Shown: piece by piece, positions 1 to 58,423 of the stretch | How the letters are laid out: each line of letters opens with the position of its first letter | Position numbering within the stretch: the first letter of the stretch is position 1 | Assembly: GCA_018816335.1 (NCBI GenBank) | Contig: JAHIVP010000023.1 | Span: 1 to 58,423, forward strand | Direction of reading: 5' to 3' | Source: Nanobdellota archaeon | GTDB lineage: Archaea; Nanobdellota; Nanobdellia; Pacearchaeales; GW2011-AR1 | Length of the DNA: 58,423 nucleotides | Translations under genes and position numbers: made by a program | Notes under the pieces: generated by a model | The model's input: the letters and a program-made list of their open reading frames with translations, nothing else | Database searches by the model: none | Told to the model about the DNA's origin: nothing

Positions 1-1
1 A

Positions 2-433
2 GCTAAGAAAGCTGAAAAGAAGAAAGTTGTAAAAGTTAAAAGAGGAGGTTCTTCATTAGCTGTAGGTAGAGGTGTGTTGGCTGGGATTTTGTTGTGGGTT
101 TTGATTTTTGTTGAGGTTTCTATTGTTTTGTTTGTGTTTAAATTAGGAGCTGGAAGTTTATGGTATTTAATTGTGCATTATGCTTTGCTTGCAATTATAA
201 TTGGGGTTGCTGCTAATTTTTATTTTAATAAAAGAAGTGTTAAGCCAAATGCTAAAACTGGTTTGTTGTTAGGTTTGGTTATGGTTGTAGTTGCTGTTGT
301 TTTAGATATTTTGATAACTGTTCCTGCTTTTATTGGTGGTGATTATTCTTTATTTTTTAATGATCCTTCTATGTTGGCGGGGTTGGTGGAGGTTGTTATT
401 ATTTCTATGTTGATGGGTGTGGTTAGGAAGTAG
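2..433 (+). CDS. Integral membrane protein, 5'-truncated by the window edge
   Basis: Frame is open from base 2 (AKKAEKKKVVKVKRGG...) into the 74..433 ORF; about 4 hydrophobic segments. Confidence 0.75.
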   Translation, partial: AKKAEKKKVVKVKRGGSSLAVGRGVLAGILLWVLIFVEVSIVLFVFKLGAGSLWYLIVHYALLAIIIGVAANFYFNKRSVKPNAKTGLLLGLVMVVVAVVLDILITVPAFIGGDYSLFFNDPSMLAGLVEVVIISMLMGVVRK

Positions 434-443
434 AGTTTGTTTA

Positions 444-530
444 CCACCCCAGACAAAATCAGCTCGTTGCTCGCTGATTTTGTTTTTAGGAGATTATTAA
501 TTGAAAGAAATTTTTGATTTTAGTTGGTTT
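444..530 (-). repeat. Oriented hairpin repeat family A, GA/GA subtype
   Basis: CCACCCC, 11-bp stem ACAAAATCAGC/GCTGATTTTGT around TCGTTGCTC, then the TTAGGAGATTATTAATTG tail. Confidence 0.8.
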
Positions 531-595
531 TTATAATTATTAATTCTTAGAATATCAGTTTTCGTCAGCTAATTCCTAACCACGCTCGCTTTGAT

Positions 596-3500
596 TTAAA
601 GTTCTCCATTCCCATTAATAATTTCACTTTCTTGTACCCTCGCTAAATCAGAAACTTTATCACCTTCTTGCAACTTAACAATTCTAACTCCTTGAGTTGC
701 CCTGCCCATTATTCTTAATTGTCTAACTTGTGTTCTAATAACTATTCCTTTTGATGTTGAAACAATTATGTCATCTTTTTCTGCAACTGAAACTGTTGTA
801 ACTACTGGGCCTGTTTTTGATGAGACTTTGAGATTGATTACTCCTTTTCCAGCACGTCCTGTTAATCTGTAAGAATCTTTTTCAGAACGTTTTCCATAAC
901 CTTTTTCTGTGATTGTAAGAACTGTGTTTTTTGATTCAGGGTTTAATATTTCTAAAGATATAACTTCATCCCCTGCTCCTAATTTTATTCCTGTGACTCC
1001 GTAAGAAGCCCGACCCATTGGACGAACTGCTGGAGATTTGAAGTGTATTGCTTGTCCTTTTTTTGTTACTAATAATGTTTCATCATTATCTTTGATTATT
1101 TTTACATCTATTAGTTCGTCGGAATTGTCCATAGGTAGATTAATTGCTTTAACACCTGAAGCTCTTGGTTTTGATAATTGTGCTAGAGGAAGTTTTTTTA
1201 CTATTCCTTTTTTAGTTGCAAACATTAGGTGGTCTTCAAATTTTCTAATTGAGATTACTGATTGGACTTCTTCATCTTTTAGGTTTAGTAAGTTGATTAA
1301 AGCTTTTCCTTTACTGTATTTTTCTGCTGCAGGAATTTCGTGAGCTTTTAGCCAGTAAACTTTTCCTTTTGATGTGAATAAAAGTAAGTAGTCGTGAGTT
1401 GAGCAAGTTAGTAATTGTTTTACAAAATCTCCTGTTGATAAATCTGAACCTATTACTCCTTTGCCTCCTCTTTTTTGTTCTCTGTAGTTTTTCACGTCGA
1501 TTCTTTTGCAGTATCCTTTATCTGTTATTGTAATTACAACATCTTTTTTTTGAACTAAATCTTGTTCTTTTATTTCTGAAAGTTTTCCAATTATTTTTGT
1601 TCTTCTTTCATCTCCGTATTTTCTTTTTATTTCTGAGATATCTTTTTTAATTAAACTTAGAACTTCTTGTATACTTCCTAAGATTTTTTGTAGTTCTTTT
1701 ATTCTTGCTTCTAGGTCTGATTTTTCTTTTTTTAGTTTGTCTGCTTCTAATCCTGTTAAATTTGATAGTTTCATATCTAAGATTGCTTGAGCTTGGTTTC
1801 TTGTTAAAGAGAATTTCTTTACTAAATTTTCTAGAGCAAGAGTTGGGTTTTTGCTAGCTTTGATTAGCTTTACAATTTCATCAATGTGTTGAAGTGCTTT
1901 TAGTAAGCCAAGAACAATTTCTAGACGAGCCTCTGCTTTTTTTAGTTCAAACTTTGATCTTTTTGTGATTACTATTCTTCTGTGTTTGATATATTCTTCA
2001 AGAATCATTTTTAGATTTAGAACTCTTGGTTTTCCTGCAACTAGAGCAATCATGTTTGCATTAAAATTGTCTTGTAATCTTGTGTTTTTGTAGATTCTGT
2101 TTAATGTGAATTTTTCTCCTGCTCCTTTTCTTAATTCTATAACTATTCTTATTTTTCCTTTTGCTGATTCATCTCTTATATCTGAAACATCTGGAAGTTT
2201 TTTATCTTGAGCAAGTTTTGCAATTTGTATAATTAAATCTGATTTGTTTAACATGTATGGAATTTCTGTGATTATTATTTTTGTTCTTCCTTTTGATTCT
2301 TCTGTTGTTGTTCTTCCCCTCATTACAATTCTTCCTTTTCCTGTTTTGTACATATCAATAATTCCTTCTGATGTTATTGAAGCTCCTGTTGGAAAGTCTG
2401 GACCTGTTACTACATTTGCTAGTTTTTCAATTGTTATGTCTGGCTTGTCAATTAGTTTTGTAATTGCATCACAAACTTCTGTTAGATTGTGAGGAGGGAT
2501 GTTTGTTGCCATTCCTACTGCAATTCCTGATGCTCCGTTGATTAGTAAGTTTGGAAGTTTTCCTGGAAGTACTTCTGGTTCTTTTAGAGAGTTGTCGAAG
2601 TTAGGTAACATTTTTACTGTTTCTTTATCTAAATCTTGAAGTAGTTCAGATGAGATAGATGCTAGTTTTGCTTCTGTATTATGACTAATAAATCCCCCAG
2701 AGATAAAAGAATGACAATCACTATCAACTTTTATGGAGTAGACCTTTTGTATTCCAGCTTTTTCAATTTTAGATACTTTATCAAATAAATATTGGTAAGT
2801 TAAGAAATATTCAAATATTGAGGAATAATCTTCTCCTGTTTTTTGTTTTAAAATTTGACAAACTTTTTGATAATTAGAACCCATAGAAGAATATCTATCA
2901 AAGTTATTAGTTGAAATAAATTTAGAATTGTCAATTTCTCTGATAAAATCGGATATAAAAGGAACATAATCTGTTAAAGAGCTATCTTTTTTATAATTTA
3001 AAATTACTAATTCTAATTTTTTGTTTTTCTTTTCAAAAAGAAACCCTATATCTTTATAGAATCTAAATACATTTCTTTTTCCTCTGAGATATAATTTATG
3101 GATTAATTTGTATTTATCATATCTTTTTGTAGCATCAATTCCAAATCTTAATAACAATATTTGTAAAGTGTCAATGAGCTTCTCACTTTTTGAACAGCAA
3201 CTTAATTCAATCATTTTTCTAGAAAAACTAATACTTCCATCTCCTTCAAAATAAGCTCTTAAAAATTCTTTAACAATATTTTTCGGGGACTCTAATATTA
3301 ATTGAGAGATTTCTTTTCCAGCAGAATTTATAGTTAATAATCCTATGTTTCTAAGAAATTCAATTGTATATCTACAATGACATTCTAATCTAAAATAAGA
3401 AAGTTTACCATAAGAAGAAGGTTCTTTTTTGAATTTATGTAGTTTACTATCTGGGAAAGTATTGTTCCATTTATTTTTAAATTCTTGTATCCATTTAATA

Positions 3501-4441
3501 TCAGAATTACAAAATTCAATTTTATTTTTCCCTATATATGCTTCTGAAACTAAACTTCCTAGAATAAATGCTAAATCTTCATCTAATTTTTTTGGAAGAA
3601 TTCTTTTTTTACTTCTATTATCTTTTAAATTTGGGTAAAATCTTTTAAGATCAATGTTGTTTTTTGGAAAGAAATTATCTGTTAATCTATCTAAAACAAC
3701 AATATCTCCTTCTTTAATTTTTTCTAATAACTTCCAGCAAAATACTGGTTTTCCATAAGAATTTTTTGTTAATATTAATAATGGATGATTATAACTTCCT
3801 GTAATGGAGTAGCCCTTGTTTGTAGTTAATTTTAATGTTTCATGTTTTCCAGAATCAAACCATTTAGAAGCATTATTTAATTTTTTGTCTTTACTGAGAA
3901 TTTTTAGGTTGATGTTTTCTTTATTTGAAATTTTATCAATTCTTTTTAAACCTTTTTCTGTTACAATTAAAGAATCTCCTGCTACACAATATCTCATTGC
4001 AGCTTGGGGGTCTCCGTCAACTGATCCGAAATTTCCTTGTCCGTGAATTAAAGGGTATCTTAAAGAGAAATTTTGAGCCATTCTAACTAATGCGTCGTAA
4101 ACAGCTGTGTCTCCGTGAGGGTGGTATTTACCTAAAACATCTCCAACAATTCTTGCACATTTTTTTGTTGGTTTTGAATTTTGTAATCCTATTAAATTCA
4201 TTGCGTGTAAGATTCTTCTATGAACTGGCTTAAGTCCGTCTTCAACAGAAGGAAGTGCTCTTGAAACTATAACTGACATAGCATAATCTATGTAAGCTTT
4301 TTCCATTTCTCCTCTAATTTCTGCTCTGATTACTCCTTCTCCATCTCCTGGTTCAATTAGATTTTTCTGGATTTCCTTTTTTTCTTCTTGTTCTATTTCT
4401 TTATCTAGATTTCCATTTTCTTCTGGTTGTTTTGGTGTCAT
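596..4441 (-). CDS. gyrA: DNA gyrase subunit A (intein-containing precursor)
   Basis: YHPHGD, GQGNFGS, AAMRY|TEA catalytic Tyr, GyrA-box QKRGGKG, C-terminal beta-pinwheel repeats. Confidence 0.98.
2678..3988 (-). mobile_element. Intein with LAGLIDADG homing endonuclease (437 aa) in GyrA
   Basis: Starts CVAGDS directly after the catalytic Tyr and ends SHN before T; block [13 protein letters not shown], block [11 protein letters not shown]; codon usage differs from the exteins. Confidence 0.95.
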
Positions 4442-4483
4442 TTTTCTTAGTATTATATTTTTCTTATTTATTATTTAATTTAT

Positions 4484-4798
4484 CTATACATCTATACTGT
4501 AAGGTGGACATTGGTATTTTGAACACTTCAATAATCTTGAGGTATATTGATTTTGTGTTTCATTCAAACAAAAGTCACCTACAACTTCAAATCCTTCTGG
4601 ACAAACAATATGGTTTCTTTCTATACATTCGCAGTTTTCGATTAACCAGTCTTTATCTGGTTTGCAAAACTCATCTTTGTCTATGTCATCTTGGTCTGAT
4701 ATTTGTTCAGATAGATTTCTGTTTTCATTGTAGAGATAGATAGCTGCTATTACTAGAACTACTATCAATCCAATGTAGATTAGTTTATTGTTTTTCAT
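4484..4798 (-). CDS. Small membrane-anchored Cys-rich protein
   Basis: MKNNKLIYIGLIVVLVIAA anchor and several Cys; start moved to ATG 4798 because the longer ORF overlaps a tRNA. Confidence 0.7.
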   Translation of the reverse strand: MKNNKLIYIGLIVVLVIAAIYLYNENRNLSEQISDQDDIDKDEFCKPDKDWLIENCECIERNHIVCPEGFEVVGDFCLNETQNQYTSRLLKCSKYQCPPYSIDV

Positions 4799-4820
4799 TT
4801 TAAATAGTAAATGTAAAGTG

Positions 4821-4918
4821 CGCCGGGTGCGGGATTTCCGTTGAAAAATTCGAACCCACAAAGTCGCTAGACTTCCAGTTTTTCAAACTGGTGTGTATAC
4901 CAATTCCACCAACCCGGC
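4821..4918 (-). tRNA. Long-variable-arm (Ser-like) tRNA with GAA anticodon and 14-nt intron at 59/60 (4835-4848)
   Basis: GCCGGGT/ACCCGGC acceptor, G discriminator, anticodon arm CCAGT-TTGAAAA-ACTGG, variable arm AAGTC-TAGC-GACTT, T-arm GTGGG..CCCGC with BHB TTCG/CGGA; TATA-like box about 25 bp upstream. Confidence 0.85.
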
Positions 4919-4964
4919 TTTGCACAACACCCAAAGATTTATATAATCTTAGAGCATTTTTGTA

Positions 4965-5011
4965 ACATAAGTTCGCTAGACTTTTGTGTATGCCAATTCC
5001 ATTGAACCTGC
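4965..5011 (-). pseudogene. Degenerate partial copy of the adjacent tRNA lacking the anticodon arm
   Basis: AAGTTCGCTAGACTT-T-TGTGTATGCCAATTCCA aligns to tRNA AAGTCGCTAGACTT-[17-nt anticodon arm]-TGTGTATACCAATTCCA. Confidence 0.65.
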
Positions 5012-5154
5012 ACTTTATCATTGTGGTTTTTTCTTTATTTATTAATATTTGTTTTGGTGTCATTTTGATAATTAGTGTATAAGTTTTGAAATTTTTGTAC
5101 CATACAAATAACCCCCCCACCCACCCTTATTTATGGTGCAAAAATTTAAATTAT

Positions 5155-5427
5155 TTATTCTAAACCTCCATAATCTAATTTTTCTCCAGGATCATACTCA
5201 TAGTGATCTAATGAACTAGATTTTTTTAACCATCCTTCTTCAACTAATAATCCTAAACAATATTCTAATAGGGTTACATCTTCTGAGGATAATTTTAGTT
5301 GTTCACTTAAAGTTATAAGGGTGCTATCAAATGCTTTTCCTTCTTTGAATAATTTTATTATTCTTTTCTTTAGTTCTTCTATTTCAATTTTTCGAGCATC
5401 ATAACTGTTTTTTATTTCTCCTTCCAT
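5155..5427 (-). CDS. Hypothetical protein, possible winged helix
   Basis: ORF packed in the gyrB run; LGLLVEEGWL resembles a wHTH wing. Confidence 0.6.
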   Translation of the reverse strand: MEGEIKNSYDARKIEIEELKKRIIKLFKEGKAFDSTLITLSEQLKLSSEDVTLLEYCLGLLVEEGWLKKSSSLDHYEYDPGEKLDYGGLE

Positions 5428-5428
5428 C

Positions 5429-5716
5429 TTAACTTGTTTCTTCTCCTTTATCATCTAAATATTTCATAAATTCTTCTTCTGATAATTCTTCTTTTTCTGT
5501 TTCCATTCCTTCCCATTTACATTTATTGCATTTCCAGAGTCCGTTTCCTCCAACTACCATTACAACATCATCACTTTTACATTCAGGGCATCTTCGAATA
5601 TTAAATGTTTTTCCTGTTTTTTTTTCTTTGGTTATACCTTTAGATTTGTTGTATTCTTCTAGGGAATCAAATCCTTGTATTATCCATTCTGGTGTTGCTA
5701 GTTTATTTTTTGGCAT
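5429..5716 (-). CDS. Zinc-ribbon protein
   Basis: CPEC...CNKC motif. Confidence 0.7.
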   Translation of the reverse strand: MPKNKLATPEWIIQGFDSLEEYNKSKGITKEKKTGKTFNIRRCPECKSDDVVMVVGGNGLWKCNKCKWEGMETEKEELSEEEFMKYLDDKGEETS

Positions 5717-5717
5717 T

Positions 5718-6068
5718 TTATGCTAATTTTTTTATATTATTTATTGAGATAATTATTGCTCCTTTGCAAGGTTCTTCTTTATTTTCTTCAATTGATTTAA
5801 CAAAGTCTAACCATTCTCCTTCTTCAAAATATTCTGCGGTTCCATCAATCCCATAACCTTTCCAATCTTTATTCCAAACAGCTAAACTAACTTTAGAGTT
5901 TCCTTTAATATTATTTATTGTTAAATTCATATGATTATTAGTAATAATTATTTTTTCGTTTTTAATCTTAACAAATGCTACTGCAATAACATGAGGATTT
6001 CCTTCTGAATTAACTGTTGCTAAAGCTACTGGATTTTCTTCAATTATCTTTTTAGTTTCTTCTTCCAT
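5718..6068 (-). CDS. Pyridoxamine 5'-phosphate oxidase-like FMN-binding protein
   Basis: VALATVNSEGNPH...TINNIKGNSKVSL pattern. Confidence 0.85.
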   Translation of the reverse strand: MEEETKKIIEENPVALATVNSEGNPHVIAVAFVKIKNEKIIITNNHMNLTINNIKGNSKVSLAVWNKDWKGYGIDGTAEYFEEGEWLDFVKSIEENKEEPCKGAIIISINNIKKLA

Positions 6069-6069
6069 C

Positions 6070-7956
6070 TTAAATATCAACAAGAGCTTCGTGAGCATGT
6101 TCTTGTATAAAGTGTTTTCTTAATTCAACATTATCTCCCATTAGGATTGAGAAGATTTGGTCTGCTTCAACAGCGTCTTCAATTGTGATTCTTTTTAATG
6201 TTCTTTTTTTAGGGTTCATTGTTGTGTCCCAAAGTTGTTCTGAGTCCATTTCTCCTAATCCTTTGAATCTTATTACCTCTACGTTTCCTAGTTTTGCTAT
6301 TAGTTTTTGTAGAGCATTGTCAGAATAAACATAATGGTCTTTTTTCTTTTTGACTTTATATAAAGGAGAGACAGCGACGTAGATATTTCCGTTTTCAATT
6401 AGTTGAGGCATGAATCTGAAAAAGAATGTTAGTAATAGTGTTTTAATGTGTTGTCCGTCTACATCTGCATCTGTCATGATTATTACTTTATTGTATCTTA
6501 ATTTTTCTATATTAAATTGTTCTCCAATTCCTGTTCCTATTGCTGTGATTAGGTTTGCAATTTCTTCTGATGAGAATACTTTTGCTGGTGGTGCTTTTTC
6601 AACGTTAAGAATTTTTCCTTTTAGAGGTAGTATTGCTTGTATTTCTTTGTCTCTTGCTTCTTTAGCTGTTCCACCTGCTGATTGACCTTCTACAATATAT
6701 ACTTCTGTTCTTTCTTTTTTCTTTGATGAACAGTCTGCTAATTTTCCTGGTAATCCTGAACCGCCGAAAGCTGATTTTCTTCTAACTAAATCTTTTGCTC
6801 TTTTAGCTGCTGCTCGAGCTTTAGCTGCTTCTGAAGCTTTTATTGCTATCTTTCTTGCAATTGCTGGATTTTCTTCAAAGAATTCTGATAAACATGATGA
6901 AACAATTGAATCTAAAATTCCTTTAATTTCAGAGTTTCCTAATTTTGTTTTTGTTTGTCCTTCGAATTGTGGTTCTGGAACTTTTACTGAGACTATTGCT
7001 GTTAGCCCTTCTCTGACATCGTCGCCTGTTAGATTTTCTGATTTGATTATGTTTTGTTTTTTTGAGTAGTCGTTTATTACTCTTGTTAAAGCTGTTTTGA
7101 AACCAATAATATGAGTTCCACCTTCAACTGTGTTAATTGTATTTACAAATCCAAATATGTTTTCTTGGTATGAGTTTGTATATTGAATTGCAACTTCAGC
7201 TATAATACTGTCTTGTGTTTTTTTGAAGTAGACTGGTTTGTGTATTGCTTCTTTACTTTTATTTATCCATTTAACAAATTCTTGAAGTCCTCCTTCATAA
7301 TGGAATTCTTCTTTTTTCCCTGATTTTTCATCTAATAATATTATTTTTAATCCTGCGTTTAAGAAAGCTATTTCTCTGAATCTTGTTGCGAGGACATTGA
7401 AGTCGTAGTCTGTTGTTGAGAAAATTGTGTCGTCTGCAGTGAAGTTTATTGTTGTTCCTGTTTCTGATTTTTGACAGTTTCCTACTGTTTTTATTTTGTA
7501 TTGTGTTTTTCCAATTTTGTATTCTTGTTGGTGTATTTTTCCGTTTCTTTTTACTTGTGCTATCATGTGTTTACTTAGAGCTGATACAACAGAAATTCCT
7601 ACTCCGTGGAGTCCTCCTGAGATTTGATATGCTTTTTTGTCGAATTTTCCACCTGCGTGTAGTTTTGTGATTACAACTTCTAGGGCTGGAATTTTATATT
7701 TTGGGTGTGGATCTACTGGGATACCTCTTCCATTGTCTTCGACTGTTACTGATTTATTTTTATGAAGTGTTACTTTGATTAATGTGCATGTTCCTGCTAA
7801 TGCTTCGTCTACTGAGTTGTCTACTACTTCGTATACAAGGTGATGTAAGCCATCTTTTCCTGTTGAACCTATATACATTGCAGGACGGTGTCTAACTCCT
7901 TCAAGTCCTTCTAGAACTTTTATTTCATCTGCTGAATATTTTTTTGTTTCTGGCAT
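6070..7956 (-). CDS. gyrB: DNA gyrase subunit B
   Basis: RPAMYIG, EVVDNSVDE, GGLHGVG, VEGQSA, PLKGKILN, DADVDG, RFKGLGEM; start set at MPETKK. Confidence 0.98.
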   Translation of the reverse strand: MPETKKYSADEIKVLEGLEGVRHRPAMYIGSTGKDGLHHLVYEVVDNSVDEALAGTCTLIKVTLHKNKSVTVEDNGRGIPVDPHPKYKIPALEVVITKLHAGGKFDKKAYQISGGLHGVGISVVSALSKHMIAQVKRNGKIHQQEYKIGKTQYKIKTVGNCQKSETGTTINFTADDTIFSTTDYDFNVLATRFREIAFLNAGLKIILLDEKSGKKEEFHYEGGLQEFVKWINKSKEAIHKPVYFKKTQDSIIAEVAIQYTNSYQENIFGFVNTINTVEGGTHIIGFKTALTRVINDYSKKQNIIKSENLTGDDVREGLTAIVSVKVPEPQFEGQTKTKLGNSEIKGILDSIVSSCLSEFFEENPAIARKIAIKASEAAKARAAAKRAKDLVRRKSAFGGSGLPGKLADCSSKKKERTEVYIVEGQSAGGTAKEARDKEIQAILPLKGKILNVEKAPPAKVFSSEEIANLITAIGTGIGEQFNIEKLRYNKVIIMTDADVDGQHIKTLLLTFFFRFMPQLIENGNIYVAVSPLYKVKKKKDHYVYSDNALQKLIAKLGNVEVIRFKGLGEMDSEQLWDTTMNPKKRTLKRITIEDAVEADQIFSILMGDNVELRKHFIQEHAHEALVDI

Positions 7957-8231
7957 TTTTGATTTTTTTTGCTTTTGCTTCAATATATAATTCCCTCCCA
8001 CCCTCCTATTTATGGAAGCAAAATTAATCTTTGTATTTTCAAATCAAATTAGATAATTTCCACTAAATGGCTTTAGTTTTTGCTAAAGTCAAGGTAGAAG
8101 ATTACAACCTGTTGATATGTAAAAAACAACTTTGTTTATAAAGTTTTCCCCTTGTTTTTTTTGATTTGTCGACGGTAAATGAGAAAAATAGGGGATATGT
8201 ATAGTACAGTATATATGTTGTAGTATATAGA

Positions 8232-8549
8232 TTAAAATAGGGAATGTTTATCTCTGTAATGACCTTGGACTGCGTGTTCTCCGGGGGATGTTAGTAAATA
8301 TTTTGCTTGTCGAGGGTCATATTTTGCAAATTCTAGGAATTCTAGTGTTTTTATTGTATCTGTAATATCTCCTGGTTTCCAGTTTCTATTTGATCTTTTT
8401 GATACTTTTTTTAAAAGTTCTGTTGATCCTAAAGGTCCGTGTTCATAAAGTGTTTTTGCTACATGGGTTATTCTTTTTCTTACTTCTCTATCTTGAATTC
8501 CTTCGTCTTTTAAATGTTTAGAAAATCCATCTTTTTTTTGTTTAGACAT
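8232..8549 (-). CDS. Hypothetical protein, likely winged-helix DNA-binding
   Basis: LYEHGPLGSTEL...YLLTSPGE wHTH-like pattern. Confidence 0.55.
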   Translation of the reverse strand: MSKQKKDGFSKHLKDEGIQDREVRKRITHVAKTLYEHGPLGSTELLKKVSKRSNRNWKPGDITDTIKTLEFLEFAKYDPRQAKYLLTSPGEHAVQGHYRDKHSLF

Positions 8550-8602
8550 AACACAAAGAAATAATTTTTGTTTATAATGATTTATATTGTGAGAAATATA
8601 TT

Positions 8603-8824
8603 TTAATTTTCAGAATCAGATTTTTCTTGTTTTTGTTGTTCGAGTTTGCTTGATTTTATACTGTGGAATGTTTCTGTCCATTTTACTTTTTTTGATTTTC
8701 TTAGATTGTTGTTTTTTTTACATTTGCCTGAACATAAATATGTTATTTTTCCTGTTGCACTATTTACTAAAGTAAGTCCTTTGTGCTGTTCATAATCTTT
8801 TCCGCAGAATGTACATTTAGGCAT
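8603..8824 (-). CDS. rpl24e: 50S ribosomal protein L24e
   Basis: MPKCTFCG...LCSGKC...KVKWT. Confidence 0.92.
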   Translation of the reverse strand: MPKCTFCGKDYEQHKGLTLVNSATGKITYLCSGKCKKNNNLRKSKKVKWTETFHSIKSSKLEQQKQEKSDSEN

Positions 8825-8892
8825 TTTCAAAATTTTCCATTATATTTATTTTGAAGATGTCCAGAAAATGAACTTGTGAATTTTTTGGCATT

Positions 8893-9174
8893 TTATTTTA
8901 TTCCTCCGTATGGATGTGTTCTTGAAGACTCTGATGCTTGAGTTATTGCTCTTCCTACTTTATATAAAAAAGCAACTAAAGGAACTCCAACATAGTCTCT
9001 CATAAGTTCTCCGAATCTTGATAAATTTGATTCGTCAACTTGAACTTTTTTTAATCTTGGAGATGATTCAAAATGTCCATCACTTGATAATCTTCCTGAT
9101 CTTATACTTCCTTTACTCCAGTCTTTTGAAAGACTATCTAGTGTTTGACTTAATCCTCTGTTTTTACCTTTCAT
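8893..9174 (-). CDS. Hypothetical protein inside the L7Ae-S28e-L24e cluster
   Basis: ORF starts 2 bp after the rps28e stop; no family recognised. Confidence 0.55.
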   Translation of the reverse strand: MKGKNRGLSQTLDSLSKDWSKGSIRSGRLSSDGHFESSPRLKKVQVDESNLSRFGELMRDYVGVPLVAFLYKVGRAITQASESSRTHPYGGIK

Positions 9175-9175
9175 C

Positions 9176-9466
9176 TTAACTAAACGCTCCTTTTGAAACT
9201 GATGATTTAATTCTTCTTGCTTCAATTTGAGTTTCTCTTAACATTAAAATATCTTTTAATCTTATTGGACCTTTGACATTTCGTCTCATTAATTTTCCTT
9301 TATCATTTCCTTGAAGAATTCTACATCTGATTTGTGTGATTTCTCCTCTGAAACCTGTTCGTCCAACTATATTTTCAACAACTGCTGGAACTGCTGTTCC
9401 GACTATACTTTCAGCTCCTTTTGTTGATTCTTTATTTCCTTGCTTAACTTTTTGTTCTCTTGCCAT
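9176..9466 (-). CDS. rps28e: 30S ribosomal protein S28e
   Basis: [22 protein letters not shown]. Confidence 0.95.
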
Positions 9467-9481
9467 GTTAATTTATTTAAA

Positions 9482-9763
9482 CTATTTTTTAGGTTGTTCT
9501 TTTTCAACAACTGCTATTGCTGAGCATGGAATGTTTATTCCTGCTGAAATTCCTAATTTTTGTTTGCTGTCGACTTCTCCTAACTTCACTCCTTTTTCTT
9601 TGCATAATGGTGCAATGTGAGCTATGATTTCTTTAGGTTCGACATCTTGAGCAACAACTACAAGTTTAGCTGTGCCTCTTTCTATGGCTTTAGTAACTTC
9701 GTTAATACCTTTTTCAATTTTTCCGGTTTTCTTTGCTTTATCTATTTCTATGTAAAAATCCAT
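9482..9763 (-). CDS. rpl7ae: Ribosomal protein L7Ae
   Basis: KGINEVTKAIERG..LVVVAQDVEP..LGISAG. Confidence 0.93.
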   Translation of the reverse strand: MDFYIEIDKAKKTGKIEKGINEVTKAIERGTAKLVVVAQDVEPKEIIAHIAPLCKEKGVKLGEVDSKQKLGISAGINIPCSAIAVVEKEQPKK

Positions 9764-9911
9764 TTTGTTATATATTGAGAATAAATTAATATCCTCCTCC
9801 AAATTTAATTTGGTTCATTGGATAATATGTTATTTGAATTTTGGTTTATAAAGTTATCGCCAAGAAACATAAGTAATAAAAATTTATAAATGGAACTCTC
9901 AATGATTGATC

Positions 9912-10238
9912 ATGGTAACCGAAGCTTTATTAAAGAAAAGTAGAGAATTTTCTAGAGACTCTCATGGAACAACTAGTCAATTGCTAGTTTTTGTTAAAAC
10001 AATGCAGGAATTAAAGGATTTAGAAAATTTAGCAGATACATTTGAGGATGGGAATCCAAGTATAAGGAGTGAGTTAATACAAAAACACTTTTTTGTAGCT
10101 ATTGATATTGAACAGGCGTCTGGGTGGGTAGAATCTGAAGACTGGGGGATGCCTAAACATTATGCAATTTTATATGGTTATGCTGCTGAAAGATTAGCTG
10201 AGTTTGAAAGAAAATATAATTCTCTATTACAAATTTAA
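9912..10238 (+). CDS. Hypothetical protein
   Basis: Standalone ORF with TATA-like TTTATAAA upstream. Confidence 0.6.
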   Translation: MVTEALLKKSREFSRDSHGTTSQLLVFVKTMQELKDLENLADTFEDGNPSIRSELIQKHFFVAIDIEQASGWVESEDWGMPKHYAILYGYAAERLAEFERKYNSLLQI

Positions 10239-10251
10239 TTTCTTTAGTTAG

Positions 10252-11457
10252 TTACTTCCAACTAACTACCACGTCATCAGTTCGTTCTCTTGGTTTGATG
10301 TCAATCTTGTTTATGTCTTTTTCAAAGCTGCTGGAGTGGAACATAATCTCTCCGGTATAAGCAATCATTGCAGCATTGTCGACTAATAAAGATTTTTCAG
10401 GACAAAAGAAGGCCGCCCCCCTTTCTTTACACATTATCTTACACATTTCTTGTAACCTTGTATTGCAACAAACTCCTCCGCCTAATGCTAGCTCGTTTTT
10501 TCCTGTGTGTGCTAGAGCACGTTCTGCTGCTTCTACCATCATTGCGAAAACTGTTTCTTGTAAAGAGTATGCTAAGTTTTCGACAGTATATTGTTGCTCC
10601 AAATCAGGCTTGCGCCATGATTTTTCGTTAGGAATTTTATTAATCTGAAAAACTTTTGAAGATGTTGATGAGTTAACTTTATTTAATTTAGATTTATCAG
10701 GTAATTTATCATAGAGTTGTTTGAGTTTTGTTAGTAATCCTGAAACTGAGACATCCATTCCTTTTATTGAATAAGGGAGTTCTATTAGGTCTGGAATTTG
10801 TTTTTTAGATGGGTCCCACCCACCCACCCTATCAGTTTGGTTATTAATAGAAGAAGATCTGTTATCAGATTGATTTTTATTAATAGGATTGTTTTTGTTG
10901 TTGGTTATAAATTTCTCAGCTAGTTCAGCAATCTTAGGGCCTCCTGGGAATCCTAAGCCTATGTAACGAGCAAATGTGTCAATCATGTTTCCTACACCCA
11001 TGTCTAGTGTTTCTCCGAAGATTCTGTATTTTTCTGCAGCATAAGAAATTATTTGTGTATTTGCTCCACTTACATAGAGAAGAACTGGGTCTTTTGCTCC
11101 AACAATTTTTGTAATTTCTAAATGAGCTATGCAGTGATTGACAGGAATTATTGGGATTGATAATTTTTCTGCTAATTGTTTTGCGAATTTCATTCCTTCT
11201 AATAATGAAGGAGCTAAACCAGGTGCGTTTGATAGAGCTATAGCTTTTATTTCAGATTCTTTTATATTTGCTTTTTCTAAAGCTTGTTTGTAGATTTTAT
11301 CTTTAACTTTTTCGTGATGTTCTGCTACTTCTGTTGGTATCATTCCACCTTGTCCTGATTTTGTTGTGAAGCTGTCACTGATGTTGCTTAGTATTTCTCC
11401 TTCTTTGACAACAGCCACACCAAAGGTGTGTGCTGTTGATTCAATTCCTAGTATCAT
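10252..11457 (-). CDS. kae1: tRNA t6A threonylcarbamoyltransferase Kae1 with two ~36-aa repeat-derived insertions
   Basis: LGIESTAH, HCIAH, LYVSGANTQ, GETLD, GFPGGP, DNAAMIA; extra segments after ELAEKF and after LKQLY. Confidence 0.95.
   Translation of the reverse strand: MILGIESTAHTFGVAVVKEGEILSNISDSFTTKSGQGGMIPTEVAEHHEKVKDKIYKQALEKANIKESEIKAIALSNAPGLAPSLLEGMKFAKQLAEKLSIPIIPVNHCIAHLEITKIVGAKDPVLLYVSGANTQIISYAAEKYRIFGETLDMGVGNMIDTFARYIGLGFPGGPKIAELAEKFITNNKNNPINKNQSDNRSSSINNQTDRVGGWDPSKKQIPDLIELPYSIKGMDVSVSGLLTKLKQLYDKLPDKSKLNKVNSSTSSKVFQINKIPNEKSWRKPDLEQQYTVENLAYSLQETVFAMMVEAAERALAHTGKNELALGGGVCCNTRLQEMCKIMCKERGAAFFCPEKSLLVDNAAMIAYTGEIMFHSSSFEKDINKIDIKPRERTDDVVVSWK
10595..10705 (-). repeat. 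Family A repeat (bulged-T subtype) translated in frame within kae1
   Basis: AAATCAGGCTTGCGCCATGATTTTTCGTTAGGAATTTTATTAAT is nearly identical to the intergenic copy at 47176. Confidence 0.85.
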
Positions 11458-11575
11458 AAAATAAATATAGAATTAGTATATATAAAACTTAATAAAAAAT
11501 CTTTGATTTTTTAAAACTTAAAATCTAAAGATTGAAACTTAATAAAAATATTAAAAGAAAATAAAAAATAAAAAT

Positions 11576-11716
11576 TTACTTTTTCTTCTTTTTTGCAGCT
11601 TTCTTTTTTCTTCCGCCTCTAGCCATCTTTGCTTCACATACATTTCCTTTTCCATCTACATAGTATAGATAACCAGATTTTCTTTCAACCACGTTTTTAG
11701 CTATAATTTTTCCCAT
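11576..11716 (-). CDS. 46-aa basic protein resembling the archaeal chromatin protein Cc1 family (below the ORF-track cutoff)
   Basis: MGKIIAKNVVERKSGYLYYVDGKGNVCEAKMARGGRKKKAAKKKKK; GGAGGT SD upstream. Confidence 0.75.
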   Translation of the reverse strand: MGKIIAKNVVERKSGYLYYVDGKGNVCEAKMARGGRKKKAAKKKKK

Positions 11717-11783
11717 TTTGACCTCCTTTTTTTGTAATTATTATTTTTCTGACGTCGGTTTAGTATTTAAACTTTGTGGGGGT

Positions 11784-12119
11784 TTATTTGCCGACGATAA
11801 AATCAATTATTTTTTTATTTTTGTTATTAATTGGTATTTCTATTAATCTAGTGAATGGTTTTTTTGGAGAAACAGCGAGTTTAAATGGATGAACTATTTT
11901 AAAATCTATAATTTTATTTTCATTTAACCATATTGCTAAGAAAGAGTAGAAGACAAAAAAAGAGTGAATTGAAGTTTTTGTAGGGGTTTGAAAATCAAAT
12001 AATAATGGGGTGGTCAAGGATGTTGTGAACATTAAACCTTTTATTTTTCCTAGTTCTGAAACCTTTTTTATTTTAGGAATTTCTATTGATTTGTTTTTAT
12101 AGGAAATTCTTAGTTTCAT
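11784..12119 (-). CDS. DUF192-family protein
   Basis: KIKGLMF...SIHSFFVFY...LIEIP. Confidence 0.8.
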   Translation of the reverse strand: MKLRISYKNKSIEIPKIKKVSELGKIKGLMFTTSLTTPLLFDFQTPTKTSIHSFFVFYSFLAIWLNENKIIDFKIVHPFKLAVSPKKPFTRLIEIPINNKNKKIIDFIVGK

Positions 12120-12194
12120 TTTAAGAATTTACTAGACTAAAATTTTTAATTTTTGGATAGTTGAGTTTGTTTTTCATTTTTTGAATTTTAATTA

Positions 12195-12290
12195 TGATTC
12201 CACCTCCCTTGGCAATTTGATTGTAATTATATTTTTGTATCTACAATCAAATTGTTTTTATTAATTCCCTATGATTTTTATGATGAGTCT
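12195..12290. repeat. Hairpin repeat family C (also about 25037-25110, 43530-43620, 48487-48570)
   Basis: C-rich-CCTTG, 9-14-bp stem, then (T)TT(T)ATTA(A)T(T)C; stems co-vary between copies. Confidence 0.7.
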
Positions 12291-12310
12291 AAGTGAGGGT
12301 ATGATTTAAT

Positions 12311-12700
12311 TTAGGTTAAATTATCTTGAAATTCTTTCTTTGATTTATATTCTTGGAAGAGTTGATCAACACTTCTGTCTGTGACTTTGTTATGATGGAC
12401 AAATCCTCCTCCGAAAGTTTTTGGAATGTGCATCATTTCGTGGACAATTATTTTCATTTGATCTTCTTGACTCATTTTATCAAATCTTTCACTTAGGAAT
12501 TCTAAAACATAAAATCCTTTTCTTCCTAAAGCTTTTTGCATAACTTTGTTTAATGCATGGCAACGAGCAATTGTTCCTCTGGATTTTGTTCCGTGGGCTC
12601 TAATGCAAACTACATCATTTAGCTTAACATGATGATATCCGAGAGTTAGGACTATGTGATTTAATCTTTCTTGTATGTCTTGTGCAAATTCGTATTTCAC
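12311..12700 (-). CDS. Putative zinc metallopeptidase (HExxH)
   Basis: IVHEMMHIP motif; GTG start. Confidence 0.8.
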   Translation of the reverse strand: MKYEFAQDIQERLNHIVLTLGYHHVKLNDVVCIRAHGTKSRGTIARCHALNKVMQKALGRKGFYVLEFLSERFDKMSQEDQMKIIVHEMMHIPKTFGGGFVHHNKVTDRSVDQLFQEYKSKKEFQDNLT

Positions 12701-12706
12701 TTTTTT

Positions 12707-13084
12707 TTATATACTAGTTTTTACCTTTTTTTTATGATTTGTTTCTCTTTGATGTCTTTTAAATATCTTCATTGTCGAGACTTGAAATCCTCTTGCTATT
12801 TCTTCGGAAAGCATTTCATCTGATTCTCCTGCTCTTTTTATATTATGAACTACTGCAGTAACATGGTATTTTGGAACTAAAAAATGATTATTTCGATTGC
12901 GTTTTCCTAAACTATTAAGCACTTCTGAAAATTCATCAGTTCTTGTAGACCCAGAGATGTACCCTGTTCTTTGATTATAACTTAGTAATAATTTTCCAGG
13001 AATATATAATAAAAAATCTCCATTTTCACCATATAATGGATATACTTTTTCTGTCATTTCAGTTAATAATTCTTTGTTTAACAT
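12707..13084 (-). CDS. Hypothetical protein
   Basis: ORF overlapping its neighbours in an operon-like run. Confidence 0.6.
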   Translation of the reverse strand: MLNKELLTEMTEKVYPLYGENGDFLLYIPGKLLLSYNQRTGYISGSTRTDEFSEVLNSLGKRNRNNHFLVPKYHVTAVVHNIKRAGESDEMLSEEIARGFQVSTMKIFKRHQRETNHKKKVKTSI

Positions 13085-13290
13085 TTTACTTCTAATATTT
13101 TATTTTTAGATTTTAATCCTGATTTAATTTTAACTTCTTTTTTTAGATGTTTTTTCATTATTTTAATTAGTTCTATGTTTGCTTTGTTGTTTTCTGGAGG
13201 AGATTTTAATGATATTTGATATTCTGTTTCTGATATTTTTGTGATTTCTTGTTTTTTTGAATTTGGTTTTACTTTGATTTTTATTTGCAT
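13078..13290 (-). CDS. DUF167/YggU-family protein
   Basis: IKVKPNSK...PPENNKAN...IKSGLKSKNK. Confidence 0.85.
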   Translation of the reverse strand: MQIKIKVKPNSKKQEITKISETEYQISLKSPPENNKANIELIKIMKKHLKKEVKIKSGLKSKNKILEVKC

Positions 13291-13291
13291 A

Positions 13292-14482
13292 TTAATTAGT
13301 ATGAATCTCTATTGCATCTCTGTGTTTAAGTTCGTGATCTTTTCCTATTGATTTTTTTGTTTTGACGTCTGTTGCTCTGGCAAAGTTGTCTCCGAAGTCT
13401 GAATGGAGTTTGTAAGCAAAGTCTAGTGCTGTTGAACCTGCTGGAACTAGGAAGCAGTCTGGAAGAACATTTCCTTTTGAATCTGCCAGCTTGTTTACTC
13501 CTGCAGGAAATATTGCAATGTAGTTTAGTAATTCAAATACTGTTTTATTTAATACATTTTGGATTCCTGTTGAATTGTAAATATCTAAAACATTTTTTTG
13601 AACAAAATCTAATGCTGTCTTCTGTTTGTCATTTAACTTTTCTTTTTCTAATATTTTGAACTCTTTATCTCCTGAGATATACTCTATTAATTTGTCTTTG
13701 TGAGCCTCTCTTAATGCTAGCTCTGCTTCTGATGAACACGGGATTATTGGATATTCTGGAAATTCATTTTTTATGATTTCTAGGTTTTCTTTTGCTTTTG
13801 GAGTATCACATTTATTTGCAGCAATTATCATAGGTTTTGAGATTTGTCTTAGTTTTCTTGCAAATCCAAAGACCTCTTCCTCGGTCCAAGAAGTTGGTTT
13901 TTCATAATCTAATTTTACTTTTAACATTACTTCTTTGACTAAATTTTCATCTATTTTTAATCCAGAGAATTGAGTTGCTATTTGTTCTGAAAATTTGCTT
14001 TTTGATGTTTCAATACTTTTTGCAAATGTTTTCCATACTTTTTTTAAAATGTTTGAAAACCATAAATCTAATTCTTTTTCTAGAAATTTTATGTCATTTC
14101 TTATATCTGTGTTTTCTGCATTTTGTCCTTGTTCATTTGTTTTTCCTGATAAGTCAACTATTTGAATAAATGCGTTTGCTTGTCTTAAGTCATCTAAGAA
14201 TTGGTTTCCTAATCCTTTTCCTTCGCTGGCTCCTGGGACTAGGCCTGCTACATCCATTAGCTCTACTGGGACAAATCTTTGATGGTTTATACAGTATCCT
14301 TCTCGGGGATTACATTGTTCATTGAAGTCTTTGTCTATACAGTCTATTCTTACATATCCCACCCCGTGATTTGGTTTGATTGTTGTAAAAGGGTATGAAG
14401 CTATTTCTACTTCTGCTAGAGTTGCTGCTTTGAAGAATGTTGATTTCCCTGAGCTTGGTTTTCCTACAAGTCCGATTAACAT
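13292..14482 (-). CDS. ychF: Obg-family ATPase YchF (archaeal type)
   Basis: [29 protein letters not shown]-terminal TGS domain. Confidence 0.95.
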
Positions 14483-14534
14483 AGAAATGTTGAGAATTAA
14501 AGGTTAATAAATTTAATTAAAAAAAGAAAAAAGA

Positions 14535-14557
14535 AAACCTCAATATTGGAGGTTTAA
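14535..14557. terminator. Hairpin flanked by A-runs (U-run on the minus strand) after the acidic ORF
   Basis: AAACCTC-AATATTG-GAGGTTT. Confidence 0.4.
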
Positions 14558-14604
14558 GTTTAAATAAAAAATAAAAAAATTTAAAACTGTTTTGAAGAGT
14601 TTAC

Positions 14605-14751
14605 TTATTCAGCGTCATCTGCATCATCTGCTGGTGCATCATCTGCTGGTGCATCATCGTCACCTGATTCTTCTTCTTCAGAATCATCAGCTTCAGGTGT
14701 TTCTTCTTCTTTCTCTTCTTCTTCTTCGTTTGTTTCTTCTTCGCCTTCCAT
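14605..14751 (-). CDS. 48-aa extremely acidic peptide (not in the ORF track)
   Basis: MEGEEETNEEEEEKEEETPEADDSEEEESGDDDAPADDAPADDADDAE; GTGAT SD-like site upstream. Confidence 0.7.
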   Translation of the reverse strand: MEGEEETNEEEEEKEEETPEADDSEEEESGDDDAPADDAPADDADDAE

Positions 14752-14888
14752 TTTTATCACGTTTCCATAAATTAAAATTAGTTTTTAAATCTTTCTCTGT
14801 ACTAAGAGTAACAACATTGAGGTTATTAAACGAATACTTTAAATATCTTTAATATAATTTAATTATTGTAGCTCATTGCTATAATAAT

Positions 14889-15006
14889 GAGCCTGTAGCT
14901 CAGCCTGGTTAGAGCACCAGTCTTATAAGACACTGATTCATAAGAATCGGAAACCAAAACTTTCTAGGAAAGCTGGGGGTCCGCAGTTCAAATCTGCGCA
15001 GGCTCA
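14889..15006 (+). tRNA. tRNA-Ile(UAU) with 43-nt intron at 37/38 (14928-14970)
   Basis: GAGCCTG/CAGGCTC; CCAGT-CT-TAT-A|intron|A-GCTGG; BHB CTTA/TAGG with 3-nt bulges. Confidence 0.92.
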
Positions 15007-15063
15007 TTTATTTTTTAATTGTTTTAGATAAATTTAAAAGTAGATTTTTTGTTAGTTTAATAT

Positions 15064-15174
15064 GCCCCGTTAGTCTAGAGGCCAAGGATTCTGCCCTTTC
15101 AAGTGAACCTTTTTAAAAGGTTCCCAAAAAGACGAAGAAAGGCAGTGACCCGGGTTCGAATCCCGGACGGGGCA
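15064..15174 (+). tRNA. tRNA-Glu(UUC) with 38-nt intron at 37/38 (15102-15139)
   Basis: GCCCCGT/ACGGGGC; CTGCC-CT-TTC-A|intron|A-GGCAG; BHB CTTT/GAAG. Confidence 0.93.
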
Positions 15175-15207
15175 TGTTTAAATAACTTAAATATAATATA
15201 ATATAAA

Positions 15208-15327
15208 ATGGCAAGAAAAAGATTAAAAAGAAATGTTCAAAGAGCAATGGCTCGTAGAAGGCGAGGAGCAAAACAAAGTAAGAAAGGTCTTGTGAAAAAA
15301 CAAAGTTTGAAAAAAGTATCTCTGTGA
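15208..15327 (+). CDS. 39-aa Arg/Lys-rich peptide (not in the ORF track)
   Basis: MARKRLKRNVQRAMARRRRGAKQSKKGLVKKQSLKKVSL; TTAAATA box about 20 bp upstream. Confidence 0.5.
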   Translation: MARKRLKRNVQRAMARRRRGAKQSKKGLVKKQSLKKVSL

Positions 15328-15360
15328 AATCTTTGTAATTTTCGAAACTCTTGAAACTTT

Positions 15361-15527
15361 GTTAAACTTTAAATTCATAAAGTTTAAATTGAAAGACACC
15401 AAGGTTTCTTTCTATCTTCCTTAAATTTTGTTAAACTTTAAATTCATAAAGTTTAAATTGAAAGACACCAAGGTTTCTTTCTATCTTCCTTAAATTTTGT
15501 TAAACTTTAAATTCATAAAGTTTAAAT
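15361..15527 (+). CRISPR. Orphan CRISPR-like mini-array, or a 69-bp tandem repeat
   Basis: 35-bp palindromic GTTAAACTTTAAATTCATAAAGTTTAAATTGAAAG twice plus a truncated third copy, separated by two identical 34-bp spacers; no cas genes in the window. Confidence 0.4.
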
Positions 15528-15549
15528 AAGCTCTAAATTCTACAAAAAT

Positions 15550-15936
15550 ATGATAGATCTAAATTTTGATAAACTTGATGGCTTAGTTCCAGCAATTGCT
15601 CAGGATTATAAAAGTGGAGAGGTTTTGATGTTGGCTTTTATGAATAAAGAAGCTTGGGATAAAACTTTGGAAACAGGGAAAGCTCATTATTTTAGTAGAA
15701 CTAAAGATAAGTTATGGATGAAAGGGGAAACTTCTGGAAATTTTCAGATTGTTAAGGAAATATTAATTGATTGTGATGATGATAGTGTAGTTTTGAAGAT
15801 TGAACAAATTGGAGGTGCTGCTTGTCATACTGGTTATAATAGTTGTTTTTATAAAAAAGTAGATGAGAATAAAGATATTAAGATAATTAAGAGTGAGAAG
15901 GTTTTTAAACCAGAAGAGGTGTATAAAGAAAAATGA
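15550..15936 (+). CDS. hisI: Phosphoribosyl-AMP cyclohydrolase
   Basis: [23 protein letters not shown]. Confidence 0.96.
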
Positions 15937-15949
15937 AAATTATAATAAA

Positions 15950-16900
15950 ATGAAAATTTTGAAAATTGGGTTGCCTGCAGGAAGTTTGAAAGATGCTACT
16001 TTTGAGTTATTTAAAAAAGCTGGATTTAATATTACAATGAATGGGAGAAATTATAAACCTCAAATTGATGATGATGAAATAGATTGTACATTGATTAGGG
16101 CTCAGGAAATTCCAAAATATGTTGAGAATGGTGTTTTAGATGCTGGGTTAACAGGTGAGGATTGGATAAATGAGACAAGTTCTGATGTTAAGGAAATTGA
16201 GGAATTGTTATATGCTAAACAAAGGTTAAAGAAAGTTAAGTTGGTTATTGCTGTTGCTAATGATTCTAATATTAAGTCTGTTAAGGATTTGGAAGGAAAA
16301 AGAATAGCAACTGAGTATGTTAATATTACAAAAAGATATTTAGAGAAGAATAATGTAAAAGCTTTAGTTGAATTTTCTTGGGGTGCTACTGAAGTTAAGG
16401 TTCCTGAGTTGGCTGAAGCAATTGCTGAGTTGACTGAAACTGGTGCTTCATTAAAAGCTAATAATCTTAAGATTATAGATACAATTATGGAATCTTCAAC
16501 TAAATTTATTGCTAATAAAAATTCTATAAAAGACCCTTGGAAATATGATAAGATAAATAAGATTGCTTTGTTGTTGAAGGGAGCTTTGCTTGCTGAAGAA
16601 AAAGTTGGTTTGAAAATGAATATTGATGATCATCAGTTGAAAGATGTTTTGGAAATTTTGCCTGCATTAAAGCATCCTACAATTTCTCCATTAGGTAAAG
16701 ATGGTTGGTTAGCTCTTGATTCTATTGTTGATGAAGCTGTTGTTAGAGATATTATCCCGAAGTTGAAAGAGTTAGGTGCTGAGGGTATTGTTGAGTATCC
16801 TGTTAATATTGTAGGAAAGGAAAGTCGGCGAAGCCGATTTGGGAGAGCGATATTGCGAAGCAAAGAGCGAACTCTTTTCCTGATATTCAGAGAAGTTTGA
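15950..16900 (+). CDS. hisG: ATP phosphoribosyltransferase (long form); C-terminus replaced by an insertion
   Basis: LKIGLPAGSL, RAQEIP, SWGATE, ETGASL, ACT-like domain PTISPL..EYPVN; the likely native end NKIIP* lies at 17181-17198. Confidence 0.93.
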   Translation: MKILKIGLPAGSLKDATFELFKKAGFNITMNGRNYKPQIDDDEIDCTLIRAQEIPKYVENGVLDAGLTGEDWINETSSDVKEIEELLYAKQRLKKVKLVIAVANDSNIKSVKDLEGKRIATEYVNITKRYLEKNNVKALVEFSWGATEVKVPELAEAIAELTETGASLKANNLKIIDTIMESSTKFIANKNSIKDPWKYDKINKIALLLKGALLAEEKVGLKMNIDDHQLKDVLEILPALKHPTISPLGKDGWLALDSIVDEAVVRDIIPKLKELGAEGIVEYPVNIVGKESRRSRFGRAILRSKERTLFLIFREV

Positions 16901-17184
16901 AAAATGGCGATTATTCATTTTGTATATCCTTATCGTCGTCAATGACTTTTATTTCTGCATCATAACCTTTTATAAATTCTCCTTCATACACTTTTGCATT
17001 ATGTCCTTGTTTAGCCATTTGTCTTGCAAAAGTTATGGCATCCTTTTTATTCCACCGAATGTTATGATGCGTTCCTGCTACATCATAATCTAAAACGATG
17101 AAGTATTTTTTCACTTTCTGTTTAGTTTTTAACGATTTACGAGCCATTTTTCAAATTTGGTGAGCGAAGCGAACGCTCTGAATA
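16805..17184. mobile_element. 376-bp structured cassette inserted in the 3' end of hisG
   Basis: AATA direct repeat at both ends; IRs TATTCAGAG/CTCTGAATA and AAGTTTGAAAAATGGC/GCCATTTTTCAAATTT; three GCGAAGC hairpins; deleting it restores EYPVNKIIP*. Confidence 0.8.
16911..17147 (-). CDS. 78-aa hypothetical passenger protein of the cassette
   Basis: ATG lies inside the right IR; stop is 2 bp from the left IR. Confidence 0.7.
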   Translation of the reverse strand: MARKSLKTKQKVKKYFIVLDYDVAGTHHNIRWNKKDAITFARQMAKQGHNAKVYEGEFIKGYDAEIKVIDDDKDIQNE

Positions 17185-17225
17185 AGATTATTCCTTAGTT
17201 CTTTAGATTAATTTTTGATTTTAAA

Positions 17226-17312
17226 TCCACCACCCCAACTCGTTTGTTTCCATGGTCAACAAACTCGTTTTAGGATTTTGTTAATAAATAAGAATTTTTA
17301 TGATAGGTTTGA
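17226..17312 (-). repeat. Family A repeat, GA/GA subtype
   Basis: CCACCACCCC, GTTTGTT-TCCATGGTC-AACAAAC, TTAGGATTTTGTTAAT...GATAGG. Confidence 0.75.
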
Positions 17313-17358
17313 TTTGTTTAGAATAGAATATAAATATTCTTTAAATTAATTTATAAAT

Positions 17359-17979
17359 CTAATTTTTTAAATATAAAACTTCCCATTTTCTGAGCTGGTG
17401 TTCTGGAATTTCAATTTTATGTACATATGATTTCTTTTTTGGAGAATTTACTCTGTAGAATATTCCCATTATAAATCCTATTCCAATTCCTGATAAATGG
17501 GCTAGGTTAGCTATGTTTGTTGGGTTGAAGTAGCCTATTACATCTGCTCCTACCCATAATATTGATGCTATGAATAAAGGCATTGGAATTCCAAATGCAA
17601 AAACAGCTATTGTCGGACGCATGATTGTTAGAGCTCCAATTACTCCAAATATTGCTCCTGAAGCTCCTAGAGCTGCATCATAAAAGAATACAGAGAATAT
17701 TGAGGCTATAATTCCAGATACAAAGAATACAATTAGGAAATTATTTGATTTGATTTCTTTTTCTAATATTAATCCAAATAAAATAAGTGCGAATAAGTTG
17801 AATAGTAAGTGGGTTATTGAGCTGTGTAAGAAAATTGATGTTACAATTCTCCATGGTTCTGATAGTGTTTTTGATGAATCTAAGAGAAATGTTTCTGTTA
17901 GTCCGGGGATGATGTTTTGAAGGAAGAAGATTATTATCATTATAAAAGATAACCAAAGAGCGTAGAATTTTACTTTCAT
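17359..17979 (-). CDS. Rhomboid intramembrane serine protease
   Basis: PWR..FLH..HLLFN, GASG, AHLSG. Confidence 0.95.
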   Translation of the reverse strand: MKVKFYALWLSFIMIIIFFLQNIIPGLTETFLLDSSKTLSEPWRIVTSIFLHSSITHLLFNLFALILFGLILEKEIKSNNFLIVFFVSGIIASIFSVFFYDAALGASGAIFGVIGALTIMRPTIAVFAFGIPMPLFIASILWVGADVIGYFNPTNIANLAHLSGIGIGFIMGIFYRVNSPKKKSYVHKIEIPEHQLRKWEVLYLKN

Positions 17980-18237
17980 TTTATTATTAATTCAGAAAGG
18001 TTTTTAAATTTAAGTTTGTGAGAGTTTTTTAAGAATTTTATTAATGTAAAGAGAATTTTAATGATAGGTGAGCAGTTTAGGTAGAAAGATTTATATATGA
18101 GATTTTTGATATAAAGTTATGACAGCGAAAACTTTAGGGAGTTATCCCCATTGTTGAAATAGAAGATAATTTTTTTAGCTGTTGCTTTCTTGGAAATGAT
18201 AAGGTTTTTAATGTTCTCTTAACTAAAGAGATATATA

Positions 18238-18404
18238 GTGGATGTTGTGTAACGGTAGCACGCTTGGTTGTGGCGAGCGATTTCGCGAGTGGAGTGGTGG
18301 GTTATCCATTACTCAAAGGCGAGCGAGGTCGGGAGTTGAGGGATTTTGCCCTCAAAACAAATTGCAAAATCCAAGCAGACAGAGTTCGAGTCTCTGCTTC
18401 CACT
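18238..18404 (+). tRNA. tRNA-His(GUG) with 96-nt structured intron at 37/38 (18274-18369)
   Basis: GTGGATG/CTTCCAC; CTTGG-TT-GTG-G|intron|T-CCAAG; BHB TTGT/GCAA; T-arm CAGAG-TTCGAGT-CTCTG. Confidence 0.88.
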
Positions 18405-18441
18405 TTTTATATTTTAGATAAATTTTTGGGGTTAAAGCAAA

Positions 18442-19153
18442 ATGACTGCTGATTGTATTCATAGTACCTATAACAAGAGATAGTATAGGAAGACTTTCAA
18501 AACTTTATAGAGATGTTTTTTCTGGCTTCCCGTGGTATGAAGATATGGCTTGCAAAGGATGTAAAGCATTATACACTAACAAATCTATTCCAGAACAGTC
18601 AAGAGATAGAGTTAATCCATTAAGAGATTTAGAAAACTGTGTCAAGTGTGGGGTTCTGTTAGTATCTTATTATCCCGATATAGTTGATCAAACAAAATTA
18701 ATTCAAGAAGCGACAGGTCTTGAGGGATTTATTGGAAATTTGGCTATTGTTGGAGATTTTCCAGTCGGATTTAGTTGGGGATATAGAATGCCTATTGATA
18801 GAACACAGAGTGTAAATTTTCCTTTGATAAGATCTCTTTTTGTTGAAAGAGGAATAAATCCAGAAAAAGCATTTTATGGTGCTGAAACAGGGGTAGTTGA
18901 ACAATATCAAGGTAGAGGAATAGGCTCTGCTTTGGTTTCTAAGAGAATTCTTGAAGCCTCTAAATCAGGACTTGAGTATTTCACATTTAGAACAATTAAT
19001 CCCCAAATGAGAAAAATTATCTCTGATTTATTTTCAGGAAATTCTCCTATTGAATTATTTAACGATCCAGAAACACAAAGTCTGTGGTTTTCTTGGGATT
19101 TTAAAGATTTTAATTGCGAGACTGCTGAGAAGAAAATCCGGGGGTTAAAATGA
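18442..19153 (+). CDS. GNAT acetyltransferase with CxxC..CxxC insert; 5' part out of frame with its ATG
   Basis: GVVEQYQGRGIGSAL acetyl-CoA motif; frame extends upstream through LYRDVFSGFPWYE but the nearest ATG (18442) is 1 nt out of frame. Confidence 0.75.
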
Positions 19154-20010
19154 AAAACATAAAAGTTATTGAGAAAAAAGGAATCTATCCTGGAAAAAAT
19201 GTTGTAGTTTTAGCTGGAGTACATGGAAATGAATCATTTGGAGTGAGAATGTTAGAAAAAGTTATTCCTAACTTAAAAATAGTTAGGGGAAAGGTTAATT
19301 TCATATTTGCAAATTTAGAAGCAATAAAACAAGACAAAAGATTTGTTGAATATAATTTGAATAGATGTTTTTATAAAAATCAACCTGTAAAGATAGTTAA
19401 TACTCTTGAAGGCAAAACAGCAAGAGAAATAATTCCTTATTTAGATGAAGCTGATTTGATGTTAGATGTCCATGCTAGTAATAATCCTGAATCTGTAGAA
19501 TTTGTTATTTGCATGCCCCAAAGTTTTGAATTTGCTAATATACTTCCTTTTGAAAAAGTTAGTTGGAACTGGGACGAGTTTGAACCTGGATCAACAGATT
19601 ATTATATGAATCTTCAAAAGAAAGTCGGAATATGTATAGAGTGTGGTTATACAAAAGATAAAGAAAGTGAGAAGCGAGGAGAAAAAGCATTAATGAATTT
19701 TTTAATTAATTCTGGATCAATTAATGGATATTTTATTGGCTTAAAGAAACAGACTTATTTTAAGATAGTTGATTTGTATAAAAATAAAAATGTGTTTAAA
19801 AAATTTAAGGATTTTGATGATTTTGGAAAATTAAATGACAAAACTTTAATTGGATTTGATGGAGATAAAAAAGTTTATGCTAATGAAGGAGATTTTTTGT
19901 TATTTGTTAAGGATTCTGATAATTTAGGAGATGAGTGTTTTTTAGTTGCTAGAGAGGAAACATTATTAAATAAAGAAAGTTTAAATAAAGAAAAGAGGAA
20001 TGGAGAGTAA
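19150..20010 (+). CDS. Succinylglutamate desuccinylase/aspartoacylase family (M14 zinc hydrolase)
   Basis: AGVHGNE, NLNRCF, LDVH, IECG. Confidence 0.9.
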   Translation: MKNIKVIEKKGIYPGKNVVVLAGVHGNESFGVRMLEKVIPNLKIVRGKVNFIFANLEAIKQDKRFVEYNLNRCFYKNQPVKIVNTLEGKTAREIIPYLDEADLMLDVHASNNPESVEFVICMPQSFEFANILPFEKVSWNWDEFEPGSTDYYMNLQKKVGICIECGYTKDKESEKRGEKALMNFLINSGSINGYFIGLKKQTYFKIVDLYKNKNVFKKFKDFDDFGKLNDKTLIGFDGDKKVYANEGDFLLFVKDSDNLGDECFLVAREETLLNKESLNKEKRNGE

Positions 20011-21163
20011 AATGAAAACAGAAACTGTTAAAGGATTTAGAGATATAGAAAATGCTTCGAAAAGGTTTGAGATAAGGAAGATTATTGAGGAAACTTTCAA
20101 GCTTTATGGTTTTGAGGGTGTTGAGACTCCTGTTGTAGAATATGAAGAGTTTGTTAAAGGAGAGAATTCTGGAGATGATGCTGTGTCTGATATTTTTAAA
20201 TTAGAAGATAAGGGAAAGAGAAAGTTGGCTTTGAGATATGAATTTACTTTTCAGTTGAAGAGACTTGCTAAGAATAAGAAGTTGCCTTGGAAAAGATATC
20301 AGATTGGTGAGGTTTTTAGAGATGAGCCTGTTAAGGCAAATCGATGGAGGCAGTTTACTCAGTGTGATATTGATACAATTGGATCTAGTGTTAGAGATGA
20401 AGCTGAGATTTTGAAGATTGTTTCTGAGTTAATGGATAAGTTAGGAATTAAAGTTGAAATTAATGTTAATAATAGAAAGTTGTTAAATGAGATTATAGAT
20501 GAATTAAAAATTAAAAAGAAAGAACAAGTAATGAGAGAGATAGATAAGCTTGATAAATTAGATGAAAAAGAAGTTAAGGCTAATTTGAAAAAGTATGAAG
20601 CTGAGAAAATTATTGATATATTAAAGAAACCTAAATCTTATTTTAAGAAATATGAATCTTATAATGAAATTGAGGAGTTGGAGAAGTATTGTAAGTTTTA
20701 TAATATTAAAATTAATTTTGTGGCTTTTTTAGTTAGGGGTTTGAGTTATTATAATGGAAGTGTTTTTGAGATAAAGGTTCCAAAGGTTGATGGGAGTGTG
20801 GCGGGAGGAGGAAGTTATTTGGTTAATGGAGTTCAGTCAACTGGAATTGCTTTTGGTTTAGATAGAATTGAGCAACTTGCTAATGTAGAAGTTGATAATA
20901 AAAAAGTTTTAATTATTTCAATTGGAAAAGATAAAGAAACTGTTGAATTAGCTGATAAATTAAGAGGAGAGGGAGTTGCTTGTGTTGTTAGTTTTGATAA
21001 AGTTGGGAAGGCTTTAGAGTATGCTAATTCTTATTCTATTCCTTATGTTGTTTTTGTTGGGGAAGAAGAAGTTAAGAAAAAGAAGTTTAAGTTGAAGGAT
21101 ATGGGAAGTGGAGAGGAGAGTTTTGTAAGTGAAAGAGATATTGGGAAGAAGCTTCGAATTTGA
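20000..21163 (+). CDS. hisS: Histidine--tRNA ligase
   Basis: VKGFRD, LRYEFT, FRDEP..RWRQFTQCD, LVRGLSYYNG, GGG, anticodon-binding domain. Confidence 0.93.
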   Translation: MESKMKTETVKGFRDIENASKRFEIRKIIEETFKLYGFEGVETPVVEYEEFVKGENSGDDAVSDIFKLEDKGKRKLALRYEFTFQLKRLAKNKKLPWKRYQIGEVFRDEPVKANRWRQFTQCDIDTIGSSVRDEAEILKIVSELMDKLGIKVEINVNNRKLLNEIIDELKIKKKEQVMREIDKLDKLDEKEVKANLKKYEAEKIIDILKKPKSYFKKYESYNEIEELEKYCKFYNIKINFVAFLVRGLSYYNGSVFEIKVPKVDGSVAGGGSYLVNGVQSTGIAFGLDRIEQLANVEVDNKKVLIISIGKDKETVELADKLRGEGVACVVSFDKVGKALEYANSYSIPYVVFVGEEEVKKKKFKLKDMGSGEESFVSERDIGKKLRI

Positions 21164-21228
21164 CTTTGTCAAAATTCTTCGCTAAGAAATTATTAATTGA
21201 GAAAAATTTAAAGATAGGTTGTGAGTAT
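21156..21228 (-). repeat. Family A repeat, bulged-T subtype, overlapping the hisS stop
   Basis: GAATTT-GAC-TTT-GTC-A-AAATTC, then TTCGCTAAGAAATTATTAATTG...GATAGGTTGTGAGT. Confidence 0.8.
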
Positions 21229-21348
21229 ATGTAAATATTAAATGATAATGGTTGAAAATTATTGGGTTTATTTATTCAACCAAACATAAATCTCATCAAA
21301 GTGTTTTTGACTATTTTTTATTGTTGAATATCATCTTTATTTGTTTTA

Positions 21349-21804
21349 CTATCTTTCTCTGTCTTCTGTTCTAGATTGACTGCCTTTTAAATCTAAAAAT
21401 TCTGCATCAATATCTGAAGGAATTCCTTTAATTTCTTTTTCTAATTTCCCATCTTTGTATATTTTAGTTGTTACTTTATCTGAGCTTAATCCTCTACTTT
21501 CTTGCACTTGTTTTATATGATTTATTTTTATATGATATGTTGCTACTCTTTTTTCTTTTCCATCTTTTTGTTTTTCATATTTTTTTATTTTAATCCAAGT
21601 TGCAATAGGTGTTGGGATTCTGACACTTTCATATCTTCTTATAACATCTCCGTGATAATCTCCGTGTATTTTGTAGTTTTTTATTGTAAATGGAGCATCA
21701 AGTGTAAAATAAGTTGCTTCTCCTGTTTCTAATCGTGTACATCCAATTGCTAAAATAGTGTTTAATGCTAATCCTACTAATCCTAATTTTCCTTTTTTTC
21801 TCAT
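21349..21804 (-). CDS. Hypothetical secreted/lipoprotein-like protein
   Basis: MRKKGKLGLVGLALNTILAIGC signal with Cys. Confidence 0.6.
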   Translation of the reverse strand: MRKKGKLGLVGLALNTILAIGCTRLETGEATYFTLDAPFTIKNYKIHGDYHGDVIRRYESVRIPTPIATWIKIKKYEKQKDGKEKRVATYHIKINHIKQVQESRGLSSDKVTTKIYKDGKLEKEIKGIPSDIDAEFLDLKGSQSRTEDRER

Positions 21805-21805
21805 T

Positions 21806-22168
21806 TTATTTTCCTGATTTTTCTTTTGCAATTCTCCATAACCAATAATCAAATTGACTTTGATGAACATCTTTTGGTTCTCCACTACTATTTGTTCTTG
21901 AACTGGATTCTACAACTTTGTCAACTTTTAAATCATTATCTTTATCTATATATGATGTGCTTCTTTTTCCTTCTACTACTCTTAACATGTTTGTTGAATA
22001 ACATCTGCTTATTGGATGTCTTGTTCTGAATTCAACATGTGTTTCATCTATTTTTCCTTTAAATTGATATTCACTTCTGCTTTGATTTCTAGGAACACAG
22101 AGAACCATACATCCTTGATATAGTAGAGTTGTTGCAAGAGTTAGTCCTAATAATAATTTTTTAATCAT
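21806..22168 (-). CDS. Hypothetical secreted/lipoprotein-like protein
   Basis: MIKKLLLGLTLATTLLYQGC signal; DKDNDLKVD EF-hand-like loop. Confidence 0.6.
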   Translation of the reverse strand: MIKKLLLGLTLATTLLYQGCMVLCVPRNQSRSEYQFKGKIDETHVEFRTRHPISRCYSTNMLRVVEGKRSTSYIDKDNDLKVDKVVESSSRTNSSGEPKDVHQSQFDYWLWRIAKEKSGK

Positions 22169-22895
22169 TTTTATGTAACCAAATAAAAATTTCTTCAAAG
22201 TGTTTTTCTTGTTGTAATGTGAGATGTTTTTGACAGTCTAAATGAAGAATAGGAAGAAAGCAGGTTATTTTTTCTTCTTTGTCTTTTGCTAGTGTTGAGT
22301 AAGGTATTTTATCATTGTTATGGAGTTTTTTTAGTCTTTGTTTTATTTCTCTAATTCTGTCATGAACACTTATTTGTGTTCTAGGAAGAACAAGGTCTGT
22401 TAGTTTTTTTGCTTGAGTGTCTGTTATTTCTCTTTTTATTCTTCTTGTTTCTGTATTTATTGCTTTATCAAGAGCTGACATTAATTCATTTAGTGTTACT
22501 TTTCTGTATCTTGGGAGAGGGGTTTTGGGGTAGAGTTCTGGTAGTTCATTTTCATCAATTTCTATTCTTTCGTATTCATATTTCTTTTTTTCTTCTTGTC
22601 CAAATAAGATTTCATCTAGTGTTTTGATTTCTTTATTTAGCAATATATCTGATTTTAGTCTTAATAATATCGAGGCTGCTAATAGAATTTTGCTTGAGAT
22701 AAAGAAGTTTGCTTCTTCTAATTCACTTATTTTTTCTAGATATTTTTTTGCTAATAGTCCTAGATCTATGTCCCAAGGGACTAATTGTTCTGTGTTTATT
22801 AGCTCGTAAATCAGAGCTTGCCAGCTTACATCGTCGTTAGTTAGAATATTGTATACTTGATCTTGGTTTAGTCTCTCTTTTTTGTTATCTTCCAT
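22161..22895 (-). CDS. scpA: Segregation/condensation protein A (kleisin)
   Basis: PWDIDL, ASILLRLKS, VTLNELMSAL, FLPILHL...QEKHFEEI. Confidence 0.9.
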   Translation of the reverse strand: MEDNKKERLNQDQVYNILTNDDVSWQALIYELINTEQLVPWDIDLGLLAKKYLEKISELEEANFFISSKILLAASILLRLKSDILLNKEIKTLDEILFGQEEKKKYEYERIEIDENELPELYPKTPLPRYRKVTLNELMSALDKAINTETRRIKREITDTQAKKLTDLVLPRTQISVHDRIREIKQRLKKLHNNDKIPYSTLAKDKEEKITCFLPILHLDCQKHLTLQQEKHFEEIFIWLHKND

Positions 22896-23416
22896 TATAT
22901 ATGTTTGATTACAATCAAATATTTAAAGGTTGATGTGGCTAAATATATACTTTAGAAGAGAGAGGACTATCTAAGGTCATTTGAAAAGTGACGTCATTGT
23001 ACAAGAGTAACATTACCGAAAACTTTAAATAGTATTATAACATCATTTTATTATCACCTCTTTTTTCCCGGGAGAGACTGTTCAGCTACTCTTTTTGATC
23101 GGTTGTTCAGTCTCTTCAAGGGTTTGAAATGTTAAACGAATGTTAGATGATTTCTGATTTTGTTTAGAGGTTTTATGATCTATATAGATAAAAAAGAGTA
23201 AAAATATGATTTGTTCCCGGTCTAAAATTCGGTACGATATAGATGTTATTTACTCTTAAAAAAGTGGTTAGTATGATTTGCAACCAGTCTAAATTCTGGT
23301 ACAGTATGGATATTAGTTGCTTTTTCTTAACATATTTACATCCCTTCTAAATTGGGGCATGGTGGGTATGTTTTGCATTATGATAATTTTTATAAACTCT
23401 GAGATTATTGATAAAT

Positions 23417-23590
23417 ATGGATAATCAAGATAGACCTAAGATTTCAATAATTTCAAGAAGAGAGTTAATTTCTGATACTGCTGGAGAGATACTTGGGAGA
23501 GGACTTGTTGCAGTAAATGCTCTTTATTATCTTGGGATTGTTGCATTAGTTGGAGGTGTTATTGCTTATACATCTGGAGGTGGAAATTAG
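23417..23590 (+). CDS. Small membrane protein (MDNQDR header)
   Basis: C-terminal TM; shares a 52-bp promoter/start block with 24289. Confidence 0.55.
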   Translation: MDNQDRPKISIISRRELISDTAGEILGRGLVAVNALYYLGIVALVGGVIAYTSGGGN

Positions 23591-23773
23591 ATGGAAATCC
23601 AAGAGAGAGATGATAATTCTGTAGGAAGAGAAGATCCAGTAAAACGGGCTTTGGTATTGCCTACCGCAGTTACTTTGATGTATACTGCGCATCATTTAGT
23701 TAATGAATTAGTTCCTGGATATGTTTTGAAAGTTTTAGAAGCGTGCGGTCAAGCTTGTAGTAAATTATCTTGA
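23591..23773 (+). CDS. Small hypothetical protein
   Basis: Abuts the previous stop; GGAGGTGG SD upstream. Confidence 0.5.
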   Translation: MEIQERDDNSVGREDPVKRALVLPTAVTLMYTAHHLVNELVPGYVLKVLEACGQACSKLS

Positions 23774-23842
23774 TTCTTCTAAATTGGGGCACTGTAAGTC
23801 TATTATAATAATTCTTATAAACCCTTAATTTATTAGTTTAAG

Positions 23843-24235
23843 ATGGCAGTTCATACTTTTGAAATAACTCCTGAAGAAGCAAGATTTGATGTTCCTTTAG
23901 AAGTTGTTACAGATAGGATTGCCGAATTCTTGAAAACTACGGATTGTGCTACTGTTAAAGCAGTTGCTCTTAATCTAAGATTTCCTTTAGATCATGAAGG
24001 TTATAGAATTGGAGAAGACGGATCACAAGCTGCTTGGGAATGGGTAGATAAAGTTTATGAATTCCCTACTATTGCAGAGGATAGTCGAGAAAATGGAAAA
24101 AGATTAATTGCTACTCCTGTTAGAGCATTAGAAAAACTATTATATGAAAGAGGATATAATATGATTCATGATCGTGGGGATTATCATGATGGAAAAATTT
24201 GGTTGGATATAGGAAAAAGATTTTCTTTTACTTAG
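23843..24235 (+). CDS. Hypothetical protein
   Basis: 130-aa ORF with own TTATAAA box. Confidence 0.65.
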   Translation: MAVHTFEITPEEARFDVPLEVVTDRIAEFLKTTDCATVKAVALNLRFPLDHEGYRIGEDGSQAAWEWVDKVYEFPTIAEDSRENGKRLIATPVRALEKLLYERGYNMIHDRGDYHDGKIWLDIGKRFSFT

Positions 24236-24288
24236 ACCCTGTGAGCGTACTATAATAATTTTTATAAACTCTGAGATTATTGATAAAT

Positions 24289-24507
24289 ATGGATAATCAA
24301 GATAGAGATGATGATCTTGGATGTGGATTTGTTGATGAAAGAGAAACTCTTGATGCTCTAGCTTGGATTGATTTTAAAAGAAGAGCGAAAAAAGTAATTT
24401 ATGTTGGAGCTGTTGCAGCTGGAGTTTTAGCTATAGGTTATGGTTGTAGTCAGCTTCCTGAAGGAAGTTTTGATAGAATGATGGAAAATATCTCTAGGAT
24501 GTTTTGA
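24289..24507 (+). CDS. Small membrane protein (MDNQDR header)
   Basis: TM VIYVGAVAAGVLAIGYGC; shared header with 23417. Confidence 0.55.
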   Translation: MDNQDRDDDLGCGFVDERETLDALAWIDFKRRAKKVIYVGAVAAGVLAIGYGCSQLPEGSFDRMMENISRMF

Positions 24508-24586
24508 TTAGTTAAGTTATAATTTGGCTCGTTCCACTCACATATATTATCCCCCACCAGTTATTAATTAATTTTAAAAAAAGTTA

Positions 24587-24726
24587 CTATGGGGGGGCTA
24601 TATTCCAAGTTTCTGTTTTTACGTTTGGTCTTTTATCCCACCCTCCTCACCCTATTACCATCGGCTCCGCCGATGAATATATTATGAAAAGACCAAACTT
24701 AATTAATCTGGGATATAGCCTTATAG
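24587..24726. repeat. Nested inverted-repeat element with C-rich loop
   Basis: GGCTATATTCCA/TGGGATATAGCC, GTTTGGTCTTTT/AAAAGACCAAAC, inner CATCGGC-TCC-GCCGATG. Confidence 0.6.
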
Positions 24727-24764
24727 GGGGGTTGGTTTTAATAAAGAGTTTATTTATAATTGGA

Positions 24765-25016
24765 TTACTTAGCTTCTTCTTTCATAAATTCAGTATAGTG
24801 GCATTTACCACAGTAAACTCTTGCTTTGTGTTTTGCTAAGAATGTTCCTGGTCCGCATCTTGGACAGTATTTATCTCTTTTTACTTCATCACCCTCTACT
24901 TTGTAATGTTTGTATTTTTTAGAAGCTGGTTTATTTTTATGAGGTTTTTTCCCTGTTTTTTCTATTTTCTTTTTTACTTCTTTCTTTTCTTCTGTTGGTT
25001 TTTCTTCTTGTGCCAT
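24765..25016 (-). CDS. rps27ae: 30S ribosomal protein S27ae
   Basis: CPRCGPGTFLAKH..YCGKC. Confidence 0.95.
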   Translation of the reverse strand: MAQEEKPTEEKKEVKKKIEKTGKKPHKNKPASKKYKHYKVEGDEVKRDKYCPRCGPGTFLAKHKARVYCGKCHYTEFMKEEAK

Positions 25017-25120
25017 TTTTATTATTATATATCTTTCCTCCACCCTTGAAAATTCGCTTGTTTTTATATTATAGTTTGTAACTCGCGAATTTTGTTATTA
25101 TCTCCCACAACAATTAGATA

Positions 25121-25687
25121 TTATTTAGTGTCCTCCTTATTTTCTTTTACATCAGTATTAGGTTGTTCAGTAGGTTTTTCTTCAGGCTTAGGAGTTTCTT
25201 TTGGTTCTTTTTTTGAAGCTTCCTTTGGTTGTTCAGCTGGTTTTTCTTCTGGTTTAGATTCTTGTTTAGGAGCTTCTACTTCAGGTTTTGTTTGTTCTCC
25301 TTCTGCAGGTTCAGCTTTGAATATATCTTCTAATTTTTTAGTTCCATCTTTTTTTACTATAGTATTAATTTGAGAAGTTTTTTCTGAAATTTGGTTTCCT
25401 CTAACTGTTTTTCTTTTTCTAAAACCTTTCATTGGGATTTTTCTAATTCCAACATCTCCTTTTTTAACAAGTTTTTTAGTTAATTGAGGTGTGTCAATAT
25501 CTATTAATCCTGGGAATCCTGCTGAATCTGATGTTCCTGTTATTTCTAATTCATAACCTACTAGTTTTGTATCAATTTCTTCACCTTTTATGGTTTCACC
25601 TATTTTCTTTCCAACTAGAGAATCTGATTCTATTTCTATTTTGTATGTTTTTCCATCTTTATTTGAGATGTTAATTTTAAAAGCCAT
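25121..25687 (-). CDS. rps6e: 30S ribosomal protein S6e with low-complexity EPK tail
   Basis: GKKIGE..LEITGTSDSAGFP..RKTVRGN..QIN. Confidence 0.95.
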   Translation of the reverse strand: MAFKINISNKDGKTYKIEIESDSLVGKKIGETIKGEEIDTKLVGYELEITGTSDSAGFPGLIDIDTPQLTKKLVKKGDVGIRKIPMKGFRKRKTVRGNQISEKTSQINTIVKKDGTKKLEDIFKAEPAEGEQTKPEVEAPKQESKPEEKPAEQPKEASKKEPKETPKPEEKPTEQPNTDVKENKEDTK

Positions 25688-25797
25688 TCTAATGATATTT
25701 TATTGAAAAGTAGCTTTAAAAAACTTTGGACTCGTTTTTTAACTCATTCTAATCTGTAAATTAGAAGATTTAAAAAGCTTTGTGACTAATATGTTTT

Positions 25798-26172
25798 ATG
25801 GGGTGGTTGTCAATTTTAAATGCGGTTATTCTTTCTTTTTTGTTAGCTGAGCTGATTAGAGTTTTGTTTTTTACTCAGAAATGGAAATTTAGATTTCATA
25901 AAAATCCTAGGCCTATTGAGCATTGGAAAAAGGCTCTTGTTGTTATGCTTCTTTTTGTTTTTATTTTTCCTTTTGTGAATTGGTTTTTTGTTAATTATAT
26001 TTCTTCTATGTTGGATAATTTGGGATTTTATCAGATTTCTTTATTTTTTGTTTTATTTCCTGTAACATATTTATGGATAGATAAATGGATTTTAGGAAGT
26101 GATTGGGAAAATATTGATGTTCTTCCTGTTTTTGTTATTGTTGTTGATTTGATTTTGACTATTATTTTGTAA
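25798..26172 (+). CDS. Membrane protein
   Basis: Four hydrophobic segments. Confidence 0.65.
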   Translation: MGWLSILNAVILSFLLAELIRVLFFTQKWKFRFHKNPRPIEHWKKALVVMLLFVFIFPFVNWFFVNYISSMLDNLGFYQISLFFVLFPVTYLWIDKWILGSDWENIDVLPVFVIVVDLILTIIL

Positions 26173-26211
26173 TTTCACTAAGTTTTAATAATAACAAATC
26201 TTTGTAATTAC

Positions 26212-26895
26212 ATGAATAAAAAAACTAAATTTGGGATTTTTGTAGCTTTTTTATTAGTTTCGATTTTTATTGCTTTTTTTCCTGATTATTTATTTAATTT
26301 ATTAGAGAGTGTTTTGAATTATTATTCTTATAGTCATTTTTTTGGAGCGTTGATTTTTATTTTGATTTTTATTGGTTTGACAACTTTTGCTTTTAGTGTT
26401 AGTCTATTAGTTGTTGCAGGAGCATTCTTTTTTGGTTTTTGGGAAATTTTGATTTATGCTATGATTGGGATTATAGGAAGTTCAAGTATTGTTTTTTATA
26501 TTTCTAAAAGGTTAGGTAGAGATTATGCTAGAGATTATTTTAAGAAGAGAGGGACATTGTTGTGTGATATTGATGGTATAATTGAAAAGAATACTTTTAG
26601 GACAATTACTGTTTTGTCGACGGTATTTTTTGTTCCTCCAATGATTCCTAATCTTTTGGGGGGGATTATTAAGATAAGTTATAAGAAATATTTGTTAGCT
26701 ACTTTTATTGGGAATTTGCCTACTACTTTTTTCACTGTTTTGATTGTAGTTGGTGCTGTAATGTTAGATGAAGTTTATGTTATTTCTGGAATTATTGGAG
26801 TTGTTATGGTTTCTCTTATTGCTTTGTATTTTTATAAGGGGGAGATTCAGTGTTTGTTGAGGTTGAGTTTTCCTTGGGCTTTTCGGAGGAAGTGA
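26212..26895 (+). CDS. DedA/TVP38 (SNARE-associated) membrane protein
   Basis: AGAFFFG..GSSIVFYISKRLG..YLLATFIGNLP. Confidence 0.85.
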   Translation: MNKKTKFGIFVAFLLVSIFIAFFPDYLFNLLESVLNYYSYSHFFGALIFILIFIGLTTFAFSVSLLVVAGAFFFGFWEILIYAMIGIIGSSSIVFYISKRLGRDYARDYFKKRGTLLCDIDGIIEKNTFRTITVLSTVFFVPPMIPNLLGGIIKISYKKYLLATFIGNLPTTFFTVLIVVGAVMLDEVYVISGIIGVVMVSLIALYFYKGEIQCLLRLSFPWAFRRK

Positions 26896-27099
26896 TTTAT
26901 GATAATGGCTCAAATCCTTCTCGTGTTTGCAGTTCGTCGGGGCATATTATTATAGTTTCATAGAACTACAAACGCTCGCCTCTGCTCAGTTTTTCGCTTT
27001 TAGAGAAATTGTTAATCTAAAAAATTCTTGAAGTGTTGAGTTTATAAATAATTAATGTTGGATTATTAGTAATTTTAGATATGAAAAATCTGCTGAAAT

Positions 27100-28299
27100 T
27101 TATTTATTCTCAACAACCAAATAAACTTCGTCATTAACTCTAACTTTATTTGGAAGTTTGATTCCCACATCTTCTCCCTTTTTTATTTCACTTACAGATT
27201 TTCCATCAATTTCCATTGATATTATTTTTGTTTGGATGAAGGTTTCTTTTCCTATTATTAGTATTTCATCTCCGACTTTTAGTTTGCCTGCATTGAGGTG
27301 TATTCCTGCGACTTTTGGTTTGGGCCAGAATTTGAAAACTTTTCCTATGAATTGTTTTGATTGTGTTTGTTCTCCGTGGTCAGATTTTGATAAGTCATCT
27401 GAAGTTGGAGAGTTTATATAAAATCCTAATGAGAAACCACGGTTGTAAACTTTTTCCAGTTCTTTTAATAATTTGTTTATTTCTGATTTTGTTAGTTTTT
27501 TATCTATTGCTTGTCTGTATGCTGATGTTACTGCAAAAACATATTCTGGATCTCTGTTTCTTCCTTCTATTTTGAAACTTGAAACAAAAGGTTTTAGTTT
27601 ATCTATAAATGGGAGTGTGCATAAGTCTTTAGCAGACATGACTTTTGAGTTTTCAAGTTTTAGTTTGTTTCCGTCTTTGTCTGTTATTGTGTATGATTCT
27701 CTGCATGGTTGTTGGCACATTCCTCTGTTTGCTGATTTACAATGAAGAAATTGAGAAGTGAAACAACGTCCTGAATATGAAACACATAAAGCTCCGTGAC
27801 AGAATATTTCTATTGGGATGATTTTTGATAATTGTTTCATTTGCTTTATGTTTAGTTCTCGAGCAGGAATTATTCTTTTTGCTCCTAGTTTTTTATAGAA
27901 CTTAGCTGAATCTTGATTGCTTACTGAAGCTTGTGTTGAAATAAAGAAAGGAATTTTGTATTTTTTACATAGCTGGATTACTGAAGGGTCCCAGCAGATT
28001 ATTGCGTCAACTAATGATTTAGCTTTAGGGATTAGTTTTGAGAGTTTAGGAATTTCGTTTGAGTATATGATTGTATTTAGAGTTAAGTAAAGTTTTACGT
28101 TTGAAGAGGAGCAGACTGAATGAACTTTTTTTAATTCTGTTAATGTGAAGTTTTTTGCTGAATCTCTCATTGAGAATTCTTTTAGGCCTAGATATACTGC
28201 ATCACATCCTGCTTTTATGGCGGCGTGGAGGGTTTGAAAGTTTCCTACTGGGGATAATAATTCAGGGGTTGGAATTTTGTGAGTTTTTTTTATTGACAT
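27100..28299 (-). CDS. U32-family protein (TrhP/RlhA-like)
   Basis: ELLSPVG, DAVYLG, STQAS, HGALCVSYSGRC, NRGMCQQPCR, KIEGR. Confidence 0.93.
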   Translation of the reverse strand: MSIKKTHKIPTPELLSPVGNFQTLHAAIKAGCDAVYLGLKEFSMRDSAKNFTLTELKKVHSVCSSSNVKLYLTLNTIIYSNEIPKLSKLIPKAKSLVDAIICWDPSVIQLCKKYKIPFFISTQASVSNQDSAKFYKKLGAKRIIPARELNIKQMKQLSKIIPIEIFCHGALCVSYSGRCFTSQFLHCKSANRGMCQQPCRESYTITDKDGNKLKLENSKVMSAKDLCTLPFIDKLKPFVSSFKIEGRNRDPEYVFAVTSAYRQAIDKKLTKSEINKLLKELEKVYNRGFSLGFYINSPTSDDLSKSDHGEQTQSKQFIGKVFKFWPKPKVAGIHLNAGKLKVGDEILIIGKETFIQTKIISMEIDGKSVSEIKKGEDVGIKLPNKVRVNDEVYLVVENK

Positions 28300-28388
28300 A
28301 TTCTTTTATTAACCACAAGATTTATATATGTTTTTGATTATATAATAGTATTAATCGCTCGGTGCTGTTTTCGGACAGCACTGGAGCT

Positions 28389-28925
28389 TTATGAATCTTT
28401 CTTTTCCATAAACTCTCCAACTAATTTATATAATTTAATTGATGAATTGCAAGTATTTCTTAATTTATATGCGGAGCTTGATCTAAAATAAGCATTTTCT
28501 ACTTTTTTATTTATCTTTTTTACTCTTTTTATTGCAGGAAGGAAATCAGCATCTCCACTAACAATTATTGCAGTATCGTATTTATTTTCGTAAGCATCCC
28601 CTACTAAATCAACTGCTAGATGAACATCATCTTCTTTTATACCATAAGCTTTATCCTCTTTTTTTAATTCACATAATACCACATTGAATTTTGGAATTTG
28701 CCTAAGAAAATTTAGAAACTTCCCATGGTCAAGATATTTTTGATAATTATATTGCTTGTCTAATGGAGCAACATAGTAGAATATTGATATAATCTCTCTG
28801 TCTTTTGCTAATAAAGTTATTAATTTAGCATAATTAACTCTCTCATTTTTTCTTTTTATTAATTTAATATTATTATAGAAATTGCTTCCATCGATGTATA
28901 TTGATACTCTTTCTTTTTTGTCCAT
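28389..28925 (-). CDS. NYN-domain (LabA/DUF88) PIN-like nuclease
   Basis: YIDGSN, DDVHLAVD, VSGDADF. Confidence 0.93.
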   Translation of the reverse strand: MDKKERVSIYIDGSNFYNNIKLIKRKNERVNYAKLITLLAKDREIISIFYYVAPLDKQYNYQKYLDHGKFLNFLRQIPKFNVVLCELKKEDKAYGIKEDDVHLAVDLVGDAYENKYDTAIIVSGDADFLPAIKRVKKINKKVENAYFRSSSAYKLRNTCNSSIKLYKLVGEFMEKKDS

Positions 28926-28962
28926 CAATAAATAAAAGAAATATTGTATTAAAACTTTGTGA

Positions 28963-29003
28963 ATAGTAAGCCCGGCATTGTCTTGCGACCATACCGGGGA
29001 GTT
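28963..29003 (-). promoter_or_regulatory. GC-rich hairpin with GCAA tetraloop upstream of the NYN gene
   Basis: Minus strand CCCGGTAT-GGTC-GCAA-GAC-A-ATGCCGGG. Confidence 0.5.
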
Positions 29004-29040
29004 AATATTATAATTAGTTATAGGAAGTATTTAAGTTTTT

Positions 29041-30789
29041 TCATTTTCTTTCTTGTTTTTTCCATAATTCATAGAAATAACCTTTTTTGTTTATAAGTTC
29101 TTTGTATGTTCCTTTTTCAATAACTTTTCCTTTGCTTAAAACTATGATTTGATCCATGTTTTGAAGAGTTGATAGCCTGTGAGCTGAAACTATTAGTGTT
29201 TTGTTTTCAAGTTTGTCTAGTTGTTTTTGAATGTTTTTTTCTGTTTCATAATCTAAATTTGAGGTTGCTTCATCAAATATTATTATATCTGAGTCTTTGT
29301 ATATTGCTCTAGCTATTCCTAATCTTTGTCTTTCTCCTCCTGATAATCTTATTCCTTTTTCTCCGATTAGTGATAAGTCTCTAAGTTTTAGTTTTTTAAT
29401 TACTGAGTCTAATTGACTTGCTTCAATTGCTTTATCATATTTATCATAATCTATTATGTTTTGCGATGAGATTGTTATGTTTTGTTTTATACTTAGATTG
29501 AATAGTTCTGTTTCTTGTGGGACTATTGAGAATTTTTCTAAAATTGAATCTCTTGTTAAACTTTCTATTGGTTTGTTGTCAAAATATATTGCTCCTTGTT
29601 TTGGTAGATATAACTTTAGTAATAATTTGAATAGTGTTGATTTTCCTGAACCTGATTTTCCTACTATTCCTAATTTTTGTCCTTTTTTTAAATTTAAGTT
29701 GAAATTCTCTAAAACTTCTTCTGATTTGTATTTGAATCCTAGATTTTTTATTTTTATTTCATTCCAATCTTTTAGATCTTTTGTATTTGATTCATCTATT
29801 TGAGGAATTGCTTTGTAAATCTGCATTAATCTGTACATTGAATATTTTATATTTATTAGATTCATGGATTCTCTTGATATCATGTTTAGTGTTTCTTGAA
29901 GTCTTCTTATGTAATCAATGTAGATTACAATTGCTCCTACTGTCATTGCTCCTGCTAAAATATCTTTTCCAACTAGTAATATAAATAGAGAATAAAATAG
30001 GATTGCTACTAATTGAACTACTACCCATTTTTTTGTAGATGCTTTTCTTTTTGCTTTTTTTGCTTCTAGAAGTTTTTGTTCTTTTCTTGCTATTTGTGAG
30101 CTTGAAGCTGATTCAATTCCAAGAGATTTTATTGTTGATATATTTGAAGAGAATTCAAATGCTTTTCCTGATGCTCTTTCTTTTGCTATTTTTGCCTCAA
30201 GAGTTTTTTCTGCTACTTTTTTGTTCATTATGTATTCTATTGCTAGGTATATAATTATGAAGAGGATTGCTATTATTCCGTATTTTATGTTGAAGAATGA
30301 GAATATAATTATTATTGCTATTAGACTTATTATTGCTCCTAATCCTTGGTTTATGTAAAAGTTCATAAAGTTTCCGATTGCTTTTTCACCTCCGCTGACT
30401 TTTTCGATTTTTTCTCCTGTGTTTTGTTTTTCGTGCCAGAATAAATCGTTTTGAATTACTTTTTCAAATGATTCTACCTTGAGTTCTTTTTGATATTTAT
30501 TTGTTAATAGAGCCATGAAGTATTTTCCTGTGTGTCTTACAATTGTGTATAAGATTCCTCGGCCAAGATATATTCCTAATAATATATAGAATACTGAGAT
30601 TGATTGTCCTGTGTTGTTTGTGAAGAAGTTGATTATTTCAGCGAGAATTATAGGCCCTGCTAATCCGAGTAAGGTTCCTATTGTTAGAATAATTGACCAA
30701 CCAATGAATTCTTTTTTTCTTTTTCCAATGAAGTACCAGAGGTCTTTTATGAATTCTTGATTAGTATATTTCGGTCTAGTTTTTACCAA
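29041..30789 (-). CDS. ABC exporter, fused permease + ATPase
   Basis: Six-TM N-terminal half; GKSGSGKST, LSGGERQR, IIFDEATS. Confidence 0.95.
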   Translation of the reverse strand: MVKTRPKYTNQEFIKDLWYFIGKRKKEFIGWSIILTIGTLLGLAGPIILAEIINFFTNNTGQSISVFYILLGIYLGRGILYTIVRHTGKYFMALLTNKYQKELKVESFEKVIQNDLFWHEKQNTGEKIEKVSGGEKAIGNFMNFYINQGLGAIISLIAIIIIFSFFNIKYGIIAILFIIIYLAIEYIMNKKVAEKTLEAKIAKERASGKAFEFSSNISTIKSLGIESASSSQIARKEQKLLEAKKAKRKASTKKWVVVQLVAILFYSLFILLVGKDILAGAMTVGAIVIYIDYIRRLQETLNMISRESMNLINIKYSMYRLMQIYKAIPQIDESNTKDLKDWNEIKIKNLGFKYKSEEVLENFNLNLKKGQKLGIVGKSGSGKSTLFKLLLKLYLPKQGAIYFDNKPIESLTRDSILEKFSIVPQETELFNLSIKQNITISSQNIIDYDKYDKAIEASQLDSVIKKLKLRDLSLIGEKGIRLSGGERQRLGIARAIYKDSDIIIFDEATSNLDYETEKNIQKQLDKLENKTLIVSAHRLSTLQNMDQIIVLSKGKVIEKGTYKELINKKGYFYELWKKQERK

Positions 30790-30924
30790 TTTGGTAATTT
30801 TGGGTTTTACCTCTTAAAGTAATATACTAAGCTTTTCTATTTAAAGTTTTCCCTGGGTAGTAATAACAGGGGAAAAGTTTATAAAGTTTAGGTGTTTTTA
30901 GTTGTTATAGATTGAAGATTCTTG

Positions 30925-31671
30925 TTATTTTTTACTCCTCTTCCAAATAAGATCAAAGTATTTTTTAAAATTATCAGCGATTTTTTGGTTTTCTATTTTG
31001 ATTGATATATAATCATCTTCAATAATTACTATAACTACTTTGTCTTTGTAAGTTATTATTCCCATGGGAACTTTTTGATCTTTTGGAAGGAATCTTATTT
31101 GTTGGAGTTTTTGTTTTCCTTGTTCTTTTCCTCTTAGTTCATTATCCATAATAATTCTTCTCTTTACACCTTGTGCTATTCTTCTTTTTGCAAAACCTGG
31201 AAGAAAGTATTTTAGTGTTTCATCTGATTTCCCTGTAAATCCCATAACTAAATATTCTTCCCCTTTTTTTAGAGTTCTTAATATCTCGTTTAATTGAGAC
31301 ATAAATCCTTGTTTTTCTTGATAAATTGAGGCTAGAGCTTTTGTTTTAGATTCATGGGTTATTTTGTTTAAGTCTTGGATTAGCTCGCTTAGATCTTTTT
31401 TGTTTTCATCTAATTCTTCTTGTTTCTTTGCTAAAAGTGATTCAAGTTTCTTTGGTTCTACCCCTATGAAGAATTTTTTGTTTTCTTTTTTTATTGAGGA
31501 CACAATTGATCTTTTTTCTAAGCTTTCCAATAAATCATATACATGAGTCCTATGGAGTTTTGTTAATGATGCTATCTCGTTTGCTGTTGATTCTCCTTTT
31601 TTTAGTAATGTTATATATATCTGAATATGGTTTTGATTCAGGCCTAGTTTTGATAATATTTCTGTTTCCAT
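30925..31671 (-). CDS. TrmB-family transcriptional regulator
   Basis: LGL..IYITLL..HRTHVYDLL HTH plus PLD-like effector domain. Confidence 0.9.
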   Translation of the reverse strand: METEILSKLGLNQNHIQIYITLLKKGESTANEIASLTKLHRTHVYDLLESLEKRSIVSSIKKENKKFFIGVEPKKLESLLAKKQEELDENKKDLSELIQDLNKITHESKTKALASIYQEKQGFMSQLNEILRTLKKGEEYLVMGFTGKSDETLKYFLPGFAKRRIAQGVKRRIIMDNELRGKEQGKQKLQQIRFLPKDQKVPMGIITYKDKVVIVIIEDDYISIKIENQKIADNFKKYFDLIWKRSKK

Positions 31672-31709
31672 GTTTTATTTAGAGATTTAGGTTTTTTATA
31701 TGTTTTGGT

Positions 31710-31731
31710 GTTGTAGTTGTTCTCCTACAAC
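31710..31731. promoter_or_regulatory. Palindromic candidate operator GTTGTAG-N8-CTACAAC
   Basis: Perfect 7-bp arms between the TATA-like boxes of trmB and the divergent ORF. Confidence 0.5.
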
Positions 31732-31795
31732 TTATATTTATATAGGTTATATTCTGTATCTTTTCATAACTAAATAGTGGTTAAATAATGAAAAA

Positions 31796-32308
31796 ATGAA
31801 ATGGATAAAAAATTTGTTTGGAAGAAGAGAAGAACTTTCTAGGGTAGAGGCTGCTCTAGCAGAAGTAAAAGAACCTTCTTTAGAACGAGCTTTATTATTA
31901 AAGCAATATCTTGGTGAGTATAATGCAAGATATGGTGCTGGAGTTTTTATGGAAGAAGATTATCTTATAGGACTACAATCTAAACCCCCTAGACCTCCTT
32001 TATCTCCGAGAGTAATCACAGAGAATCCCGAGCCAACTCTTTCTGAAGATCGCAGTAATTTCTTAGGGATTATGGAACATGTTCAAGGACATGTTGGTTT
32101 ACCCCAAGGAGTTGTTCAAACAGTGCATTCATTAGATAGATATTGCCGTGAATCAAGGATACTTGGATTAGCAAATCCCCGAGAGAGTGAGGGCTATTCT
32201 GTTAAGGTTAGATTGGGAAAGGGTTTGTTTGATATAGATTATGATTCAAGAGGGGCATGGCAAAGTATGGATTCTGAATTTATGGTGGAGGGTCCTGTAG
32301 CTGTGTAA
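31796..32308 (+). CDS. Hypothetical protein
   Basis: 170-aa ORF divergent from trmB. Confidence 0.6.
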   Translation: MKWIKNLFGRREELSRVEAALAEVKEPSLERALLLKQYLGEYNARYGAGVFMEEDYLIGLQSKPPRPPLSPRVITENPEPTLSEDRSNFLGIMEHVQGHVGLPQGVVQTVHSLDRYCRESRILGLANPRESEGYSVKVRLGKGLFDIDYDSRGAWQSMDSEFMVEGPVAV

Positions 32309-32386
32309 AATGAAACATAAAAACCCATTGTGGGCATTAGATGAATCATTCCAATTATCTTCTTATTTTTGAAATCTAATTTCATT

Positions 32387-34123
32387 CTAACCCCCCCACC
32401 CCATATCTTTCTTTTGCTTGATTGATTTTATCTCCTGCAAAGTTTGAATCTCTGATTGAGATAAAACATCTTTGTTTTCTTTGAACTTTTTGAATTGTTT
32501 TGTTCCGAGATCTGAATATAATAGAGTTACTTTGTCTTTAATTTGTCTTTCATAGTTTGTTCCGGGAAGAGAAATTGCTACTTCTTGTCCTTGGCTTGCT
32601 TCTTCTACAGAGTTATTATCAGCTTGAATTGCTTTGACTCTTGCTATGCCCTCCCCAAGTTGATTAATTAGAGGTGTGTTTGATTTTAATTTTCCTGCTT
32701 CAATTTTAACTCCAAAAACAGCTGGGTTTGAATTTCTAAAAACATATTCAGGAAGAACTTTTAGTTTGCATACTGTTGCTAGTTCCATTAATTTTTGCTT
32801 TTCTATTTCTTTTGCTGATTCTTGTTGCCATTTTTGTAAATCTTCAATTAATTTGTAGACAACTTCATCTTCTAATACTTTAACATTTCCCATGATTTCT
32901 TTTGCTTCTTCATCTAATTTTACATTAAATCCTAGAATTATTGCGTTTAGTGGATCATGTTCTTGATTTGCTTTAGCTGAGATTATGTCTGATTTTTTAA
33001 TTGAGCCGATTCCTGCTTTGACAACTTTTATGTTTTCTTGTTTTAACAAAGTTAATAGTGCTTCTAGACTTCCTAGAGAGTCTGCTTTTATAATTATTCC
33101 TTGTTTGTCTGTTTTGATTTCTTCTGCAAGTTCTTTTTTGAATTCTTTTTGAATTTGTTCAATATTGTCTTTGTAAATTTGGAAAGGCATTCCAGGGAGA
33201 ACTTCTTCTCTTTCTGAAAATTGGATTCTTATTCCAGTAGCTGCTGTTACTTTTTCTGCATTTTTGTATTTGAAAGATAGGGATTGGATTTCTTGGATAG
33301 ATTTTATTTTTGCTATAATTGGTTCTTCTGAAAATGTTGCTATTGCGATTTTATCTCCCACTTTTAGTTCTCCGTCGTATAATATTGCTTCAAGATGTTG
33401 TTGGGCTTTTTCTTTTTTTAATTCTAGAGCTATTCCTTTTGCATCTTTTGCTAAGCTTAATCTTTGTTTTAAGAATCTTTGAGATAAACCACACAGCATC
33501 ATTAATAATTCTTGAATTCCTTGGCCTGTTTTTGCTGACATTGGTATCATTGCTACTTTTTTAGTGAAATCTTCAACTTTGTAATATAAATCAGATTCAT
33601 ATCCGTGAGATTGTAATGCTCCTATTAAAGTATAAAATTTTTCTTCAAATTCTTGTTTTGCATTTTGTGGAAGTGTTTCTATGATTTCTTTTATTTCAGA
33701 TTTGCTTTGCTGAGGCCAACCTTTTATGAAGTCACATTTATTTAGGGCAATTATGAAAGGGGTTTTTGAGTTTTTTAGAATTTGTAATACTTCTGCTGTT
33801 TGAGGTTTTATTCCTTCTTTTATATCTATAACTAGAACTGCTAAGTCTGCTAAACTTCCTCCTCGTTTTCTTAGATTTGTAAATGCTGCGTGTCCTGGGG
33901 TGTCTATGAATAAGAATCCTGGGATTTCTAGAGCTACATTGTATTTATCTAATAATCCACATCCTGATTTTATTTTATCTGCTGGGAATTTTGTAAATGA
34001 TATTTTTTGAGTTATTCCTCCTGCTTCTCCTTCTTGGACAGAGCTGCCTCTAATTTGATCAAGGATAGATGTTTTTCCGTGATCTACATGCCCTGCAATT
34101 GTTACTATTGGTTGTCTTATCAT
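32387..34123 (-). CDS. infB: Translation initiation factor aIF5B (IF-2)
   Basis: GHVDHGKT, EAGGITQ, DTPGH, NKCD, VFRNSNPAVFGV. Confidence 0.97.
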   Translation of the reverse strand: MIRQPIVTIAGHVDHGKTSILDQIRGSSVQEGEAGGITQKISFTKFPADKIKSGCGLLDKYNVALEIPGFLFIDTPGHAAFTNLRKRGGSLADLAVLVIDIKEGIKPQTAEVLQILKNSKTPFIIALNKCDFIKGWPQQSKSEIKEIIETLPQNAKQEFEEKFYTLIGALQSHGYESDLYYKVEDFTKKVAMIPMSAKTGQGIQELLMMLCGLSQRFLKQRLSLAKDAKGIALELKKEKAQQHLEAILYDGELKVGDKIAIATFSEEPIIAKIKSIQEIQSLSFKYKNAEKVTAATGIRIQFSEREEVLPGMPFQIYKDNIEQIQKEFKKELAEEIKTDKQGIIIKADSLGSLEALLTLLKQENIKVVKAGIGSIKKSDIISAKANQEHDPLNAIILGFNVKLDEEAKEIMGNVKVLEDEVVYKLIEDLQKWQQESAKEIEKQKLMELATVCKLKVLPEYVFRNSNPAVFGVKIEAGKLKSNTPLINQLGEGIARVKAIQADNNSVEEASQGQEVAISLPGTNYERQIKDKVTLLYSDLGTKQFKKFKENKDVLSQSEIQTLQEIKSIKQKKDMGWGG

Positions 34124-34188
34124 TTTACTACTCCTGTAGATTAAATTAGGATAGAATTTGAGGTTATAAGGTTTTTGGATATTGTTTC

Positions 34189-34263
34189 GGAGCTGACTGT
34201 GTCAAGTTCCTTTGCTAAGAAATTTATTAATAGAAGGGAATCTTAAAGATAGGTTGTGAGTTT
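34189..34263 (-). repeat. Family A repeat, bulged-T subtype
   Basis: GGAGCT-GAC-TGT-GTC-A-AGTTCC, then TTGCTAAGAAATTTATTAAT...GATAGGTTGTGAGT. Confidence 0.8.
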
Positions 34264-34394
34264 AATTGTATTAATTTATAGATTTAGATGGTTATCTTTA
34301 TTATTTTTCCCAAATTGAATCAAAATAATCTTTATTTGGTACCACTTAATAGTAACATTTATAAATACTTTTAATTTAAATAAATCATATAAAA

Positions 34395-34541
34395 ATGGCA
34401 GATAGATTTAATGAATCCGAACGTGAAGATGATAAATGGTTTAATGATGACCTAGCTTCTCTGAAAAATCGTAATTATTTTCATGGAGAAGAACCATTGA
34501 CATATAGACGGTTTCCAGCGCCTAGGTATATAACTTATTAA
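34395..34541 (+). CDS. 48-aa hypothetical peptide (not in the ORF track)
   Basis: MADRFNESEREDDKWFNDDLASLKNRNYFHGEEPLTYRRFPAPRYITY; TATA-like boxes upstream. Confidence 0.45.
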   Translation: MADRFNESEREDDKWFNDDLASLKNRNYFHGEEPLTYRRFPAPRYITY

Positions 34542-34569
34542 ATATGTTGATTTTGTTTATTTTTTATTC

Positions 34570-35223
34570 TTACCTTGACTTCCCCACACCAACCCTCGGA
34601 CAGTATTGAGAAATCATACATTGAGAACATTTAGGAGAAATGGGAACACAGATTGATTTGCCATGGAGAATCATTGTTGCATTAAATTCTTCCCAGAACT
34701 TTTTAGGAAGAATATTTCTTAATTCTTCTTCTGATTTATCTGCGTCTTTTGTTTGAACCCAGCCTAATCTATTTACAACACGGTGAACATTAACATCAAC
34801 TGGAAGAGCGTCTGATTTGTTATATGCAAATCTTCTGACTATATTTGCTGTTTTTCTTCCTACTCCTTTAATTGTTAGTAGCTCTTCTTCTGATTGCGGA
34901 ACTTTATTGTTGAATCTTTCTAAGATTTCTTTGCTAACGCTTTTGAGAATTCTTGATTTCTTTTTGTAGTGTCCTGATGAGTAGATTAATTTTTCAAGTT
35001 TTTTTAATGGAAGTTTTATAATTTGTTGAGGTGTTGTTGCTTGTGCAAAAAGTCTATTTGAAGCAATTGCTGTATTTTTGTCTTGAGTTCTTAGAGATAT
35101 TAGACAAGAAACAAGTATTTTGAAAGGGTCTGGATTTTGACGCATTGAATTAAGTGTGGTTCTGTTTTTATCTAGGTAGTTTGATTCAAGAAGTTGCATA
35201 ATTTTGCTGATTTGGTTTTTCAT
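34570..35223 (-). CDS. nth: Endonuclease III
   Basis: HhH LLTIKGVGRKTA, PVDVNVHR, C-x6-C-x2-C-x5-C cluster; start set at MKNQ. Confidence 0.95.
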   Translation of the reverse strand: MKNQISKIMQLLESNYLDKNRTTLNSMRQNPDPFKILVSCLISLRTQDKNTAIASNRLFAQATTPQQIIKLPLKKLEKLIYSSGHYKKKSRILKSVSKEILERFNNKVPQSEEELLTIKGVGRKTANIVRRFAYNKSDALPVDVNVHRVVNRLGWVQTKDADKSEEELRNILPKKFWEEFNATMILHGKSICVPISPKCSQCMISQYCPRVGVGKSR

Positions 35224-35337
35224 TTTAATCCTATAATAAAACCCAAACTCCCAACCACGCTCGCCTTGAGTTGAGGAATTCACCCCCCACCTCTCGCGTA
35301 ATTGCTCGCCCACCCTCCCTTTTGATAGGATTAAAAT
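35222..35337. repeat. 13-bp perfect IR enclosing a C-rich element at the nth start
   Basis: ATTTTAATCCTAT/ATAGGATTAAAAT; contains AACCACGCTCGC also seen at 578-589. Confidence 0.55.
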
Positions 35338-35371
35338 TAATAGGATGAGGGATTTAAAGATTTATTGATTA

Positions 35372-35716
35372 TCACAAAGATCTAATTTGTTTCTTTGCAG
35401 ACTTACTCCAGGATTCAACTAATTTGATAATTTCAGTTTTTATTTGATTTTTATTTCTTGAATTGTATAGATAAGTGTATCCTCCTTTATCTAGAATTAT
35501 TTTCTCTCTAGTGACTAGGTTTTTGTCCATTAGTTTTGTTATTGCTTTTTGTATTGATGTTCTTTCTAATTTTAGTTTTGATGCAATGTTATTTAGAGGA
35601 ACTTTTTTTGTTTTTAGTAATACTATTAGGACATTGTATTCTGTTTTAGTTAAATCAAATGAGCATTTAATTAGCTCTTCTATTTTTATTGTTTTGCATG
35701 CGAAATTAATTGACAT
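35372..35716 (-). CDS. HTH regulator (TrmB/MarR-like, Cys pair at N-terminus)
   Basis: FAC..LIKCSFDL..IQKAITKL..GGYTYLY. Confidence 0.85.
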   Translation of the reverse strand: MSINFACKTIKIEELIKCSFDLTKTEYNVLIVLLKTKKVPLNNIASKLKLERTSIQKAITKLMDKNLVTREKIILDKGGYTYLYNSRNKNQIKTEIIKLVESWSKSAKKQIRSL

Positions 35717-35733
35717 TTTTTAGTTTGTATTAT

Positions 35734-36633
35734 TTATTTTTCTTTAGAGATCTCAAGATATGCTGAATATGCTGCGATTGCTCCGTCTGCGCAGGCTGTG
35801 ACTGCTTGTTTTAAGGAATTGTTTGTTGCATCTCCTGCTGCAAATACTCCTTTAATATTTGTTTCTTTTTTTTCATTTACAATTATATAACATTTTTCAT
35901 TTGTTTTTATTCCAATATTTTTTGGAAGAGAGTCACATGGTTTTGAGCCTATCTCAATAAATACTCCATCTAATTTTATATCTTTTCCTGATTCTAATTT
36001 TGTTCCTTTTACAATCTTTTCCCCATATATTTCTGAGATATTATCTTCAAAGAGAGGAGTGATTTTTTTATTTTTTTCAACTTGTTCTATCCAAGTTGGA
36101 TCTCCTCTAGAGAATTTTTTTTGTCTATATATTATGTAGACTTTTTTTGCATGTTCTGATAATAAAAGAGCTGCTGTTAGTGCTGCATCTGAGCCTCCTA
36201 CAACTGCTACTGTTTTATCTTTGAAAAATGCTGCATCACAAGTTGCACAGTATGAAACTCCTTTTCCTAAGAATTCTTTTTCTCCTGGAACATTTAGTTT
36301 TAATCTTTCTGTTCCTATTGCTAAAATTAATTTTTTTGTTTTAAATTCTTCTGTTGATGATTTTAAGATAAATTGAGAATCTTTTTTTTGGATATCTGAA
36401 ATGTCTGTGTTTTTTATTTCTACATTGAGTTTTTTTACTTGGTCTATCATTTTTTTTGTTAGTTCTGAACCTAGAACTCTATCATATGTTGGGAAATTAC
36501 AGACTTCGTAGGCTTCTGATATCATACCTCCGTTTATTTTTCCGATTACTAAAGTGTTTAATTTATATCTTGCAGCATAAACTGCAGCTGTTAATCCTGC
36601 TGGTCCTGCTCCTAAGATAATAAGGTCATACAT
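35734..36633 (-). CDS. trxB: Thioredoxin reductase
   Basis: GAGPAG, VSYCATCD, VVGGSD, VFAAGD. Confidence 0.96.
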   Translation of the reverse strand: MYDLIILGAGPAGLTAAVYAARYKLNTLVIGKINGGMISEAYEVCNFPTYDRVLGSELTKKMIDQVKKLNVEIKNTDISDIQKKDSQFILKSSTEEFKTKKLILAIGTERLKLNVPGEKEFLGKGVSYCATCDAAFFKDKTVAVVGGSDAALTAALLLSEHAKKVYIIYRQKKFSRGDPTWIEQVEKNKKITPLFEDNISEIYGEKIVKGTKLESGKDIKLDGVFIEIGSKPCDSLPKNIGIKTNEKCYIIVNEKKETNIKGVFAAGDATNNSLKQAVTACADGAIAAYSAYLEISKEK

Positions 36634-36642
36634 TTTATTTTC

Positions 36643-36960
36643 CTATAGATTTTTATCTATAAATTTTTTAATATTTTCTTTATCCATTAGTCCTACAAAT
36701 TCATCTGCTACTTTCCCGCCTTTGAATAATTTTACTGCTGGGATTGACATTACATCATATTCTATTGCTTGTTCTTTGTTTTCATCGATGTTTAACTTTA
36801 CAACAGAAATTTTATCTGTGTATTCTTTTGCAATTTCTTGTATTATTGGGCCTAACATTTGGCAAGGTCCACACCAAGGTGCCCAGAAATCTACTAGAAC
36901 TGGTTTTTGTTTTGATACTTCAAGAACTTTCTCATTAAAATCTTTATCATTAATTTCCAT
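36643..36960 (-). CDS. trxA: Thioredoxin
   Basis: WCGPC. Confidence 0.97.
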   Translation of the reverse strand: MEINDKDFNEKVLEVSKQKPVLVDFWAPWCGPCQMLGPIIQEIAKEYTDKISVVKLNIDENKEQAIEYDVMSIPAVKLFKGGKVADEFVGLMDKENIKKFIDKNL

Positions 36961-37119
36961 TTTTTTTATTTAGTATGTGAATATTTTAGTCACATCCCTT
37001 TAAATATGTTTGGTTGTGATTTATTTAACCCTTTATTTCCACGCCTTTTACACAACTTTTTTGAAGTGGTAAAATTATATTCGAAAGCTTTATATACTAT
37101 TTATGTTCTATTAAATTAT

Positions 37120-37272
37120 CAATTTGGCTAACAGAGCAATTGGTTGAATTCCTTCGGGTGTTTAATCAGCTTCGGATGTTAGTTGATTGTTATATTCAAG
37201 ACTGGCCGACTGGAGAAATAATTATTGGATCTTCGGGTTTTTTAATTATCTTCGGAAGTCGGTTGGTTATTG
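37120..37272 (+). ncRNA. Candidate structured ncRNA: two tandem co-varying stem-loop units with four CUUCGG motifs
   Basis: BRE/TATA CGAAAG-CTTTATATA at 37082-37096, many G-U pairs, U-rich 3' end. Confidence 0.65.
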
Positions 37273-37379
37273 TTTTTCTTTTTGATTTATGTGGAGTTGG
37301 AGATGATGGTATTCTATTTTTGTAAGATAAATTTTTTAATGAGTATAAATTTTTAAAGTTGTATTTTAATTAAAACTTC

Positions 37380-37598
37380 ATGGCAAAATTGATTGTTGGA
37401 TATGATAAAGTTTCAGATTATTATTATTTTGTTATAAAAGGGAATCCTATTTATAGAATCAGTACTGGATTTGAAACTCCTGAAGATTGTGGTGAATTTG
37501 TTAGAGCTTGTAAAATAGAAGAAGCAATTACTGGGGTTGGTTTTGATGATTTTTCTAACGAAGAGATTAGAAGATTTTGGACGGTTGTTAATAGGTAG
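37380..37598 (+). CDS. Hypothetical protein, paralog of 37646
   Basis: IVGYD..GFETPEDCG..EIRRF matches VVGKD..GLESPEECG..DLARF. Confidence 0.65.
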   Translation: MAKLIVGYDKVSDYYYFVIKGNPIYRISTGFETPEDCGEFVRACKIEEAITGVGFDDFSNEEIRRFWTVVNR

Positions 37599-37645
37599 TC
37601 TTTTAGTATAGATTAATTTTTAAAGTGTTATTTTAGTTACAAATT

Positions 37646-37981
37646 ATGGAAATTGTTGTTGGGAAGGATAATGGAAGATATTTTGTTTTAGCTTATATTA
37701 ATCATTATGAGAATAAGAATAGTATTAGAGAGTTAGATGGGATGTTATCTCCTAAAGGTTGTCGTTCTCATGATGAGTTTAGGGATTCATTAACAGTTCA
37801 TGGAGCTAGAGATATTTTTGCTGGGGGTTTAGAAAGTCCTGAAGAGTGTGGTGCTGAAGTTCAACGATTTGTTAGAGAATCAAGACAAAAAATAGAGGAT
37901 ATTGATTTAAATGAATTGACTGAAGTTGATTTAGCTAGATTTATGAATGGATTAATGTCTGATTATCTTGAGGATAGATAA
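37646..37981 (+). CDS. Hypothetical protein, paralog of 37380
   Basis: Shared motifs and similar promoter AATTTTTAAAGT. Confidence 0.65.
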   Translation: MEIVVGKDNGRYFVLAYINHYENKNSIRELDGMLSPKGCRSHDEFRDSLTVHGARDIFAGGLESPEECGAEVQRFVRESRQKIEDIDLNELTEVDLARFMNGLMSDYLEDR

Positions 37982-38011
37982 TTATTTAAGGTTTGTTTTT
38001 ATGATTTGTTT

Positions 38012-38182
38012 ATGGGAGAAATTAAGTCTAGGAGTGCTTTGGATATTCCTCAGCCTCCTCCTATGAGTAAAAATGAGTCAATGAGTACAAGAATGTGGAG
38101 GGAGTATAGGATGGTTCATCCTTTGCCAGAGCCAGAATATCGGCCTAAAATAAGTGATGATTCTAAACAAGTTAAAGATTAA
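38012..38182 (+). CDS. 56-aa Pro-rich hypothetical peptide (not in the ORF track)
   Basis: MGEIKSRSALDIPQPPPMSKNE...; ends 5 bp before dph2. Confidence 0.45.
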   Translation: MGEIKSRSALDIPQPPPMSKNESMSTRMWREYRMVHPLPEPEYRPKISDDSKQVKD

Positions 38183-38187
38183 TTAAA

Positions 38188-38466
38188 ATGAATAAAACTT
38201 TTCAAGAAATAAGTAAGGAGTATGATTTTAAGATTGATAAGCTAGTTGGGGAGATAAAAAAGAAAAATGCTAAGAGAGTTGTGTTGCAGTTTCCTGATGG
38301 GTTGAAACCTTATGCTATTGTTATTTCTGAGGAGATTGAGAAGAAAGTTAAAAATGTTGAGTTGTTTATTTGGATGGATTCTTGTTTTGGTGGTTGTGAT
38401 GTTCCTTCTGAAATTGATGATGTTGATTTAGTTGTTCAGTTTGGTCATAGTGAGTGGAAGTATTAG
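38188..38466 (+). CDS. dph2: Diphthamide synthesis Dph2, N-terminal domain only
   Basis: VVLQFPDGLK..SCFGGCD..LVVQFGHS. Confidence 0.85.
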   Translation: MNKTFQEISKEYDFKIDKLVGEIKKKNAKRVVLQFPDGLKPYAIVISEEIEKKVKNVELFIWMDSCFGGCDVPSEIDDVDLVVQFGHSEWKY

Positions 38467-38638
38467 ATACTAAGGATTATGTTATTTTCTAATATACACA
38501 TAATATCACAATAATCCTTAAATGCAAGACAACTACGTTTTCTTGCGCACTTTCCTTTTAGATACTAAGGATTATATAGTTTCATTATAGATGTTAATTC
38601 ACATAAATCCTTAAATATTTCTTTTTGAGAATTAATCT

Positions 38639-39397
38639 ATGGGATTGTTTGGGTTATTTGGAAAAAGAGGAAAGACTTTGTATTTTGCTGGGTGTACATC
38701 TAGAAGATTTTTGAGGGATAGTGATGATGAATATAAGCAGATTTTGAATAAGTTAGAGATTGGATATATTGAATTAGATAAGGAGATTTGTTGTGGTTTG
38801 GGTTTGATTGATGCTGGTTTTGAGAAAGATGCTAGGAAATTAGCTAGAAAGAATTATGATTTGTTTAAAGAGCTTAATGTTAATAAAATAATTACTTCTT
38901 GCCCTGGTTGTTTTAAAATGTTTAGTGAGTATAAGGATTTTGTTTTAGATTGGGGTATTGAAGTTGAGCATGTTATTGTTTCTATTGCTGAGAATTTAGA
39001 TGCTGATGATATTATTTATTCAAATAGTTCTAATGTTACTTATCATGATCCGTGTTATCTTTCTAGGTTTGGAAATGTTGTTGATGCTCCAAGAAAAATA
39101 TTAAGAATGATTGGGTATAATGTTGTTGAGATGTGGCATAATAAAGAAGATACATTGTGTTGTGGGGCTGGAGGTGGTATGATATTTAACAATAAAATAT
39201 TAGCTAATAGAATTGCTAAAAAAAGAATTCAGGAAGCTGAAGATGTTAGTGTTAATAAAATTGTAACTTCTTGTCCTATGTGTGTTCATCACTTATCTGA
39301 GAATTCTTCTGAGATAGTTATTGAAAGTATGTCAAATGTTATTTCTAGTGCTTTAGGAATTAAATTAGAGGTATCAAAAGATGAAGGAGAAGATTGA
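38639..39397 (+). CDS. Fe-S oxidoreductase, CCG domains (GlcF/HdrD-like)
   Basis: FAGC, CCG, SCPGC, YHDPCYL, CCGAGG, SCPMC. Confidence 0.92.
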   Translation: MGLFGLFGKRGKTLYFAGCTSRRFLRDSDDEYKQILNKLEIGYIELDKEICCGLGLIDAGFEKDARKLARKNYDLFKELNVNKIITSCPGCFKMFSEYKDFVLDWGIEVEHVIVSIAENLDADDIIYSNSSNVTYHDPCYLSRFGNVVDAPRKILRMIGYNVVEMWHNKEDTLCCGAGGGMIFNNKILANRIAKKRIQEAEDVSVNKIVTSCPMCVHHLSENSSEIVIESMSNVISSALGIKLEVSKDEGED

Positions 39398-40532
39398 CAT
39401 TTCTATAGTTCCTGTGAAAATTGATGCTTCTGGAGAAAAAGGAAGTAATGCTAATGTTTTATTTCCTGCAAGTGTTTTAGAAGTTCAGCAATTAGTTAAA
39501 GCTGGGAATAGTATTTATATTCGTGGTGGAGGGACTGGATTTAGAGGGGGGTGTGTTGCTCATAAAAATTCTATTGTTATTGATATGAAAAAGTTTGATA
39601 GTTTATATGATGTAGATTTAGGAAAGAGTATTGCTTATGTTGGAGTTGGGATTACTTTAGATGAATTAAATAGAAAAGTTTCTAAATATGGATTAGAGTT
39701 TCCTGTAGATTTAGCTTCAAAAAAAGTAGCAACTATTGGTGGTATGATTGCTATGAATGCTTCTGATTCTAGAGAGATGAAATATGGAAAAACAGGAGAT
39801 TGGATTCAAGAATTAGAAGCTGTTAAAGGAAATGGGGATTTGGTTAAAGTTGGGATAACTGATATGAGTGATTTTTCAGGAGTTGAAGGTATTTCAGGAA
39901 TTATTGTTAATGCAAAAGTTAGATTAGTTGAAAAGAAAAAGAGAACTGCTTCTTTTTTTAAAGTTGATAATTTTCATCGTGTTATTGAAATTGCTAAGAA
40001 ATTGAAATTAAATAAAAATGTTTCAATGATTGAATTTTATGATAAGAAGGTTTCTAAGTTTTTAGATTTAGAAGAAGGTTATTATATTTTGGTTGAATAT
40101 GAAAGTGATGAAGGAAGATTGAAAGGTGAAGATTATATTAAAATTTTGAAATTGAAAAAGAGTGTTTATTTTAAATTGATGAGTAATAATTTTAATTATA
40201 TTGAGGATTTTAAGTTGTATTTAGAGAAACTTGATAGTGTTGTTGATTATCTTGAAGAATTGAAAATACCTTTTACAATTTCTTTGGGTAATGGTGTTGT
40301 TCATCCTTTTTTGAATAAAGTTCAGAAGAAATTATTGAGCTCTATTTATAGATTAGTTAGGCATAATCAGGGGAAGTTGTATGGGAAGTTTGGAGTTGGT
40401 GTTATGAAGAGAGAGCATGTTGATAGTATTGATAAAAAAGTTATGTTTAGTATGAAAAAAAGATATGATTCTGAGTTTAAATTTAATCCTGATGTTTTTG
40501 TAAATATTAAGGAGGCTGCTGAGTTAAAGTGA
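39381..40532 (+). CDS. FAD-binding oxidoreductase (GlcD/D-lactate dehydrogenase-like)
   Basis: RGGGTG, ATIGGMIAMNA, GVEG..GII, GNGVVH, FNP. Confidence 0.88.
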   Translation: MKEKIDISIVPVKIDASGEKGSNANVLFPASVLEVQQLVKAGNSIYIRGGGTGFRGGCVAHKNSIVIDMKKFDSLYDVDLGKSIAYVGVGITLDELNRKVSKYGLEFPVDLASKKVATIGGMIAMNASDSREMKYGKTGDWIQELEAVKGNGDLVKVGITDMSDFSGVEGISGIIVNAKVRLVEKKKRTASFFKVDNFHRVIEIAKKLKLNKNVSMIEFYDKKVSKFLDLEEGYYILVEYESDEGRLKGEDYIKILKLKKSVYFKLMSNNFNYIEDFKLYLEKLDSVVDYLEELKIPFTISLGNGVVHPFLNKVQKKLLSSIYRLVRHNQGKLYGKFGVGVMKREHVDSIDKKVMFSMKKRYDSEFKFNPDVFVNIKEAAELK

Positions 40533-40561
40533 TGCTGAGATGCATTTAAAGGAATTTGAAA

Positions 40562-40915
40562 ATGAATAGTATTGAAGGAGAAAACGCAAAAGAAGAAATA
40601 GAAGAGATTTTGTCTAAATGTATTTATTGTGGTTTGTGTAATAGTAATTGTGGTGTTTTTAGAATTTTAAAAGAAGAAAAGGTAAGTCCTCGAGGACAGA
40701 TTTTGATTTTGCAAGATGAGATTATTGATAAGATTATTTATGCTTGTAATCTTTGTTTGGCTTGTGAGGAAAAGTGTCCTGTTAATGTTAAGGTTTGTGA
40801 TGCTATTAAGAAAGCTAGGTTTGCTATGGTTGAGAGTGGGAAGGTTTCAAAGGGGAATAAGGAGATTTTGGATAATGTTAGGAAATTTGGGAATGTGCAT
40901 GGGAAAATTTCCTGA
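40562..40915 (+). CDS. 4Fe-4S dicluster protein
   Basis: CIYCGLCNSNC, SPRG, CNLCLACEEKCP. Confidence 0.9.
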   Translation: MNSIEGENAKEEIEEILSKCIYCGLCNSNCGVFRILKEEKVSPRGQILILQDEIIDKIIYACNLCLACEEKCPVNVKVCDAIKKARFAMVESGKVSKGNKEILDNVRKFGNVHGKIS

Positions 40916-40916
40916 G

Positions 40917-41028
40917 CACTAAAAACTCTTAGGACTGCGCTTCTAAAAAATTCTAAGGAATTTTTGGAAACTTCAACTCTAAAGAGATTGAAGTCTACGC
41001 GCAGAGTTAATTGAGCGAGTTTTTTGTG
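40917..41028. mobile_element. MITE-like multi-stem element family B (second copy 42799-42905)
   Basis: 57-bp core 55/57 identical between copies; different but self-complementary outer IRs. Confidence 0.7.
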
Positions 41029-41067
41029 TGAGAAAATATGGGAATGTTTGGGGGAAGGGAGAATGAG

Positions 41068-41290
41068 AGCAATCAGCTCGGGGCTCGCTGATTGCTTTTT
41101 TGGAGATTTATTAATTGGTAAATTTTAATGATAAGTGATGGTTGAAATATATTAATATAGAATTTATTAATAAGAAAATTTTATGATAATTTTTATGGAA
41201 AATATAATGGCTACAAACTGGACTTTGTCACAGTTTTTCGCTTAAAGAGTTTATTATCTGGAAAAATTTTAAAGATAGAAGATTAGTTGG
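41068..41290 (-). repeat. Two family A repeats (41068 GA/GA subtype; 41215 bulged-T subtype) plus a tail-only copy
   Basis: AGCAATCAGC-TCGGGGCTC-GCTGATTGCT; AAACTG-GAC-TTT-GTC-A-CAGTTT; each followed by a TTATTA...GATA tail. Confidence 0.8.
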
Positions 41291-41354
41291 GATAGATGAT
41301 TAAAGAATTAATTATTTGAAATAGGTGGTTATAGAATTATTTAGAAATAATAAA

Positions 41355-41672
41355 TCAAAATTCCTCAACATCTACTTTTTCATCTGTAGGTTTTTCAGTT
41401 GGTGTTTGTTCTGCTGGTGTTTCAGGTTTATTAGCAGAAGAAGATGGTTCTGATTTTTTTAGGTCTCCTAGATCAATAGAATTAATTAATTCTCTGAACT
41501 CTACAAACTTCTCAGCTGGAATACGAGTTCCTGATTTTGTGAATCCTGTATAACGTTCAGATGTTGTGAATTCTCTGATTGTTACTCCTGGATATCCTGC
41601 ATATTCATCTACTCTGACTATTATATCTGTGTCTTCTTTTTTTTGTATTTTTCCTATGTCTTTTTCTACCAT
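41355..41672 (-). CDS. PC4/YdbC-like ssDNA-binding protein
   Basis: IIVRVDEYAG..VTIREF...GFTKSG.RI. Confidence 0.7.
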   Translation of the reverse strand: MVEKDIGKIQKKEDTDIIVRVDEYAGYPGVTIREFTTSERYTGFTKSGTRIPAEKFVEFRELINSIDLGDLKKSEPSSSANKPETPAEQTPTEKPTDEKVDVEEF

Positions 41673-41718
41673 TCTATTAAATTATTATATTATATGGAGT
41701 TTATATAATTTGTTGTGG

Positions 41719-42537
41719 TTAAATCATCATCAAAACACCAGCTAGCAAAACCAATATAGCAAAGATTAAAACAAAATATCCAAAGTTGATTTTTCTTGAG
41801 AGTTTCATTAGTATGTGGATTGTTAGGATTCCAAAGATAAATGAGAAAGCTAGACCTACTAGGGAGAATGAGGTTAGTGTGACGTCTTCAATTGCTAGGA
41901 CAATGTTTCCTAGGAAAACTATTGGTAAAGACATTAGGAATGATAGTTTTAGTGCTGTTGTGTCGTTGAATTTTTTTAAAAGAAGTGTTGAGATTGTTGT
42001 TCCTGAACGAGAGACTCCTGGAAGAACTGCTAGACTTTGCATAATTCCTAAAAGAATTGAGTCAGATTTTTTTATGTCTTTTGATTTTCTTAGAGTTGAA
42101 TCTTGTTTTGATGCTTGAATTTGTATTATTGCTGTGAATAAAAGAAGGATTCCAATTGCAAATGTGATTATTATTCCTGAGATTTCAAAATATTGTTCTA
42201 GTGATTTTAAACCTATTAATATTATTAAACCTAGAACTGAAGTTATGATTGTTGTGATTATTAAGAATTTTAAAACTGATTTTGTTTCGCTTTCTGATTT
42301 TTTATATTGAAAAATAGTTTTTGTTAGTTTCCATACTTGTTTTCTAAAGTAGATTAAAGCTGCAAAAAATGTTCCGAGATGTAGGAAGAGAGCTTGTCTT
42401 ATTACTATGTCCAGATTGGTGTTGTTGAATATGTTTGCGTTTACTAGAAATAGTATTCCTTCTGAGCTTATTGGGAGCCATTCAAATATTCCTTGGAGTG
42501 TTCCTAGGATTATGTATTGAATTAGTTCTGTTACCAT
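41719..42537 (-). CDS. uppP: Undecaprenyl-diphosphate phosphatase (BacA)
   Basis: QGIFEWLPISSEG, PGVSRSGTT, SFLMSLP. Confidence 0.93.
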   Translation of the reverse strand: MVTELIQYIILGTLQGIFEWLPISSEGILFLVNANIFNNTNLDIVIRQALFLHLGTFFAALIYFRKQVWKLTKTIFQYKKSESETKSVLKFLIITTIITSVLGLIILIGLKSLEQYFEISGIIITFAIGILLLFTAIIQIQASKQDSTLRKSKDIKKSDSILLGIMQSLAVLPGVSRSGTTISTLLLKKFNDTTALKLSFLMSLPIVFLGNIVLAIEDVTLTSFSLVGLAFSFIFGILTIHILMKLSRKINFGYFVLIFAILVLLAGVLMMI

Positions 42538-42591
42538 ATTTTAGATTAGAATTAGTAGGTTTTAAGTTTTGTGAAATATGGATGGGATGCT

Positions 42592-42935
42592 AGAGATTGC
42601 CTCCATGGTCGGCAATCTCTTTTTGAGGAATTTATTAATTGGAAAAATTTTAAAGATAGGTTGTGAGTTTATATAAAAAAGAGATGGGTTGAATATAGAA
42701 ATGTAGTTTCCCCTCCACCCCTTTGACTCAATAACCTCGTAGCTCGGTTATCTTGTTTTAGGAATTTATTAACCCTAAAAATCTTCAGGATTTTTGGGCC
42801 ACAAAATCCAAGACTACACTTCTAAAAAATTCTAAGGAATTTTTGGAACCTTCAACTCTGAAGAGATTGAAGTCTTTGTGCAGAATTAGTTGAGGATTTT
42901 GTTGGTGTGAAGAAATTTTAATGATAGGTGATTAG
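42592..42935 (-). repeat. Two family A repeats (42592, 42730); the second is interrupted by a hairpin and a family B element
   Basis: AGAGATTGCC-TCCATGGTC-GGCAATCTCT; ATAACC-TCGTAGCTC-GGTTAT; tail split after TTATTAA and resumed at about 42906. Confidence 0.75.
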
Positions 42936-42959
42936 TAGGGAGGTATAAATATAGTTGTA

Positions 42960-43520
42960 TTAAATTATCTCAGCAGAAATTATTTTAACTTCTTCAAGAG
43001 GACGGTCGTTTTGGTCTGTTTGCACTTTAGCTATTTTATCTACTATAATCATTCCTTCTTCTGAGATTTCTCCGAAAGCTGGGTGTTTTGTGTCAAGGAA
43101 GTTGTTGTCTACTAGGTTTATGAAGAATTGTGAGCCTCCTGTGTTTGGGCCTGAGTTTGCCATTGAAATTGTGGCTCTATTGTTTTTGTTTCCTCCAGCA
43201 TGTGTGAATTCATCTTTGATATTATATCCAGGGCCTCCTGTGCCTGTTCCTTGAGGGTCTCCTCCTTGTATCATAAATCCATCTATAATTCTGTGAAAGA
43301 TAACTCCGTTGTAAGTTCCCTCTGAAACTAGTTTTTCAAAGTTTCCTGTTGTGATTGGCATGTCAGAATATAATTCTAGGGTTATATCTCCGTGATTTGT
43401 TTTTAATAAAACTTTTTTTGTTTCTGTGTTTGAATTGTTTGTCATTGTTAAGATTGCTCCTATTGCTATGATTAAAATTATAATTGCTGTTATAAAGATT
43501 GTGGTTTTATTTATTTTCAT
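42960..43520 (-). CDS. Cyclophilin-type peptidyl-prolyl isomerase with N-terminal anchor
   Basis: FHRIIDGFMIQGGDP, SMANSGPNTGGSQFFI. Confidence 0.97.
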   Translation of the reverse strand: MKINKTTIFITAIIILIIAIGAILTMTNNSNTETKKVLLKTNHGDITLELYSDMPITTGNFEKLVSEGTYNGVIFHRIIDGFMIQGGDPQGTGTGGPGYNIKDEFTHAGGNKNNRATISMANSGPNTGGSQFFINLVDNNFLDTKHPAFGEISEEGMIIVDKIAKVQTDQNDRPLEEVKIISAEII

Positions 43521-43688
43521 TTTTGTTTATGATTCTTCCCCTCCTTGACAATTTGATTGAAGTTATATTAAAATTTGTTCAATCAAATTGTTTTTATTAT
43601 CTCCTATATTTTGAAAGATGATGGTTAGATTAGGGGTTAAGGTTATTTGTTTATATTTGATTTTCATTTTTGTTTATATGTTTTTACA

Positions 43689-44042
43689 TTAACATCCTGT
43701 GAGTTGTTTTAATTGAGCTATTGATTTTATTCCTGGGTAGAGTTGGTTGTTTATTTCCCATGTTGGTGTTTTTCTAATTTTTTTGTTTATACAATCTTGG
43801 TTTGCTGTTGTGCAGTCAATAATTGTTAGTTTGTCTAAGTGGGCTAATATTATATTTTTTTGCATTGAACATTCTTCACATTCTCTTGAAGTATAGAGTT
43901 TTGCTTTTGAATATATACAACTGAGATAATTTTCTTGTGAGTTATCTTCTGAATCTTTTTCATCTAGTGAGAGGTTTATTAAAAAAATCAAAATGACTAA
44001 TATAATTGCTGTTATTATTAAAATTAAATTTGATTTCTTCAT
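43689..44042 (-). CDS. Membrane-anchored thioredoxin-fold protein
   Basis: LYTSRECEECSMQK..IDC..TPTW..GIKS..LTGC. Confidence 0.75.
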   Translation of the reverse strand: MKKSNLILIITAIILVILIFLINLSLDEKDSEDNSQENYLSCIYSKAKLYTSRECEECSMQKNIILAHLDKLTIIDCTTANQDCINKKIRKTPTWEINNQLYPGIKSIAQLKQLTGC

Positions 44043-44073
44043 GAGATTAAAGACTAAGTAAGTTTAAAAATAT

Positions 44074-44880
44074 TTATAATTCTCCTCGTTGGAGTTTGTC
44101 TAGTTCTGCTTTTTCATTAGCTATTCTTTGTTCGATTTGTTTAATTCTGTCTTCGTTTTTTAATTTGTTAATTTGAGCTTGAGCTTCTTTAATTCTTTTT
44201 TCTGCTTCAATTATTTCTTGTCTTGTTGATATTTCTGATTGTGATAGTTGAGGACTTTTGCCTAGTTTTCTTATGTTTATTTGATTTGGTGATTGAGAAG
44301 TTCTAACTTTTTTTATTACAAAGAATATTACAACAAGACCTACTACTAATCCTATAATTGTGAAGTATACAGTGCTGTTTGAAAAAAAGTCACCAACTTT
44401 TGATACTGCATTTCCTGTAATTCCTGCTGAAGTATCTTCTGTTGTTTCTTCAACTGTTTCTTCTGGAGATTCTATTGGTTCTTCTGGTTCTTCAACTGTT
44501 TCTTCTGGTTCAACTGGAGCTAGAGCAGGGTCTCCTCCTTCTGAAATTGTTGCTTCAAATCCTGGGACCATTTCAATATAATATTGTTTTCCTGTTACAT
44601 ATTCCTCAAATCTTTCTTTTAGGACTTCTCTTTTACCTTGTGTAACTTTTACTATTATATCAATAGCTTCTTGTTCTCCGGGATATACTACTGTTACTTT
44701 TCCTGTTGGTCCTGCGTTTTCATGGAAACTTTTAAAGAATTCATATTTTTCTGTAGCTCCTAATATGTTAATTGTGATATCATAATTAACAACTGTTTTA
44801 ACTGTTATTTCTGTATTTGCTGCAGATGCTACATTAACTAATAATAAAAATAATAAAGTTGTTAGCAATATTTTCCTCAT
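44074..44880 (-). CDS. Secreted single-pass membrane protein with coiled-coil tail
   Basis: Signal peptide, acidic linker, ITGNAV motif, TM. Confidence 0.75.
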   Translation of the reverse strand: MRKILLTTLLFLLLVNVASAANTEITVKTVVNYDITINILGATEKYEFFKSFHENAGPTGKVTVVYPGEQEAIDIIVKVTQGKREVLKERFEEYVTGKQYYIEMVPGFEATISEGGDPALAPVEPEETVEEPEEPIESPEETVEETTEDTSAGITGNAVSKVGDFFSNSTVYFTIIGLVVGLVVIFFVIKKVRTSQSPNQINIRKLGKSPQLSQSEISTRQEIIEAEKRIKEAQAQINKLKNEDRIKQIEQRIANEKAELDKLQRGEL

Positions 44881-44980
44881 TTTATGTTTTTCTTAAGATT
44901 TATTTATTTATAAATATTCCTATAGTTGTTTTTTGAGAAGAGGTAGGAAGATTTTATATAAAATCTTTGAGAAATGAAGA

Positions 44981-45286
44981 TTACTTCATTTCGATTTTAA
45001 TTGAAACAGAACGAGGGATTTGCATTTTCATTACAGTGTGAAGGACTCTGTCATTAGAAGGAAGGTCAATAATTCTTTTGTGGATTCTCATTTCAAAGTT
45101 GTCGAATGTTGCTGTTCCGCTACCACAAGGAGATTTTCTAGTTGTGATTTTCATTTTTTTAGTAGGAAGAGGAATAGGTCCTGAAATATTTATACCAGCA
45201 TTAGTTGCTATATCTTTAATAGAATTGGAAATAAAATTAAGAGCAGTTATATCTGCGCTTTTCAACTTTATTCTTACTTTTGACAT
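44981..45286 (-). CDS. rps10: 30S ribosomal protein S10
   Basis: GPIPLPT..TRKSPCGSG..MRIHKR. Confidence 0.97.
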   Translation of the reverse strand: MSKVRIKLKSADITALNFISNSIKDIATNAGINISGPIPLPTKKMKITTRKSPCGSGTATFDNFEMRIHKRIIDLPSNDRVLHTVMKMQIPRSVSIKIEMK

Positions 45287-45435
45287 TTTGATTTTCATAA
45301 CAGTTTGTTATAATGTTACGTCTAATATTTAGTAAAAAATTTGTTACAGAAAATCAATGATTTTCTGTTCCTGAAATTTACTTAAGATTGTGAGTAAATT
45401 TCAGTTTTTAAAGTTTGCTGTTTGAAATTATTGAG

Positions 45436-45527
45436 CCACCACCCCAAGAAATCAGCTCGGGGCTTACTGATTTCTTTTTAGGAATTTATTAGTTGAAGAG
45501 AATTTATGATAAGTTGGAGGTTGAGTA
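45436..45527 (-). repeat. Family A repeat
   Basis: CCACCACCCC, AAGAAATCAG..CTGATTTCTT, TTAGGAATTTATTAGTTG...GATAAG. Confidence 0.78.
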
Positions 45528-45588
45528 TAATATTAATTTAGATTGAGAATAAGATTAAGATTATTGTGATTAAAAATAGATTAGTCAG

Positions 45589-45741
45589 GAGCGTGTCTAA
45601 AAATAAATTAAATTCAACATATTTCTACGGCGCAGTTTCATATCTCACCACCATCCCCCAACCCCCCCTCCCGAATGAAGATAAAATTAATGAAACTGCG
45701 TCAATAAAGTAAAAAGTTATTTTGAATTATTAGACACGCTC
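45589..45741. mobile_element. 153-bp MITE with 12-bp TIRs and 9-bp target-site duplication
   Basis: GAGCGTGTCTAA...TTAGACACGCTC flanked by ATTAGTCAG at 45580-45588 and 45742-45750. Confidence 0.85.
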
Positions 45742-45784
45742 ATTAGTCAGATAATTATATAAATAGTTTTTTATTATATTCTTC

Positions 45785-47113
45785 ATGGAGGTGAATATCT
45801 TATTTGACTTTTTGTTAGCATTAGGTATAGGAGCGATTATTGGGTTGGAGAGGGAGATTCAGCAGCAACATGAGAAAGAGAAGGATTTTGCTGGGATTAG
45901 GACATTTATTTTGATTTCTATTTTGGGTTTTTTGTCTGCGTTTATTTCAATTAGGTTATTTGATTCTATTATTACTTTTATTATTGCATTTGCTGTTTTT
46001 GCTCTTTTTATTTCAACTGCTTATGTTATATTGGCTTTGAAAAAGGGAAAGTTTGGGACTACAACTGAGATTGCTGCTTTTATTGCATTTTTATTATCTG
46101 CTGCTGTTGCTTTTGATATTACTAATAATATGAAGTTGGTTGCTGTTGGAGTTGCTGTGATTGTTGCTTCACTTTTGGTTTTGAAAAGAAAGTTACATAA
46201 GTTTGCTGGTGGGATTAAGATTGTTGAGGTTTATGCTGCGATTAAAATGGCTGTGATTAGTATTATTATTTTACCTCTTCTTCCAAATTATAATTATACT
46301 TTGCTTGAGATTCCTATTGTTGATAAGATTGTTGGTTTGTTTCCGAAGATTATTCCTATTGTTGAGCAGCTTGATGTTTTTAATCCATTTAAGATTTGGT
46401 TGATGGTTGTGTTTATTACTGGTTTGAGTTTTATTGGATATATTTTGATTAAAAGTATTGGAATGAATAAGGGAATTAAGTTGACAAGTATTTTAGGTGC
46501 TTTGGTTTCTTCAACAGCTGTGACTGTTTCTTTGTCTGATAAGAGTAAGGGGAAGAAAGTTTATACTCCGTTTGTAATTGGAATTGTGTTGGCTTCTTCG
46601 ATTATGTTTGTTAGAGTTTTAATTGAGATTATTGTTGTTAATCCTTCTTTGTTTCATTTAGCTTTGATTCCGATTGGAGGGATGGCTATAACTGGTTTGT
46701 TAGTTAGTTTTTTATTTAGCAAGTTTATGAAACAGGAAAAAGATGAGAGAATTGATTTGAAGAGTCCGTTTGCAATTGGGCCTGGGATTAAGTTTGGTTT
46801 GTTTTTTGCTTTTATTTTAGTTATCTCTAAATTGTTGTTTATTTTATTTGGGAACTCTGGAATTTTTATTGCTGCTCTGGTTTCTGGGTTGGCTGATGTT
46901 GATGCTATTACTTTGACATTAGCTAGTTTGGCTGCTGGAGGAACAGTGTCTGCTGTTGTTGCTGTTTTAGGGATTACAATTGCTGTTGCTTCTAATACTG
47001 TTGTTAAGGCTGGGATTGCAATGGTAATGGCTGATAAAAGAGTTGGGAAGTGGGTTGCTATTATATTTGCATTAATATTGGCGGTGGGGTTGGGGGTTTT
47101 GTTGTTTTTGTAA
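45785..47113 (+). CDS. MgtC/SapB + DUF4010 membrane protein
   Basis: GAIIGLERE..AGIRTF, GTTTE, LVSSTA, GLADVDA. Confidence 0.92.
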   Translation: MEVNILFDFLLALGIGAIIGLEREIQQQHEKEKDFAGIRTFILISILGFLSAFISIRLFDSIITFIIAFAVFALFISTAYVILALKKGKFGTTTEIAAFIAFLLSAAVAFDITNNMKLVAVGVAVIVASLLVLKRKLHKFAGGIKIVEVYAAIKMAVISIIILPLLPNYNYTLLEIPIVDKIVGLFPKIIPIVEQLDVFNPFKIWLMVVFITGLSFIGYILIKSIGMNKGIKLTSILGALVSSTAVTVSLSDKSKGKKVYTPFVIGIVLASSIMFVRVLIEIIVVNPSLFHLALIPIGGMAITGLLVSFLFSKFMKQEKDERIDLKSPFAIGPGIKFGLFFAFILVISKLLFILFGNSGIFIAALVSGLADVDAITLTLASLAAGGTVSAVVAVLGITIAVASNTVVKAGIAMVMADKRVGKWVAIIFALILAVGLGVLLFL

Positions 47114-47174
47114 GTTTCTTATTTGTCGTGGTGGTGGGGTTGGGGGTTTTGTTGTTTTTGTAAGAGAAGAACTT

Positions 47175-47250
47175 AAAATCAGGCTTCGCCATGATTTTTC
47201 GTTTAAGAAATTTATTAATTAAAGAAAATTTCATGATAGGGTTGATTGAT
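47175..47250 (-). repeat. Family A repeat, bulged-T subtype (closest match to the kae1 insert)
   Basis: AAAATCA-GGC-TTC-GCC-A-TGATTTT, TTCGTTTAAGAAATTTATTAATT...GATAGG. Confidence 0.82.
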
Positions 47251-47297
47251 TTTGTTCAATTAGATAATAATAAATATTTAGTTGATTAAGATAATTT

Positions 47298-47987
47298 ATG
47301 AATACTTATGTTCGTGGGTTGTGTTTTATTATAATTGTAATATTAATAGTTGTTGTTCCTGGTTTGTTTTATTCTGATGAGATTGAGGGAGATATTGTTG
47401 TTAGGGTTTTAGATGGAGATACTGTTGAAGTTAGTGGAGAAGATCATATTAGATTATTAGGAATTAATGCTCCTGAGAGAGGGATGAAGTTGTATCAGGA
47501 AGCTAAGGATTATTTATTGTTTTTGGAGGGGAAGGAAGTTGAGATGGAGTTTTTTGAAGAAGAGTATGATAAGTATGGAAGGAAGTTGAGGTATGTTTTT
47601 TATAATAATAGAAATATTAATCGTGAGTTGGTTTTGAATGGGCTTGCTAATGTTTTGATTTATCAAGAAGATGATTATAGTGATGAGTTGATTGAAGCTG
47701 AAGATTATGCAAGGGATAATGAGTTAGGAATATGGAAGAAGAGTTTTAGTAAGTGTTCAGATTGTGTTAAGATAGTTTTTGCTAATAAAGATATTGAGTT
47801 TAGAAATAATTGTGGGTTTGGTTGTGATTTATCTGGTTGGAGGGTTAAAGATAGACAGAGACATTATTTTGAATTTGGAGATAGGGTTTTAGAAAAGGGA
47901 GATAATTATGTTTTAGATTGGGATTATGATTCTGAGAATATTTTTGTTTGGGATGGGGTGGGGTTGGTTTATTTTTCAGATAAATAA
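47298..47987 (+). CDS. Thermonuclease (SNase) family protein with lamin-tail-like C-terminus
   Basis: VLDGDT, IRLLGINAPE, DKYGR, GIW. Confidence 0.92.
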   Translation: MNTYVRGLCFIIIVILIVVVPGLFYSDEIEGDIVVRVLDGDTVEVSGEDHIRLLGINAPERGMKLYQEAKDYLLFLEGKEVEMEFFEEEYDKYGRKLRYVFYNNRNINRELVLNGLANVLIYQEDDYSDELIEAEDYARDNELGIWKKSFSKCSDCVKIVFANKDIEFRNNCGFGCDLSGWRVKDRQRHYFEFGDRVLEKGDNYVLDWDYDSENIFVWDGVGLVYFSDK

Positions 47988-48284
47988 CTCAATATCAAAC
48001 TTGACAGCTTCTTGTTTGAATTGTTCGCAGAGAGTTGGTTGAGATATGCACCAGTTTTCGCAGATAGCTTTGTTGTCTGGAACAGAACAAAATATCATAC
48101 AGTCTGGGCCTTCACAATGTGGAGACATTGAGATTTGTTCAAAGAGTTCTGAGTTTAGTGAGTCAAGTTGTAGATAGTCTTGTGAGTTGTTGATTATTTT
48201 TTGAGATATTGTTAAGTCTATGAATAATAAGATTATGATTGCTAGGAATATTATTGTGATTGTTATTAAGGTTGTTTTTTTCAT
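47976..48284 (-). CDS. Small membrane-anchored Cys-rich protein
   Basis: N-terminal TM; CEGPDCMIFC..CENWC..C. Confidence 0.6.
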   Translation of the reverse strand: MKKTTLITITIIFLAIIILLFIDLTISQKIINNSQDYLQLDSLNSELFEQISMSPHCEGPDCMIFCSVPDNKAICENWCISQPTLCEQFKQEAVKFDIELFI

Positions 48285-48328
48285 GGGGTTATATAGTGTT
48301 TTAGTTTTATAAACTTATTTGGTTTTTC

Positions 48329-48412
48329 TCCACCTTATAAAATCACCTCGGGGCTTGGTGATTTTATTTGAAGAGATTTGTTAGTTGAAGAAAATTCAAG
48401 ATAGGTTGTAGT
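48329..48412 (-). repeat. Family A repeat
   Basis: ATAAAATCACC-TCGGGGCTT-GGTGATTTTAT...GATAGGTTGT. Confidence 0.75.
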
Positions 48413-48613
48413 TATGGATAGGATAGATTAAAGGGAAAATTATGTTGATAGGTTTGAGATTATTTATAATAAATTTTATTAATGTTTCCGCCACCCTTGA
48501 CAATTTTCCCATTATATATAGTAAATTGAATTGGAAAATTGTTTTTATTAATTCCCAAGATATTATTGAGCTGATAGTTTTAGAAAGGTTAGTAAAATAT
48601 AGTAATACTGAAG

Positions 48614-49426
48614 TTAGATTTTTATTTCACCTTGTTGCCAATCTCTTAGAATCTTTCTAGCTGTTCTATCTGTATCAACTTGGTTGCCTTTTTTTAGATA
48701 GTTAAGTTTTCTACCTAATTTTTCTAAGAAAACTTCTGAGTCTCCTTTTTCTTTAATTTTATAATGGTCTTCTAATTTATCTGGGTATTCTATAATTATA
48801 TTATGAATTACCATTTCAGGGTTTTTTGCTTTTGAGTAATCTCGTGCTGCTATTTTTGTGTGTTTGATTAGTGCATCTTTTTTTGTTCCTGAATATTCAG
48901 AGCTTGGGATAACTCCTGGAGAATCAAATAAGTAAATTTTGTCTGTTAGTTTTAGTTTTTGAATTCCTCTTGTGAATCCTGATGATGAAGATGTTCGTGC
49001 TGATTTTTTGCCTCTTAGTAAATTTATAACTGAGGATTTTCCTGTGTTTGGGAATCCTATTACTCCAACTTCTACTCTTTCTTTTCCTAATCTGGTTGCT
49101 TCAATTTTTAATCTGTCTATTAGTTGTGATTTTCCTTGTTTTGTTTTTGTTGAGAATATTATGAAGGGTTTAGGATATTCTTTTATTTTTGAGACTAAGT
49201 CTGCTTTATTTAAGATGAATATTAGAATTTTGTGTAAGCTTTTTATTTCATTTTCAACTTCTTTGTTTCTTGTTTCTCTTATGAATCTAGCATCTAAAAC
49301 TTCGAGAATAATATCTGATGTTGTGATGATTTTACTTAATAATGCTGGGAATTTTGGTCTTTGTTTTTTTATTCCTAGTTTTGCTGTTCTTGTGTGTCTT
49401 GAACCAAAGTTGTATCTAACTCTCAT
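48614..49426 (-). CDS. Circularly permuted ribosome-biogenesis GTPase (RbgA/YlqF-like)
   Basis: VLDAR, NKAD before GFPNTGKSS, GFT, DSPG. Confidence 0.93.
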   Translation of the reverse strand: MRVRYNFGSRHTRTAKLGIKKQRPKFPALLSKIITTSDIILEVLDARFIRETRNKEVENEIKSLHKILIFILNKADLVSKIKEYPKPFIIFSTKTKQGKSQLIDRLKIEATRLGKERVEVGVIGFPNTGKSSVINLLRGKKSARTSSSSGFTRGIQKLKLTDKIYLFDSPGVIPSSEYSGTKKDALIKHTKIAARDYSKAKNPEMVIHNIIIEYPDKLEDHYKIKEKGDSEVFLEKLGRKLNYLKKGNQVDTDRTARKILRDWQQGEIKI

Positions 49427-49537
49427 GGGGTTGTTAAGATAGTTAGTTTTATAAATGCTTTTTTACTATGAAATTTAACTAAGTTAGCAGGTTTGACTTG
49501 TTCTTAGGAGAATAAATGTACGCAGGAGAAAGTTTTA

Positions 49538-49885
49538 ATGGGAAACAAGATATATGTTGGTAATTTACCTTATAGTGTGACTTTTGATAAGTTGAAAGAA
49601 CTTTTCCAAGAATTTGGAGATATTGAAGAAGCAACTGTAATTACTGACAAGTATTCTGGTAGATCAAAGGGATTTGGCTTTGTTACTTTCAAAGATGATG
49701 CAAGTGTTGAGAAAGCAGTTGCAGATATGAATGGAAAGGAAATCGATGGAAGAGAAATCAAAGTTAATGAAGCTAGACCAAGAGAAGGCGACGACGGCGA
49801 TAGTGCTGTAGCTGGAAAGATTGGTTCTGAAGATGCTGAAGAAGATGCCGATGATGAATCAGATGATATGAAAGCAGCTGCTTAA
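49538..49885 (+). CDS. RRM RNA-binding protein with acidic tail
   Basis: IYVGNL, SKGFGFV, VNEARP. Confidence 0.95.
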   Translation: MGNKIYVGNLPYSVTFDKLKELFQEFGDIEEATVITDKYSGRSKGFGFVTFKDDASVEKAVADMNGKEIDGREIKVNEARPREGDDGDSAVAGKIGSEDAEEDADDESDDMKAAA

Positions 49886-49981
49886 TTGTAGTTGTTTATT
49901 TTATTTTTATTTTTTTTATGTTTTTATTTTTTATTTTTGGTTTAGTAAGTTTTTTAAACTAATATATGTAAGAATAAATAA

Positions 49982-50090
49982 GCCTCTGTGGTCTAACGGC
50001 TATGACTTGGCCCTGTCGTGTAAAAAGGAAACCAAAAACTCTTATTTACACAGAACGGCCACGACCCGGGTTCAACTCCCGGCAGAGGCG
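49982..50090 (+). tRNA. tRNA-Asp(GUC) with 37-nt intron at 37/38 (50019-50055)
   Basis: GCCTCTG/CAGAGGC; TGGCC-CT-GTC-G|intron|C-GGCCA; BHB CTGT/ACAG. Confidence 0.94.
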
Positions 50091-50124
50091 TTTAATTTAT
50101 AAATTACATTATCTTAAAATATAT

Positions 50125-51081
50125 ATGAGGTGGGCATTGATTGTACTTGGTTTTTTATTAGTTGTTTTAGGGGTAGCTGTGTATATATTTATGATAGTGA
50201 TTTCTGACTTTTATGCTGAGCCTGTTCATGGAGGTTCTGGGAATTATTCGTCAGGGGTGGATTTTTGGGATGATTCAATTGTGTTTTCTGGAAATGTGAG
50301 TTTTCCTTATGGAGATTTTCAATTTCATCCAAATATGAGATTTCCTCGAGGAGTTGTTACATTTAAATTTTATCCTGGATGTAATAATGTTAAAGCTACT
50401 AATATGAGAAATGCTATGAGAAACTTAACTATGTTGGTTCCTGGTTTGAATTTTATGGAAGTTTATGAAAATGAGGAGATTGAGATTTCTTGTGATGATG
50501 AGGAGATTGAAATTGATGAGATTTATTTTGTTGCTGGTGAAGGTGGGCCAATAGATATAATTAATACTAGTTTGTTTACTATAATTAAGAAAGGAAAGAT
50601 TTTGTTGTTGTATGAAAGTTCTTGTAATAATAATGTGGATATGCATGAGTTGTTGCATGTTTTTGGTTTTAAGCATTCTAATAATAAAGATAGTATTATG
50701 TATTCGATAAACTCGTGTGAGCAGGTTATGACAGATGATATTGTTGCGAAGTTGAGTAAGCTATATTCTTATCCTTCTGATCCTGATTTGTATTTTTTTA
50801 ATGTTTCTGCAACTAAAAAAGGAAGGTATCTTGATTTTGATATTGGGATAAAAAATCAGGGATTAGGTGAGGCTAGAATTGTTAAACTTTCTGTTTATTC
50901 AAATGATGAACTTGTTGAAATTTTTCCTTATGGTAATTTGAATTATGGGGCTGGTAGAGTTGTTAGAGTTAATAATTTAAGAATTCCAGGAGATACAACA
51001 AAAGTTAAGTTTATTATTAATGAAGATAATTTATTTGAGGAATTAAGTTTAAGTAATAATATGGTTGTTCTTGATTTCTGA
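50125..51081 (+). CDS. Membrane-anchored matrixin-like metalloprotease with CARDB-like domain
   Basis: HELLHVFGFKH..SIMY Met-turn; PDL..IKNQG..NN; start moved downstream of the tRNA. Confidence 0.88.
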   Translation: MRWALIVLGFLLVVLGVAVYIFMIVISDFYAEPVHGGSGNYSSGVDFWDDSIVFSGNVSFPYGDFQFHPNMRFPRGVVTFKFYPGCNNVKATNMRNAMRNLTMLVPGLNFMEVYENEEIEISCDDEEIEIDEIYFVAGEGGPIDIINTSLFTIIKKGKILLLYESSCNNNVDMHELLHVFGFKHSNNKDSIMYSINSCEQVMTDDIVAKLSKLYSYPSDPDLYFFNVSATKKGRYLDFDIGIKNQGLGEARIVKLSVYSNDELVEIFPYGNLNYGAGRVVRVNNLRIPGDTTKVKFIINEDNLFEELSLSNNMVVLDF

Positions 51082-51083
51082 AA

Positions 51084-51857
51084 ATGGAAAAGAAAATTTT
51101 AGAATTAGTTAAGAAAAATAAAAAGTATAGATATTTAGATGATAGTTTGATTAATGATAAGATTAGGAAGAGAATTAAGAATGAGAAGTTGTTGGGCAAG
51201 AGGGAAGTTGAGAGTATTGTTAAGGAGGTCAGGGGAGAGTTACATAGTTCTTATGGAAGTTTTCAGTTGGGAAAGAAGAAGAGAGAGAAGTTGTTGGAGA
51301 AAAAAGATTTTTTATCTATTATGAAGACAAATGTTTCAACAAAAGAAAGATTGAATTATTATGAAGATGTTTATAAAAAGATTTTTTCTATAACTGGAAA
51401 GCCTGCTAAGATTGTTGATTTAGGTTGTGGTTTAAATGTTTTTTCATTTCAGTTTATGAGATTGAAGAAGTTGGAGTATTATGGTTATGATATTGGAGGA
51501 GATGATGTTGAGTTTATTAATAAGTTTATTAAGATGAATTCTAAAATTAGTGGGAAGGCTTTTTTGTGGAATGCTTTGAGTGATGATGTTGATATGCTTC
51601 CTAAGTGTGATGTTGTTTTTATGTTTAAGTTGTTGGATTCTTTAGGAAAAGATTATAAATTCAATGAGTCTCTTATATTGAAAGTTATGAAGAAGACAAA
51701 ATTTATTGTTGCTTCGTTTCCGACTATTAAGTTGTCAAATAGAAAGATGAAGTTTAAAGAGAGGCGGTGGTTGGAGTATATGTTGGAACGTGTTGGTTTG
51801 AAGTTTGAGAAGTTTGAGATTGAAAATGAGATATTTTATGTTGTGAGTAAAAAATAG
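51084..51857 (+). CDS. SAM methyltransferase resembling the FmrO/ArmA/Rmt 16S m7G1405 family
   Basis: STKER, DLGCGLN, DVVFMFKL, VASFPT, FEIENE. Confidence 0.75.
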   Translation: MEKKILELVKKNKKYRYLDDSLINDKIRKRIKNEKLLGKREVESIVKEVRGELHSSYGSFQLGKKKREKLLEKKDFLSIMKTNVSTKERLNYYEDVYKKIFSITGKPAKIVDLGCGLNVFSFQFMRLKKLEYYGYDIGGDDVEFINKFIKMNSKISGKAFLWNALSDDVDMLPKCDVVFMFKLLDSLGKDYKFNESLILKVMKKTKFIVASFPTIKLSNRKMKFKERRWLEYMLERVGLKFEKFEIENEIFYVVSKK

Positions 51858-51891
51858 AAATTTTATTAAAGCAATTTTTCTTAGTAATTAG

Positions 51892-52125
51892 ATGAATAAG
51901 AAGTATTTTTTATGGATTGCATTAATAGTTGTTGTTGCATTAATAATATTAATTAATTTATCAGTTGATAGTGTAGATGAGGATTCAAAATTATCTGGAC
52001 AAGTTTCTGCTGATTTAGAGTTAGATGATGAAACAAGTTATGGTTTGTTTGAGTATGTTCTTTTTGGAGTTGTTGGGTTGGTTGTTTTAGTTTTTATTGG
52101 GATTTATTTTTATGTCATAAATTGA
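51892..52125 (+). CDS. Small two-TM protein
   Basis: Hydrophobic N- and C-termini. Confidence 0.6.
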   Translation: MNKKYFLWIALIVVVALIILINLSVDSVDEDSKLSGQVSADLELDDETSYGLFEYVLFGVVGLVVLVFIGIYFYVIN

Positions 52126-52240
52126 AACCGTATCATTTAGGATGTGGTCTCTTTAAATTTAGTTGTTTCAATTTCTGAGCATCCTAAAAACGAGCGCCTT
52201 TAAACCACACACTAAAGTGTGTGGTGGCGCATCGTTTTTT
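52120..52240. mobile_element. Multi-hairpin element resembling paired IS200/IS605 ends with no ORF
   Basis: ACCGTATC-ATTTAG-GATGTGGT and ACCACACACT-AA-AGTGTGTGGT within AAAAACGAGCGCC/GGCGCATCGTTTTT. Confidence 0.5.
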
Positions 52241-52453
52241 TGATTATAAATTAAAGAGGTAGTTTTTTTGTTTCTTGACTTAATTTTTTTGGGAAGAGTG
52301 GGGGTTGGTGGGTTAGAGTTTGGAGGAGGGGAGGTTGGGGGTTTTGGTTTTGATGGTGATGTTTTTTATTGTCGTTGGAGGTTATCTTGTTTTCACTAAG
52401 GAGGGGTGTTTTATGGAAAGGTTTTTAAGGTTAGGTTTTATTGTTGGATTAAT

Positions 52454-53389
52454 ATGAGATTTCCATTTGGAAGAAGACGAAGAAGAGAAGATTTAGGAGA
52501 TAGAGATAGTGAGGAATCTAAACCTGGAGATGATTTAGTTGGACAGATGCAGAAATTGATGGAGGGGAGTGATGGGTTTTCTGTTATGGATGTTGGGTCT
52601 GATAAGGGGAGAGTTTTGGAAGGGCATTCTGGGGGTGGGGGGGGTGGAGATGATGGTAGTGAAAGACAGCAGCAAGTTATAAGAGATAATAATATAAGAA
52701 ATCGTAGGAGAATTTTAAAGTGGAGTTTATTATGTGGTCTAGGAGCTGGAGCTGGTTATGTGGGGTGGGGGTTGGCTAGTATGGGTGATCCAAATCCAAG
52801 TCCTTTTGTTCAGCCAGTGATAGATGGATTTAGTAAACTTGTAGAAGTTCTTGAGCCTCCTGCTGGGAGAGACAATGTGGATATAAAACGAGAACAAGAA
52901 AGAGTATATGTAAAACAATGTCCAAATTCCTTATTGGTTAATGAGTGTGATGTTCCTTTGGATATGTTTAATAGATATAAGGTACTTGGATCTCGTAATG
53001 ATTTAATTTTAATGGAATCTAGAAAAGGAGATCATGTAGAAGATAGATATTTTGTTATGGAATTAACTGATGGAAAAAAGGTTTATTATGTTTTTAATAA
53101 AAGATATCTTGAAAAATCTGGCCATTTTTCTCCTCCTAGAGGTATGGAAGTTGGATCTGATGGATATAATAGAGATAAAAAAGGATACACCCAATCTAAT
53201 TCATTATACCAAGGACTATCTATTCCAGGAGTAATGGTTGCGACAAGACATGATTTAAAACCTTCGAGAAAAAGAGTAAACTTGGATAGTTATGATAAAT
53301 TAATTTACTTGGATGAATCTGGGTTAAGAATGGATAATTTTATCCATTTTCCAACAGATGATTTTGTAGTTTATGAGGGTGGAGAATAA
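52454..53389 (+). CDS. Single-pass membrane protein, shared N-terminal module
   Basis: FGRRRRREDLG..GGGG, TM, unrelated C-terminus. Confidence 0.7.
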   Translation: MRFPFGRRRRREDLGDRDSEESKPGDDLVGQMQKLMEGSDGFSVMDVGSDKGRVLEGHSGGGGGGDDGSERQQQVIRDNNIRNRRRILKWSLLCGLGAGAGYVGWGLASMGDPNPSPFVQPVIDGFSKLVEVLEPPAGRDNVDIKREQERVYVKQCPNSLLVNECDVPLDMFNRYKVLGSRNDLILMESRKGDHVEDRYFVMELTDGKKVYYVFNKRYLEKSGHFSPPRGMEVGSDGYNRDKKGYTQSNSLYQGLSIPGVMVATRHDLKPSRKRVNLDSYDKLIYLDESGLRMDNFIHFPTDDFVVYEGGE

Positions 53390-53390
53390 A

Positions 53391-54275
53391 ATGTTTGGAA
53401 GAAGACGAAGAAGAGAAGATTTAGGAGAGAGAGATAGTGATGAATCTAAACCAGGAAAGGATTTAGTTGGACAGATGCAGAAATTGATGGAGGGGAGTGA
53501 TGGGTTTTCTGTTATGGATGTTGGGTCTGATAAGGGGAGAGTTTTGGAAGGGCATCCTGGGGGTGGGGGGGGTGATGTTGAAGTTCCTCAAAAAATTGCC
53601 AGAGTTCCTAGATTTTGGACTCCTAAAAGAATACTTTCTTATACTTTGTTTGCAGCTGCTGTTAGTTTGCCTGTTTCTTATTTAACTTGTCAGCCTGTTA
53701 GAAATTTTGTTAGTGATAATCTTCCAAATGTTAATAAGAGTCTAGAGGATTTATATTTAAAAATTGAAAAAGGGTTGCCACGTCCTCTTTGGATGACTGA
53801 GCGTGAAAAGATGGAAGCTGAAGTTAGTAGAAGAATTCCAGATTCAATTGTTGTTAGGGGGTTTGAGCCTCCAAGAGATATGGTTGAAGCTCAAGTTTTG
53901 TCTCATCGGTTTGTATACTTTCCAGATGTACCTTATGAGAAATATCATGTTGATTTTAAATTAGATGGTAAAAATTATTGTTTAATTGTTGGTGAGACAA
54001 ATGGACGTGAAGAGGAAATTCTACCTTCTCCAGATCATTCAAGATTGAGACAAAGAGAGTTAAAAATTAATAACCAATTTCTACGTTCACTTAAGGAGAG
54101 AAAAAGATTTTTAGTTCCTAAAGAATGGACTGGTTTTGATCCAAAATTTGATTATAAATTTCCTAATCATCAAAACAAAATTGATTTAATAACCTCAAAC
54201 TCAAGAGATGGTTCAGTAATCAATGTTACTGTTGAAATTGGGAGACCTATTGTTAGGTTTTATGATGGAGAGTAA
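53391..54275 (+). CDS. Single-pass membrane protein, shared N-terminal module
   Basis: About 180 bp nearly identical to 52466-52646, then divergent. Confidence 0.7.
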   Translation: MFGRRRRREDLGERDSDESKPGKDLVGQMQKLMEGSDGFSVMDVGSDKGRVLEGHPGGGGGDVEVPQKIARVPRFWTPKRILSYTLFAAAVSLPVSYLTCQPVRNFVSDNLPNVNKSLEDLYLKIEKGLPRPLWMTEREKMEAEVSRRIPDSIVVRGFEPPRDMVEAQVLSHRFVYFPDVPYEKYHVDFKLDGKNYCLIVGETNGREEEILPSPDHSRLRQRELKINNQFLRSLKERKRFLVPKEWTGFDPKFDYKFPNHQNKIDLITSNSRDGSVINVTVEIGRPIVRFYDGE

Positions 54276-54324
54276 ATTAGATTTGTTGAGTAAGATTTAT
54301 AACTGATTCTTTATTAAATTAAAC

Positions 54325-57300
54325 ATGAAACTACATAAAAAGAGGATAGCTGTAGCTTTGATGTTATTGGTTGTATCTGTTATATTGTTAAGTTTGGCTG
54401 TTTCTGAGTTTAGTTCTGATAGTGTTGTTTTAAATGATTGGTTAATGTTTGGACGAACATTGAATGGAACAAGTTATACTTCTGCGACTGCTCCGATTAA
54501 TATTTCAAATGGAAATGTTGTGACTTATACAACTTTAGGTGATGTAAATTGGAATCCTTTGATTTATGGTGATTTTTTATATGTTTCTGATAATATTGCT
54601 AATGGGAGTGTTTATCAATTGAATTCTTCAAATGTTTCTCATTATTTAGATAATTATACTGTGGGTAATGAACAAGAAATAAGTGTTCAAGGAGCTGTTG
54701 CAAATAATTCTTTATATTTTAGTTCTTCAAGTACTGAAAAGGGGGTATATCTTTATCAAGTAAACTCTTCAAATGTTAGTCAAATATTTTATAATAGAAG
54801 TATTGGTGGGGCTGTTGATGCAACTTCAGGATATATTATTGTTTGGAATGATAAAACATATCTTTCTGTTTCAGATATAACAGGAGGTTATTCAACTATA
54901 TATCAGTATAATGCTACAAACATAACACATCAATATGATAGTATGAATTTAGGGGGTGATGGAGCTGCTGTTCCTATTGGTTTTTCAAATCCAATTATAT
55001 CAAATGGATTTTTATATATTGGAAATGGATCTTATGTTAGTCAGTTAAACGCTACTAATGTATCTCATTATTTTGATGTTTATTTAACTGGAGGGAATGT
55101 TCTTGAATTATCTTATTCAGATTCAATGATTTATGCTGCAGCTGCTAATGGTATTTTATATCAATTAAATGCTACAAATGTTTCTCACTACTTTGATAAT
55201 TATACAACTGGAGCTAGGATTGATTCTAAGCCATCAATTAGAGGAGATGTTGTGTTTTTTGGAAGTGATGATAATGCTGTTTATCAGTTGAATGCTTCTA
55301 ATGTTTCACATTATTTTGATAATTATACAACTGGGGGAGATGTTGATAGTAGTCCTGCTGTTACTGATAATTATGTTTTTGTTGGTAGTGATGATAATTC
55401 TATGTATCAACTTAACTCTACAAATATTTCTTTTTTAATTGGAAGTTATGCGACTGGTGGGGATGTTGATAGTTCTGCTACTGTTTCAAATGGTTATGTG
55501 TTTTTTGGAAGTGATGATGATAAGGTTTATCAGATTAGTGGTGGTTCTACTAGAGTTCCGCTAAGTTCTGATTCTCAAAATGAAGGAGACTGGTTGATGT
55601 TTGGGAGAACTTTAAATGGAACAAGTTATACAAATGCTAGTGGTCCTGTTAATATTTCAAATGGGGTTGTTGTGAATTTCTCTGCTGGGGGAGATGTAGA
55701 TTCTTCTTTAGCTGTTTCAAGTGGTTTTGTATATGTTGGTAGTGATGATTATCAGTTTTACCAGTTGAATGCTTCTAATGTTTCTCAATTAATTCTGAAT
55801 TTTTCTACTGAGGGGACTGTTGATTCTTCTCCTGCTGTTGCAAATGAATATGTTTATATGTGGGCTACAGAACTGTCTAATTATTATATCTATCAATTAA
55901 ACTCAACTAATGTTAGTCATAAAATTACTAATGTTAGCCGTATTGGATCTTTTAGCCTTGCAGATATTTTAGTTTGGGAGAATTCTTTATATTCTTCTGA
56001 ATATGAAGACACCCCAATTCATAGAATAAGACAATTAAATGCTTCAAATATTAGTCAGGTGATTGCTTCAATTAATTTTGATGACTTTGGAGCAAGTGGA
56101 AGTGTAAGTATATCTTCTCCTTCAATTTGGAATAATTTCATTTATGTTATTAACACAACTATTCTTTTACAATTAAATGCTTCAAATATTAGTCAAGAAA
56201 ACATAGCATCATTTGATTTTGGTTCAGGGAATCAAGTATTTTCTTCATCTGTAGTATCAAATGGTTATATCTATATTGGAAATACTGATAATAAATTGTA
56301 TCAACTTAATGCTTCAAATATTAGTCAATTGATTTCAACTTATACAACAGGAGGGAATGTAGATAGTAGTGCTGCGATTAAAGGAGATGTTTTATATATT
56401 GGGTCAGATGACAATGCAATTTATCAATTGAATGCTTCTAATGTTTCTCACTACTTTGATAATTATACAACTGGTGGAGATGTAGATTCAAGTCCTGCTG
56501 TGACTGATAATTATGTTTTTGTTGGTAGTGATGACAATAATATGTATCAATTAAATGTAACAAATATTTCTTTTTTGATTGGGAGTTATACAACTGGTGG
56601 AGATGTAGATTCAAGTCCTGTTGTTGTTGGGGGTTATGTTTATTTTGGGAGTGATGATGATCAGGTTTATCAAATTGGGGGTGGGACTGCAGAGGGAGAT
56701 ACAACTTCTCCGATGGCAAATCATTCATTACCTGGAAATTTTACTAATGTTAGTTCAAGGACTGTTGAGTTTTTTATTAATTCTTCTGATGATATTAATT
56801 TGAAGAATATTACATTGTTTATCTGGAATTCTTCAGGAAGTTTGATACATAGAAATTCAACTAATATAACTGGTACTTGGAATATAACTAATTGGAATTA
56901 TACATTTGCTTATGATGATTTATATAACTGGACTGGGTTGGTTTATGATAATTCTGATAATTATAATATTACTGATGAGAGGGATGGTTTAGGTGTTTGG
57001 AATTGGACAATTAATGTTACTTTTGTTGACACAACTCCACCTGTAATCAACTTATCAACACCTGCTAATCCTACTTCGACAACTACGACTTCAACTAATT
57101 TTATATTTAATGTGACTGATGATTCTAATGTTGTTAATTGTAGTTTGTTGATTGATCATGCTATTGTTGCTTATAATGCGTCTGCTATAACTAAGTCTGA
57201 GTTAAATACTATCACTAGAACAATGGCTGTTGGAAGTTATACTTGGAATATTAATTGTACTGATGCTTCTAATAATATTGGGAATTCAACTAATTATTCT

Positions 57301-58290
57301 TTGACTATTGCTTCATCTAGTTCGTCTTCTAGTTCAGGTGGAGGGAGTTCTGGAGGAGGAAGTAGTACATCTTCAACTAGTTCAACATCTTCAGGGGGTG
57401 GGGATGATGAGGAAGAGGAGGAGGGATGTGATTATGAAGCTGATTGTGAGTTGTGGAGTTTATGTCAAGATGGTGAGCAGAGTAGGAGTTGTATTATAAC
57501 TAATACAGATTGTTCTAGTAGTTCAAGTCTTGAGAATAGGAATTGTATTGAGTGTTCTGAATCTTGGGTTTGTGATGATTGGACAGAATGTATTTTAGGA
57601 GGTAAGAGTAGAAATTGTTTTGATGAGAATTCTTGTTTGATTTTAAATGATAAGCCTGATGAGTTTGAAGATTGTGATACTAATTTAAGTCCTCAAGATG
57701 ATGTTAGTGGTGTGGATGGTGTTAAAGATGAGAGAGAGAGTTGGGAATGTGATGATTGGAGTGATTGTGATGCTAGTTATGATTTTGAAGATATTTTATT
57801 AGAGGTTAGTTCTGTTAGTGGGGAGATTAGAAGAAGTTGTAATAAAGGAAGTGAGCAAATTGTTCAGAGAGATAGTTGTAGTTTGAAAGTTGGGATTGAG
57901 ATGATTAAGAAAGAAAGATGTGGTAAAGAATTTTTAGAGTTTTATGATGTTGATTGGGGTTTGTTAGGAAGGTTTTCTAAGGAGGGTGTGAAGATGGATA
58001 TTGAGTTTACTGATGATGTTGGTTATTGTGCTTATTGTTATGATGGGATTATAAATTATGATGAAGTTGAAATTGATTGTGGAGGTAGTTGTCCTGAATG
58101 TGTTGATTATGTTGATAAGTTTAATTGGTGGATTTATGTGAAGTGGGGGTTGTGGATTTTGTGGTTGTTATTATTGTTGGTTTTGTTGTATTTGATTTAT
58201 AGTGAGTATAGGGAGAGATATATAAGTTATTATAGAAGTTTTCATAAGTATGTTAAGGAGTATAGGGTTAGGAAGTTTATTGGGAGTTGA
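54325..58290 (+). CDS. Large surface glycoprotein: two PQQ/BamB-like beta-propellers, Ig-like domains, Ser/Gly linker, Cys-rich repeats, C-terminal TM
   Basis: DWLMFGR twice; 40-aa repeats TGGDVDSSPAV..VFVGSDD..YQLN; many NxS/T sequons; WxCxxWxxC; DCGGSCPEC. Confidence 0.88.
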   Translation: MKLHKKRIAVALMLLVVSVILLSLAVSEFSSDSVVLNDWLMFGRTLNGTSYTSATAPINISNGNVVTYTTLGDVNWNPLIYGDFLYVSDNIANGSVYQLNSSNVSHYLDNYTVGNEQEISVQGAVANNSLYFSSSSTEKGVYLYQVNSSNVSQIFYNRSIGGAVDATSGYIIVWNDKTYLSVSDITGGYSTIYQYNATNITHQYDSMNLGGDGAAVPIGFSNPIISNGFLYIGNGSYVSQLNATNVSHYFDVYLTGGNVLELSYSDSMIYAAAANGILYQLNATNVSHYFDNYTTGARIDSKPSIRGDVVFFGSDDNAVYQLNASNVSHYFDNYTTGGDVDSSPAVTDNYVFVGSDDNSMYQLNSTNISFLIGSYATGGDVDSSATVSNGYVFFGSDDDKVYQISGGSTRVPLSSDSQNEGDWLMFGRTLNGTSYTNASGPVNISNGVVVNFSAGGDVDSSLAVSSGFVYVGSDDYQFYQLNASNVSQLILNFSTEGTVDSSPAVANEYVYMWATELSNYYIYQLNSTNVSHKITNVSRIGSFSLADILVWENSLYSSEYEDTPIHRIRQLNASNISQVIASINFDDFGASGSVSISSPSIWNNFIYVINTTILLQLNASNISQENIASFDFGSGNQVFSSSVVSNGYIYIGNTDNKLYQLNASNISQLISTYTTGGNVDSSAAIKGDVLYIGSDDNAIYQLNASNVSHYFDNYTTGGDVDSSPAVTDNYVFVGSDDNNMYQLNVTNISFLIGSYTTGGDVDSSPVVVGGYVYFGSDDDQVYQIGGGTAEGDTTSPMANHSLPGNFTNVSSRTVEFFINSSDDINLKNITLFIWNSSGSLIHRNSTNITGTWNITNWNYTFAYDDLYNWTGLVYDNSDNYNITDERDGLGVWNWTINVTFVDTTPPVINLSTPANPTSTTTTSTNFIFNVTDDSNVVNCSLLIDHAIVAYNASAITKSELNTITRTMAVGSYTWNINCTDASNNIGNSTNYSLTIASSSSSSSSGGGSSGGGSSTSSTSSTSSGGGDDEEEEEGCDYEADCELWSLCQDGEQSRSCIITNTDCSSSSSLENRNCIECSESWVCDDWTECILGGKSRNCFDENSCLILNDKPDEFEDCDTNLSPQDDVSGVDGVKDERESWECDDWSDCDASYDFEDILLEVSSVSGEIRRSCNKGSEQIVQRDSCSLKVGIEMIKKERCGKEFLEFYDVDWGLLGRFSKEGVKMDIEFTDDVGYCAYCYDGIINYDEVEIDCGGSCPECVDYVDKFNWWIYVKWGLWILWLLLLLVLLYLIYSEYRERYISYYRSFHKYVKEYRVRKFIGS

Positions 58291-58423
58291 ACTTTATTGA
58301 AAGATGAACTTTATTGAAAGATGAACTTTATTGAAAGATGAACTTTATTGAAAGATGAACTTTATTGAAAGATGAACTTTATTGAAAGATGAACTTTATT
58401 GAAAGATGAACTTTATTGAAAGA
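58288..58423. repeat. Perfect 17-bp tandem repeat (TGAACTTTATTGAAAGA)x8 running off the window end
   Basis: Directly visible; the first TGA is the stop of the surface-protein gene. Confidence 0.97.

Follow-up and report, generated by a model that had tools for sequence, protein, structure and literature searches.

Why should the short hairpin repeats scattered along one archaeal contig all face the same way, whatever the direction of the genes around them? The question is raised by a window of 58,423 nt, one contig taken whole from a groundwater DPANN archaeon (Pace-/Woesearchaeota-like; G000) with a tiny genome of 0.9 Mb, 30% GC and 82% completeness. An earlier note had described an oriented hairpin family here at twelve positions, and a hairpin followed by a tail can be read at 12/12 of them; similarly, tail-like sequence is read at the places proposed for partial copies, about 10815, 18030, 26990 and 41160. 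The covariance-model check that it suggested was run by scanning G000 and its relatives with a model, R1, which recovered the family. In G000, R1 gives 46 matches at E ≤ 1 and 39 at E ≤ 0.1, the genome holding about 40 copies, which are mostly intergenic and are also found within a CDS and in tandem arrays. The 16-mer AGGAATTTATTAATTG, with ≤3 mismatches allowed, matches at 13 places in the window (expectation 4.68), a number reached in 0/100 shuffles, and 12/13 are on the + strand. The single orientation claimed for the window is borne out by the tail profile (14 matches in the initial round, 12 in the final one) and by R1 (11 matches at E ≤ 0.1), all of them on +.

Each unit is about 90–120 nt long and consists of one imperfect hairpin, of module A or module B, and an AT-rich tail. 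On +, type A is often preceded by CCACCACCCC and then reads AAC/TC/7-bp stem/TC/1 bp/triloop/1 bp/TC/stem/TT/GTT, with T4–T5 after the hairpin, while type B reads outer AGC/TTC internal loop/6-bp stem/GAC-TTT-GTC/bulged A/stem/TTC/GCT. The two apex forms noted before are real, the minus strand of type A being the GA/GA form and that of type B the bulged-T form. Type A hairpins of the window stand at 453, 17242, 41068, 42592, 42730, 45446 and 48337, in + strand units that extend over 443–540 (CCACCCC, hairpin about 453–482, tail from 483; tail profile 484–531, E 7.8e-4; alignment A2), 17233–17327 (CCACCACCCC, hairpin and tail; R1 E 0.068; A2), 41066–41156 (without a C-rich flank; R1 E 0.056; A2), 42583–42681 (the genome's best tail match, E 4e-8; R1 E 3.2e-7), 42713–42800 (tail truncated; A2), 45445–45534 (divergent genes on either side; R1 E 0.032; A2) and 48330–48426 (R1 E 0.07; A2). 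Type B hairpins stand at 10601, 21156, 34189, 41215 and 47176, in units likewise on +, at 10591–10713 (R1 10591–10686, E 2.2e-11), 21146–21239 (overlapping the stop of the HisRS gene; R1 E 2.9e-14; alignment A1), 34179–34274 (51 nt upstream of the aIF5B/IF-2 gene, which is on the other strand; R1 E 4.7e-13), 41205–41300 (R1 E 6.3e-13) and 47166–47259 (between two co-directional + genes; R1 E 3.4e-12). In addition, the + strand carries a weak type B-like copy at 26960–27054 (R1 E 0.015) and tail-only copies at 18027–18085 (tail profile E 6e-4) and 42894–42931 (E 1.1e-3). At the left boundary of the elements, inspected by eye, neither a target-site duplication nor a conserved target motif was seen.

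The stems covary strongly. In type B, 92.2% of 204 cells are paired, compared with 74.3% in shuffles, and both sides are altered in 10/12 pairs; in type A, 94.9% of 99 cells are paired, compared with 67.6% in the control, and both sides are altered in 8/9 pairs, while registers slid as a further control are 17–45% paired. It had been claimed that the stems differ completely yet always pair, and it is the pairing that held up, whereas the hairpin columns average 62% identical, with partial conservation at the first stem positions. Pairs of copies are 61% identical on average and 84% at most, and the invariant features are unpaired ones, namely the T-C/T-C internal loops, the bulged A and the TTT loop. 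Pooled over both types, G-T/T-G wobbles number 9 and A-C/C-A mismatches 7, with no RNA-strand signal, so that DNA fits better than RNA.

The tail nevertheless invites a reading as an RNA module, in which the hairpin and its T-run would terminate the upstream transcript and the tail would start a new small or antisense RNA at about GATAGG, or, alternatively, the minus-strand purine-loop hairpin would be a protein-binding RNA motif. It contains AGGAA-TTTATTAA, which we take to resemble an archaeal BRE/TATA box, with GATAGG 20–25 nt downstream; the T4–T5 run after type A fits this reading, as does a reverse-strand fold that is slightly better in 24/28 copies. However, GATAGGTTG is not conserved in other genera, and GATAGGTTGTGAG in the tail occurs in G000 only; ordinary gene upstream regions of G000 have TTTAAA/TTTATA without GATAGG, and G-U wobble is in excess on neither strand. 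An Rfam scan of the window found two tRNAs and nothing else, and in a scan of seven element loci three matches, at E 1.8–2, lay far under the gathering scores, giving no family. The orientation also fails to follow the genes. As had been proposed, it is independent of the neighbours, all four configurations being present among 43 sites (upstream/downstream gene relative to the element: same/opposite 11, opposite/opposite 10, opposite/same 7, same/same 6, contig ends 9); at 18 sites the element shares its strand with the upstream gene and at 19 it does not, while for the downstream gene the counts are 15 and 25, the 25 being convergent. The gene context of these 43 sites does not suit a terminator or promoter role, and an RNA module of any kind is considered unlikely.

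What the orientation does follow is the gene-independent strand asymmetry of the contig, with 34 concordant and 3 discordant among 37 copies on 17 contigs (23 and 3 outside the window) and one orientation per contig in 17/17; the concordance is with contig-level asymmetry, and no contig of this assembly contains a skew flip. This asymmetry is extreme and bimodal: genes on the G-rich strand have a third-codon GC skew of +0.81 and those on the other strand one of −0.39, each read along its own coding strand, and intergenic GC skew is +0.15. The G-rich strand carries 65% of the coding bases, and from this together with the skew we infer a probable replication direction. In the relatives, among copies whose loci have a balanced GC3 offset ≥0.15, 7/8 are concordant, but three copies on one 30-kb contig of G059 point −, +, −, which means that the element family is not polar everywhere.

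Such concordance might arise passively, if elements were inserted both ways and extreme strand-specific mutation made all copies unrecognisable except those that have their own G/T-rich strand on that of the chromosome. The copies are old, and the skews of the element's forward strand (GC +0.33, AT −0.06) have the same sense as those of the host strand, as such a filter would predict. A search for the structure of type B alone, on both strands and ignoring stem sequence, argues otherwise, because stems symmetric in composition should survive either way round: among 23 matches there were 16 element hairpins (one copy counted twice, at overlapping contig ends), and one was reverse (C42). A further hairpin family, unrelated to the first and with C-rich loops, has a member in the window, a long inverted repeat at 45589–45745 with its C-rich loop on + (self-BLAST family 2; C-motif at 45657, flanked by an 11-nt inverted repeat). 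This family is polar in 48/48 intergenic copies of G000 and keeps its C-rich loops on the C-poor strand, the opposite of the outcome of decay. Passive filtering is very unlikely.

G000 holds three unrelated polar hairpin families, which points to a genome-level cause rather than a property of a single element. A rival explanation would be a polar DNA signal of the host, in which hairpins on the exposed strand are sites for a putative host protein and selection keeps one orientation; candidate roles are lagging-strand priming as at mitochondrial OriL, orientation of the fork or of segregation as with KOPS, and protection of long-lived ssDNA. The 92–95% pairing kept at 61% mean identity, the invariant unpaired bases and TTT loop, the three polar families and the bimodal asymmetry all agree with a signal of this kind. 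Against it, the element is patchy, occurring in 12/60 genera; it is clustered, with 11/37 counted copies in this one 58-kb contig while several long contigs hold at most one; copies lie within a CDS and in tandem arrays; and the C-loop motif, searched for in five relatives, gave no match in four and two overlapping matches in the fifth. A host signal retains a minor share of the probability. A bolder version, that the polar hairpins (type A, type B and the C-loop family) are dispersed host signals on a strand left single for long during replication and not mere selfish DNA, is a long shot; if true, the hairpins could be OriL-like second-strand start sites or places where a structure-specific protein docks to orient replication or segregation, and the extreme G/T excess, independent of genes, would follow from the long single-stranded state.

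Evidence of a different kind comes from the gene of Kae1/TsaD at 10252–11457 on the − strand (PF00814, E 6.8e-71; PDB 2ivn, E 2.2e-91, in three stretches). The copy reported inside a CDS, the type B element at 10601, lies antisense and in frame in this gene, where alignment to 2ivn and the relatives shows it as a 38–40 aa insertion at aa 249–288. This site is filled in 7/25 genomes, all 7 of them element-positive, and empty in 18/25, among them G016, which the tree places as sister to G000. A second insertion, a degenerate C-rich tail-like copy at 10789–10911 on +, adds 41 aa in frame at aa 183–223 and is found at full length in G000 only, 25 relatives having been compared. The boundaries of both were resolved to about a codon through the Kae1 protein alignment. 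The comparison of filled and empty orthologous loci called for earlier thus finds both states at the Kae1 sites.

Among relatives, the element is found at E ≤ 0.01 in 8/24 other genera of the same family and in 0/16 genomes from the order's other families, and at E ≤ 0.001 in 12/60 related genera, patchily, with 1 to 19 copies each. Element-positive relatives often carry MITE-looking inverted pairs; in G010, G005 and G012 the units occur as inverted pairs whose flanks of about 35 nt resemble terminal inverted repeats, and none were seen around the solo units of G000. The earlier interpretation is upheld as to a repeat family, a covarying imperfect hairpin and a gene-independent orientation, but its link to Y1/RAYT enzymes is not. 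PF01797 has 0 matches in G000 (82% complete); across 60 related genera, 4 have both the element and Y1 (about 3.8 expected by chance), 8 the element only, 15 Y1 only and 33 neither; and R1 matches next to the relatives' Y1 genes reach E 1.5 at best, these genes having hairpins of their own, different from the element, the IS200-like genes of G005 included. In G000, neither TnpA nor TnpB was found, and a search for a transposase or other mobilising gene for the element identified none.

Two XerA-type recombinases are encoded in G000, and it might be supposed that the hairpins are attC-like sites, folded ssDNA substrates of one of these tyrosine-recombinase paralogues, in which case the accessory stretch at 40.9–48.4 kb would be a cassette cluster without an integrase (CALIN). 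Structure is better conserved than sequence, the extrahelical A is present in 16/17 type B copies, AAC...GTT stands at the base of 7/11 type A hairpins, and sites of one orientation separate accessory genes (MgtC-like, SNase, BacA, cyclophilin); PMC9668308 reports both integrons and CALINs from Nanoarchaeota. Yet the seven-base R boxes, CCCCAAC and GTTTTTA, lack complementarity, AAC...GTT occurs in 0/17 type B copies, a conserved tail of about 50 nt follows every site, the intervening genes run in both directions, and copies lie within Kae1. The recombinases score 202 and 207 bits, each in two stretches, against the integron-integrase cut-off of 265 (TIGR02249), and an IntI-type integrase was not found in G000. 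This explanation is quite unlikely.

The orientation pattern looks like that of mobile or signal DNA working as a folded single strand. The reading preferred here, at a probability of roughly 45%, is that the elements are old non-autonomous DNA of REP/MITE/RPE-like character, which functions through the folding of one single strand and whose insertion or retention is specific to one strand in relation to replication. The hairpin would fold once its strand becomes single-stranded, the folding strand being the G/T-rich one, assumed to be the lagging-strand template, and a putative structure-specific protein would read the T-C/T-C internal loops, the bulged A and the TTT loop. If the hairpin is read only as a folded exposed strand, insertion or retention would be strand-specific, and orientation would be fixed by replication rather than transcription. 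Landing sites would be intergenic DNA or, in frame, tolerant loops of proteins, and the copies would have been mobile in the recent past; the filled and empty Kae1 sites count in favour of the reading. Counted against it, 92–95% of stem cells remain paired in old copies, which would speak for selection acting copy by copy and hence for a host function.

Several known systems resemble these elements in part. Integron attC sites and CALINs share structure over sequence, an extrahelical base and a single orientation along an accessory-gene array, but mutually pairing R''/R' boxes RYYYAAC...GTTRRRY are missing, the outer four bases of the element not being complementary, and the element differs in its conserved tail, its mixed gene orientation and the lack of an IntI-type integrase in the search. 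Mitochondrial OriL-type hairpins are orientation-dependent and carry a T-rich loop on a strand with a deamination-type G/T excess. The element has such a loop on its G/T-excess strand and a similar dependence on orientation, a likeness drawn from sequence, not priming, but it is dispersed in tens of copies over an archaeal chromosome. IS200/IS605-derived elements of the PATE type are recognised through imperfect subterminal hairpins of a single strand, and their orientation is biased according to the lagging-strand template. Imperfect hairpins recur here, and the concordance of 34/37 copies with the strand asymmetry may reflect a similar tie to replication; however, each unit in G000 has a single hairpin, the relatives' hairpins are inverted and not direct, and the true IS200-like genes of G005 have unrelated hairpins. 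The flanks of the pairs in G010, G005 and G012 look like the terminal inverted repeats of DDE-type MITEs, and no such flanks were seen around the solo units of G000.

REP/REPIN sequences are similar in being short, imperfectly paired hairpins, present in tens of copies that lie mostly between genes, form inverted doublets in some genomes (here in the three relatives just named) and presumably act as folded single strands. According to the abstract of PMC3733652, the REP palindrome bears a conserved GTAG or CGTC head at its foot. The element has no such head, its feet being AGC...GCT (B) and AAC...GTT (A), and unlike REP/REPIN–RAYT systems it goes with no RAYT/Y1 gene found in G000 and shows no association with one across relatives; it differs further in its long conserved tail, its near-absolute chromosome-strand polarity and its copies within a CDS. 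Rickettsia palindromic elements are palindromic repeats of about 100–150 nt that lie between genes and, in frame and read through, within essential protein genes. The element shares their in-frame insertion in an essential gene, at two sites of Kae1 that are empty in most relatives, whereas its archaeal host, strict strand polarity and two interchangeable hairpin modules set it apart, the likeness being one of behaviour. As part of the preferred reading, and at slightly less than even odds, the elements would be the same kind of DNA as REP/REPIN, MITEs and Rickettsia palindromic elements.

The element, a repeat of about 90–120 nt in which an imperfect hairpin is followed by an AT-rich tail, was traced through its tail, a 16-mer of which has 13 matches in the window against 4.7 expected; none of 100 shuffles gave as many, and 12 of the 13 lie on the + strand. 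Iterated over the whole source genome (G000), the tail profile settled at 36 matches (E ≤ 0.05), rising to 40 when the threshold is relaxed to E ≤ 1. Inspection of the sequence confirmed every one of the 12 hairpins and of the partial copies at the position given in the earlier note. Two hairpin modules, type A and type B, occur 5' of the tail. Read on the tail-forward strand, type B runs AGC / TTC / 6-bp stem / GAC-TTT-GTC / bulged A / stem / TTC / GCT, and type A, often preceded by CCACCACCCC, runs AAC / TC / 7-bp stem / TC / one pair / triloop / one pair / TC / stem / TT / GTT; the two apex forms noted earlier, GA on both sides and a bulged T, are these modules viewed on the opposite strand. 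The accompanying claim that the stems differ completely was overstated, since hairpin columns are 62% identical on average. In the 17 type B copies, 92.2% of 204 cells are paired versus 74.3% in shuffles (0/500 as high), 10 of 12 pairs are altered on both sides, and slid registers are 30–44% paired. Similarly, the 11 type A copies show pairing in 94.9% of 99 cells versus 67.6% in shuffles, with 8 of 9 pairs altered on both sides and slid registers 17–45% paired. The unpaired positions are nearly invariant: T stands at columns 17 and 55 in 17/17 type B copies, the bulged A is kept in 16/17, and type A has T31 and T38 in 11/11.

A structure-only search of both strands of the genome for the type B architecture returned 23 matches, of which 16 are element hairpins followed by the tail (those on contigs C15 and C43 being a single copy counted twice at overlapping contig ends); hairpin and tail thus form one unit. 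Copies average 61% identity and reach at most 84%, which gives no indication of recent bursts. That such old copies still have paired stems and unpaired mismatches and bulge speaks for ongoing selection, whether on the ability of master-copy lineages to be mobilised or on a role in the host. The latter option would fit a polar signal of the host chromosome, a reading that we consider unlikely, though the strongest of the alternatives. Beside one type A and one type B element, 47-nt tail-like units (TTTAATAAAAGTTA...AAGATAGGTTGAGG) are arrayed in tandem (C34:29450–30110), and elements often stand at contig ends (C14, C34, C15/C43), thereby breaking the assembly. Eight copies crowd into 40900–48430 of the window, interspersed with accessory-type genes (BacA, cyclophilin, MgtC/DUF4010, SNase homologue). 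A search of five relatives for the MgtC-like gene, intended to test empty-site synteny, did not find it. The sequencing runs that contain DNA of this genome are groundwater metagenomes. DNA contigs from three other groundwater runs break or jump at the repeats and give no clean filled or empty joints. A direct repeat of about 2.5 units of ~63 nt, with GAAAGACACCAAGGTTTCTTTC, occupies 15340–15530, and related copies occur on C3, C4, C9 and C15.

The host assembly comprises 0.90 Mb in 45 contigs, of which the window is C35, with ~30% GC and an estimated completeness of 82%. For the GyrB encoded in the window, the closest named records are bins labelled Pacearchaeota, Woesearchaeota or Nanoarchaeota, which places the host among the DPANN archaea. 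The gene content of the window is ordinary housekeeping, including gyrA with an intein bearing a LAGLIDADG domain (596–4441, − strand), the adjoining gyrB (6070–8001), Kae1, HisRS and aIF5B; two tRNA genes with long introns (14889–15006 and 15064–15174, both +; 118 and 111 nt in total) were detected by Rfam and missed by ARAGORN. The strand asymmetry of this genome is large and independent of gene direction, and this gene-independent component is one of the strongest computed in the analysis. GC skew is +0.42 in genes co-oriented with the G-rich strand of their contig and −0.01 in the remaining genes; for third codon positions alone it is +0.81 and −0.39, read in each case on the coding strand, or +0.8 and +0.4 when viewed on one physical strand. 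Intergenic GC skew is +0.15 on the G-rich strand, where T also exceeds A, and this strand carries 65% of the coding bases. The per-gene skew distribution is bimodal here and unimodal in the relatives G059 and G042. No skew flip was seen within any contig of the genome. The only long contig without a strand offset is C5 (55.9 kb; skew about +0.25 in plus genes and about −0.35 in minus genes), which carries only one copy of the C-loop motif described below and could represent a separate replicon, foreign DNA or a binning error.

With the offset of each contig taken as the mean of its plus-gene and minus-gene skews, and with two duplicates at overlapping contig ends removed, 34 of 37 matches to the covariance model of the element (E ≤ 0.1) are oriented in agreement with it and 3 are not (binomial p ~1e-7); when the matches in the window are left aside, 23 agree and 3 do not. 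Each of 17 contigs holds a single orientation. The three discordant matches (C17, C33, C42) belong to an inverted-pair subfamily in which the model matches both strands. As had been observed earlier for the window, the orientation is kept whatever the gene layout, beyond what a terminator role would explain: all four configurations of neighbouring genes are present, and this mixed context indicates that transcription does not set the orientation. In relatives, 7 of 8 copies at loci whose balanced GC3 offset is 0.15 or more are concordant, which is suggestive only, as the loci span just 3 kb. The offsets of G059 and G042 are too weak to score polarity (mostly |GC3 offset| < 0.1), and copies on contig C9 of the weakly offset G059 point −, +, −.

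A second hairpin family of the same genome combines a variable, AT-rich stem with a CCCnCCCnCCC loop and shows no sequence likeness to the element. Its C-rich loop lies on the G-rich strand in 48/48 intergenic copies, and the motif alone is distributed 57 versus 3 by strand; members in the window are at 5112, 7993 and 45657. In five few-contig relatives, the motif gave 0 matches in four and two overlapping matches in G016 only. It can be seen that three unrelated hairpin families of this genome share one chromosome-strand rule. As an explanation of the element, a passive compositional filter is the live rival to which we give least credence.

In its pairing the element is more DNA-like than RNA-like. 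Its wobble counts are symmetric, unlike those of most structured RNAs, with G-T/T-G versus A-C/C-A pairs at 9 versus 4 in type B and 0 versus 3 in type A. An RNA module is suggested by the tail, in which a sequence like an archaeal BRE/TATA box is followed by GATAGG at the distance expected of a transcription start, but the upstream regions of 730 ordinary genes of the genome use TTTAAA/TTTATA without GATAGG, a convergent gene is faced by 25 of 43 elements, and the wobble asymmetry is absent; we regard this reading as improbable. A terminator or promoter explanation was rejected on gene context and on the same upstream motifs. No known RNA family in Rfam matches the element, and among 11 records of a groundwater metatranscriptome, available as contigs that show neither ends nor strand, none spans one, a result that speaks neither for nor against transcription of the element. 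With DNA parameters, 24 of 28 copies fold better on the purine-loop strand, by 0.3–0.4 kcal/mol, a difference too small to decide.

Proteins that might move or read the element were also sought. The earlier proposal of a Y1/RAYT enzyme acting in trans is unsupported: the Y1 transposase family (PF01797) has no match in the 82% complete genome, and the covariance model finds nothing significant beside the Y1 genes of G005 and G019, which carry their own typical IS200-like hairpins. Over 60 relatives, 4 have both element and Y1, 8 the element only, 15 Y1 only and 33 neither; this co-occurrence is the chance expectation, which bin incompleteness (61–95%) weakens and does not reverse. TnpB (PF07282) has no match in the genome and one weak sub-threshold match in G010. 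Two XerA-type tyrosine recombinases are encoded in the 0.9 Mb (C15:221–1081 and C23:32229–33050); both score below the integron-integrase cut-off. We rate attC-like sites marginally below the RNA module. A gene of ~180 aa, duplicated with 85% identity (C38:15195–15746 and C27:23520–24053), has its C38 copy flanked by two elements. Judged by eye, its motifs look like those of an NYN/LabA-type nuclease, and the 183-aa C38 product was dropped as a candidate transposase.

Beyond the host genus, 8 of 24 genera in its taxonomic family have a match to the covariance model (E ≤ 0.01), compared with 0 of 16 genomes drawn from other families in the order; a scan of 60 genera at E ≤ 0.001 finds it in 12, with 1 to 19 matches each. 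The core conserved across genera consists of the type B hairpin, TTCGCT, a purine-rich spacer and TTATTAAT, and GATAGGTTG is specific to G000, perhaps also G014. In G010, G005 and G012, the units occur as inverted pairs with ~35-nt flanks resembling terminal inverted repeats.

The Kae1 gene (10252–11457, −) allows filled and empty sites to be compared. The alignment of its product with the Pyrococcus protein of solved structure falls into three stretches, and the extra segments are aa 183–223, a C-rich, tail-like copy that is full-length only in G000, and aa 249–288, which is the 10601 type B element, translated antisense without meeting a stop. This second site is filled in 7 of 25 Kae1 genes of the family (G000, G005, G010, G012, G020, G024 and G042) and empty in 18. 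The insertions vary in length and sequence between genomes, and that of G010 is a complete inverted pair. All seven carriers are element-positive, and among the 18 empty genomes only G014 is (E ≤ 0.001). Because the site is empty in G016, which is sister to G000 with support, at least two events are needed. In the Kae1 tree, which lacks resolution, grouping the seven carriers costs 16.3 log-likelihood units, and one origin is not rejected (p-AU 0.25).

The hairpin-repeat finding is real and unusual. Our leading interpretation, held at somewhat less than an even chance (about 0.45), is that the element is a REP/MITE/RPE-like structured repeat that acts as folded single-stranded DNA and is polarised with replication. 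To our knowledge, almost all that is known of DPANN archaea comes from metagenome bins, and few studies have addressed their repeat content or their replication; a non-exhaustive literature search found no description of these elements and none of GC skew in Pace- or Woesearchaeota. Three polar families together with a strong asymmetry offer a handle on replication in such cells, and on the movers or readers of folded single-stranded DNA in Archaea. If a protein partner were found, it would be a new hairpin-specific mobilising enzyme other than Y1, or it would reveal a new polar chromosome signal. Compared with known systems, the inverted-pair form of G010, G005 and G012 (~200–250 nt) is like a MITE or REPIN. 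Rickettsia palindromic elements (RPEs) have been described as inserting in frame into protein genes, and the in-frame copies in Kae1 match that behaviour; element DNA thus also reshapes essential proteins here, as RPEs do in Rickettsia.

Follow-up and report, generated by a model that had tools for sequence, protein, structure and literature searches.

The Kae1 gene in the window (the whole stretch of 58,423 nt that was analysed) encodes two extra segments and raises the question whether hairpin repeats dispersed in the genome have entered an essential gene in frame and are translated as part of its product. In-frame palindromic repeats in essential genes are a textbook oddity of Rickettsia, and our literature search, which covered sources other than subscription journals, yielded no account of such repeats in archaeal genes. 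The window belongs to a Pacearchaeota/Nanoarchaeota-like DPANN genome, a metagenome bin of a Nanobdellota archaeon from a groundwater population (G000; 45 contigs, 82% complete). We consider it likely, with a probability of about 0.72, that Kae1 has taken in repeat DNA in frame and that this DNA is translated and tolerated in a manner resembling the Rickettsia palindromic elements (RPEs). The gene and its two inserts are as follows.

10252-11457, minus strand: Kae1 (KEOPS N6-threonylcarbamoyladenine synthase), intact open reading frame of 401 aa
10789-10911, minus strand: insert A as coded, aa 183-223 (alignments with 2IVN and with the relative)
10594-10713, minus strand: insert B as coded, aa ~249-288 (alignments with 2IVN and of 36 sequences, DNA pair alignment with L096)

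The family model TIGR03722 matched the 401-aa reading frame at equivalog level in three stretches (376.6 bits, cut-off 375), and Kae1 of P. abyssi (2IVN) matched it with an E-value of 2.2e-91 in the blocks aa 2-182, 224-248 and 289-400. The gaps between these blocks define the extra segments aa 183-223 (10789-10911) and aa 249-288 (10594-10713). Hence, the first-pass annotation, which described a Kae1 of 401 aa with two additional segments, agrees with the alignments to 2IVN and to related Kae1 proteins. The 2IVN alignment also placed the motifs NHCIAHLE, which includes the HxxxH stretch, and DNAAM. H108 and D360 do not vary among 60 Kae1 sequences, and at least 90% of these retain H112; we take the His-x3-His and Asp positions to be metal-binding. 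With 401 open codons and these residues conserved, frame and catalytic motifs are intact, as had been noted before. Both inserts have lengths divisible by three and lack stop codons, and the peptide of the insert region runs SSKVFQINK...PDLEQQYTVENLAYSLQ. Kae1 was matched only once in the whole genome (82% complete bin). Judged by its intact motifs and open frame, it is a working gene. In an AlphaFold2 model (mean pLDDT 82, pTM 0.79) values below 50 were assigned to aa 193-214 and 218-220 in insert A, to aa 261-285 in insert B, and likewise to the C-terminal aa 389-401. According to this prediction both inserts look like disordered surface loops between the aligned blocks of a solved Kae1.

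In insert B we recognize an almost complete, genuine copy of a dispersed hairpin repeat, termed family 1, that runs antisense to Kae1. The following parts were recognized.

10597-10696, plus strand: family-1 copy antisense to Kae1 (nhmmer profiles and BLAST)
10601-10609 paired with 10614-10616 and 10618-10623, plus strand: hairpin of the Kae1 copy with a 9-bp stem (alignment and pair counts)
10635-10644, plus strand: TATA-like core TTTTATTAAT of the AT-rich 3' module (invariant family-1 columns)
10692-10699 and 10704-10711, plus strand: 8-nt direct repeat ATTTATCA at the junction of the element 3'-end and Kae1

Two nhmmer profiles built without the Kae1 copy recovered it with E-values of 3.2e-7 (10596-10696) and 4.9e-8 (10597-10674, model positions 1-77 of 81). 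The ends of the copy coincide with the limits of insert B, which were set independently from protein alignments. Its hairpin encloses a loop at 10610-10613 and has a bulged A at 10617; in the family alignment the Kae1 row is paired at all 9 positions and continues into the TTTATTAAT module. The DNA of this insert had been called almost identical to the intergenic copy at 47176. This wording is appropriate for the hairpin core (28 out of 29 nt, BLAST, E 4.5e-6) and has to be limited to it, because the whole match to 47176-47265 reaches 77.7% over 94 nt (BLAST, E 1.3e-10). The ATTTATCA repeat may represent microhomology at the insert B junction; it was rejected as a target-site duplication since it is found at one junction only and does not flank the insert.

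Family 1 is represented by 46 copies in the genome at E<1e-3, based on the profile without the Kae1 copy. An alignment-based profile was used for this purpose in place of a single-sequence nhmmer seed, which resulted in 4 hits only. The copies are built from three parts, namely a 9-bp hairpin whose bulged A is conserved, a linker rich in T, and a TATA-like core within an AT-rich module. Although open reading frames of at least 70 aa make up 84% of the genome, 45 of the 46 copies are located outside of them, and the Kae1 copy is the sole one within a long reading frame. Copies in the window other than that in Kae1 are listed here.

47172-47253, plus strand: closest intergenic copy (E 2e-12), between the open reading frames 45785-47113 and 47298-47987
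34190-34266, plus strand: intergenic copy containing the 13-mer cited for insert A (E 5.6e-13)
42599-42672, plus strand: intergenic copy with type-1 hairpin (profile search)
458-516, 17247-17312, 18027-18078, 21152-21228 and 41070-41144: more copies (profile search)
41211-41290, 42727-42791, 45451-45524 and 48342-48413: more copies (profile search)

The hairpins fall into two classes, both of which covary strongly. In the type-1 alignment, which includes the Kae1 copy, 98.6% of the cells are paired and 8 out of 9 pairs are compensatory; the second class showed 93.8% paired cells and 7 out of 8 compensatory pairs. None of 500 shuffles reached the covariation score of either class. Pairwise likeness of the copies ranges from 75 to 90%, which gives no indication of a recent burst. 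Of all frame-by-copy combinations, 40 out of 234 (about 1 in 6) are free of stop codons.

Insert A is of a different kind. It occurred in none of the 35 aligned Kae1 proteins from other genera. The first-pass annotation had regarded it as a second translated copy of the same repeat, with a C-rich head and a tail corresponding to the copy at 34224. The family-1 profile, however, gave at best 1.9 bits on insert A (E 0.2 in 2.6 kb, 18 nt covered), and the HMM of family 2, a separate hairpin family with a G-quadruplex-type loop, gave 6.5 bits and matched the C-rich tract only. Hence, a second copy is not demonstrable and the notion of a repeat translated twice was given up. The exact 13-mer shared by 10841-10853 and 34224-34236 has an E-value of 0.27-0.76 in the AT-rich window, which is chance level and leaves the link to the copy at 34224 unsupported. 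C-rich tracts are found at 373 sites genome-wide of which only 10 adjoin a family-1 copy. A C-rich head is therefore not diagnostic of family 1 and was discarded as a marker; CCCACCCACCCACCC has the form of a family-2 hairpin loop. Three blocks can be distinguished within insert A.

10815-10829, plus strand: CCCACCCACCCACCC tract (mRNA GGGTGGGTGGGTGGG, codes RVGGW), within a 24-nt stretch missing from the closest relative
10841-10858, plus strand: TTATTAATAGAAGAAGAT, core of the family-1 3' module (1.9 bits alone)
10878-10894, plus strand: TATTAATAGGATTGTTT block, resembling the 3' stem of the family-2 copy at C2:8429 and a block of the Bud32 insert

The tract of insert A is one of 36 CCCNCCCNCCCNCCC-type four-tract motifs in the genome, most of which form the loops of family-2 hairpins; from base composition, about 3e-4 occurrences of the 15-nt CCCNCCCNCCCNCCC tract would be expected. 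The TTATTAATAGAAGAAGAT block is identical in 14 out of 16 positions to the module of a composite insert in Bud32, where it stands in the same order. For the TATTAATAGGATTGTTT block, identities of 15/16 and 15/17 were found in its two matches (the C2:8429 copy and the Bud32 insert), and a 13-mer of this block occurs 3 times in the genome. Insert A as a whole matches the intergenic family-2 copy C2:8415-8460 with 78.7% identity over 47 nt (E 5e-4 genome-wide) and is collinear with the Bud32 composite insert in three blocks. The long family-2 stem is absent from insert A, which forms 9 pairs compared with at least 14 in 23 out of 34 copies. Insert A would then be a worn composite of a G-quadruplex-type tract, followed by a family-1 AT module and a family-2 stem block; a composite of this kind lies in frame in Bud32. 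Most of insert A is common to the closest relative, which suggests that it is the older of the two inserts. It is degenerate, and its origin from repeat elements is plausible but not proven.

In-frame copies in other coding sequences, for which a scan had been proposed, were found for family 2, while family 1 is in frame in Kae1 only. Ten family-2 copies (E<=1e-2) lie in frame within open reading frames. For 9 of these the host gene was verified with Pfam, so that at least 8 housekeeping genes are concerned, among them PolB, Bud32, DNA ligase, and PheRS-beta. All copies within genes keep the frame. The PolB copies are located in an insertion of ~90 aa relative to Pfu PolB. Bud32 contains two family-2 copies, its domain match is broken into three stretches, and the insert loops contain ...REGGRVL.... 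Our split-gene test took in 9 out of 12 tightly flanked copies, all 9 of which belong to family 2 and none to the 3 of family 1; not one of these 9 copies, each tightly flanked by open reading frames on the same strand, splits a gene. Together with the scarcity of stop-free frames among the family-1 copies, this speaks for selection for open frames.

The closest known Kae1 gene (P0002/L096) shares 84.1% nucleotide identity over 1068 columns, and its site B is empty: ~111 nt of insert B (around 10597-10708) are missing. Most of insert A is present in this relative at ~97% identity, compared with ~84% for the whole gene. As judged by this comparison, the insertion of insert B is lineage-specific. 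It is possible, however, that insert B has an older common origin and was lost from the nearest relative, because the inserts of two homologues with ~60% identity (P0005 and P0026) end in similar peptides. Inserts within the site-B loop were found in 6 out of 36 Kae1 genes compared. The repeat model matched 8 related genomes out of 41 examined, and each of the 6 that carry a site-B insert belongs to this group; within this comparison, inserts shared by DPANN genomes lacking the repeat, which would speak against a repeat origin, were not observed. Recognizable repeat copies were confined to the Kae1 inserts of G000 and G010 among 73 loci scanned in relatives and metagenomes. The G010 insert holds two copies of the repeat (E 1.6e-4 and 6e-3), and the scan with the repeat model detected no recognizable copy in the inserts of G005, G012, G020, and G024. 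Site B is a hot spot in general: 29 out of 119 other homologues have extra residues there, 17-99 of them in the interval measured. A presumed case of Kae1 broken by an element at site B (G019) was dismissed, as this gene lacks an insert and is instead frameshifted within a run of A. A quick Kae1 tree is poorly resolved, with 15 out of 33 inner branches open, and thus cannot decide between one and several insertions.

The element had also been described as mobile. The empty site in the nearest relative and the patchy distribution agree with this description; the hallmarks of transposition were not seen. No terminal inverted repeats were seen in the family-1 alignments, and no clear flanking target-site duplication was found at insert B, whose exact ends are hard to place given 16% divergence from the empty site. 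Neither PF01797 (Y1, RAYT-type) nor PF07282 (TnpB) had a match in the 82% complete genome. One match each to PF01609 (DDE_Tnp_1) and PF00665 (rve) exceeded the cut-off, and by coordinates neither adjoins the repeats. Mobility of the element is thus putative and deduced from its distribution.

Alternatively, the inserts may be removed before the protein is made, either as bulge-helix-bulge introns or by another hairpin-guided cut, which would result in a mature Kae1 of normal length. The elements are hairpins and archaea splice some mRNAs with the tRNA endonuclease, but we regard this as quite unlikely. Minimum-energy and centroid folds of the mRNA region 10570-10740 (minus strand) contained no bulge-helix-bulge around insert B. 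Only the element hairpin formed, leaving the insert ends unpaired, and the fold had a z-score of -0.28 with 71 out of 200 shuffles folding equally well. Moreover, both inserts are in frame without stops although most frames of the intergenic copies contain stops, and the ten in-frame family-2 copies, 9 of them in the 8 verified genes, point in the same direction since excised elements need not keep the frame. The finding that tightly flanked copies do not split genes is likewise difficult to reconcile with removal at the RNA level. It is hardly conceivable that the inserts are assembly artefacts or that Kae1 is a decaying pseudogene. Repeats can mislead assemblers, and the genome is an incomplete metagenome bin in many contigs, yet contigs from other samples span the insert junctions: contig X2, from a different sample and study, covers 10444-11042 (599 nt) with 5 differences and 0 gaps, and contig X4 covers 10626-10817. 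Both run across the inserts without gaps, and no joints skipping the inserts were found among contigs of runs from other samples, which removes the suspicion of misassembly raised at the outset. Decay of the gene is contradicted by its open codons, the intact conserved columns, the score above the equivalog cut-off, and the single Kae1 match in the genome.

It appears very unlikely that the repeat played no part and that insert A, or even the pair of inserts, arose by ordinary expansion of low-complexity loops in an AT-rich genome, with a likeness to the repeats that is compositional. The variability of site B, the failure of insert A with both HMMs, and the cited 13-mer at chance level would fit such expansions. 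They do not account for insert B, which was found with an independent profile (E 4.9e-8), has the complete hairpin with its bulged A, and shares its boundaries with the element. Nor do they account for the excess of the CCCNCCCNCCCNCCC tract and its place in family-2 loops, the match of insert A to C2:8415-8460, or its collinearity with the Bud32 insert. Rather unlikely, in our view, is that the inserts have been put to use, be it through an antisense transcript, by tuning of Kae1 translation via hairpin or G-quadruplex, or as loops in KEOPS. The 3' module of family 1 is a putative promoter, and similar TATA-like words in the genome peak 30-21 nt upstream of start codons. The part of insert A shared with the relative is better conserved than the gene, and the KEOPS partners Kae1 and Bud32 both carry inserts. 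On the other hand, transcription from the module is predicted from its sequence only, and intergenic copies of the module do not keep the distance to downstream starts that a promoter would require. Convergent genes face 9 out of 46 family-1 copies, the inserts are disordered in the prediction, and the closest related gene manages well with an empty site B.

We thus prefer the uptake of translated and tolerated repeat DNA by Kae1, which invites comparison with known systems. According to the available text of PMC10969869, RPEs are dispersed palindromic repeats in frame within genes, and their peptide segments are considered compatible with the protein fold. The parallel to RPEs drawn by the first-pass annotation stands for insert B: a dispersed palindromic repeat is in frame in Kae1 and would provide a new peptide segment if translated. 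Further similarities, as far as that text describes RPEs, are palindromic repeats of ~100-150 bp in a host-dependent microbe whose genome is small and AT-rich, the location of many copies in frame in unrelated housekeeping genes, the lack of a known transposase, and added peptide segments that may well fit the fold (PMC10969869). In contrast to RPEs, the host is an archaeon, and the sequences are apparently unrelated; the likeness proposed here concerns the phenomenon and makes no claim to homology with RPE-1 to RPE-10. Family 1 is almost wholly intergenic (1 out of 46 copies in a gene) and has a TATA-like module, whereas family 2 has a G-quadruplex-type loop, and a conserved peptide family encoded by the element was not defined here. 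MITEs and REP/ERIC/BOX elements, as outlined in the same available text, are also short, multicopy, hairpin-forming, and mostly intergenic, with occasional in-frame fusions and lineage-wise expansion (PMC10969869). Our repeats differ from MITEs in that no terminal inverted repeats, flanking target duplication, or parent insertion sequence were found, and from REP-type elements in that no Y1 (RAYT-type) transposase was found in the 82% complete genome. Coding palindromes, that is inverted repeats read as protein, are known from mitochondrial genes of Nematomorpha; these are much longer, perfect, and organellar, and the case described in the available part of that report does not involve dispersed intergenic copies with a module resembling a promoter (PMC6649704). 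Universal proteins of DPANN archaea contain lineage-specific insertions, which serve as clade markers and likewise add segments to conserved proteins; in the portion of the preprint available they are not tied to dispersed DNA repeats (bioRxiv 10.64898/2026.06.17.729505).

In the course of events that we favor, two loops of the second Kae1 domain would have received DNA from hairpin repeats of the same genome. Insert B would go back to a family-1 copy that entered antisense to the gene once the lineage had separated from its closest known relative. Both inserts would pass through transcription and translation along with the remainder of Kae1 and then be tolerated as floppy surface loops. Selfish or neutral DNA would persist in an essential gene only where the insertion preserves the frame and hits a permissive loop. 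The strong conservation of hairpin and TATA-like module in the intergenic copies, however, could reflect a cellular function instead of selfish spread. From the sequences we infer translation and neutrality of the inserts as well as an element origin of insert A. A more far-reaching interpretation, which we put forward tentatively as a possibility, is that these repeats constitute a new kind of archaeal mobile DNA, copied by a hairpin-guided process without a known transposase. Permissive loops of essential genes would then have been colonized repeatedly across genera, with site B of Kae1 struck separately by an antisense copy in G000 and by two copies in G010, of which the stronger is in sense orientation, and new protein loops, TATA-type antisense promoters, and G-quadruplex motifs would have been planted in Kae1 and Bud32.

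The same outcome as in Rickettsia in a DPANN archaeon, with apparently unrelated elements, suggests that in-frame repeats in essential genes arise generally when the genome of a host-dependent organism is small and AT-rich. Palindromic inserts are a possible source of new loops in universal proteins. Where 'lineage-specific insertions' serve as phylogenetic markers, such inserts inflate their number; they also break up domain matches in annotation, as in the three stretches of Bud32, and can be mistaken for misassembly. Together with the empty site in the nearest relative, insert B provides a before/after pair for the tolerance of Kae1 and KEOPS towards a 37-residue insertion.

The Kae1 gene of G000, the whole genome of this Nanobdellota archaeon (0.9 Mb in 45 contigs, ~31% G+C, 82% complete), is the only Kae1 match in that genome. 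Its product matches the archaeal Kae1 equivalog model TIGR03722 in three stretches (376.6 bits vs. a cut-off of 375) and Kae1 of P. abyssi (2IVN) with an E-value of 2.2e-91; the nearest database proteins are labelled Nanoarchaeota or Candidatus Pacearchaeota archaeon. Amino acids 2-182, 224-248 and 289-400 align with residues 3-181, 185-209 and 214-324 of the 330-residue 2IVN chain, and therefore two segments, both stop-free and with a length that is a multiple of three, have no counterpart. The statement of the first-pass annotation that frame and catalytic motifs are intact was confirmed. The HxxxH and DNAAM stretches were both found. Across 60 aligned sequences H108 and D360 never vary, and H112 shows conservation of at least 90%; we take these three to be the metal-binding residues. 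The features of the gene are:

10252-11457, minus strand: Kae1 ORF, 401 aa, with TIGR03722 and 2IVN matches
10789-10911, minus strand: insert A, aa 183-223, without counterpart in 2IVN
10594-10713, minus strand: insert B, aa 249-288, without counterpart in 2IVN
10601-10623, plus strand: type-2 hairpin of the repeat copy in insert B, bulged A at 10617
10635-10644, plus strand: TATA-like core of the same copy
10692-10699 and 10704-10711: 8-nt repeat ATTTATCA at one junction of insert B

BLAST and repeat finding revealed a dispersed repeat, family 1, in the window and across G000. Profiles built without the Kae1 copy and iterated to an 81-position model identified 46 copies at E<1e-3. Copies are 75-90% alike, and in a full one a T-rich linker joins the hairpin to a conserved AT-rich module of approximately AAGAAATTTATTAATTGAAAAAAATTTAAAGATAGGTTGTGAG. 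The hairpins fall into two classes. In type 2, which forms 9 pairs and carries a bulged A, 98.6% of cells are paired in 16 sequences and 8 of 9 pairs are changed on both sides; the covariation score of this class was reached by none of 500 shuffles, a count that is not a probability because the sequences are related. Type 1, often preceded by CCACCACCCCAA, combines 7 pairs with a TC/TC internal loop and a single closing pair (93.8% of cells paired and 7 of 8 pairs compensatory in 14 sequences). Slid controls of the hairpin alignments gave only 16-47% pairing. Family 1 is a real repeat family. Hairpin-less tandem arrays of its module occur at contig ends (C34:29500-30110, C34:32100-32240, C14:1-170).

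Insert B is a member of family 1, oriented antisense to the gene. The profile lacking the Kae1 copy matched 10597-10674 on the plus strand (E 4.9e-8, model positions 1-77 of 81) and an earlier profile matched 10596-10696 (E 3.2e-7); the limits of the match coincide with those of the protein-defined insert. The copy at 47172-47253 is the nearest in the window, with 28 of 29 nt shared in the hairpin but 77.7% identity over 94 nt (E 1.3e-10), and the 'almost identical' DNA originally described thus applies only to the hairpin. On a crude map in which ORFs cover 84% of the genome, the Kae1 copy is the only one of the 46 inside an ORF of at least 70 aa, and two others run 1 and 12 nt into ORF ends. 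The other copies lie between tandem (22), convergent (9) or divergent genes (7) or at contig ends (7). Open reading was found in 40 of 234 frame-by-copy combinations from 39 long copies. The TATA-like words TTTAAATA, TTTATATA and TTTATTAA peak 30-21 nt before the start codons of 594 ORFs of at least 150 aa, a position that would fit mostly leaderless mRNAs. Since words of this kind peak before starts, the family-1 module may have promoter activity now or may have had it in the past, and antisense transcription could start from the copy in Kae1.

Insert A could not be established as a second copy of the same repeat, as had been proposed from a C-rich head and a tail matching 34224. The 13-mer shared with 34224 has an E-value of 0.27-0.76, the family-1 profile scored 1.9 bits, and C-rich tracts are common, with 10 of 373 located beside family-1 copies. 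In form, the tract CCCACCCACCCACCC corresponds to the loop of family 2, a long AT-rich hairpin around the 15-nt loop CCCWCCCWCCCWCCC, which reads as a G-quadruplex motif on the opposite strand. G000 contains 36 four-tract motifs against ~3e-4 expected from base composition, and 0-4 non-homopolymer matches were found in each of 40 relatives. The family-2 profile detected 61 copies at E<1e-3 and 66 at E<=1e-2 in G000, and at least 14 pairs flank the loop in 23 of 34 copies. Copies in the window are:

5075-5159: family-2 copy
7973-8037: family-2 copy
35307-35342: family-2 copy

In insert A only 9 pairs surround the tract, the family-2 stem is not kept, and the profile matched the tract alone (6.5 bits). 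Insert A is 78.7% identical over 47 nt to the intergenic family-2 copy C2:8415-8460 (E 5e-4 genome-wide), and its block TATTAATAGGATT, found at only three places in the genome, immediately follows the C-tract of that copy at one of them. Insert A and the second Bud32 insert share three collinear blocks, namely the C-tract, the core of the family-1 module (14/16) and TATyAATAGGATT (15/17). With a probability of roughly 0.7, insert A would be a worn composite element.

Scanning of other coding sequences, as suggested at first pass, yielded 10 family-2 copies at E<=1e-2 wholly within ORFs, all read through in frame (e.g. ...NTIKREGGRVL... in Bud32). Nine are located in eight Pfam/NCBIfam-confirmed genes, namely family-B DNA polymerase, Bud32 (twice), Hef/XPF nuclease, PheRS beta, a NOL1/NOP2/Sun RNA methylase, Dus, ATP-dependent DNA ligase and TYW3, and the tenth in a 140-aa ORF. 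The loci with intragenic copies (L088-L095) are:

C29:14257-16842
C36:5009-5839
C19:9752-10516
C7:10430-12145
C29:8056-9255
C7:1392-2528
C2:18581-20332
C2:588-1325

Compared with Pfu polymerase, the family-B enzyme has an insertion of ~90 residues (query 9-128 and 223-844 vs. 3-130 and 135-751), and the element lies inside it. The Bud32 model was matched in three stretches; with two family-2 copies in Bud32 and the inserts in Kae1, both KEOPS partners carry inserts.

In related Kae1 genes, 35 of which were taken from other genera within this family and order, insert A is absent throughout and five have site-B inserts of unrelated length (G024, G020, G010, G012, G005). For the type-2 element, a covariance model whose training set contained the Kae1 copy matched 8 of 41 genomes, all of the same family (hits: G000 30, G005 23, G010 14, G014 4, G019 3, G024 2, G012 1, G020 1). 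All 6 genomes with a site-B insert are among these 8, an association given as counts because kin are not independent. Of 73 Kae1 loci scanned, only the G010 gene has recognisable repeat copies in its insert, two overlapping on opposite strands (E 1.6e-4 and 6e-3), the stronger in sense. Insert-bearing genes did not group in a quick, poorly resolved Kae1 tree. The Kae1 gene of G019 (L024, C42) lacks an insert; its reading frame shifts within an A-run located precisely at site B, which is a true frameshift or an error of sequencing.

Among the 120 best database homologues, query included, site B exceeds 14 residues in 30 (normally 13-14) and site A reaches at least 26 residues in 6. In Pacearchaeota-like Kae1 proteins (P0005-P0113) the loop between the two helices at site B is a hot spot, with inserts 17-99 residues long, many ending in S-x-SE-x-x-NYTLE. 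Two ~60%-identical homologues have site-B inserts ending in ...NKPDLIEQ and ...GKTDLIEH, similar to ...RKPDLEQQ in G000; the likeness could come from one hairpin type being read in one frame or from a shared insert of greater age. The closest homologue, P0002 (355 aa), is encoded on the 1662-bp metagenome contig L096, 84.1% identical to the G000 gene over 1068 aligned columns. Its site B is empty (~111 nt missing). It keeps the first ~75 nt of insert A (~97% identical) and lacks the 24 nt containing GGGTGGGTGGGTGGG. As most of insert A is present in L096, this insert predates the split, while insert B and the G-tract would be either specific to the G000 side or precisely lost on the other.

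Neither terminal inverted repeats nor a flanking duplication were found, and one DDE_Tnp_1 and one rve gene in G000 have no tie to the repeats. That the element is mobile, as initially proposed, is therefore inferred from the empty site, from its almost complete absence from genes and from copy numbers that are patchy and differ between lineages. No Y1 or TnpB-type gene was found in this 82% complete genome. Removal at the RNA level, the alternative raised at first pass, is disfavoured by indirect evidence. Frames are kept in both inserts, although few frame-by-copy combinations of family 1 are open, and the predicted mRNA fold around insert B contains the element hairpin only and no bulge-helix-bulge (z-score -0.28). 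Of 12 listed candidates, nine were examined, all of them family-2 copies with same-strand ORFs close on either side, and none interrupts a gene; their neighbours are distinct, complete genes such as MCM, CDC48, ProRS, FEN1 and aIF1A. This favours retention of the inserts, much of which is predicted as coil: an AlphaFold2 model (60 sequences; mean pLDDT 82.2, pTM 0.79) has a confident core and coil at pLDDT <50 at aa 193-214, 218-220 and 261-285, within the inserts, and at the C-terminal aa 389-401. Misassembly, named as a possible refutation, is contradicted by Logan contigs of four groundwater runs compared with 10200-11500. The probable source run covers 10200-10969 with zero differences, a 599-nt contig of run X2, which belongs to a different sample and study, covers 10444-11042 (5 differences, no gaps), X4 spans 10626-10817 and X3 10856-11152; no joint skipping either insert was found in the four runs.

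The window harbors further repeats. A 50-nt tandem duplication with the G-rich unit TGGyGGTGGGGTTGGGGGTTTTGTTGTTTTTGTAAG (47079-47164) includes the stop of ORF 45785-47113 and is closely followed by the family-1 copy at 47172. A 62-nt hairpin repeat, CCTTGrCAATTTGATTG ... CAATCAAATTG ... TTATTAnnTCC, is present at 12207-12268, 25044-25105 and 43543-43604. Tandem repeats comprise three copies of a 69-nt unit (15340-15546), several diverged copies of a coding 123-nt period with 41-residue units (54436-56691) and ~8 copies of the 17-nt unit GAACTTTATTGAAAGAT at the window end (58238-58407).

Rickettsia palindromic elements (RPEs) are the closest known case to the in-frame hairpin elements of G000; nothing closer was found in the literature searched. 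In R. conorii, 44 in-frame RPE insertions have been reported, and the available text of the same MITE review covers archaeal MITEs of Sulfolobus, Halobacterium, Haloquadratum and others with no in-frame archaeal case (PMC10969869). On our analysis, the original observation is confirmed in part: insert B, and probably insert A as well, can be read as RPE-like, and the claim that Kae1 contains one repeat twice does not hold. In-frame elements are a genome-wide phenomenon in G000.

Follow-up and report, generated by a model that had tools for sequence, protein, structure and literature searches.

A probable integron-like gene cassette in the last codons of hisG of a groundwater archaeon

Results

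A 376-bp insert at the 3' end of hisG

The window, meaning the whole 58,423-nucleotide stretch of DNA that was analysed, belongs to the genome of a groundwater archaeon (G000; 0.9 Mb, 30.8% GC, 82% complete, fragmented assembly). Near its 16 kb position lie an interrupted hisG gene and an insert with one gene of its own, arranged as follows.

15953..16807, plus strand: hisG residues 1-285, with Pfam PF01634 at residues 49-209 and PF08029 at 214-285; HisG and HisG_C are complete to EYPVN
16799..16808, plus strand: putative target site in hisG; CCTGTTA (16799-16805) is a look-alike of the conserved 3' arm in the R1 site family described below, and AATA (16805-16808) is common to the insert
16801..16892, plus strand: attC-like folded site, putatively for recombination, matched by the R1 model; as inserted, hisG supplies the 5' outer arm
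16808..16900, plus strand: read-through tail of the interrupted hisG, 30 codons, from the list of open reading frames
16809..17184, no strand assigned: the insert, a probable cassette, 376 bp including one AATA copy; single copy, missing from the hisG of G011, from 81 of 82 motif-bearing homologues and from a relative's contig
16813-16821 with 16873-16881, plus strand: inner stem of the site at 16801..16892
16822-16840, 16853-16863 and 16864-16875, plus strand: three GAA-type hairpins within the same site
16883-16892, plus strand: 3' outer arm of the same site, ATATTCAGAG
16893..16908, plus strand: left arm of a 16-nt inverted repeat (94% complementary), just beyond the stop codon of the passenger ORF
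16911..17147, minus strand: passenger gene, a 78-aa beta-beta-alpha-beta-beta protein of unknown function, from homologues and an AF2 model
17143..17158, plus strand: right arm of the 16-nt inverted repeat, paired with 16893-16908 and containing the ATG of the ORF (17147-17145)
17159..17175, plus strand: side loop with the third GCGAAGC; variable, shorter in other copies
17176..17184, plus strand: other outer arm of the insert, CTCTGAATA, complementary to 16884-16892 (9 nt, 100%)
17184..17198, plus strand: displaced original end of hisG, AAG ATT ATT CCT TAG (KIIP*), which fits the K-I/V-I/V-x-stop of 81 of 82 homologues

The hisG frame starts with the ATG at 15953, and the stop of the interrupted frame is at 16898-16900. 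The Pfam HisG_C match stops at residue 285, the N of EYPVN, which is profile position 72 of 73. HisG homologues align to about 90% of the 315-aa query and leave unmatched the 30-residue tail, which a preliminary description of this DNA called junk. The tetranucleotide AATA occurs twice, at 16805-16808 and 17181-17184, and the register of the insert is therefore ambiguous by 4 nt. Deletion of 376 bp in silico brings ...GTTAAT up to AAGATTATTCCTTAG (17184-17198) and gives EYPVNKIIP*, the end that had been proposed. To judge this end we took the 120 best HisG homologues, counted the 82 that carry the motif E[YF]P[LIVM]x and left out the 38 that do not. In 81 of the 82 the protein stops exactly four residues after EYPxN (K-I/V-I/V-x-stop), two of them ending ...NKIIP; the sole exception is the protein of the window, so that the long tail is found in no motif-bearing relative but the window's own. 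The HisG of a member of the same family (G011), 69% identical to that of the window, ends EYPLNKIIL* without interruption, and a relative's contig from another groundwater run goes on after position 16808 as ...NKVIY*, likewise uninterrupted. About 376 bp thus interrupt hisG four codons ahead of its stop, which confirms the original observation. As a result hisG forfeits its last 4 residues and acquires a 30-residue tail, and it retains both domains.

The right junction is spanned by a 230-nt contig from a second sample with zero differences; contigs of that sample overhang the left junction by only 6-7 nt and do not span it. The empty allele that the preliminary description called for exists as uninterrupted hisG in relatives, but not from the same strain: neither a same-strain empty site nor a circular junction is seen in the assembled contigs of the runs compared. 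The RNA run X5 covers hisG at 16300-16449 only, not the insert.

The nested inverted repeats reported around a single antisense 78-aa ORF, with its ATG in the right 16-nt arm, were found again, 16884-16892 pairing with 17176-17184 (9 nt, 100%) and 16893-16908 with 17143-17158 (16 nt, 94%). The insert carries exactly this one gene and, as also stated before, encodes no recombinase. Its division into two separate domains has to be abandoned, since the 9-bp repeat is the outer stem of the same site as the GC-rich fold, split by an opening in one arm. GCGAAGC occurs in the insert at 16828, 16855 and 17164, and in the whole host genome 33 times, compared with 1-8 times for six other GCGNNGC words.

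Parts of the insert recur elsewhere. The stretches that flank the ORF (16883-16922 and 17114/17125-17160) are found in three other runs next to other flanks, and the break falls exactly at 16882|16883. The repeat ends, whose failure to recur the preliminary description had named as a refutation, do therefore recur in assemblies of other groundwater. Behind 17160, the loose ends in runs X2 and X3 give a shorter stretch, followed by CTCTGAATA or CTCTCAATA. One X3 contig joins 16922 to 17137, with a 24-nt side that is too short to interpret.

A widespread family of folded sites

The site motif, first met by BLAST in three other genomes, has 24 exact matches in 23 of 401 genomes, and the reversed control has none. 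A covariance model (R1) made from 21 sites of 20 genomes, with the window copy left out, matches the window copy over its full length (1-97) with 44.3 bits and an E-value of 2.2e-9, a rough value, as are all those of this model, because calibration was shortened. The family is present in 50 of the 151 genomes of the same archaeal order. The GC-rich fold therefore belongs to an existing site family and not to a stand-alone new type of cassette, a possibility that had been raised. Two other BLAST matches were set aside: the one in G304 (L054) is a chance match in a coding region and the one in G178 (L040) is unconvincing.

Over the 21 sites a structure of 30 pairs has 89.6% paired cells, compared with 30-49% when the partners are slid. 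Fifteen pairs are altered on both sides, a value reached in 0 of 500 shuffles; covariation alone cannot separate a DNA fold from an RNA fold. The outer (R) and inner (L) boxes of the site are paired and its tip is variable, and its structure is kept more than its sequence. Outer and inner stems are offset by a 2-nt asymmetry (alignment A6, columns 10-11), and C-GAA-G closes hairpin 1 in all 21 members. The outer arms TAACA/TGTTA are invariant or nearly so (consensus TTTAACA ... TGTTA), with GTTTAAC in several copies. In the window copy the outer arms, CTCTGAATA and ATATTCAGAG, lack GTT and differ from this TAACA/TGTTA consensus. CCTGTTA is the 3'-arm heptamer in 15 of the 21 members and is identical to hisG 16799-16805. 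The heptamer occurs 137 times in the genome, which gives it a chance of about 0.003 of lying within 10 nt of a random point, for what is a post hoc observation.

Co-oriented arrays next to XerA-type genes

Fifteen of 23 family loci hold 2-3 sites, which lie 370-1378 bp apart and on the same strand within every locus (0 mixed-strand). The window holds one site; larger arrays have 8 sites in 10 kb (G067), 6 (G061) and, on contig C25 of the window's own genome, 4 sites in one orientation, set around a MazF-like/AbrB pair, a 675-aa enzyme and a 101-aa ORF. Neighbouring sites in arrays are separated by about one ORF, and in 14 of 21 intervals the largest between-site ORF runs antisense to the model strand, the orientation also seen in the window. 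In three of the five genomes checked, the array begins 678-764 bp from a XerA-type gene, with the same relative geometry. For both tyrosine recombinases of the host genome, and for those beside the arrays of G067, G289 and G061, the best match is NF040815 (XerA). Against TIGR02249 (IntI) these five match in two pieces, below the cut-off, and skip positions ~181-236, which we take to be where the IntI-specific domain lies; that domain reportedly goes back to Messier and Roy in 2001. A canonical integron integrase was found neither among the two recombinases of the genome nor among the three beside arrays. In the fragmented assembly of the host, no R1 site lies beside either XerA-type gene (L095, L096), and the end of the array contig C25 does not overlap the start of the XerA contig C15. 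Co-oriented arrays with XerA-type neighbours are an integron-like cassette system, and the likeness to an integron cassette drawn in the preliminary description turns out to be nearly literal.

The insert compared with a transposon

A MITE- or IS-like non-autonomous transposon with a passenger gene, moved by a transposase in trans and leaving AATA as a 4-bp target-site duplication, would account for the 4-bp direct repeat that flanks the unit. The genome does have other hairpin-rich repeat families, for example one whose ~450-bp unit has imperfect terminal inverted repeats and is flanked by long direct repeats at contig ends. The insert, however, has no terminal inverted repeats: its outer ends (16809 onwards; up to 17180/17184) are not inverted copies of each other. 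It is also single-copy, as neither BLAST of the complete insert nor fuzzy matching of its modules turned up a further copy in its own genome, and on the left it carries a full-length site whose family occurs in co-oriented arrays, not in dispersed copies. We consider a transposon unlikely. REPINs and the PATEs of IS200-IS605 elements have many dispersed copies, usually no passenger gene, and depend on a Y1 (HUH) transposase. Like them, the hisG unit is non-autonomous, bears hairpins, presumably acts as single-stranded DNA and has no terminal inverted repeats at its very ends. It differs in being single-copy with a passenger, and PF01797 (Y1/RAYT) has 0 matches in the 82%-complete genome, so that the REPIN likeness drawn earlier falls away.

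Folding as DNA or RNA

The site rebuilt across the ends of the element forms, as single-stranded DNA, one closed hairpin of -19.2 kcal/mol on the plus strand (z -5.8) and -14.8 kcal/mol on the minus strand (z -4.5). Folded as RNA, neither the region nor its GC-rich part does better than shuffles on either strand (z -1.1 to -1.6). PMC13037366 describes d(GCGAAGC) as an extraordinarily stable DNA mini-hairpin. Folded single-stranded DNA is the most sensible reading of the hairpins of the insert, in agreement with the preliminary description, and conserved DNA mini-hairpin loops give a physical reason for single-strand folding in an AT-rich genome.

The fold might instead encode a small structured RNA or belong to the 3' UTR of the 78-aa gene; the arrays would then be RNA-gene clusters, and hisG would have received the insert by another route. 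The fold does lie directly downstream of the ORF and on its strand, and strong covariation suits RNA equally. Against this, as RNA the window fold does not rise above shuffles, and its invariant C-GAA-G loop is that of a DNA-type stable hairpin. Rfam returned no matching family for the window region at E up to 10 (only chance snoRNA-like rows) or for three related loci at E up to 0.1 (only unrelated 5S rRNA and tRNA). We rejected SRP RNA and RNase P RNA as identities of the family: RNase P RNA is encoded on contig C8, and the canonical SRP RNAs of G067, G097 and G042 are at other loci; in the host genome itself SRP RNA was not found. The sites of an array also keep to one strand regardless of the direction of the intervening genes, and a recombinase gene abuts the arrays. 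An RNA element is thus improbable, slightly more so than a transposon.

The passenger gene

For the 78-aa protein there are three homologues, 69-80% identical, and 6 matching cluster representatives out of 1.84 billion, and the four closest sequences have 40 invariant columns. The AF2 model has a mean pLDDT of 68. No family in Pfam, PHROGs, PADLOC or NCBIfam matches the protein, and the Foldseek comparison that had been advised gave no fold match at E <= 0.001 in PDB and BFVD. Its Atlas neighbours score at most 0.82 and are leads only; in Atlas and BFVD the closest are uncharacterised phage proteins, none of which reaches significance. A homologue of 74 aa is encoded on a 1661-bp metagenome contig (L019) amid tightly packed, overlapping small ORFs in virus-like style. 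A bacterial match (L020) is spurious, and scans for relatives of the passenger found no viral contig. Viral contigs also hold 0 exact matches to the left module that flanks the ORF. The passenger is a rare small protein that occurs on a virus-like contig too.

These neighbours, the virus-like contig and the presence of the site motif on 7 IMG/VR contigs would suit an origin from a virus or plasmid, either as a leftover of its integration or as a viral gene carried in along with flanking sequence by illegitimate recombination. We regard such an origin as very unlikely: the insert measures just 376 bp, its junctions are clean and its recombination site is complete, while the virus-like contig lacks the R1 site and the neighbourhood of the insert in the window shows no further viral gene. 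Least probable of all, and barely credible, is an RNA-level intron (archaeal bulge-helix-bulge or self-splicing) cut from the hisG mRNA to give the normal HisG end: excision restores the frame exactly and many tRNA genes of the host contain introns, but none of 5 registers has a bulge-helix-bulge (a 4-bp central helix is present only with <=2/4 flanking-helix pairs), Rfam returned no intron family, and the insert holds an antisense conserved protein gene and a fold of an array-forming site family.

Discussion

The insert is probably one complete cassette of an integron-like system in a DPANN-type order, recombined as a circle into a look-alike site in hisG by a tyrosine recombinase acting in trans. 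The cassette would consist of the promoterless 78-aa gene on the minus strand followed by its recombination site of folded DNA, in which an outer and an inner stem carry a variable tip made of three mini-hairpins with GAA loops. Read-through from the rhomboid-like gene at 17979-17359 might express the 78-aa gene. In the circular form, 17176..17184 would adjoin 16809. With one strand folded at the site, the circle would recombine with the pseudo-core CCTGTTAAT, spelled by the hisG codons for Y-P-V-N. Crossover within AATA, the four bases common to both partners, would mean that the circle was opened in one outer arm, and because of this opening the outer arms of the site would now flank the ORF as the 9-bp inverted repeat. 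AATA (TATT on the other strand) is what the two junctions have in common, with no G|TT or GWT, and the right junction rules out the G|TT at 16802-16804. The enzyme would most likely be a XerA-type paralogue, as the neighbours of the arrays suggest.

The cassette reading agrees with integrons in several respects. Integron cassettes likewise combine a promoterless single gene with a folded, imperfectly palindromic site conserved in structure more than in sequence. Integron arrays, too, have co-oriented sites, about one ORF per interval, toxin-antitoxin cassettes and a tyrosine recombinase gene at one end. The outer boxes of attC sites follow the consensus RYYYAAC ... GTTRRRY, which the ends of the R1 family, TTTAACA ... 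TGTTA, resemble; the arms of the window copy are without GTT. Differences are also evident. The tip of the R1 site is built of C-GAA-G mini-hairpins. ORF orientation, reported as near-uniform in integrons, is less uniform in R1 arrays (14:7). Integron crossover takes place between G and TT of the core site, whereas the hisG junctions share AATA/TATT and show no G|TT crossover.

The pdif modules of Acinetobacter plasmids are a further parallel: inverted recombination sites bound their genes, and host Xer-type recombinases serve them with no dedicated integrase. Gene modules bounded by inverted sites and Xer-type movers are what we propose here as well. The pdif sites, however, are 28-bp double-stranded XerC/XerD sites without branched hairpins, and a dif-like 11-6-11 site was not recognised at the insert.

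Archaeal integrons were described in 2022 from arrays alone (Ghaly et al., PMC9668308). That study reports attC sites in Nanoarchaeota (DPANN), with IntI absent from most archaeal cases, defines IntI by its additional domain and excludes singleton attC sites (Ghaly et al. 2022, PMC9668308); a lone cassette like that in hisG would therefore not be counted. Compared with those archaeal integrons, R1 arrays adjoin XerA-type recombinases that lack the IntI-specific domain, and the hisG cassette is tied to a widespread site family with arrays beside XerA-type genes rather than IntI. This raises the testable question of whether a Xer-type enzyme runs an integron-like system. Tentatively, and with some doubt, we suggest that the cassette system of this DPANN order may be run by a XerA-type recombinase without the IntI-specific domain on sites that act as single-stranded DNA with C-GAA-G mini-hairpins, and that the hisG insertion may be a natural off-platform capture, which would show the system to be active and able to hit housekeeping genes that by chance contain the conserved arm of its site. 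If so, cassette shuffling of the integron type would need no IntI, its catalyst here being a distinct and possibly older enzyme of XerA type.

To our knowledge, integron cassettes that enter bacterial genomes outside the integron are known only from laboratory assays and a few resistance-gene cases. A single cassette in a biosynthetic gene of a 0.9-Mb archaeon would be a rare snapshot of insertion outside the usual array, and the locus is a clean natural example in which each junction can be read, as can the ancestral end of the gene, once restored, and the look-alike target. The study bioRxiv 10.1101/2022.09.11.507474 describes off-platform insertion of cassettes at attG and secondary sites as experimental, in E. 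coli with IntI1-3, at a GWT consensus cut after G. The hisG insertion has in common with it a single cassette outside a platform, an ordinary gene as target, a short core-like sequence and no duplication beyond the shared bases. The hisG case differs in that it is natural and archaeal, has shared AATA/TATT with no G at the crossover, and involves a putative enzyme.

Interruption of hisG

Features of hisG and its insert
From 15953, plus strand: hisG, with its ATG at 15953 by direct reading
16809-17184: 376-bp insert, register ambiguous by AATA
16822-16840: hairpin 1
16883-16892, plus strand: outer arm ATATTCAGAG, directly after the inner stem
17176-17184, plus strand: complementary outer arm CTCTGAATA(T), a perfect complement of ATATTCAGAG and the terminal part of the insert
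16893-16908 with 17143-17158: 16-nt repeat on the ORF side of the outer stem; one arm covers the start codon, the other the first bases past the stop codon
17147-16911, minus strand: 78-aa ORF, the passenger

Both domains encoded by hisG are complete in Pfam (HisG, residues 49-209; HisG_C, residues 214-285, profile positions 1-72 of 73). Past N285 (AAT, 16805-16807) the ORF listing gives a 30-residue in-frame extension with its stop at 16898-16900, which matches nothing. AATA is present twice, at 16805-16808 and 17181-17184. Five registers are equivalent for the removal of 376 bp, and each joins ...CCT GTT AAT to AAG ATT ATT CCT TAG (17184-17198). The preliminary description held that excision gives a natural-looking HisG end, and uninterrupted relatives bear this out. 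HisG of G011, a genome of the same family and another genus, is 69% identical and terminates ...EYPLNKIIL*, with the next gene 19 bp on. The ends were compared for those 82 of the best 120 homologues from a large protein collection in which the motif E[YF]P[LIVM]x is present, and in 81 of these 82 the stop lies exactly four residues past it (K-I/V-I/V-x); two of the 81 terminate ...NKIIP. The sole exception is the window's own protein, and a long tail is found in no other motif-bearing homologue. A relative's contig from another groundwater run has 3 differences over 16772-16808, and its continuation reads ...NKVIY*. On these comparisons, the end restored by the removal is well supported as the ancestral one.

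A folded site family

The first description is accurate on the hairpins, on the two inverted repeats (9 nt and 16 nt), on the three GCGAAGC words and on the placement of the ATG in the right repeat arm. The d(GCGAAGC) sequence forms an exceptionally stable DNA mini-hairpin (PMC13037366), and the word occurs 33 times in this 0.9-Mb genome of 30.8% GC, compared with 1-8 times for each of six other GCGNNGC words.

A BLAST search with the insert in 401 genomes of the order yields mostly noise, with three genomes matching 21-29 nt of hairpin 1 and the following ATTTGGGA at 92-100% identity. Read directly, these three loci have the same frame as the window and different stems. A degenerate hairpin-1 pattern finds 24 places in 23 of the 401 genomes, and its reversed control finds none. 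We aligned 21 of the 24 places; one was omitted because it is truncated where its locus ends, and two because their 3' arms deviate. A second copy of this genome, from contig C12, is among the 21, and the window's copy is not. The aligned site has an outer 5-bp stem (TAACA/TGTTA) and an inner one of 11 bp, with a 2-nt asymmetry between them, plus hairpin 1 and a variable second hairpin; C-GAA-G closes hairpin 1 in all 21. Paired cells amount to 89.6% on the aligned structure versus 30-49% when the partners are slid by 1-3 columns. Changes on both sides are seen at 15 of 30 pairs, a value that none of 500 shuffles reaches. The inner stem reads AGGAAAGGA / TCTTTTCCT in the window, GATATTAAAAG / CTTTTAATATC in the C12 copy and GGAATTTAAC / GTTAAATTCC in genome G067, so the sequence is different each time with the pairing kept. 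R1, our own covariance model of this attC-like family, finds a full-length match at 16801-16900 (44.3 bits, E 2.2e-9), and the second-best in the 58-kb window has E 2.6; these E-values are rough because the calibration was shortened. The GC-rich fold of the insert is a member of this site family. No Rfam family matches the family, and SRP RNA and RNase P RNA are ruled out.

A site rebuilt across the ends of the insert

If the insert is closed to a circle, 17184 joined to 16809, ATATTCAGAG and CTCTGAATA(T) would form the outer stem of one complete site. In the rebuilt site an outer stem of ~10 bp is followed by an asymmetry (3 nt against 1 nt), by the inner stem and by the three hairpins of GAA type. 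As single-stranded DNA it folds into one closed hairpin, at -19.2 kcal/mol on the plus strand (z -5.8) and -14.8 kcal/mol on the minus strand (z -4.5), and on either strand none of 300 mononucleotide shuffles is as low. The 9-bp repeat around the ORF and the "first domain" had been taken as separate parts; since the joined ends form a complete outer stem and one hairpin, they are instead two views of one recombination site. This site would have been cut open in the arm, at 17184|16809, on entry of the circle into hisG.

Read on the minus strand, the unit consists of a 37-nt leader, the 78-aa gene and the site, which is the usual cassette order. The better-folding strand of the rebuilt site is opposite to the gene, and integron attC bottom strands are likewise described as folding on the strand opposite the gene (attG preprint; Ghaly et al.). 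By analogy, we infer that the attC strand rule carries over to the hisG insert. The 16-nt repeat could extend the stem in a single-stranded circle or pair the mRNA ends. Just beyond the old hisG stop, window 17220-17270 contains CCACCACCCCAAC followed by a hairpin with 12-nt arms (17237-17248 with 17258-17269). Elsewhere, at the C12 end, on C44 and in several loci, similar C-rich words or their complement accompany R1 sites and the contig-end repeat; they may be a common terminator or site-flanking signal.

Mobility and target

The ends of the unit recur with other contents in contigs of three other groundwater runs, as the preliminary description had proposed to look for. Seen through 30-letter loose ends of contigs, 16883-16922 and 17114/17125-17160 are found there with 0-4 differences, flanked by other sequence. 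The break on the left falls exactly at 16882|16883 and is preceded by three different sequences, and the ORF body differs beyond 16922 and before 17114/17125. A shorter stretch replaces the side loop with the third GCGAAGC, and other sequences starting TT follow CTCTGAATA or CTCTCAATA. The stretch 16837-16877 also recurs, with a different hairpin 1 in which the stem is changed and the GAA loop kept. In a second sample, a 230-nt contig spans the right junction with zero differences; the contigs of that sample do not span the left one.

The hisG target does not look random. CCTGTTA (16799-16805, in the codons for Y-P-V-N) is the 3'-arm heptamer in 15 of 21 family members; with its 137 occurrences in the genome, a random point would have one within 10 nt with a probability of ~0.003, for a coincidence noticed after the fact. 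The G011 sequence at the target place is CCATTAAAC. The hisG junctions do not match the bacterial rule at the cassette crossover, given as G|TT or GWT (bioRxiv 10.1101/2022.09.11.507474). Transposition with a 4-bp duplication would fit the junctions taken alone, but the two outer ends of the unit do not form an inverted repeat, this genome has just one copy of the 376 bp and no Y1 transposase was found there, which makes it an improbable origin. The AATA common to target and cassette may rather be a trace of strand exchange in short identity than a transposase duplication.

Arrays and recombinases

The site family forms integron-like arrays. Further R1 copies in this genome lie on contigs C12, C36, C5 and C24. 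Contig C25, 7 kb long, has four, all on one strand.

Genes between the R1 sites of C25
3012-3598, minus strand: MazF-like ORF (weak match, below cut-off) and AbrB-family partner (above cut-off)
4071-6098: 675-aa PEP-utilising-type enzyme
C25: 101-aa ORF

The stretch C25:2778-7039 is a cassette array without a recombinase on that contig. The 23 loci around the pattern matches hold 41 R1 sites at E 0.01 or better. Two or three sites occur in 15 of the 23, spaced 370-1378 bp apart and never on mixed strands; relative to the model strand, the largest ORF between sites runs antisense in 14 of 21 intervals and sense in 7. Across 151 genomes sampled from the order, 50 have R1 sites at E 1e-5 or better (26 of the 68 more complete ones), with 1-10 sites per genome. 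Seven IMG/VR contigs of 12-56 kb (L104-L110) carry the hairpin-1 motif and full R1 sites, up to four co-oriented in 2.3 kb on L107; they are either viruses with R1 arrays or archaeal contigs filed as viral.

We surveyed tyrosine recombinases in five genomes (G067, G289, G061, G097 and G135). Three have a recombinase and R1 sites on one contig, and in all three the array adjoins the gene with equal geometry.

Arrays next to recombinase genes
G067: eight sites in 10 kb, recombinase gene 678 bp beyond
G289: mirror image, recombinase at 693 bp
G061: mirror image, recombinase at 764 bp

In G097 and G135 the pattern-matched site and all recombinase matches are on separate contigs. The best model for the three array-adjacent recombinases and for both of the present genome (C23, C15) is NF040815 (archaeal XerA), with four of the five exceeding its cut-off; the integron-integrase model matches all five in two pieces, skipping ~181-236, below cut-off. 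This 0.9-Mb genome has two XerA-type paralogues (C23:32250-33041 and C15:287-1075), and each of the other five genomes checked also has at least two. Chromosome dimer resolution may be the task of one paralogue and the cassette arrays that of the other.

That the family is a structured RNA is compatible with the covariation, but the arrays are co-oriented, a recombinase gene is their neighbour, the loop is of DNA type and the RNA energies are poor, leaving this reading improbable. The complete site and the clean ends are difficult to reconcile with a viral remnant in hisG, and there is no support for a bulge-helix-bulge intron.

Ghaly et al. (2022, PMC9668308) describe archaeal integrons and attC clusters that lack IntI, also from Nanoarchaeota (DPANN); they define IntI by an additional domain and exclude singleton sites. 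Off-platform cassette insertion has been published for bacteria in the laboratory (bioRxiv 10.1101/2022.09.11.507474). Three findings are new here: a naturally occurring off-platform insertion, readable in full, in a housekeeping gene of an archaeon; a site family with C-GAA-G mini-hairpins as its building blocks, which may overlap with the attC sites counted in PMC9668308; and the repeated adjacency of arrays to XerA-type rather than IntI-type genes, for which we claim no absence from the literature.

The passenger gene

Judged by its conservation, the 78-aa ORF is a real gene. Three homologues are 69-80% identical, with 40 invariant columns among the four sequences, and a search of 1.84 billion proteins gives six cluster representatives at E 0.001 or better. 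The protein matches no family in Pfam, PHROGs, NCBIfam or PADLOC. AlphaFold2 predicts a beta-beta-alpha-beta-beta fold from a 9-row alignment (mean pLDDT 68), for which Foldseek finds nothing in PDB or BFVD at E 0.001 or better. In the Atlas its neighbours are viral clusters without names, and their scores are also attained by shuffled proteins. One homologue lies among overlapping small ORFs on a 1661-bp metagenome contig (L019) without an R1 site, so the passenger gene also circulates outside cassettes. On sequence reading the 37-nt leader shows no promoter-like box, and expression would come from read-through of the rhomboid-like gene on the same strand (17979-17359).

On L019, three successive small ORFs (70-700) start with a common stretch of ~20 nt (ATGAGCCAACCAG..., MSQP...) and overlap the stop before them; through such a repeated start module, genes of a virus-like genome may be shuffled. 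Two small overlapping ORFs at C5:7357-7892 (L093:1357-1892) adjoin the R1 site at C5:7040-7141. The 83-aa ORF of this pair ends ...KSQAIAFARRYMRSH, resembling the ...KKDAITFARQMAKQGH helix of the passenger, and may be a distant relative in another cassette.

Other repeats in the genome

The 11-mer TTGCGAAGCAA occurs 15 times in the genome. A unit of ~100 nt containing it lies at C2:22915, C27:11298, C36:29555 and C45:15602 and 15776, the last two forming a tandem pair 174 bp apart, and adjoins tRNA-like T-arm/acceptor sequence. The assembly is broken at the C16 end/C43 start and the C20 end/C44 end by a repeat of ~450 bp that carries two GCGAAGC hairpins and has imperfect inverted repeats at its termini; it is also present at C33:9500-9790, on C41 and on C42. 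The flanks of the paired contig ends have a common direct repeat of 12-17 nt, which suggests an element, MITE-like or integrating, that duplicates a long target.

Follow-up and report, generated by a model that had tools for sequence, protein, structure and literature searches.

The locus at 37118-37283 of the window (the whole stretch of archaeal DNA analysed, 58,423 nt) is a stand-alone RNA gene, a two-unit member of what is apparently a real and undescribed RNA family. The machinery for making such an RNA is known, but the predicted product is unusual. In the overall explanation that we lean towards, with confidence somewhat above even, promoter-driven units would be cut by EndA and sealed by RtcB into dumbbells of 36-38 nt, which would probably bind protein.

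The genome carrying the locus has a size of 0.9 Mb and a GC content of 31%, and is 82% complete. On the + strand, a BRE-like element, CGAAAGC (37082-37088), whose function is inferred, precedes the TATA box TTTATATA (37089-37096), and the locus is likely transcribed from this promoter of its own. The predicted primary transcript (37118-37283, with an approximate 5′ end placed by TATA spacing) contains two units and ends in a U-tract that is a likely terminator (37273-37283). In unit 1, the P1 5′ strand (37124-37133), the exon-side stem, forms 10 bp with 37177-37186. It is followed by a GRRNAA strand in a junction resembling a bulge-helix-bulge (BHB) (37134-37139), by a predicted excised circle of 36 nt (37140-37175; circular fold -8.8 kcal/mol) with a P2 helix, an apical cUUCGg and a junction cUUCGg, and by the last bulge A with the P1 3′ strand (37176-37186). 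The cuts predicted from the EndA rule are at 37139/37140 and 37175/37176. In unit 2, the P1 5′ strand (37200-37211) forms 12 bp with 37257-37268, and the GRRNAA strand (37212-37217), a predicted circle of 38 nt (37218-37255; circular fold -4.6 kcal/mol) and the last bulge A with the P1 3′ strand (37256-37268) are separated by predicted cuts at 37217/37218 and 37255/37256.

The preliminary description had reported the BRE/TATA, two units and U-tract, and all of them can be read directly in the sequence, with the stems as first described. Its proposal that the fold works on the + strand agrees with the energies: 37116-37285 folds at -49.0 kcal/mol on the + strand and at -18.3 kcal/mol on the reverse strand. 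The fold of 37110-37285 (-49 kcal/mol, z -4.03) was equalled by none of 200 shuffles. Four copies of CTTCGG lie inside 100 nt at the locus; the genome as a whole has 83, both strands counted. Running the suggested Rfam check, we found no Rfam 15 family above its gathering threshold at the locus, and neither ARAGORN nor Rfam called a tRNA there, in line with the earlier view that the RNA is not tRNA, 5S, SRP or RNase P.

Searching the same genome with a descriptor, we found a third unit and no more. It is a single unit on another contig (C19:13430-13496, - strand) with its own BRE/TATA-like box and U-tract, an arginase-family gene on one side and a convergent ORF on the other, and it had no Rfam match. 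A covariance model built from this unit alone detects both units of the window (E about 3e-9). Among the three units, changes on both sides were seen in 12 of 24 pairs, and 94% of the cells pair.

Outside this genome, BLAST with the locus against 60 relatives gave short chance matches only, and a stringent pattern derived from the sequences of units 1 and 3 had no match in 400 other genomes of the order, so covariance models were needed to find the family. They yielded 93 distinct units, nearly all from the window's own order of the DPANN, small archaea that live as symbionts, in loci of one to three tandem units. The genome counts are lower bounds, with 34-64 candidates scored per genome and one member (G126) missed: the final model matched 26 of 149 genomes of the same taxonomic family (21 genuine on inspection), 11/80 and 6/80 genomes in further sets (16 genuine), 3 of 24 genomes of the order's other families, and 1 of 56 genomes of other orders, which had been included as an already-known carrier. 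Across 185,579 species genomes, the pattern had 101 matches, 80 of them run through the model and the remainder judged by descriptor or by eye. True units were present in 39, all labelled as archaea (Pacearchaeota, Woesearchaeota, Nanoarchaeota or 'archaeon').

Several model matches were dropped as chance or as another family: G431, G428, G003, G377, G439, G005, G441 and G146, as well as L138 (21.9 bits, not hand-folded), L213, L288 and L419. After inspection, 59 GC-rich metagenome matches were also dropped. Units in L214 and L347, recognised by eye and missed by the parser, are outside the 93. As a separate observation, L227:1450-1680 and L419:1450-1670, from genomes of two orders, have in common a structured stretch, about 190 nt long and almost identical between them, which looks mobile.

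The homologues bear out the earlier proposal of a stand-alone RNA gene. In an alignment of 60 units that was fitted to the model, and hence leans towards its structure, double changes occurred in 23/23 pairs and 91% of the cells paired, against 35-47% when slid. Covariation was seen for P1, P2 and the W:D pair described below. A TATA-like box starts 28-55 nt before the first junction at 73 of 77 family loci, compared with 53 of 446 control windows. Downstream of the last unit, 63/77 loci have a U-rich stretch, a count without a control. The sense strand folds better than its reverse in 92 of 93 units. The neighbours of the loci vary (Dph-like fragment, PC4-like, IF2, SMC, RNase HII, tRNA, 5S), with the vicinity of Dph-like, PC4-like and IF2 genes recurring across genera. 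Rfam scans of 12 and 20 family loci matched only adjoining tRNA and 5S genes; the 5S gene was beside, not inside, the locus in 2 of the 12.

Each unit has the order P1 - GRRNAA - W - P2 - UUCG - P2′ - D - CUUCGGA - P1′. W pairs with D in all 60 model-aligned units (UG 38, UA 19, AU 3). The same 60 units all have G-C, R-U and R-U pairs and a 3-nt 3′ bulge, although pairing was not demanded of them; R opposite U pairs almost by default, and each informative double change is one event among related genomes. For units added after the first 60, the descriptor demanded the three-pair helix. A-C opposition at the three helix pairs was seen in none of the 93 units, the later of which were selected for pairing, and one unit has a U to C change opposite G. 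The 3′ junction strand is CUUCGGA in 75/93 units. When the junction was left free in a metagenome search, 38 of 98 matches were genuine; all 38 had GRRNAA, 32 had GCUUCGGA, and the 6 variants kept three pairs.

The junctions fall into four classes: 2+3 (36 units), 3+4 (13), canonical 3-4-3 (6) and three pairs with a mismatch (38). A full 4-bp central helix can form in some register in 55/93 units, including both units of the window. All 31 units with a pyrimidine at N have G at D, which makes a second helix register possible. The relaxed BHB junctions of the preliminary description, 3+4 in unit 1 and 2+3 in unit 2, are thus recurring classes and not canonical ones; the canonical geometry with two 3-nt bulges was found in only 6/93 units (8 by rule, of which those in L187 and L106, with U-rich slippage and CUUCGGA kept, were not counted). 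All 60 aligned units have a 3-nt bulge beside the central helix and a disrupted other site, the relaxed BHB arrangement, for which the classes hBH, HBh′ and BHL are defined in PMC5829648.

Five of the canonical units belong to one genus. They have lost D and the UUCG, and pair AAAG or GAAG with CUUU between two 3-nt bulges; four of the five carry a G-C to A-U double change. The sixth comes from another genus and uses the other register, and two near-canonical units with weak outer stems were found in two other families. In two genomes, the inner helix branches into two UUCG hairpins (L337:1500-1588 and L338:180-266), giving predicted circles of 58-59 nt. No C/D or H/ACA boxes were found in the 60-unit alignment, where the loop is conserved and not variable. 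The units lack tRNA acceptor, D and T arms, the predicted circle being a single helix, and their BHB stems enclose no rRNA, only a UUCG hairpin.

From this architecture, the family RNA would most likely be an EndA substrate, and we regard splicing of the units to a circle as reasonably probable. The layout is that of an intron-bearing anticodon arm, with P1 as the stem, GRRN pairing with CUUC, AA^W as a relaxed 5′ site and GG^A as the 3-nt 3′ bulge. EndA cuts after the second base of a bulge, and this rule was used for cut-site prediction; it matches the parses of the genome's own pre-tRNAs. Such cuts would free W-P2-UUCG-P2′-D-CUUCGG. On ligation by RtcB, D would pair with W and C with G, and another cUUCGg cap would arise at the junction. 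With its extra base D, the precursor would be a non-canonical BHB but the product a perfect dumbbell. The joined exons would form a hairpin with a 7-nt GRRNAAA loop.

The predicted excised piece is 32-45 nt long in 90/93 units. The positions of the C...G pair of the junction tetraloop can pair in 92/93 units, with one A-U double change, and this pair requires the central helix to have come apart. Among 49 offsets, the cut of the EndA rule gave the most stable circle in 78/93 units (mean -8.6 kcal/mol, against -7.1 for the next best). The energy bonus for UUCG enters into this comparison, which is not independent of the invariant CUUCGG.

A second family of stand-alone RNAs in these genomes, here called type B, has a TATA-like box, two to four cUUCGg hairpins and a U-tract (L382-L411, L226, L230 and L358; for example, L397:1450-1600). 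If the circles are real, type B would make, as a linear RNA, two capped helices like theirs. It was found in 41 of 200 genomes of the family, against 4 with a reversed-pattern control, and was not found in the window's own genome by the search pattern used. A TATA-like box was present at 25/30 type-B loci, and none of 16 loci tested matched Rfam. Type B often lies in the Dph/PC4/IF2 region where loci of the circle family also occur. The two families were not mutually exclusive: 6 of the 21 carriers among the 149 genomes also hold type B. We found no description of either RNA family in the literature, the search not extending to the supplements of RNA-motif surveys.

The predicted circle junctions resemble the first hairpin of type B. 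The motif YURRC-UUCG-GUYRR, which was written after both families had been seen and is partly fixed by the search pattern, fits 17/21 type-B first hairpins, 27/50 predicted circle junctions and 0/70 apical loops. Junction 14-mers were identical to a type-B first hairpin in 7/50 cases. A profile test, in which 40/60 junctions preferred the first hairpin, was weaker than the motif test. The apical loop of the circle family resembles the last hairpin of type B instead (76/79). As a side observation, a 23S rRNA hairpin tip of relatives, AUC-UUCG-GAU (L103 and L105, near 1540), presumably helix 62, also resembles this apical loop, possibly through mimicry or by chance.

No guide sequence is left free in the ring, whose helix differs between units in both sequence and length. 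Judging from the tandem repeats and the sister family, the important feature seems to be how many UUCG-capped helices there are. These features would fit a stable protein ligand or decoy, with about even chances. Our guess is that the ring would be an endless, nuclease-resistant ligand or decoy with two UUCG-capped helices, and that tandem units would raise its dose. For splicing to a circle and a protein-ligand role taken together, we see the chances as evenly balanced. The broadest form of the proposal, that dedicated genes, single or in tandem arrays, do nothing but feed the tRNA-splicing machinery, that ligation builds a cUUCGg cap and yields endless dumbbells of 40 nt, and that the circles and their linear sister family make up a new class of protein-binding RNA, is tentative, with chances a little short of even.

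The enzymes for such processing are present. The genome encodes RtcB and, on contig C36, an EndA with intact Tyr/His/Lys positions, which we take to be the catalytic triad. This EndA is one catalytic subunit of 186 aa that aligns to the alpha4 enzyme of M. jannaschii and lacks the insertion seen in N. equitans; no second subunit or paralogue was found in the genome at its 82% completeness. In all five other carriers tested, the EndA subunit is similar and also has a single domain. According to PMC6379350, only (alpha-beta)2 and epsilon2 EndA are efficient on relaxed motifs, and A. fulgidus EndA cuts a BHL in full-length pre-tRNA. The family RNAs have no tRNA body. Loop-bearing alpha4 enzymes occur in DPANN, according to PMC5829648, and the loop was not seen in this genome's EndA. 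With an EndA lacking the relaxing loop and RNAs lacking a tRNA body, cutting of the common non-canonical form is therefore not assured.

The genome's own pre-tRNAs also have mostly relaxed splice sites, mainly at the 5′ site. Among 24 parsed intron calls, one of which is probably false, 16 have the full central helix and 21 the first three pairs; the full helix together with an outer helix of at least 2 bp is present in 8/24, and 5 have the same fourth-pair mismatch as the family. In pre-tRNA-Arg(UCG) (C31, about 27676-27763, - strand), the BHB contains the two strands of the family junction in swapped order and is a possible origin of that junction. Several tRNA introns (for example, window 15063-15175) have a common GAACCUUU...AAAGGUUCCCAAAA hairpin, which suggests a spreading intron family.

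Alternatively, the RNA could be a decoy or brake, with EndA binding the relaxed junction and cutting it slowly or at one bulge only, so that the RNA would throttle tRNA maturation in a cell with many intron-bearing tRNA genes. The resemblance of the enzyme to the strict alpha4 type, the mismatched central helix of 38/93 units and the swapped strands of pre-tRNA-Arg(UCG) would all fit, and tandem units would give more binding sites. The C...G pair of 92/93 units, the W:D pair and the likeness of the junction to the type-B hairpin would be left unexplained, and canonical members should be cut outright. We consider this explanation unlikely.

A further explanation, which we rate slightly lower still, is an unspliced three-way junction, in which CUUCGG would form a one-pair tetraloop on P2 to give a nicked protein-binding dumbbell, the BHB look being incidental. 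It accounts equally well for CUUCGG and the W:D pair, fits the CUUCGGA strand of 75 units, and is in keeping with type B, a linear RNA with two UUCG hairpins in the same genomes. It gives no reason for the one-base losses that reach 3-4-3 BHBs in up to four lineages, or for the complementarity of GRR to the 3′ strand that is kept after the loss of UUCG.

Three other readings are far less likely than either the EndA brake or the unspliced three-way junction. One, raised in the preliminary description, is a kink-turn bound by L7Ae. Kink-turns are bound by L7Ae and are defined by tandem G-A pairs and a 3-nt bulge. An L7Ae gene is present in the window, and GA follows P1 and precedes P1′ in 53/93 units. 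The defining G-A pairs and bulge are not conserved in the family, however: tandem GA/GA is missing in 40/93 units, with variants ending in GU, UA, UG, UU or GG, and the bulge would be the 4-nt UUCG. The kink-turn reading is accordingly very improbable.

The preliminary description noted that the RNA lies upstream of two ORFs; a link between the RNA and these ORFs did not hold. The small ORFs at 37380-37598 and 37646-37981 share a stretch, G(F/L)E(T/S)PE(D/E)CG, and a weak similarity (27% identity over 45 aa, pairwise E 6e-5), and had no Pfam match. A TATA-like box lies some 30 nt upstream of the start of each one (37350-37357 and 37617-37624), a spacing that suggests leaderless transcripts. 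A cis-acting leader or antitoxin of these ORFs or of IF2 might be considered, since the RNA lies 113 nt before the 72-aa ORF and three relatives have IF2 71-103 nt downstream on the same strand. The two ORFs are absent from all 45 other family loci, the next gene is convergent at many loci, and the third unit of the genome stands alone, so we give this explanation very little weight. Elsewhere in the genome, a repeated two-hairpin leader precedes similar ORFs (C27 near 24100-24160, - strand; C38 near 15130-15200, + strand); the start of the C27 ORF presumably resembles NYN-domain proteins.

DNA palindromes of a mobile repeat, or terminators, would fit three copies at two loci in one genome but are hardly credible given the better folding of the sense strand (92/93), the TATA-like boxes (73/77 loci), the recurrent position near Dph-like, PC4-like and IF2 genes across genera, and a viral scan in which a 5-bp P1 stem was missing from all 52 pattern matches.

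To our knowledge, EndA substrates comprise tRNA introns, rRNA precursors, a few mRNA introns and one permuted SRP RNA, and almost no small RNAs are known in this lineage. If splicing to a circle is true, the splicing machinery would serve as a routine circular-RNA factory for a gene family whose product is just a tiny circle, and the locus would be a natural circular-RNA expression cassette. The units would offer a natural design for stable RNA rings and a minimal natural substrate for studying the action of an alpha-type DPANN EndA on relaxed sites that lack a tRNA body. Two undescribed structured RNA families would also be opened up in this lineage.

With no SRP motif, tRNA body, rRNA or Rfam match, the family is a member of none of the known systems with which we compared it. 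According to PMC4731332, the permuted SRP RNA of Thermoproteus tenax has its own TATA promoter and a leader and trailer that form a BHB; cleavage by EndA was shown and ligation by RtcB proposed, giving a stable circle in which a hairpin loop is restored. The family is alike in its own TATA promoter, its BHB and a predicted circle whose hairpin loop would be made by ligation, and differs in a predicted circle of only 32-45 nt, the absence of the SRP helix-8 motif and its arrays of one to three units. An SRP RNA was rejected as the identity of the locus, which has no helix-8 CAGG/AGCA loop and no RF01857 or RF00169 match, and a separate SRP-like RNA was found in 3 of 4 other carrier genomes tested. 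Separately, three relatives have SRP-like RNAs (L427-L429:1440-1660) that do not reach the Rfam cut-off and whose helix 8 carries a 6-nt loop. The window's own genome has two SRP54-family genes, but no such RNA was found there.

Archaeal tRNA introns at 37/38 and their circular products, as described in PMC6379350 and as parsed in the genome's own pre-tRNAs, share with the family a stem, a 4-base central helix, a relaxed 5′ site, two bases to the 5′ cut, a 3-nt 3′ bulge and a 7-nt loop after ligation. The family has no tRNA body, it has the purine strand on the exon side where pre-tRNAs have the opposite arrangement, and its intron-like part is what is structurally conserved. In circular 23S rRNA, as described in PMC12918454, a GNRA tetraloop caps the BHB junction, so that a tetraloop arises at the ligation point, as predicted for the family, whose units contain no rRNA. 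An origin in rRNA-processing stems was rejected, as the predicted folds of the 23S flanks in five carrier genomes (L352-L356) had no such junction; any stem that appeared in them was a simple one, and no BHB was evident. In Haloferax, the 5′ UTR of HVO_1309 contains a BHB intron of 46 nt, as reported in PMC7714728: it too is a short EndA substrate that is neither tRNA nor rRNA, and it gives a small circle, as is predicted for the units here. That intron lies in an mRNA leader, whereas the units described here form stand-alone genes conserved across dozens of genomes.
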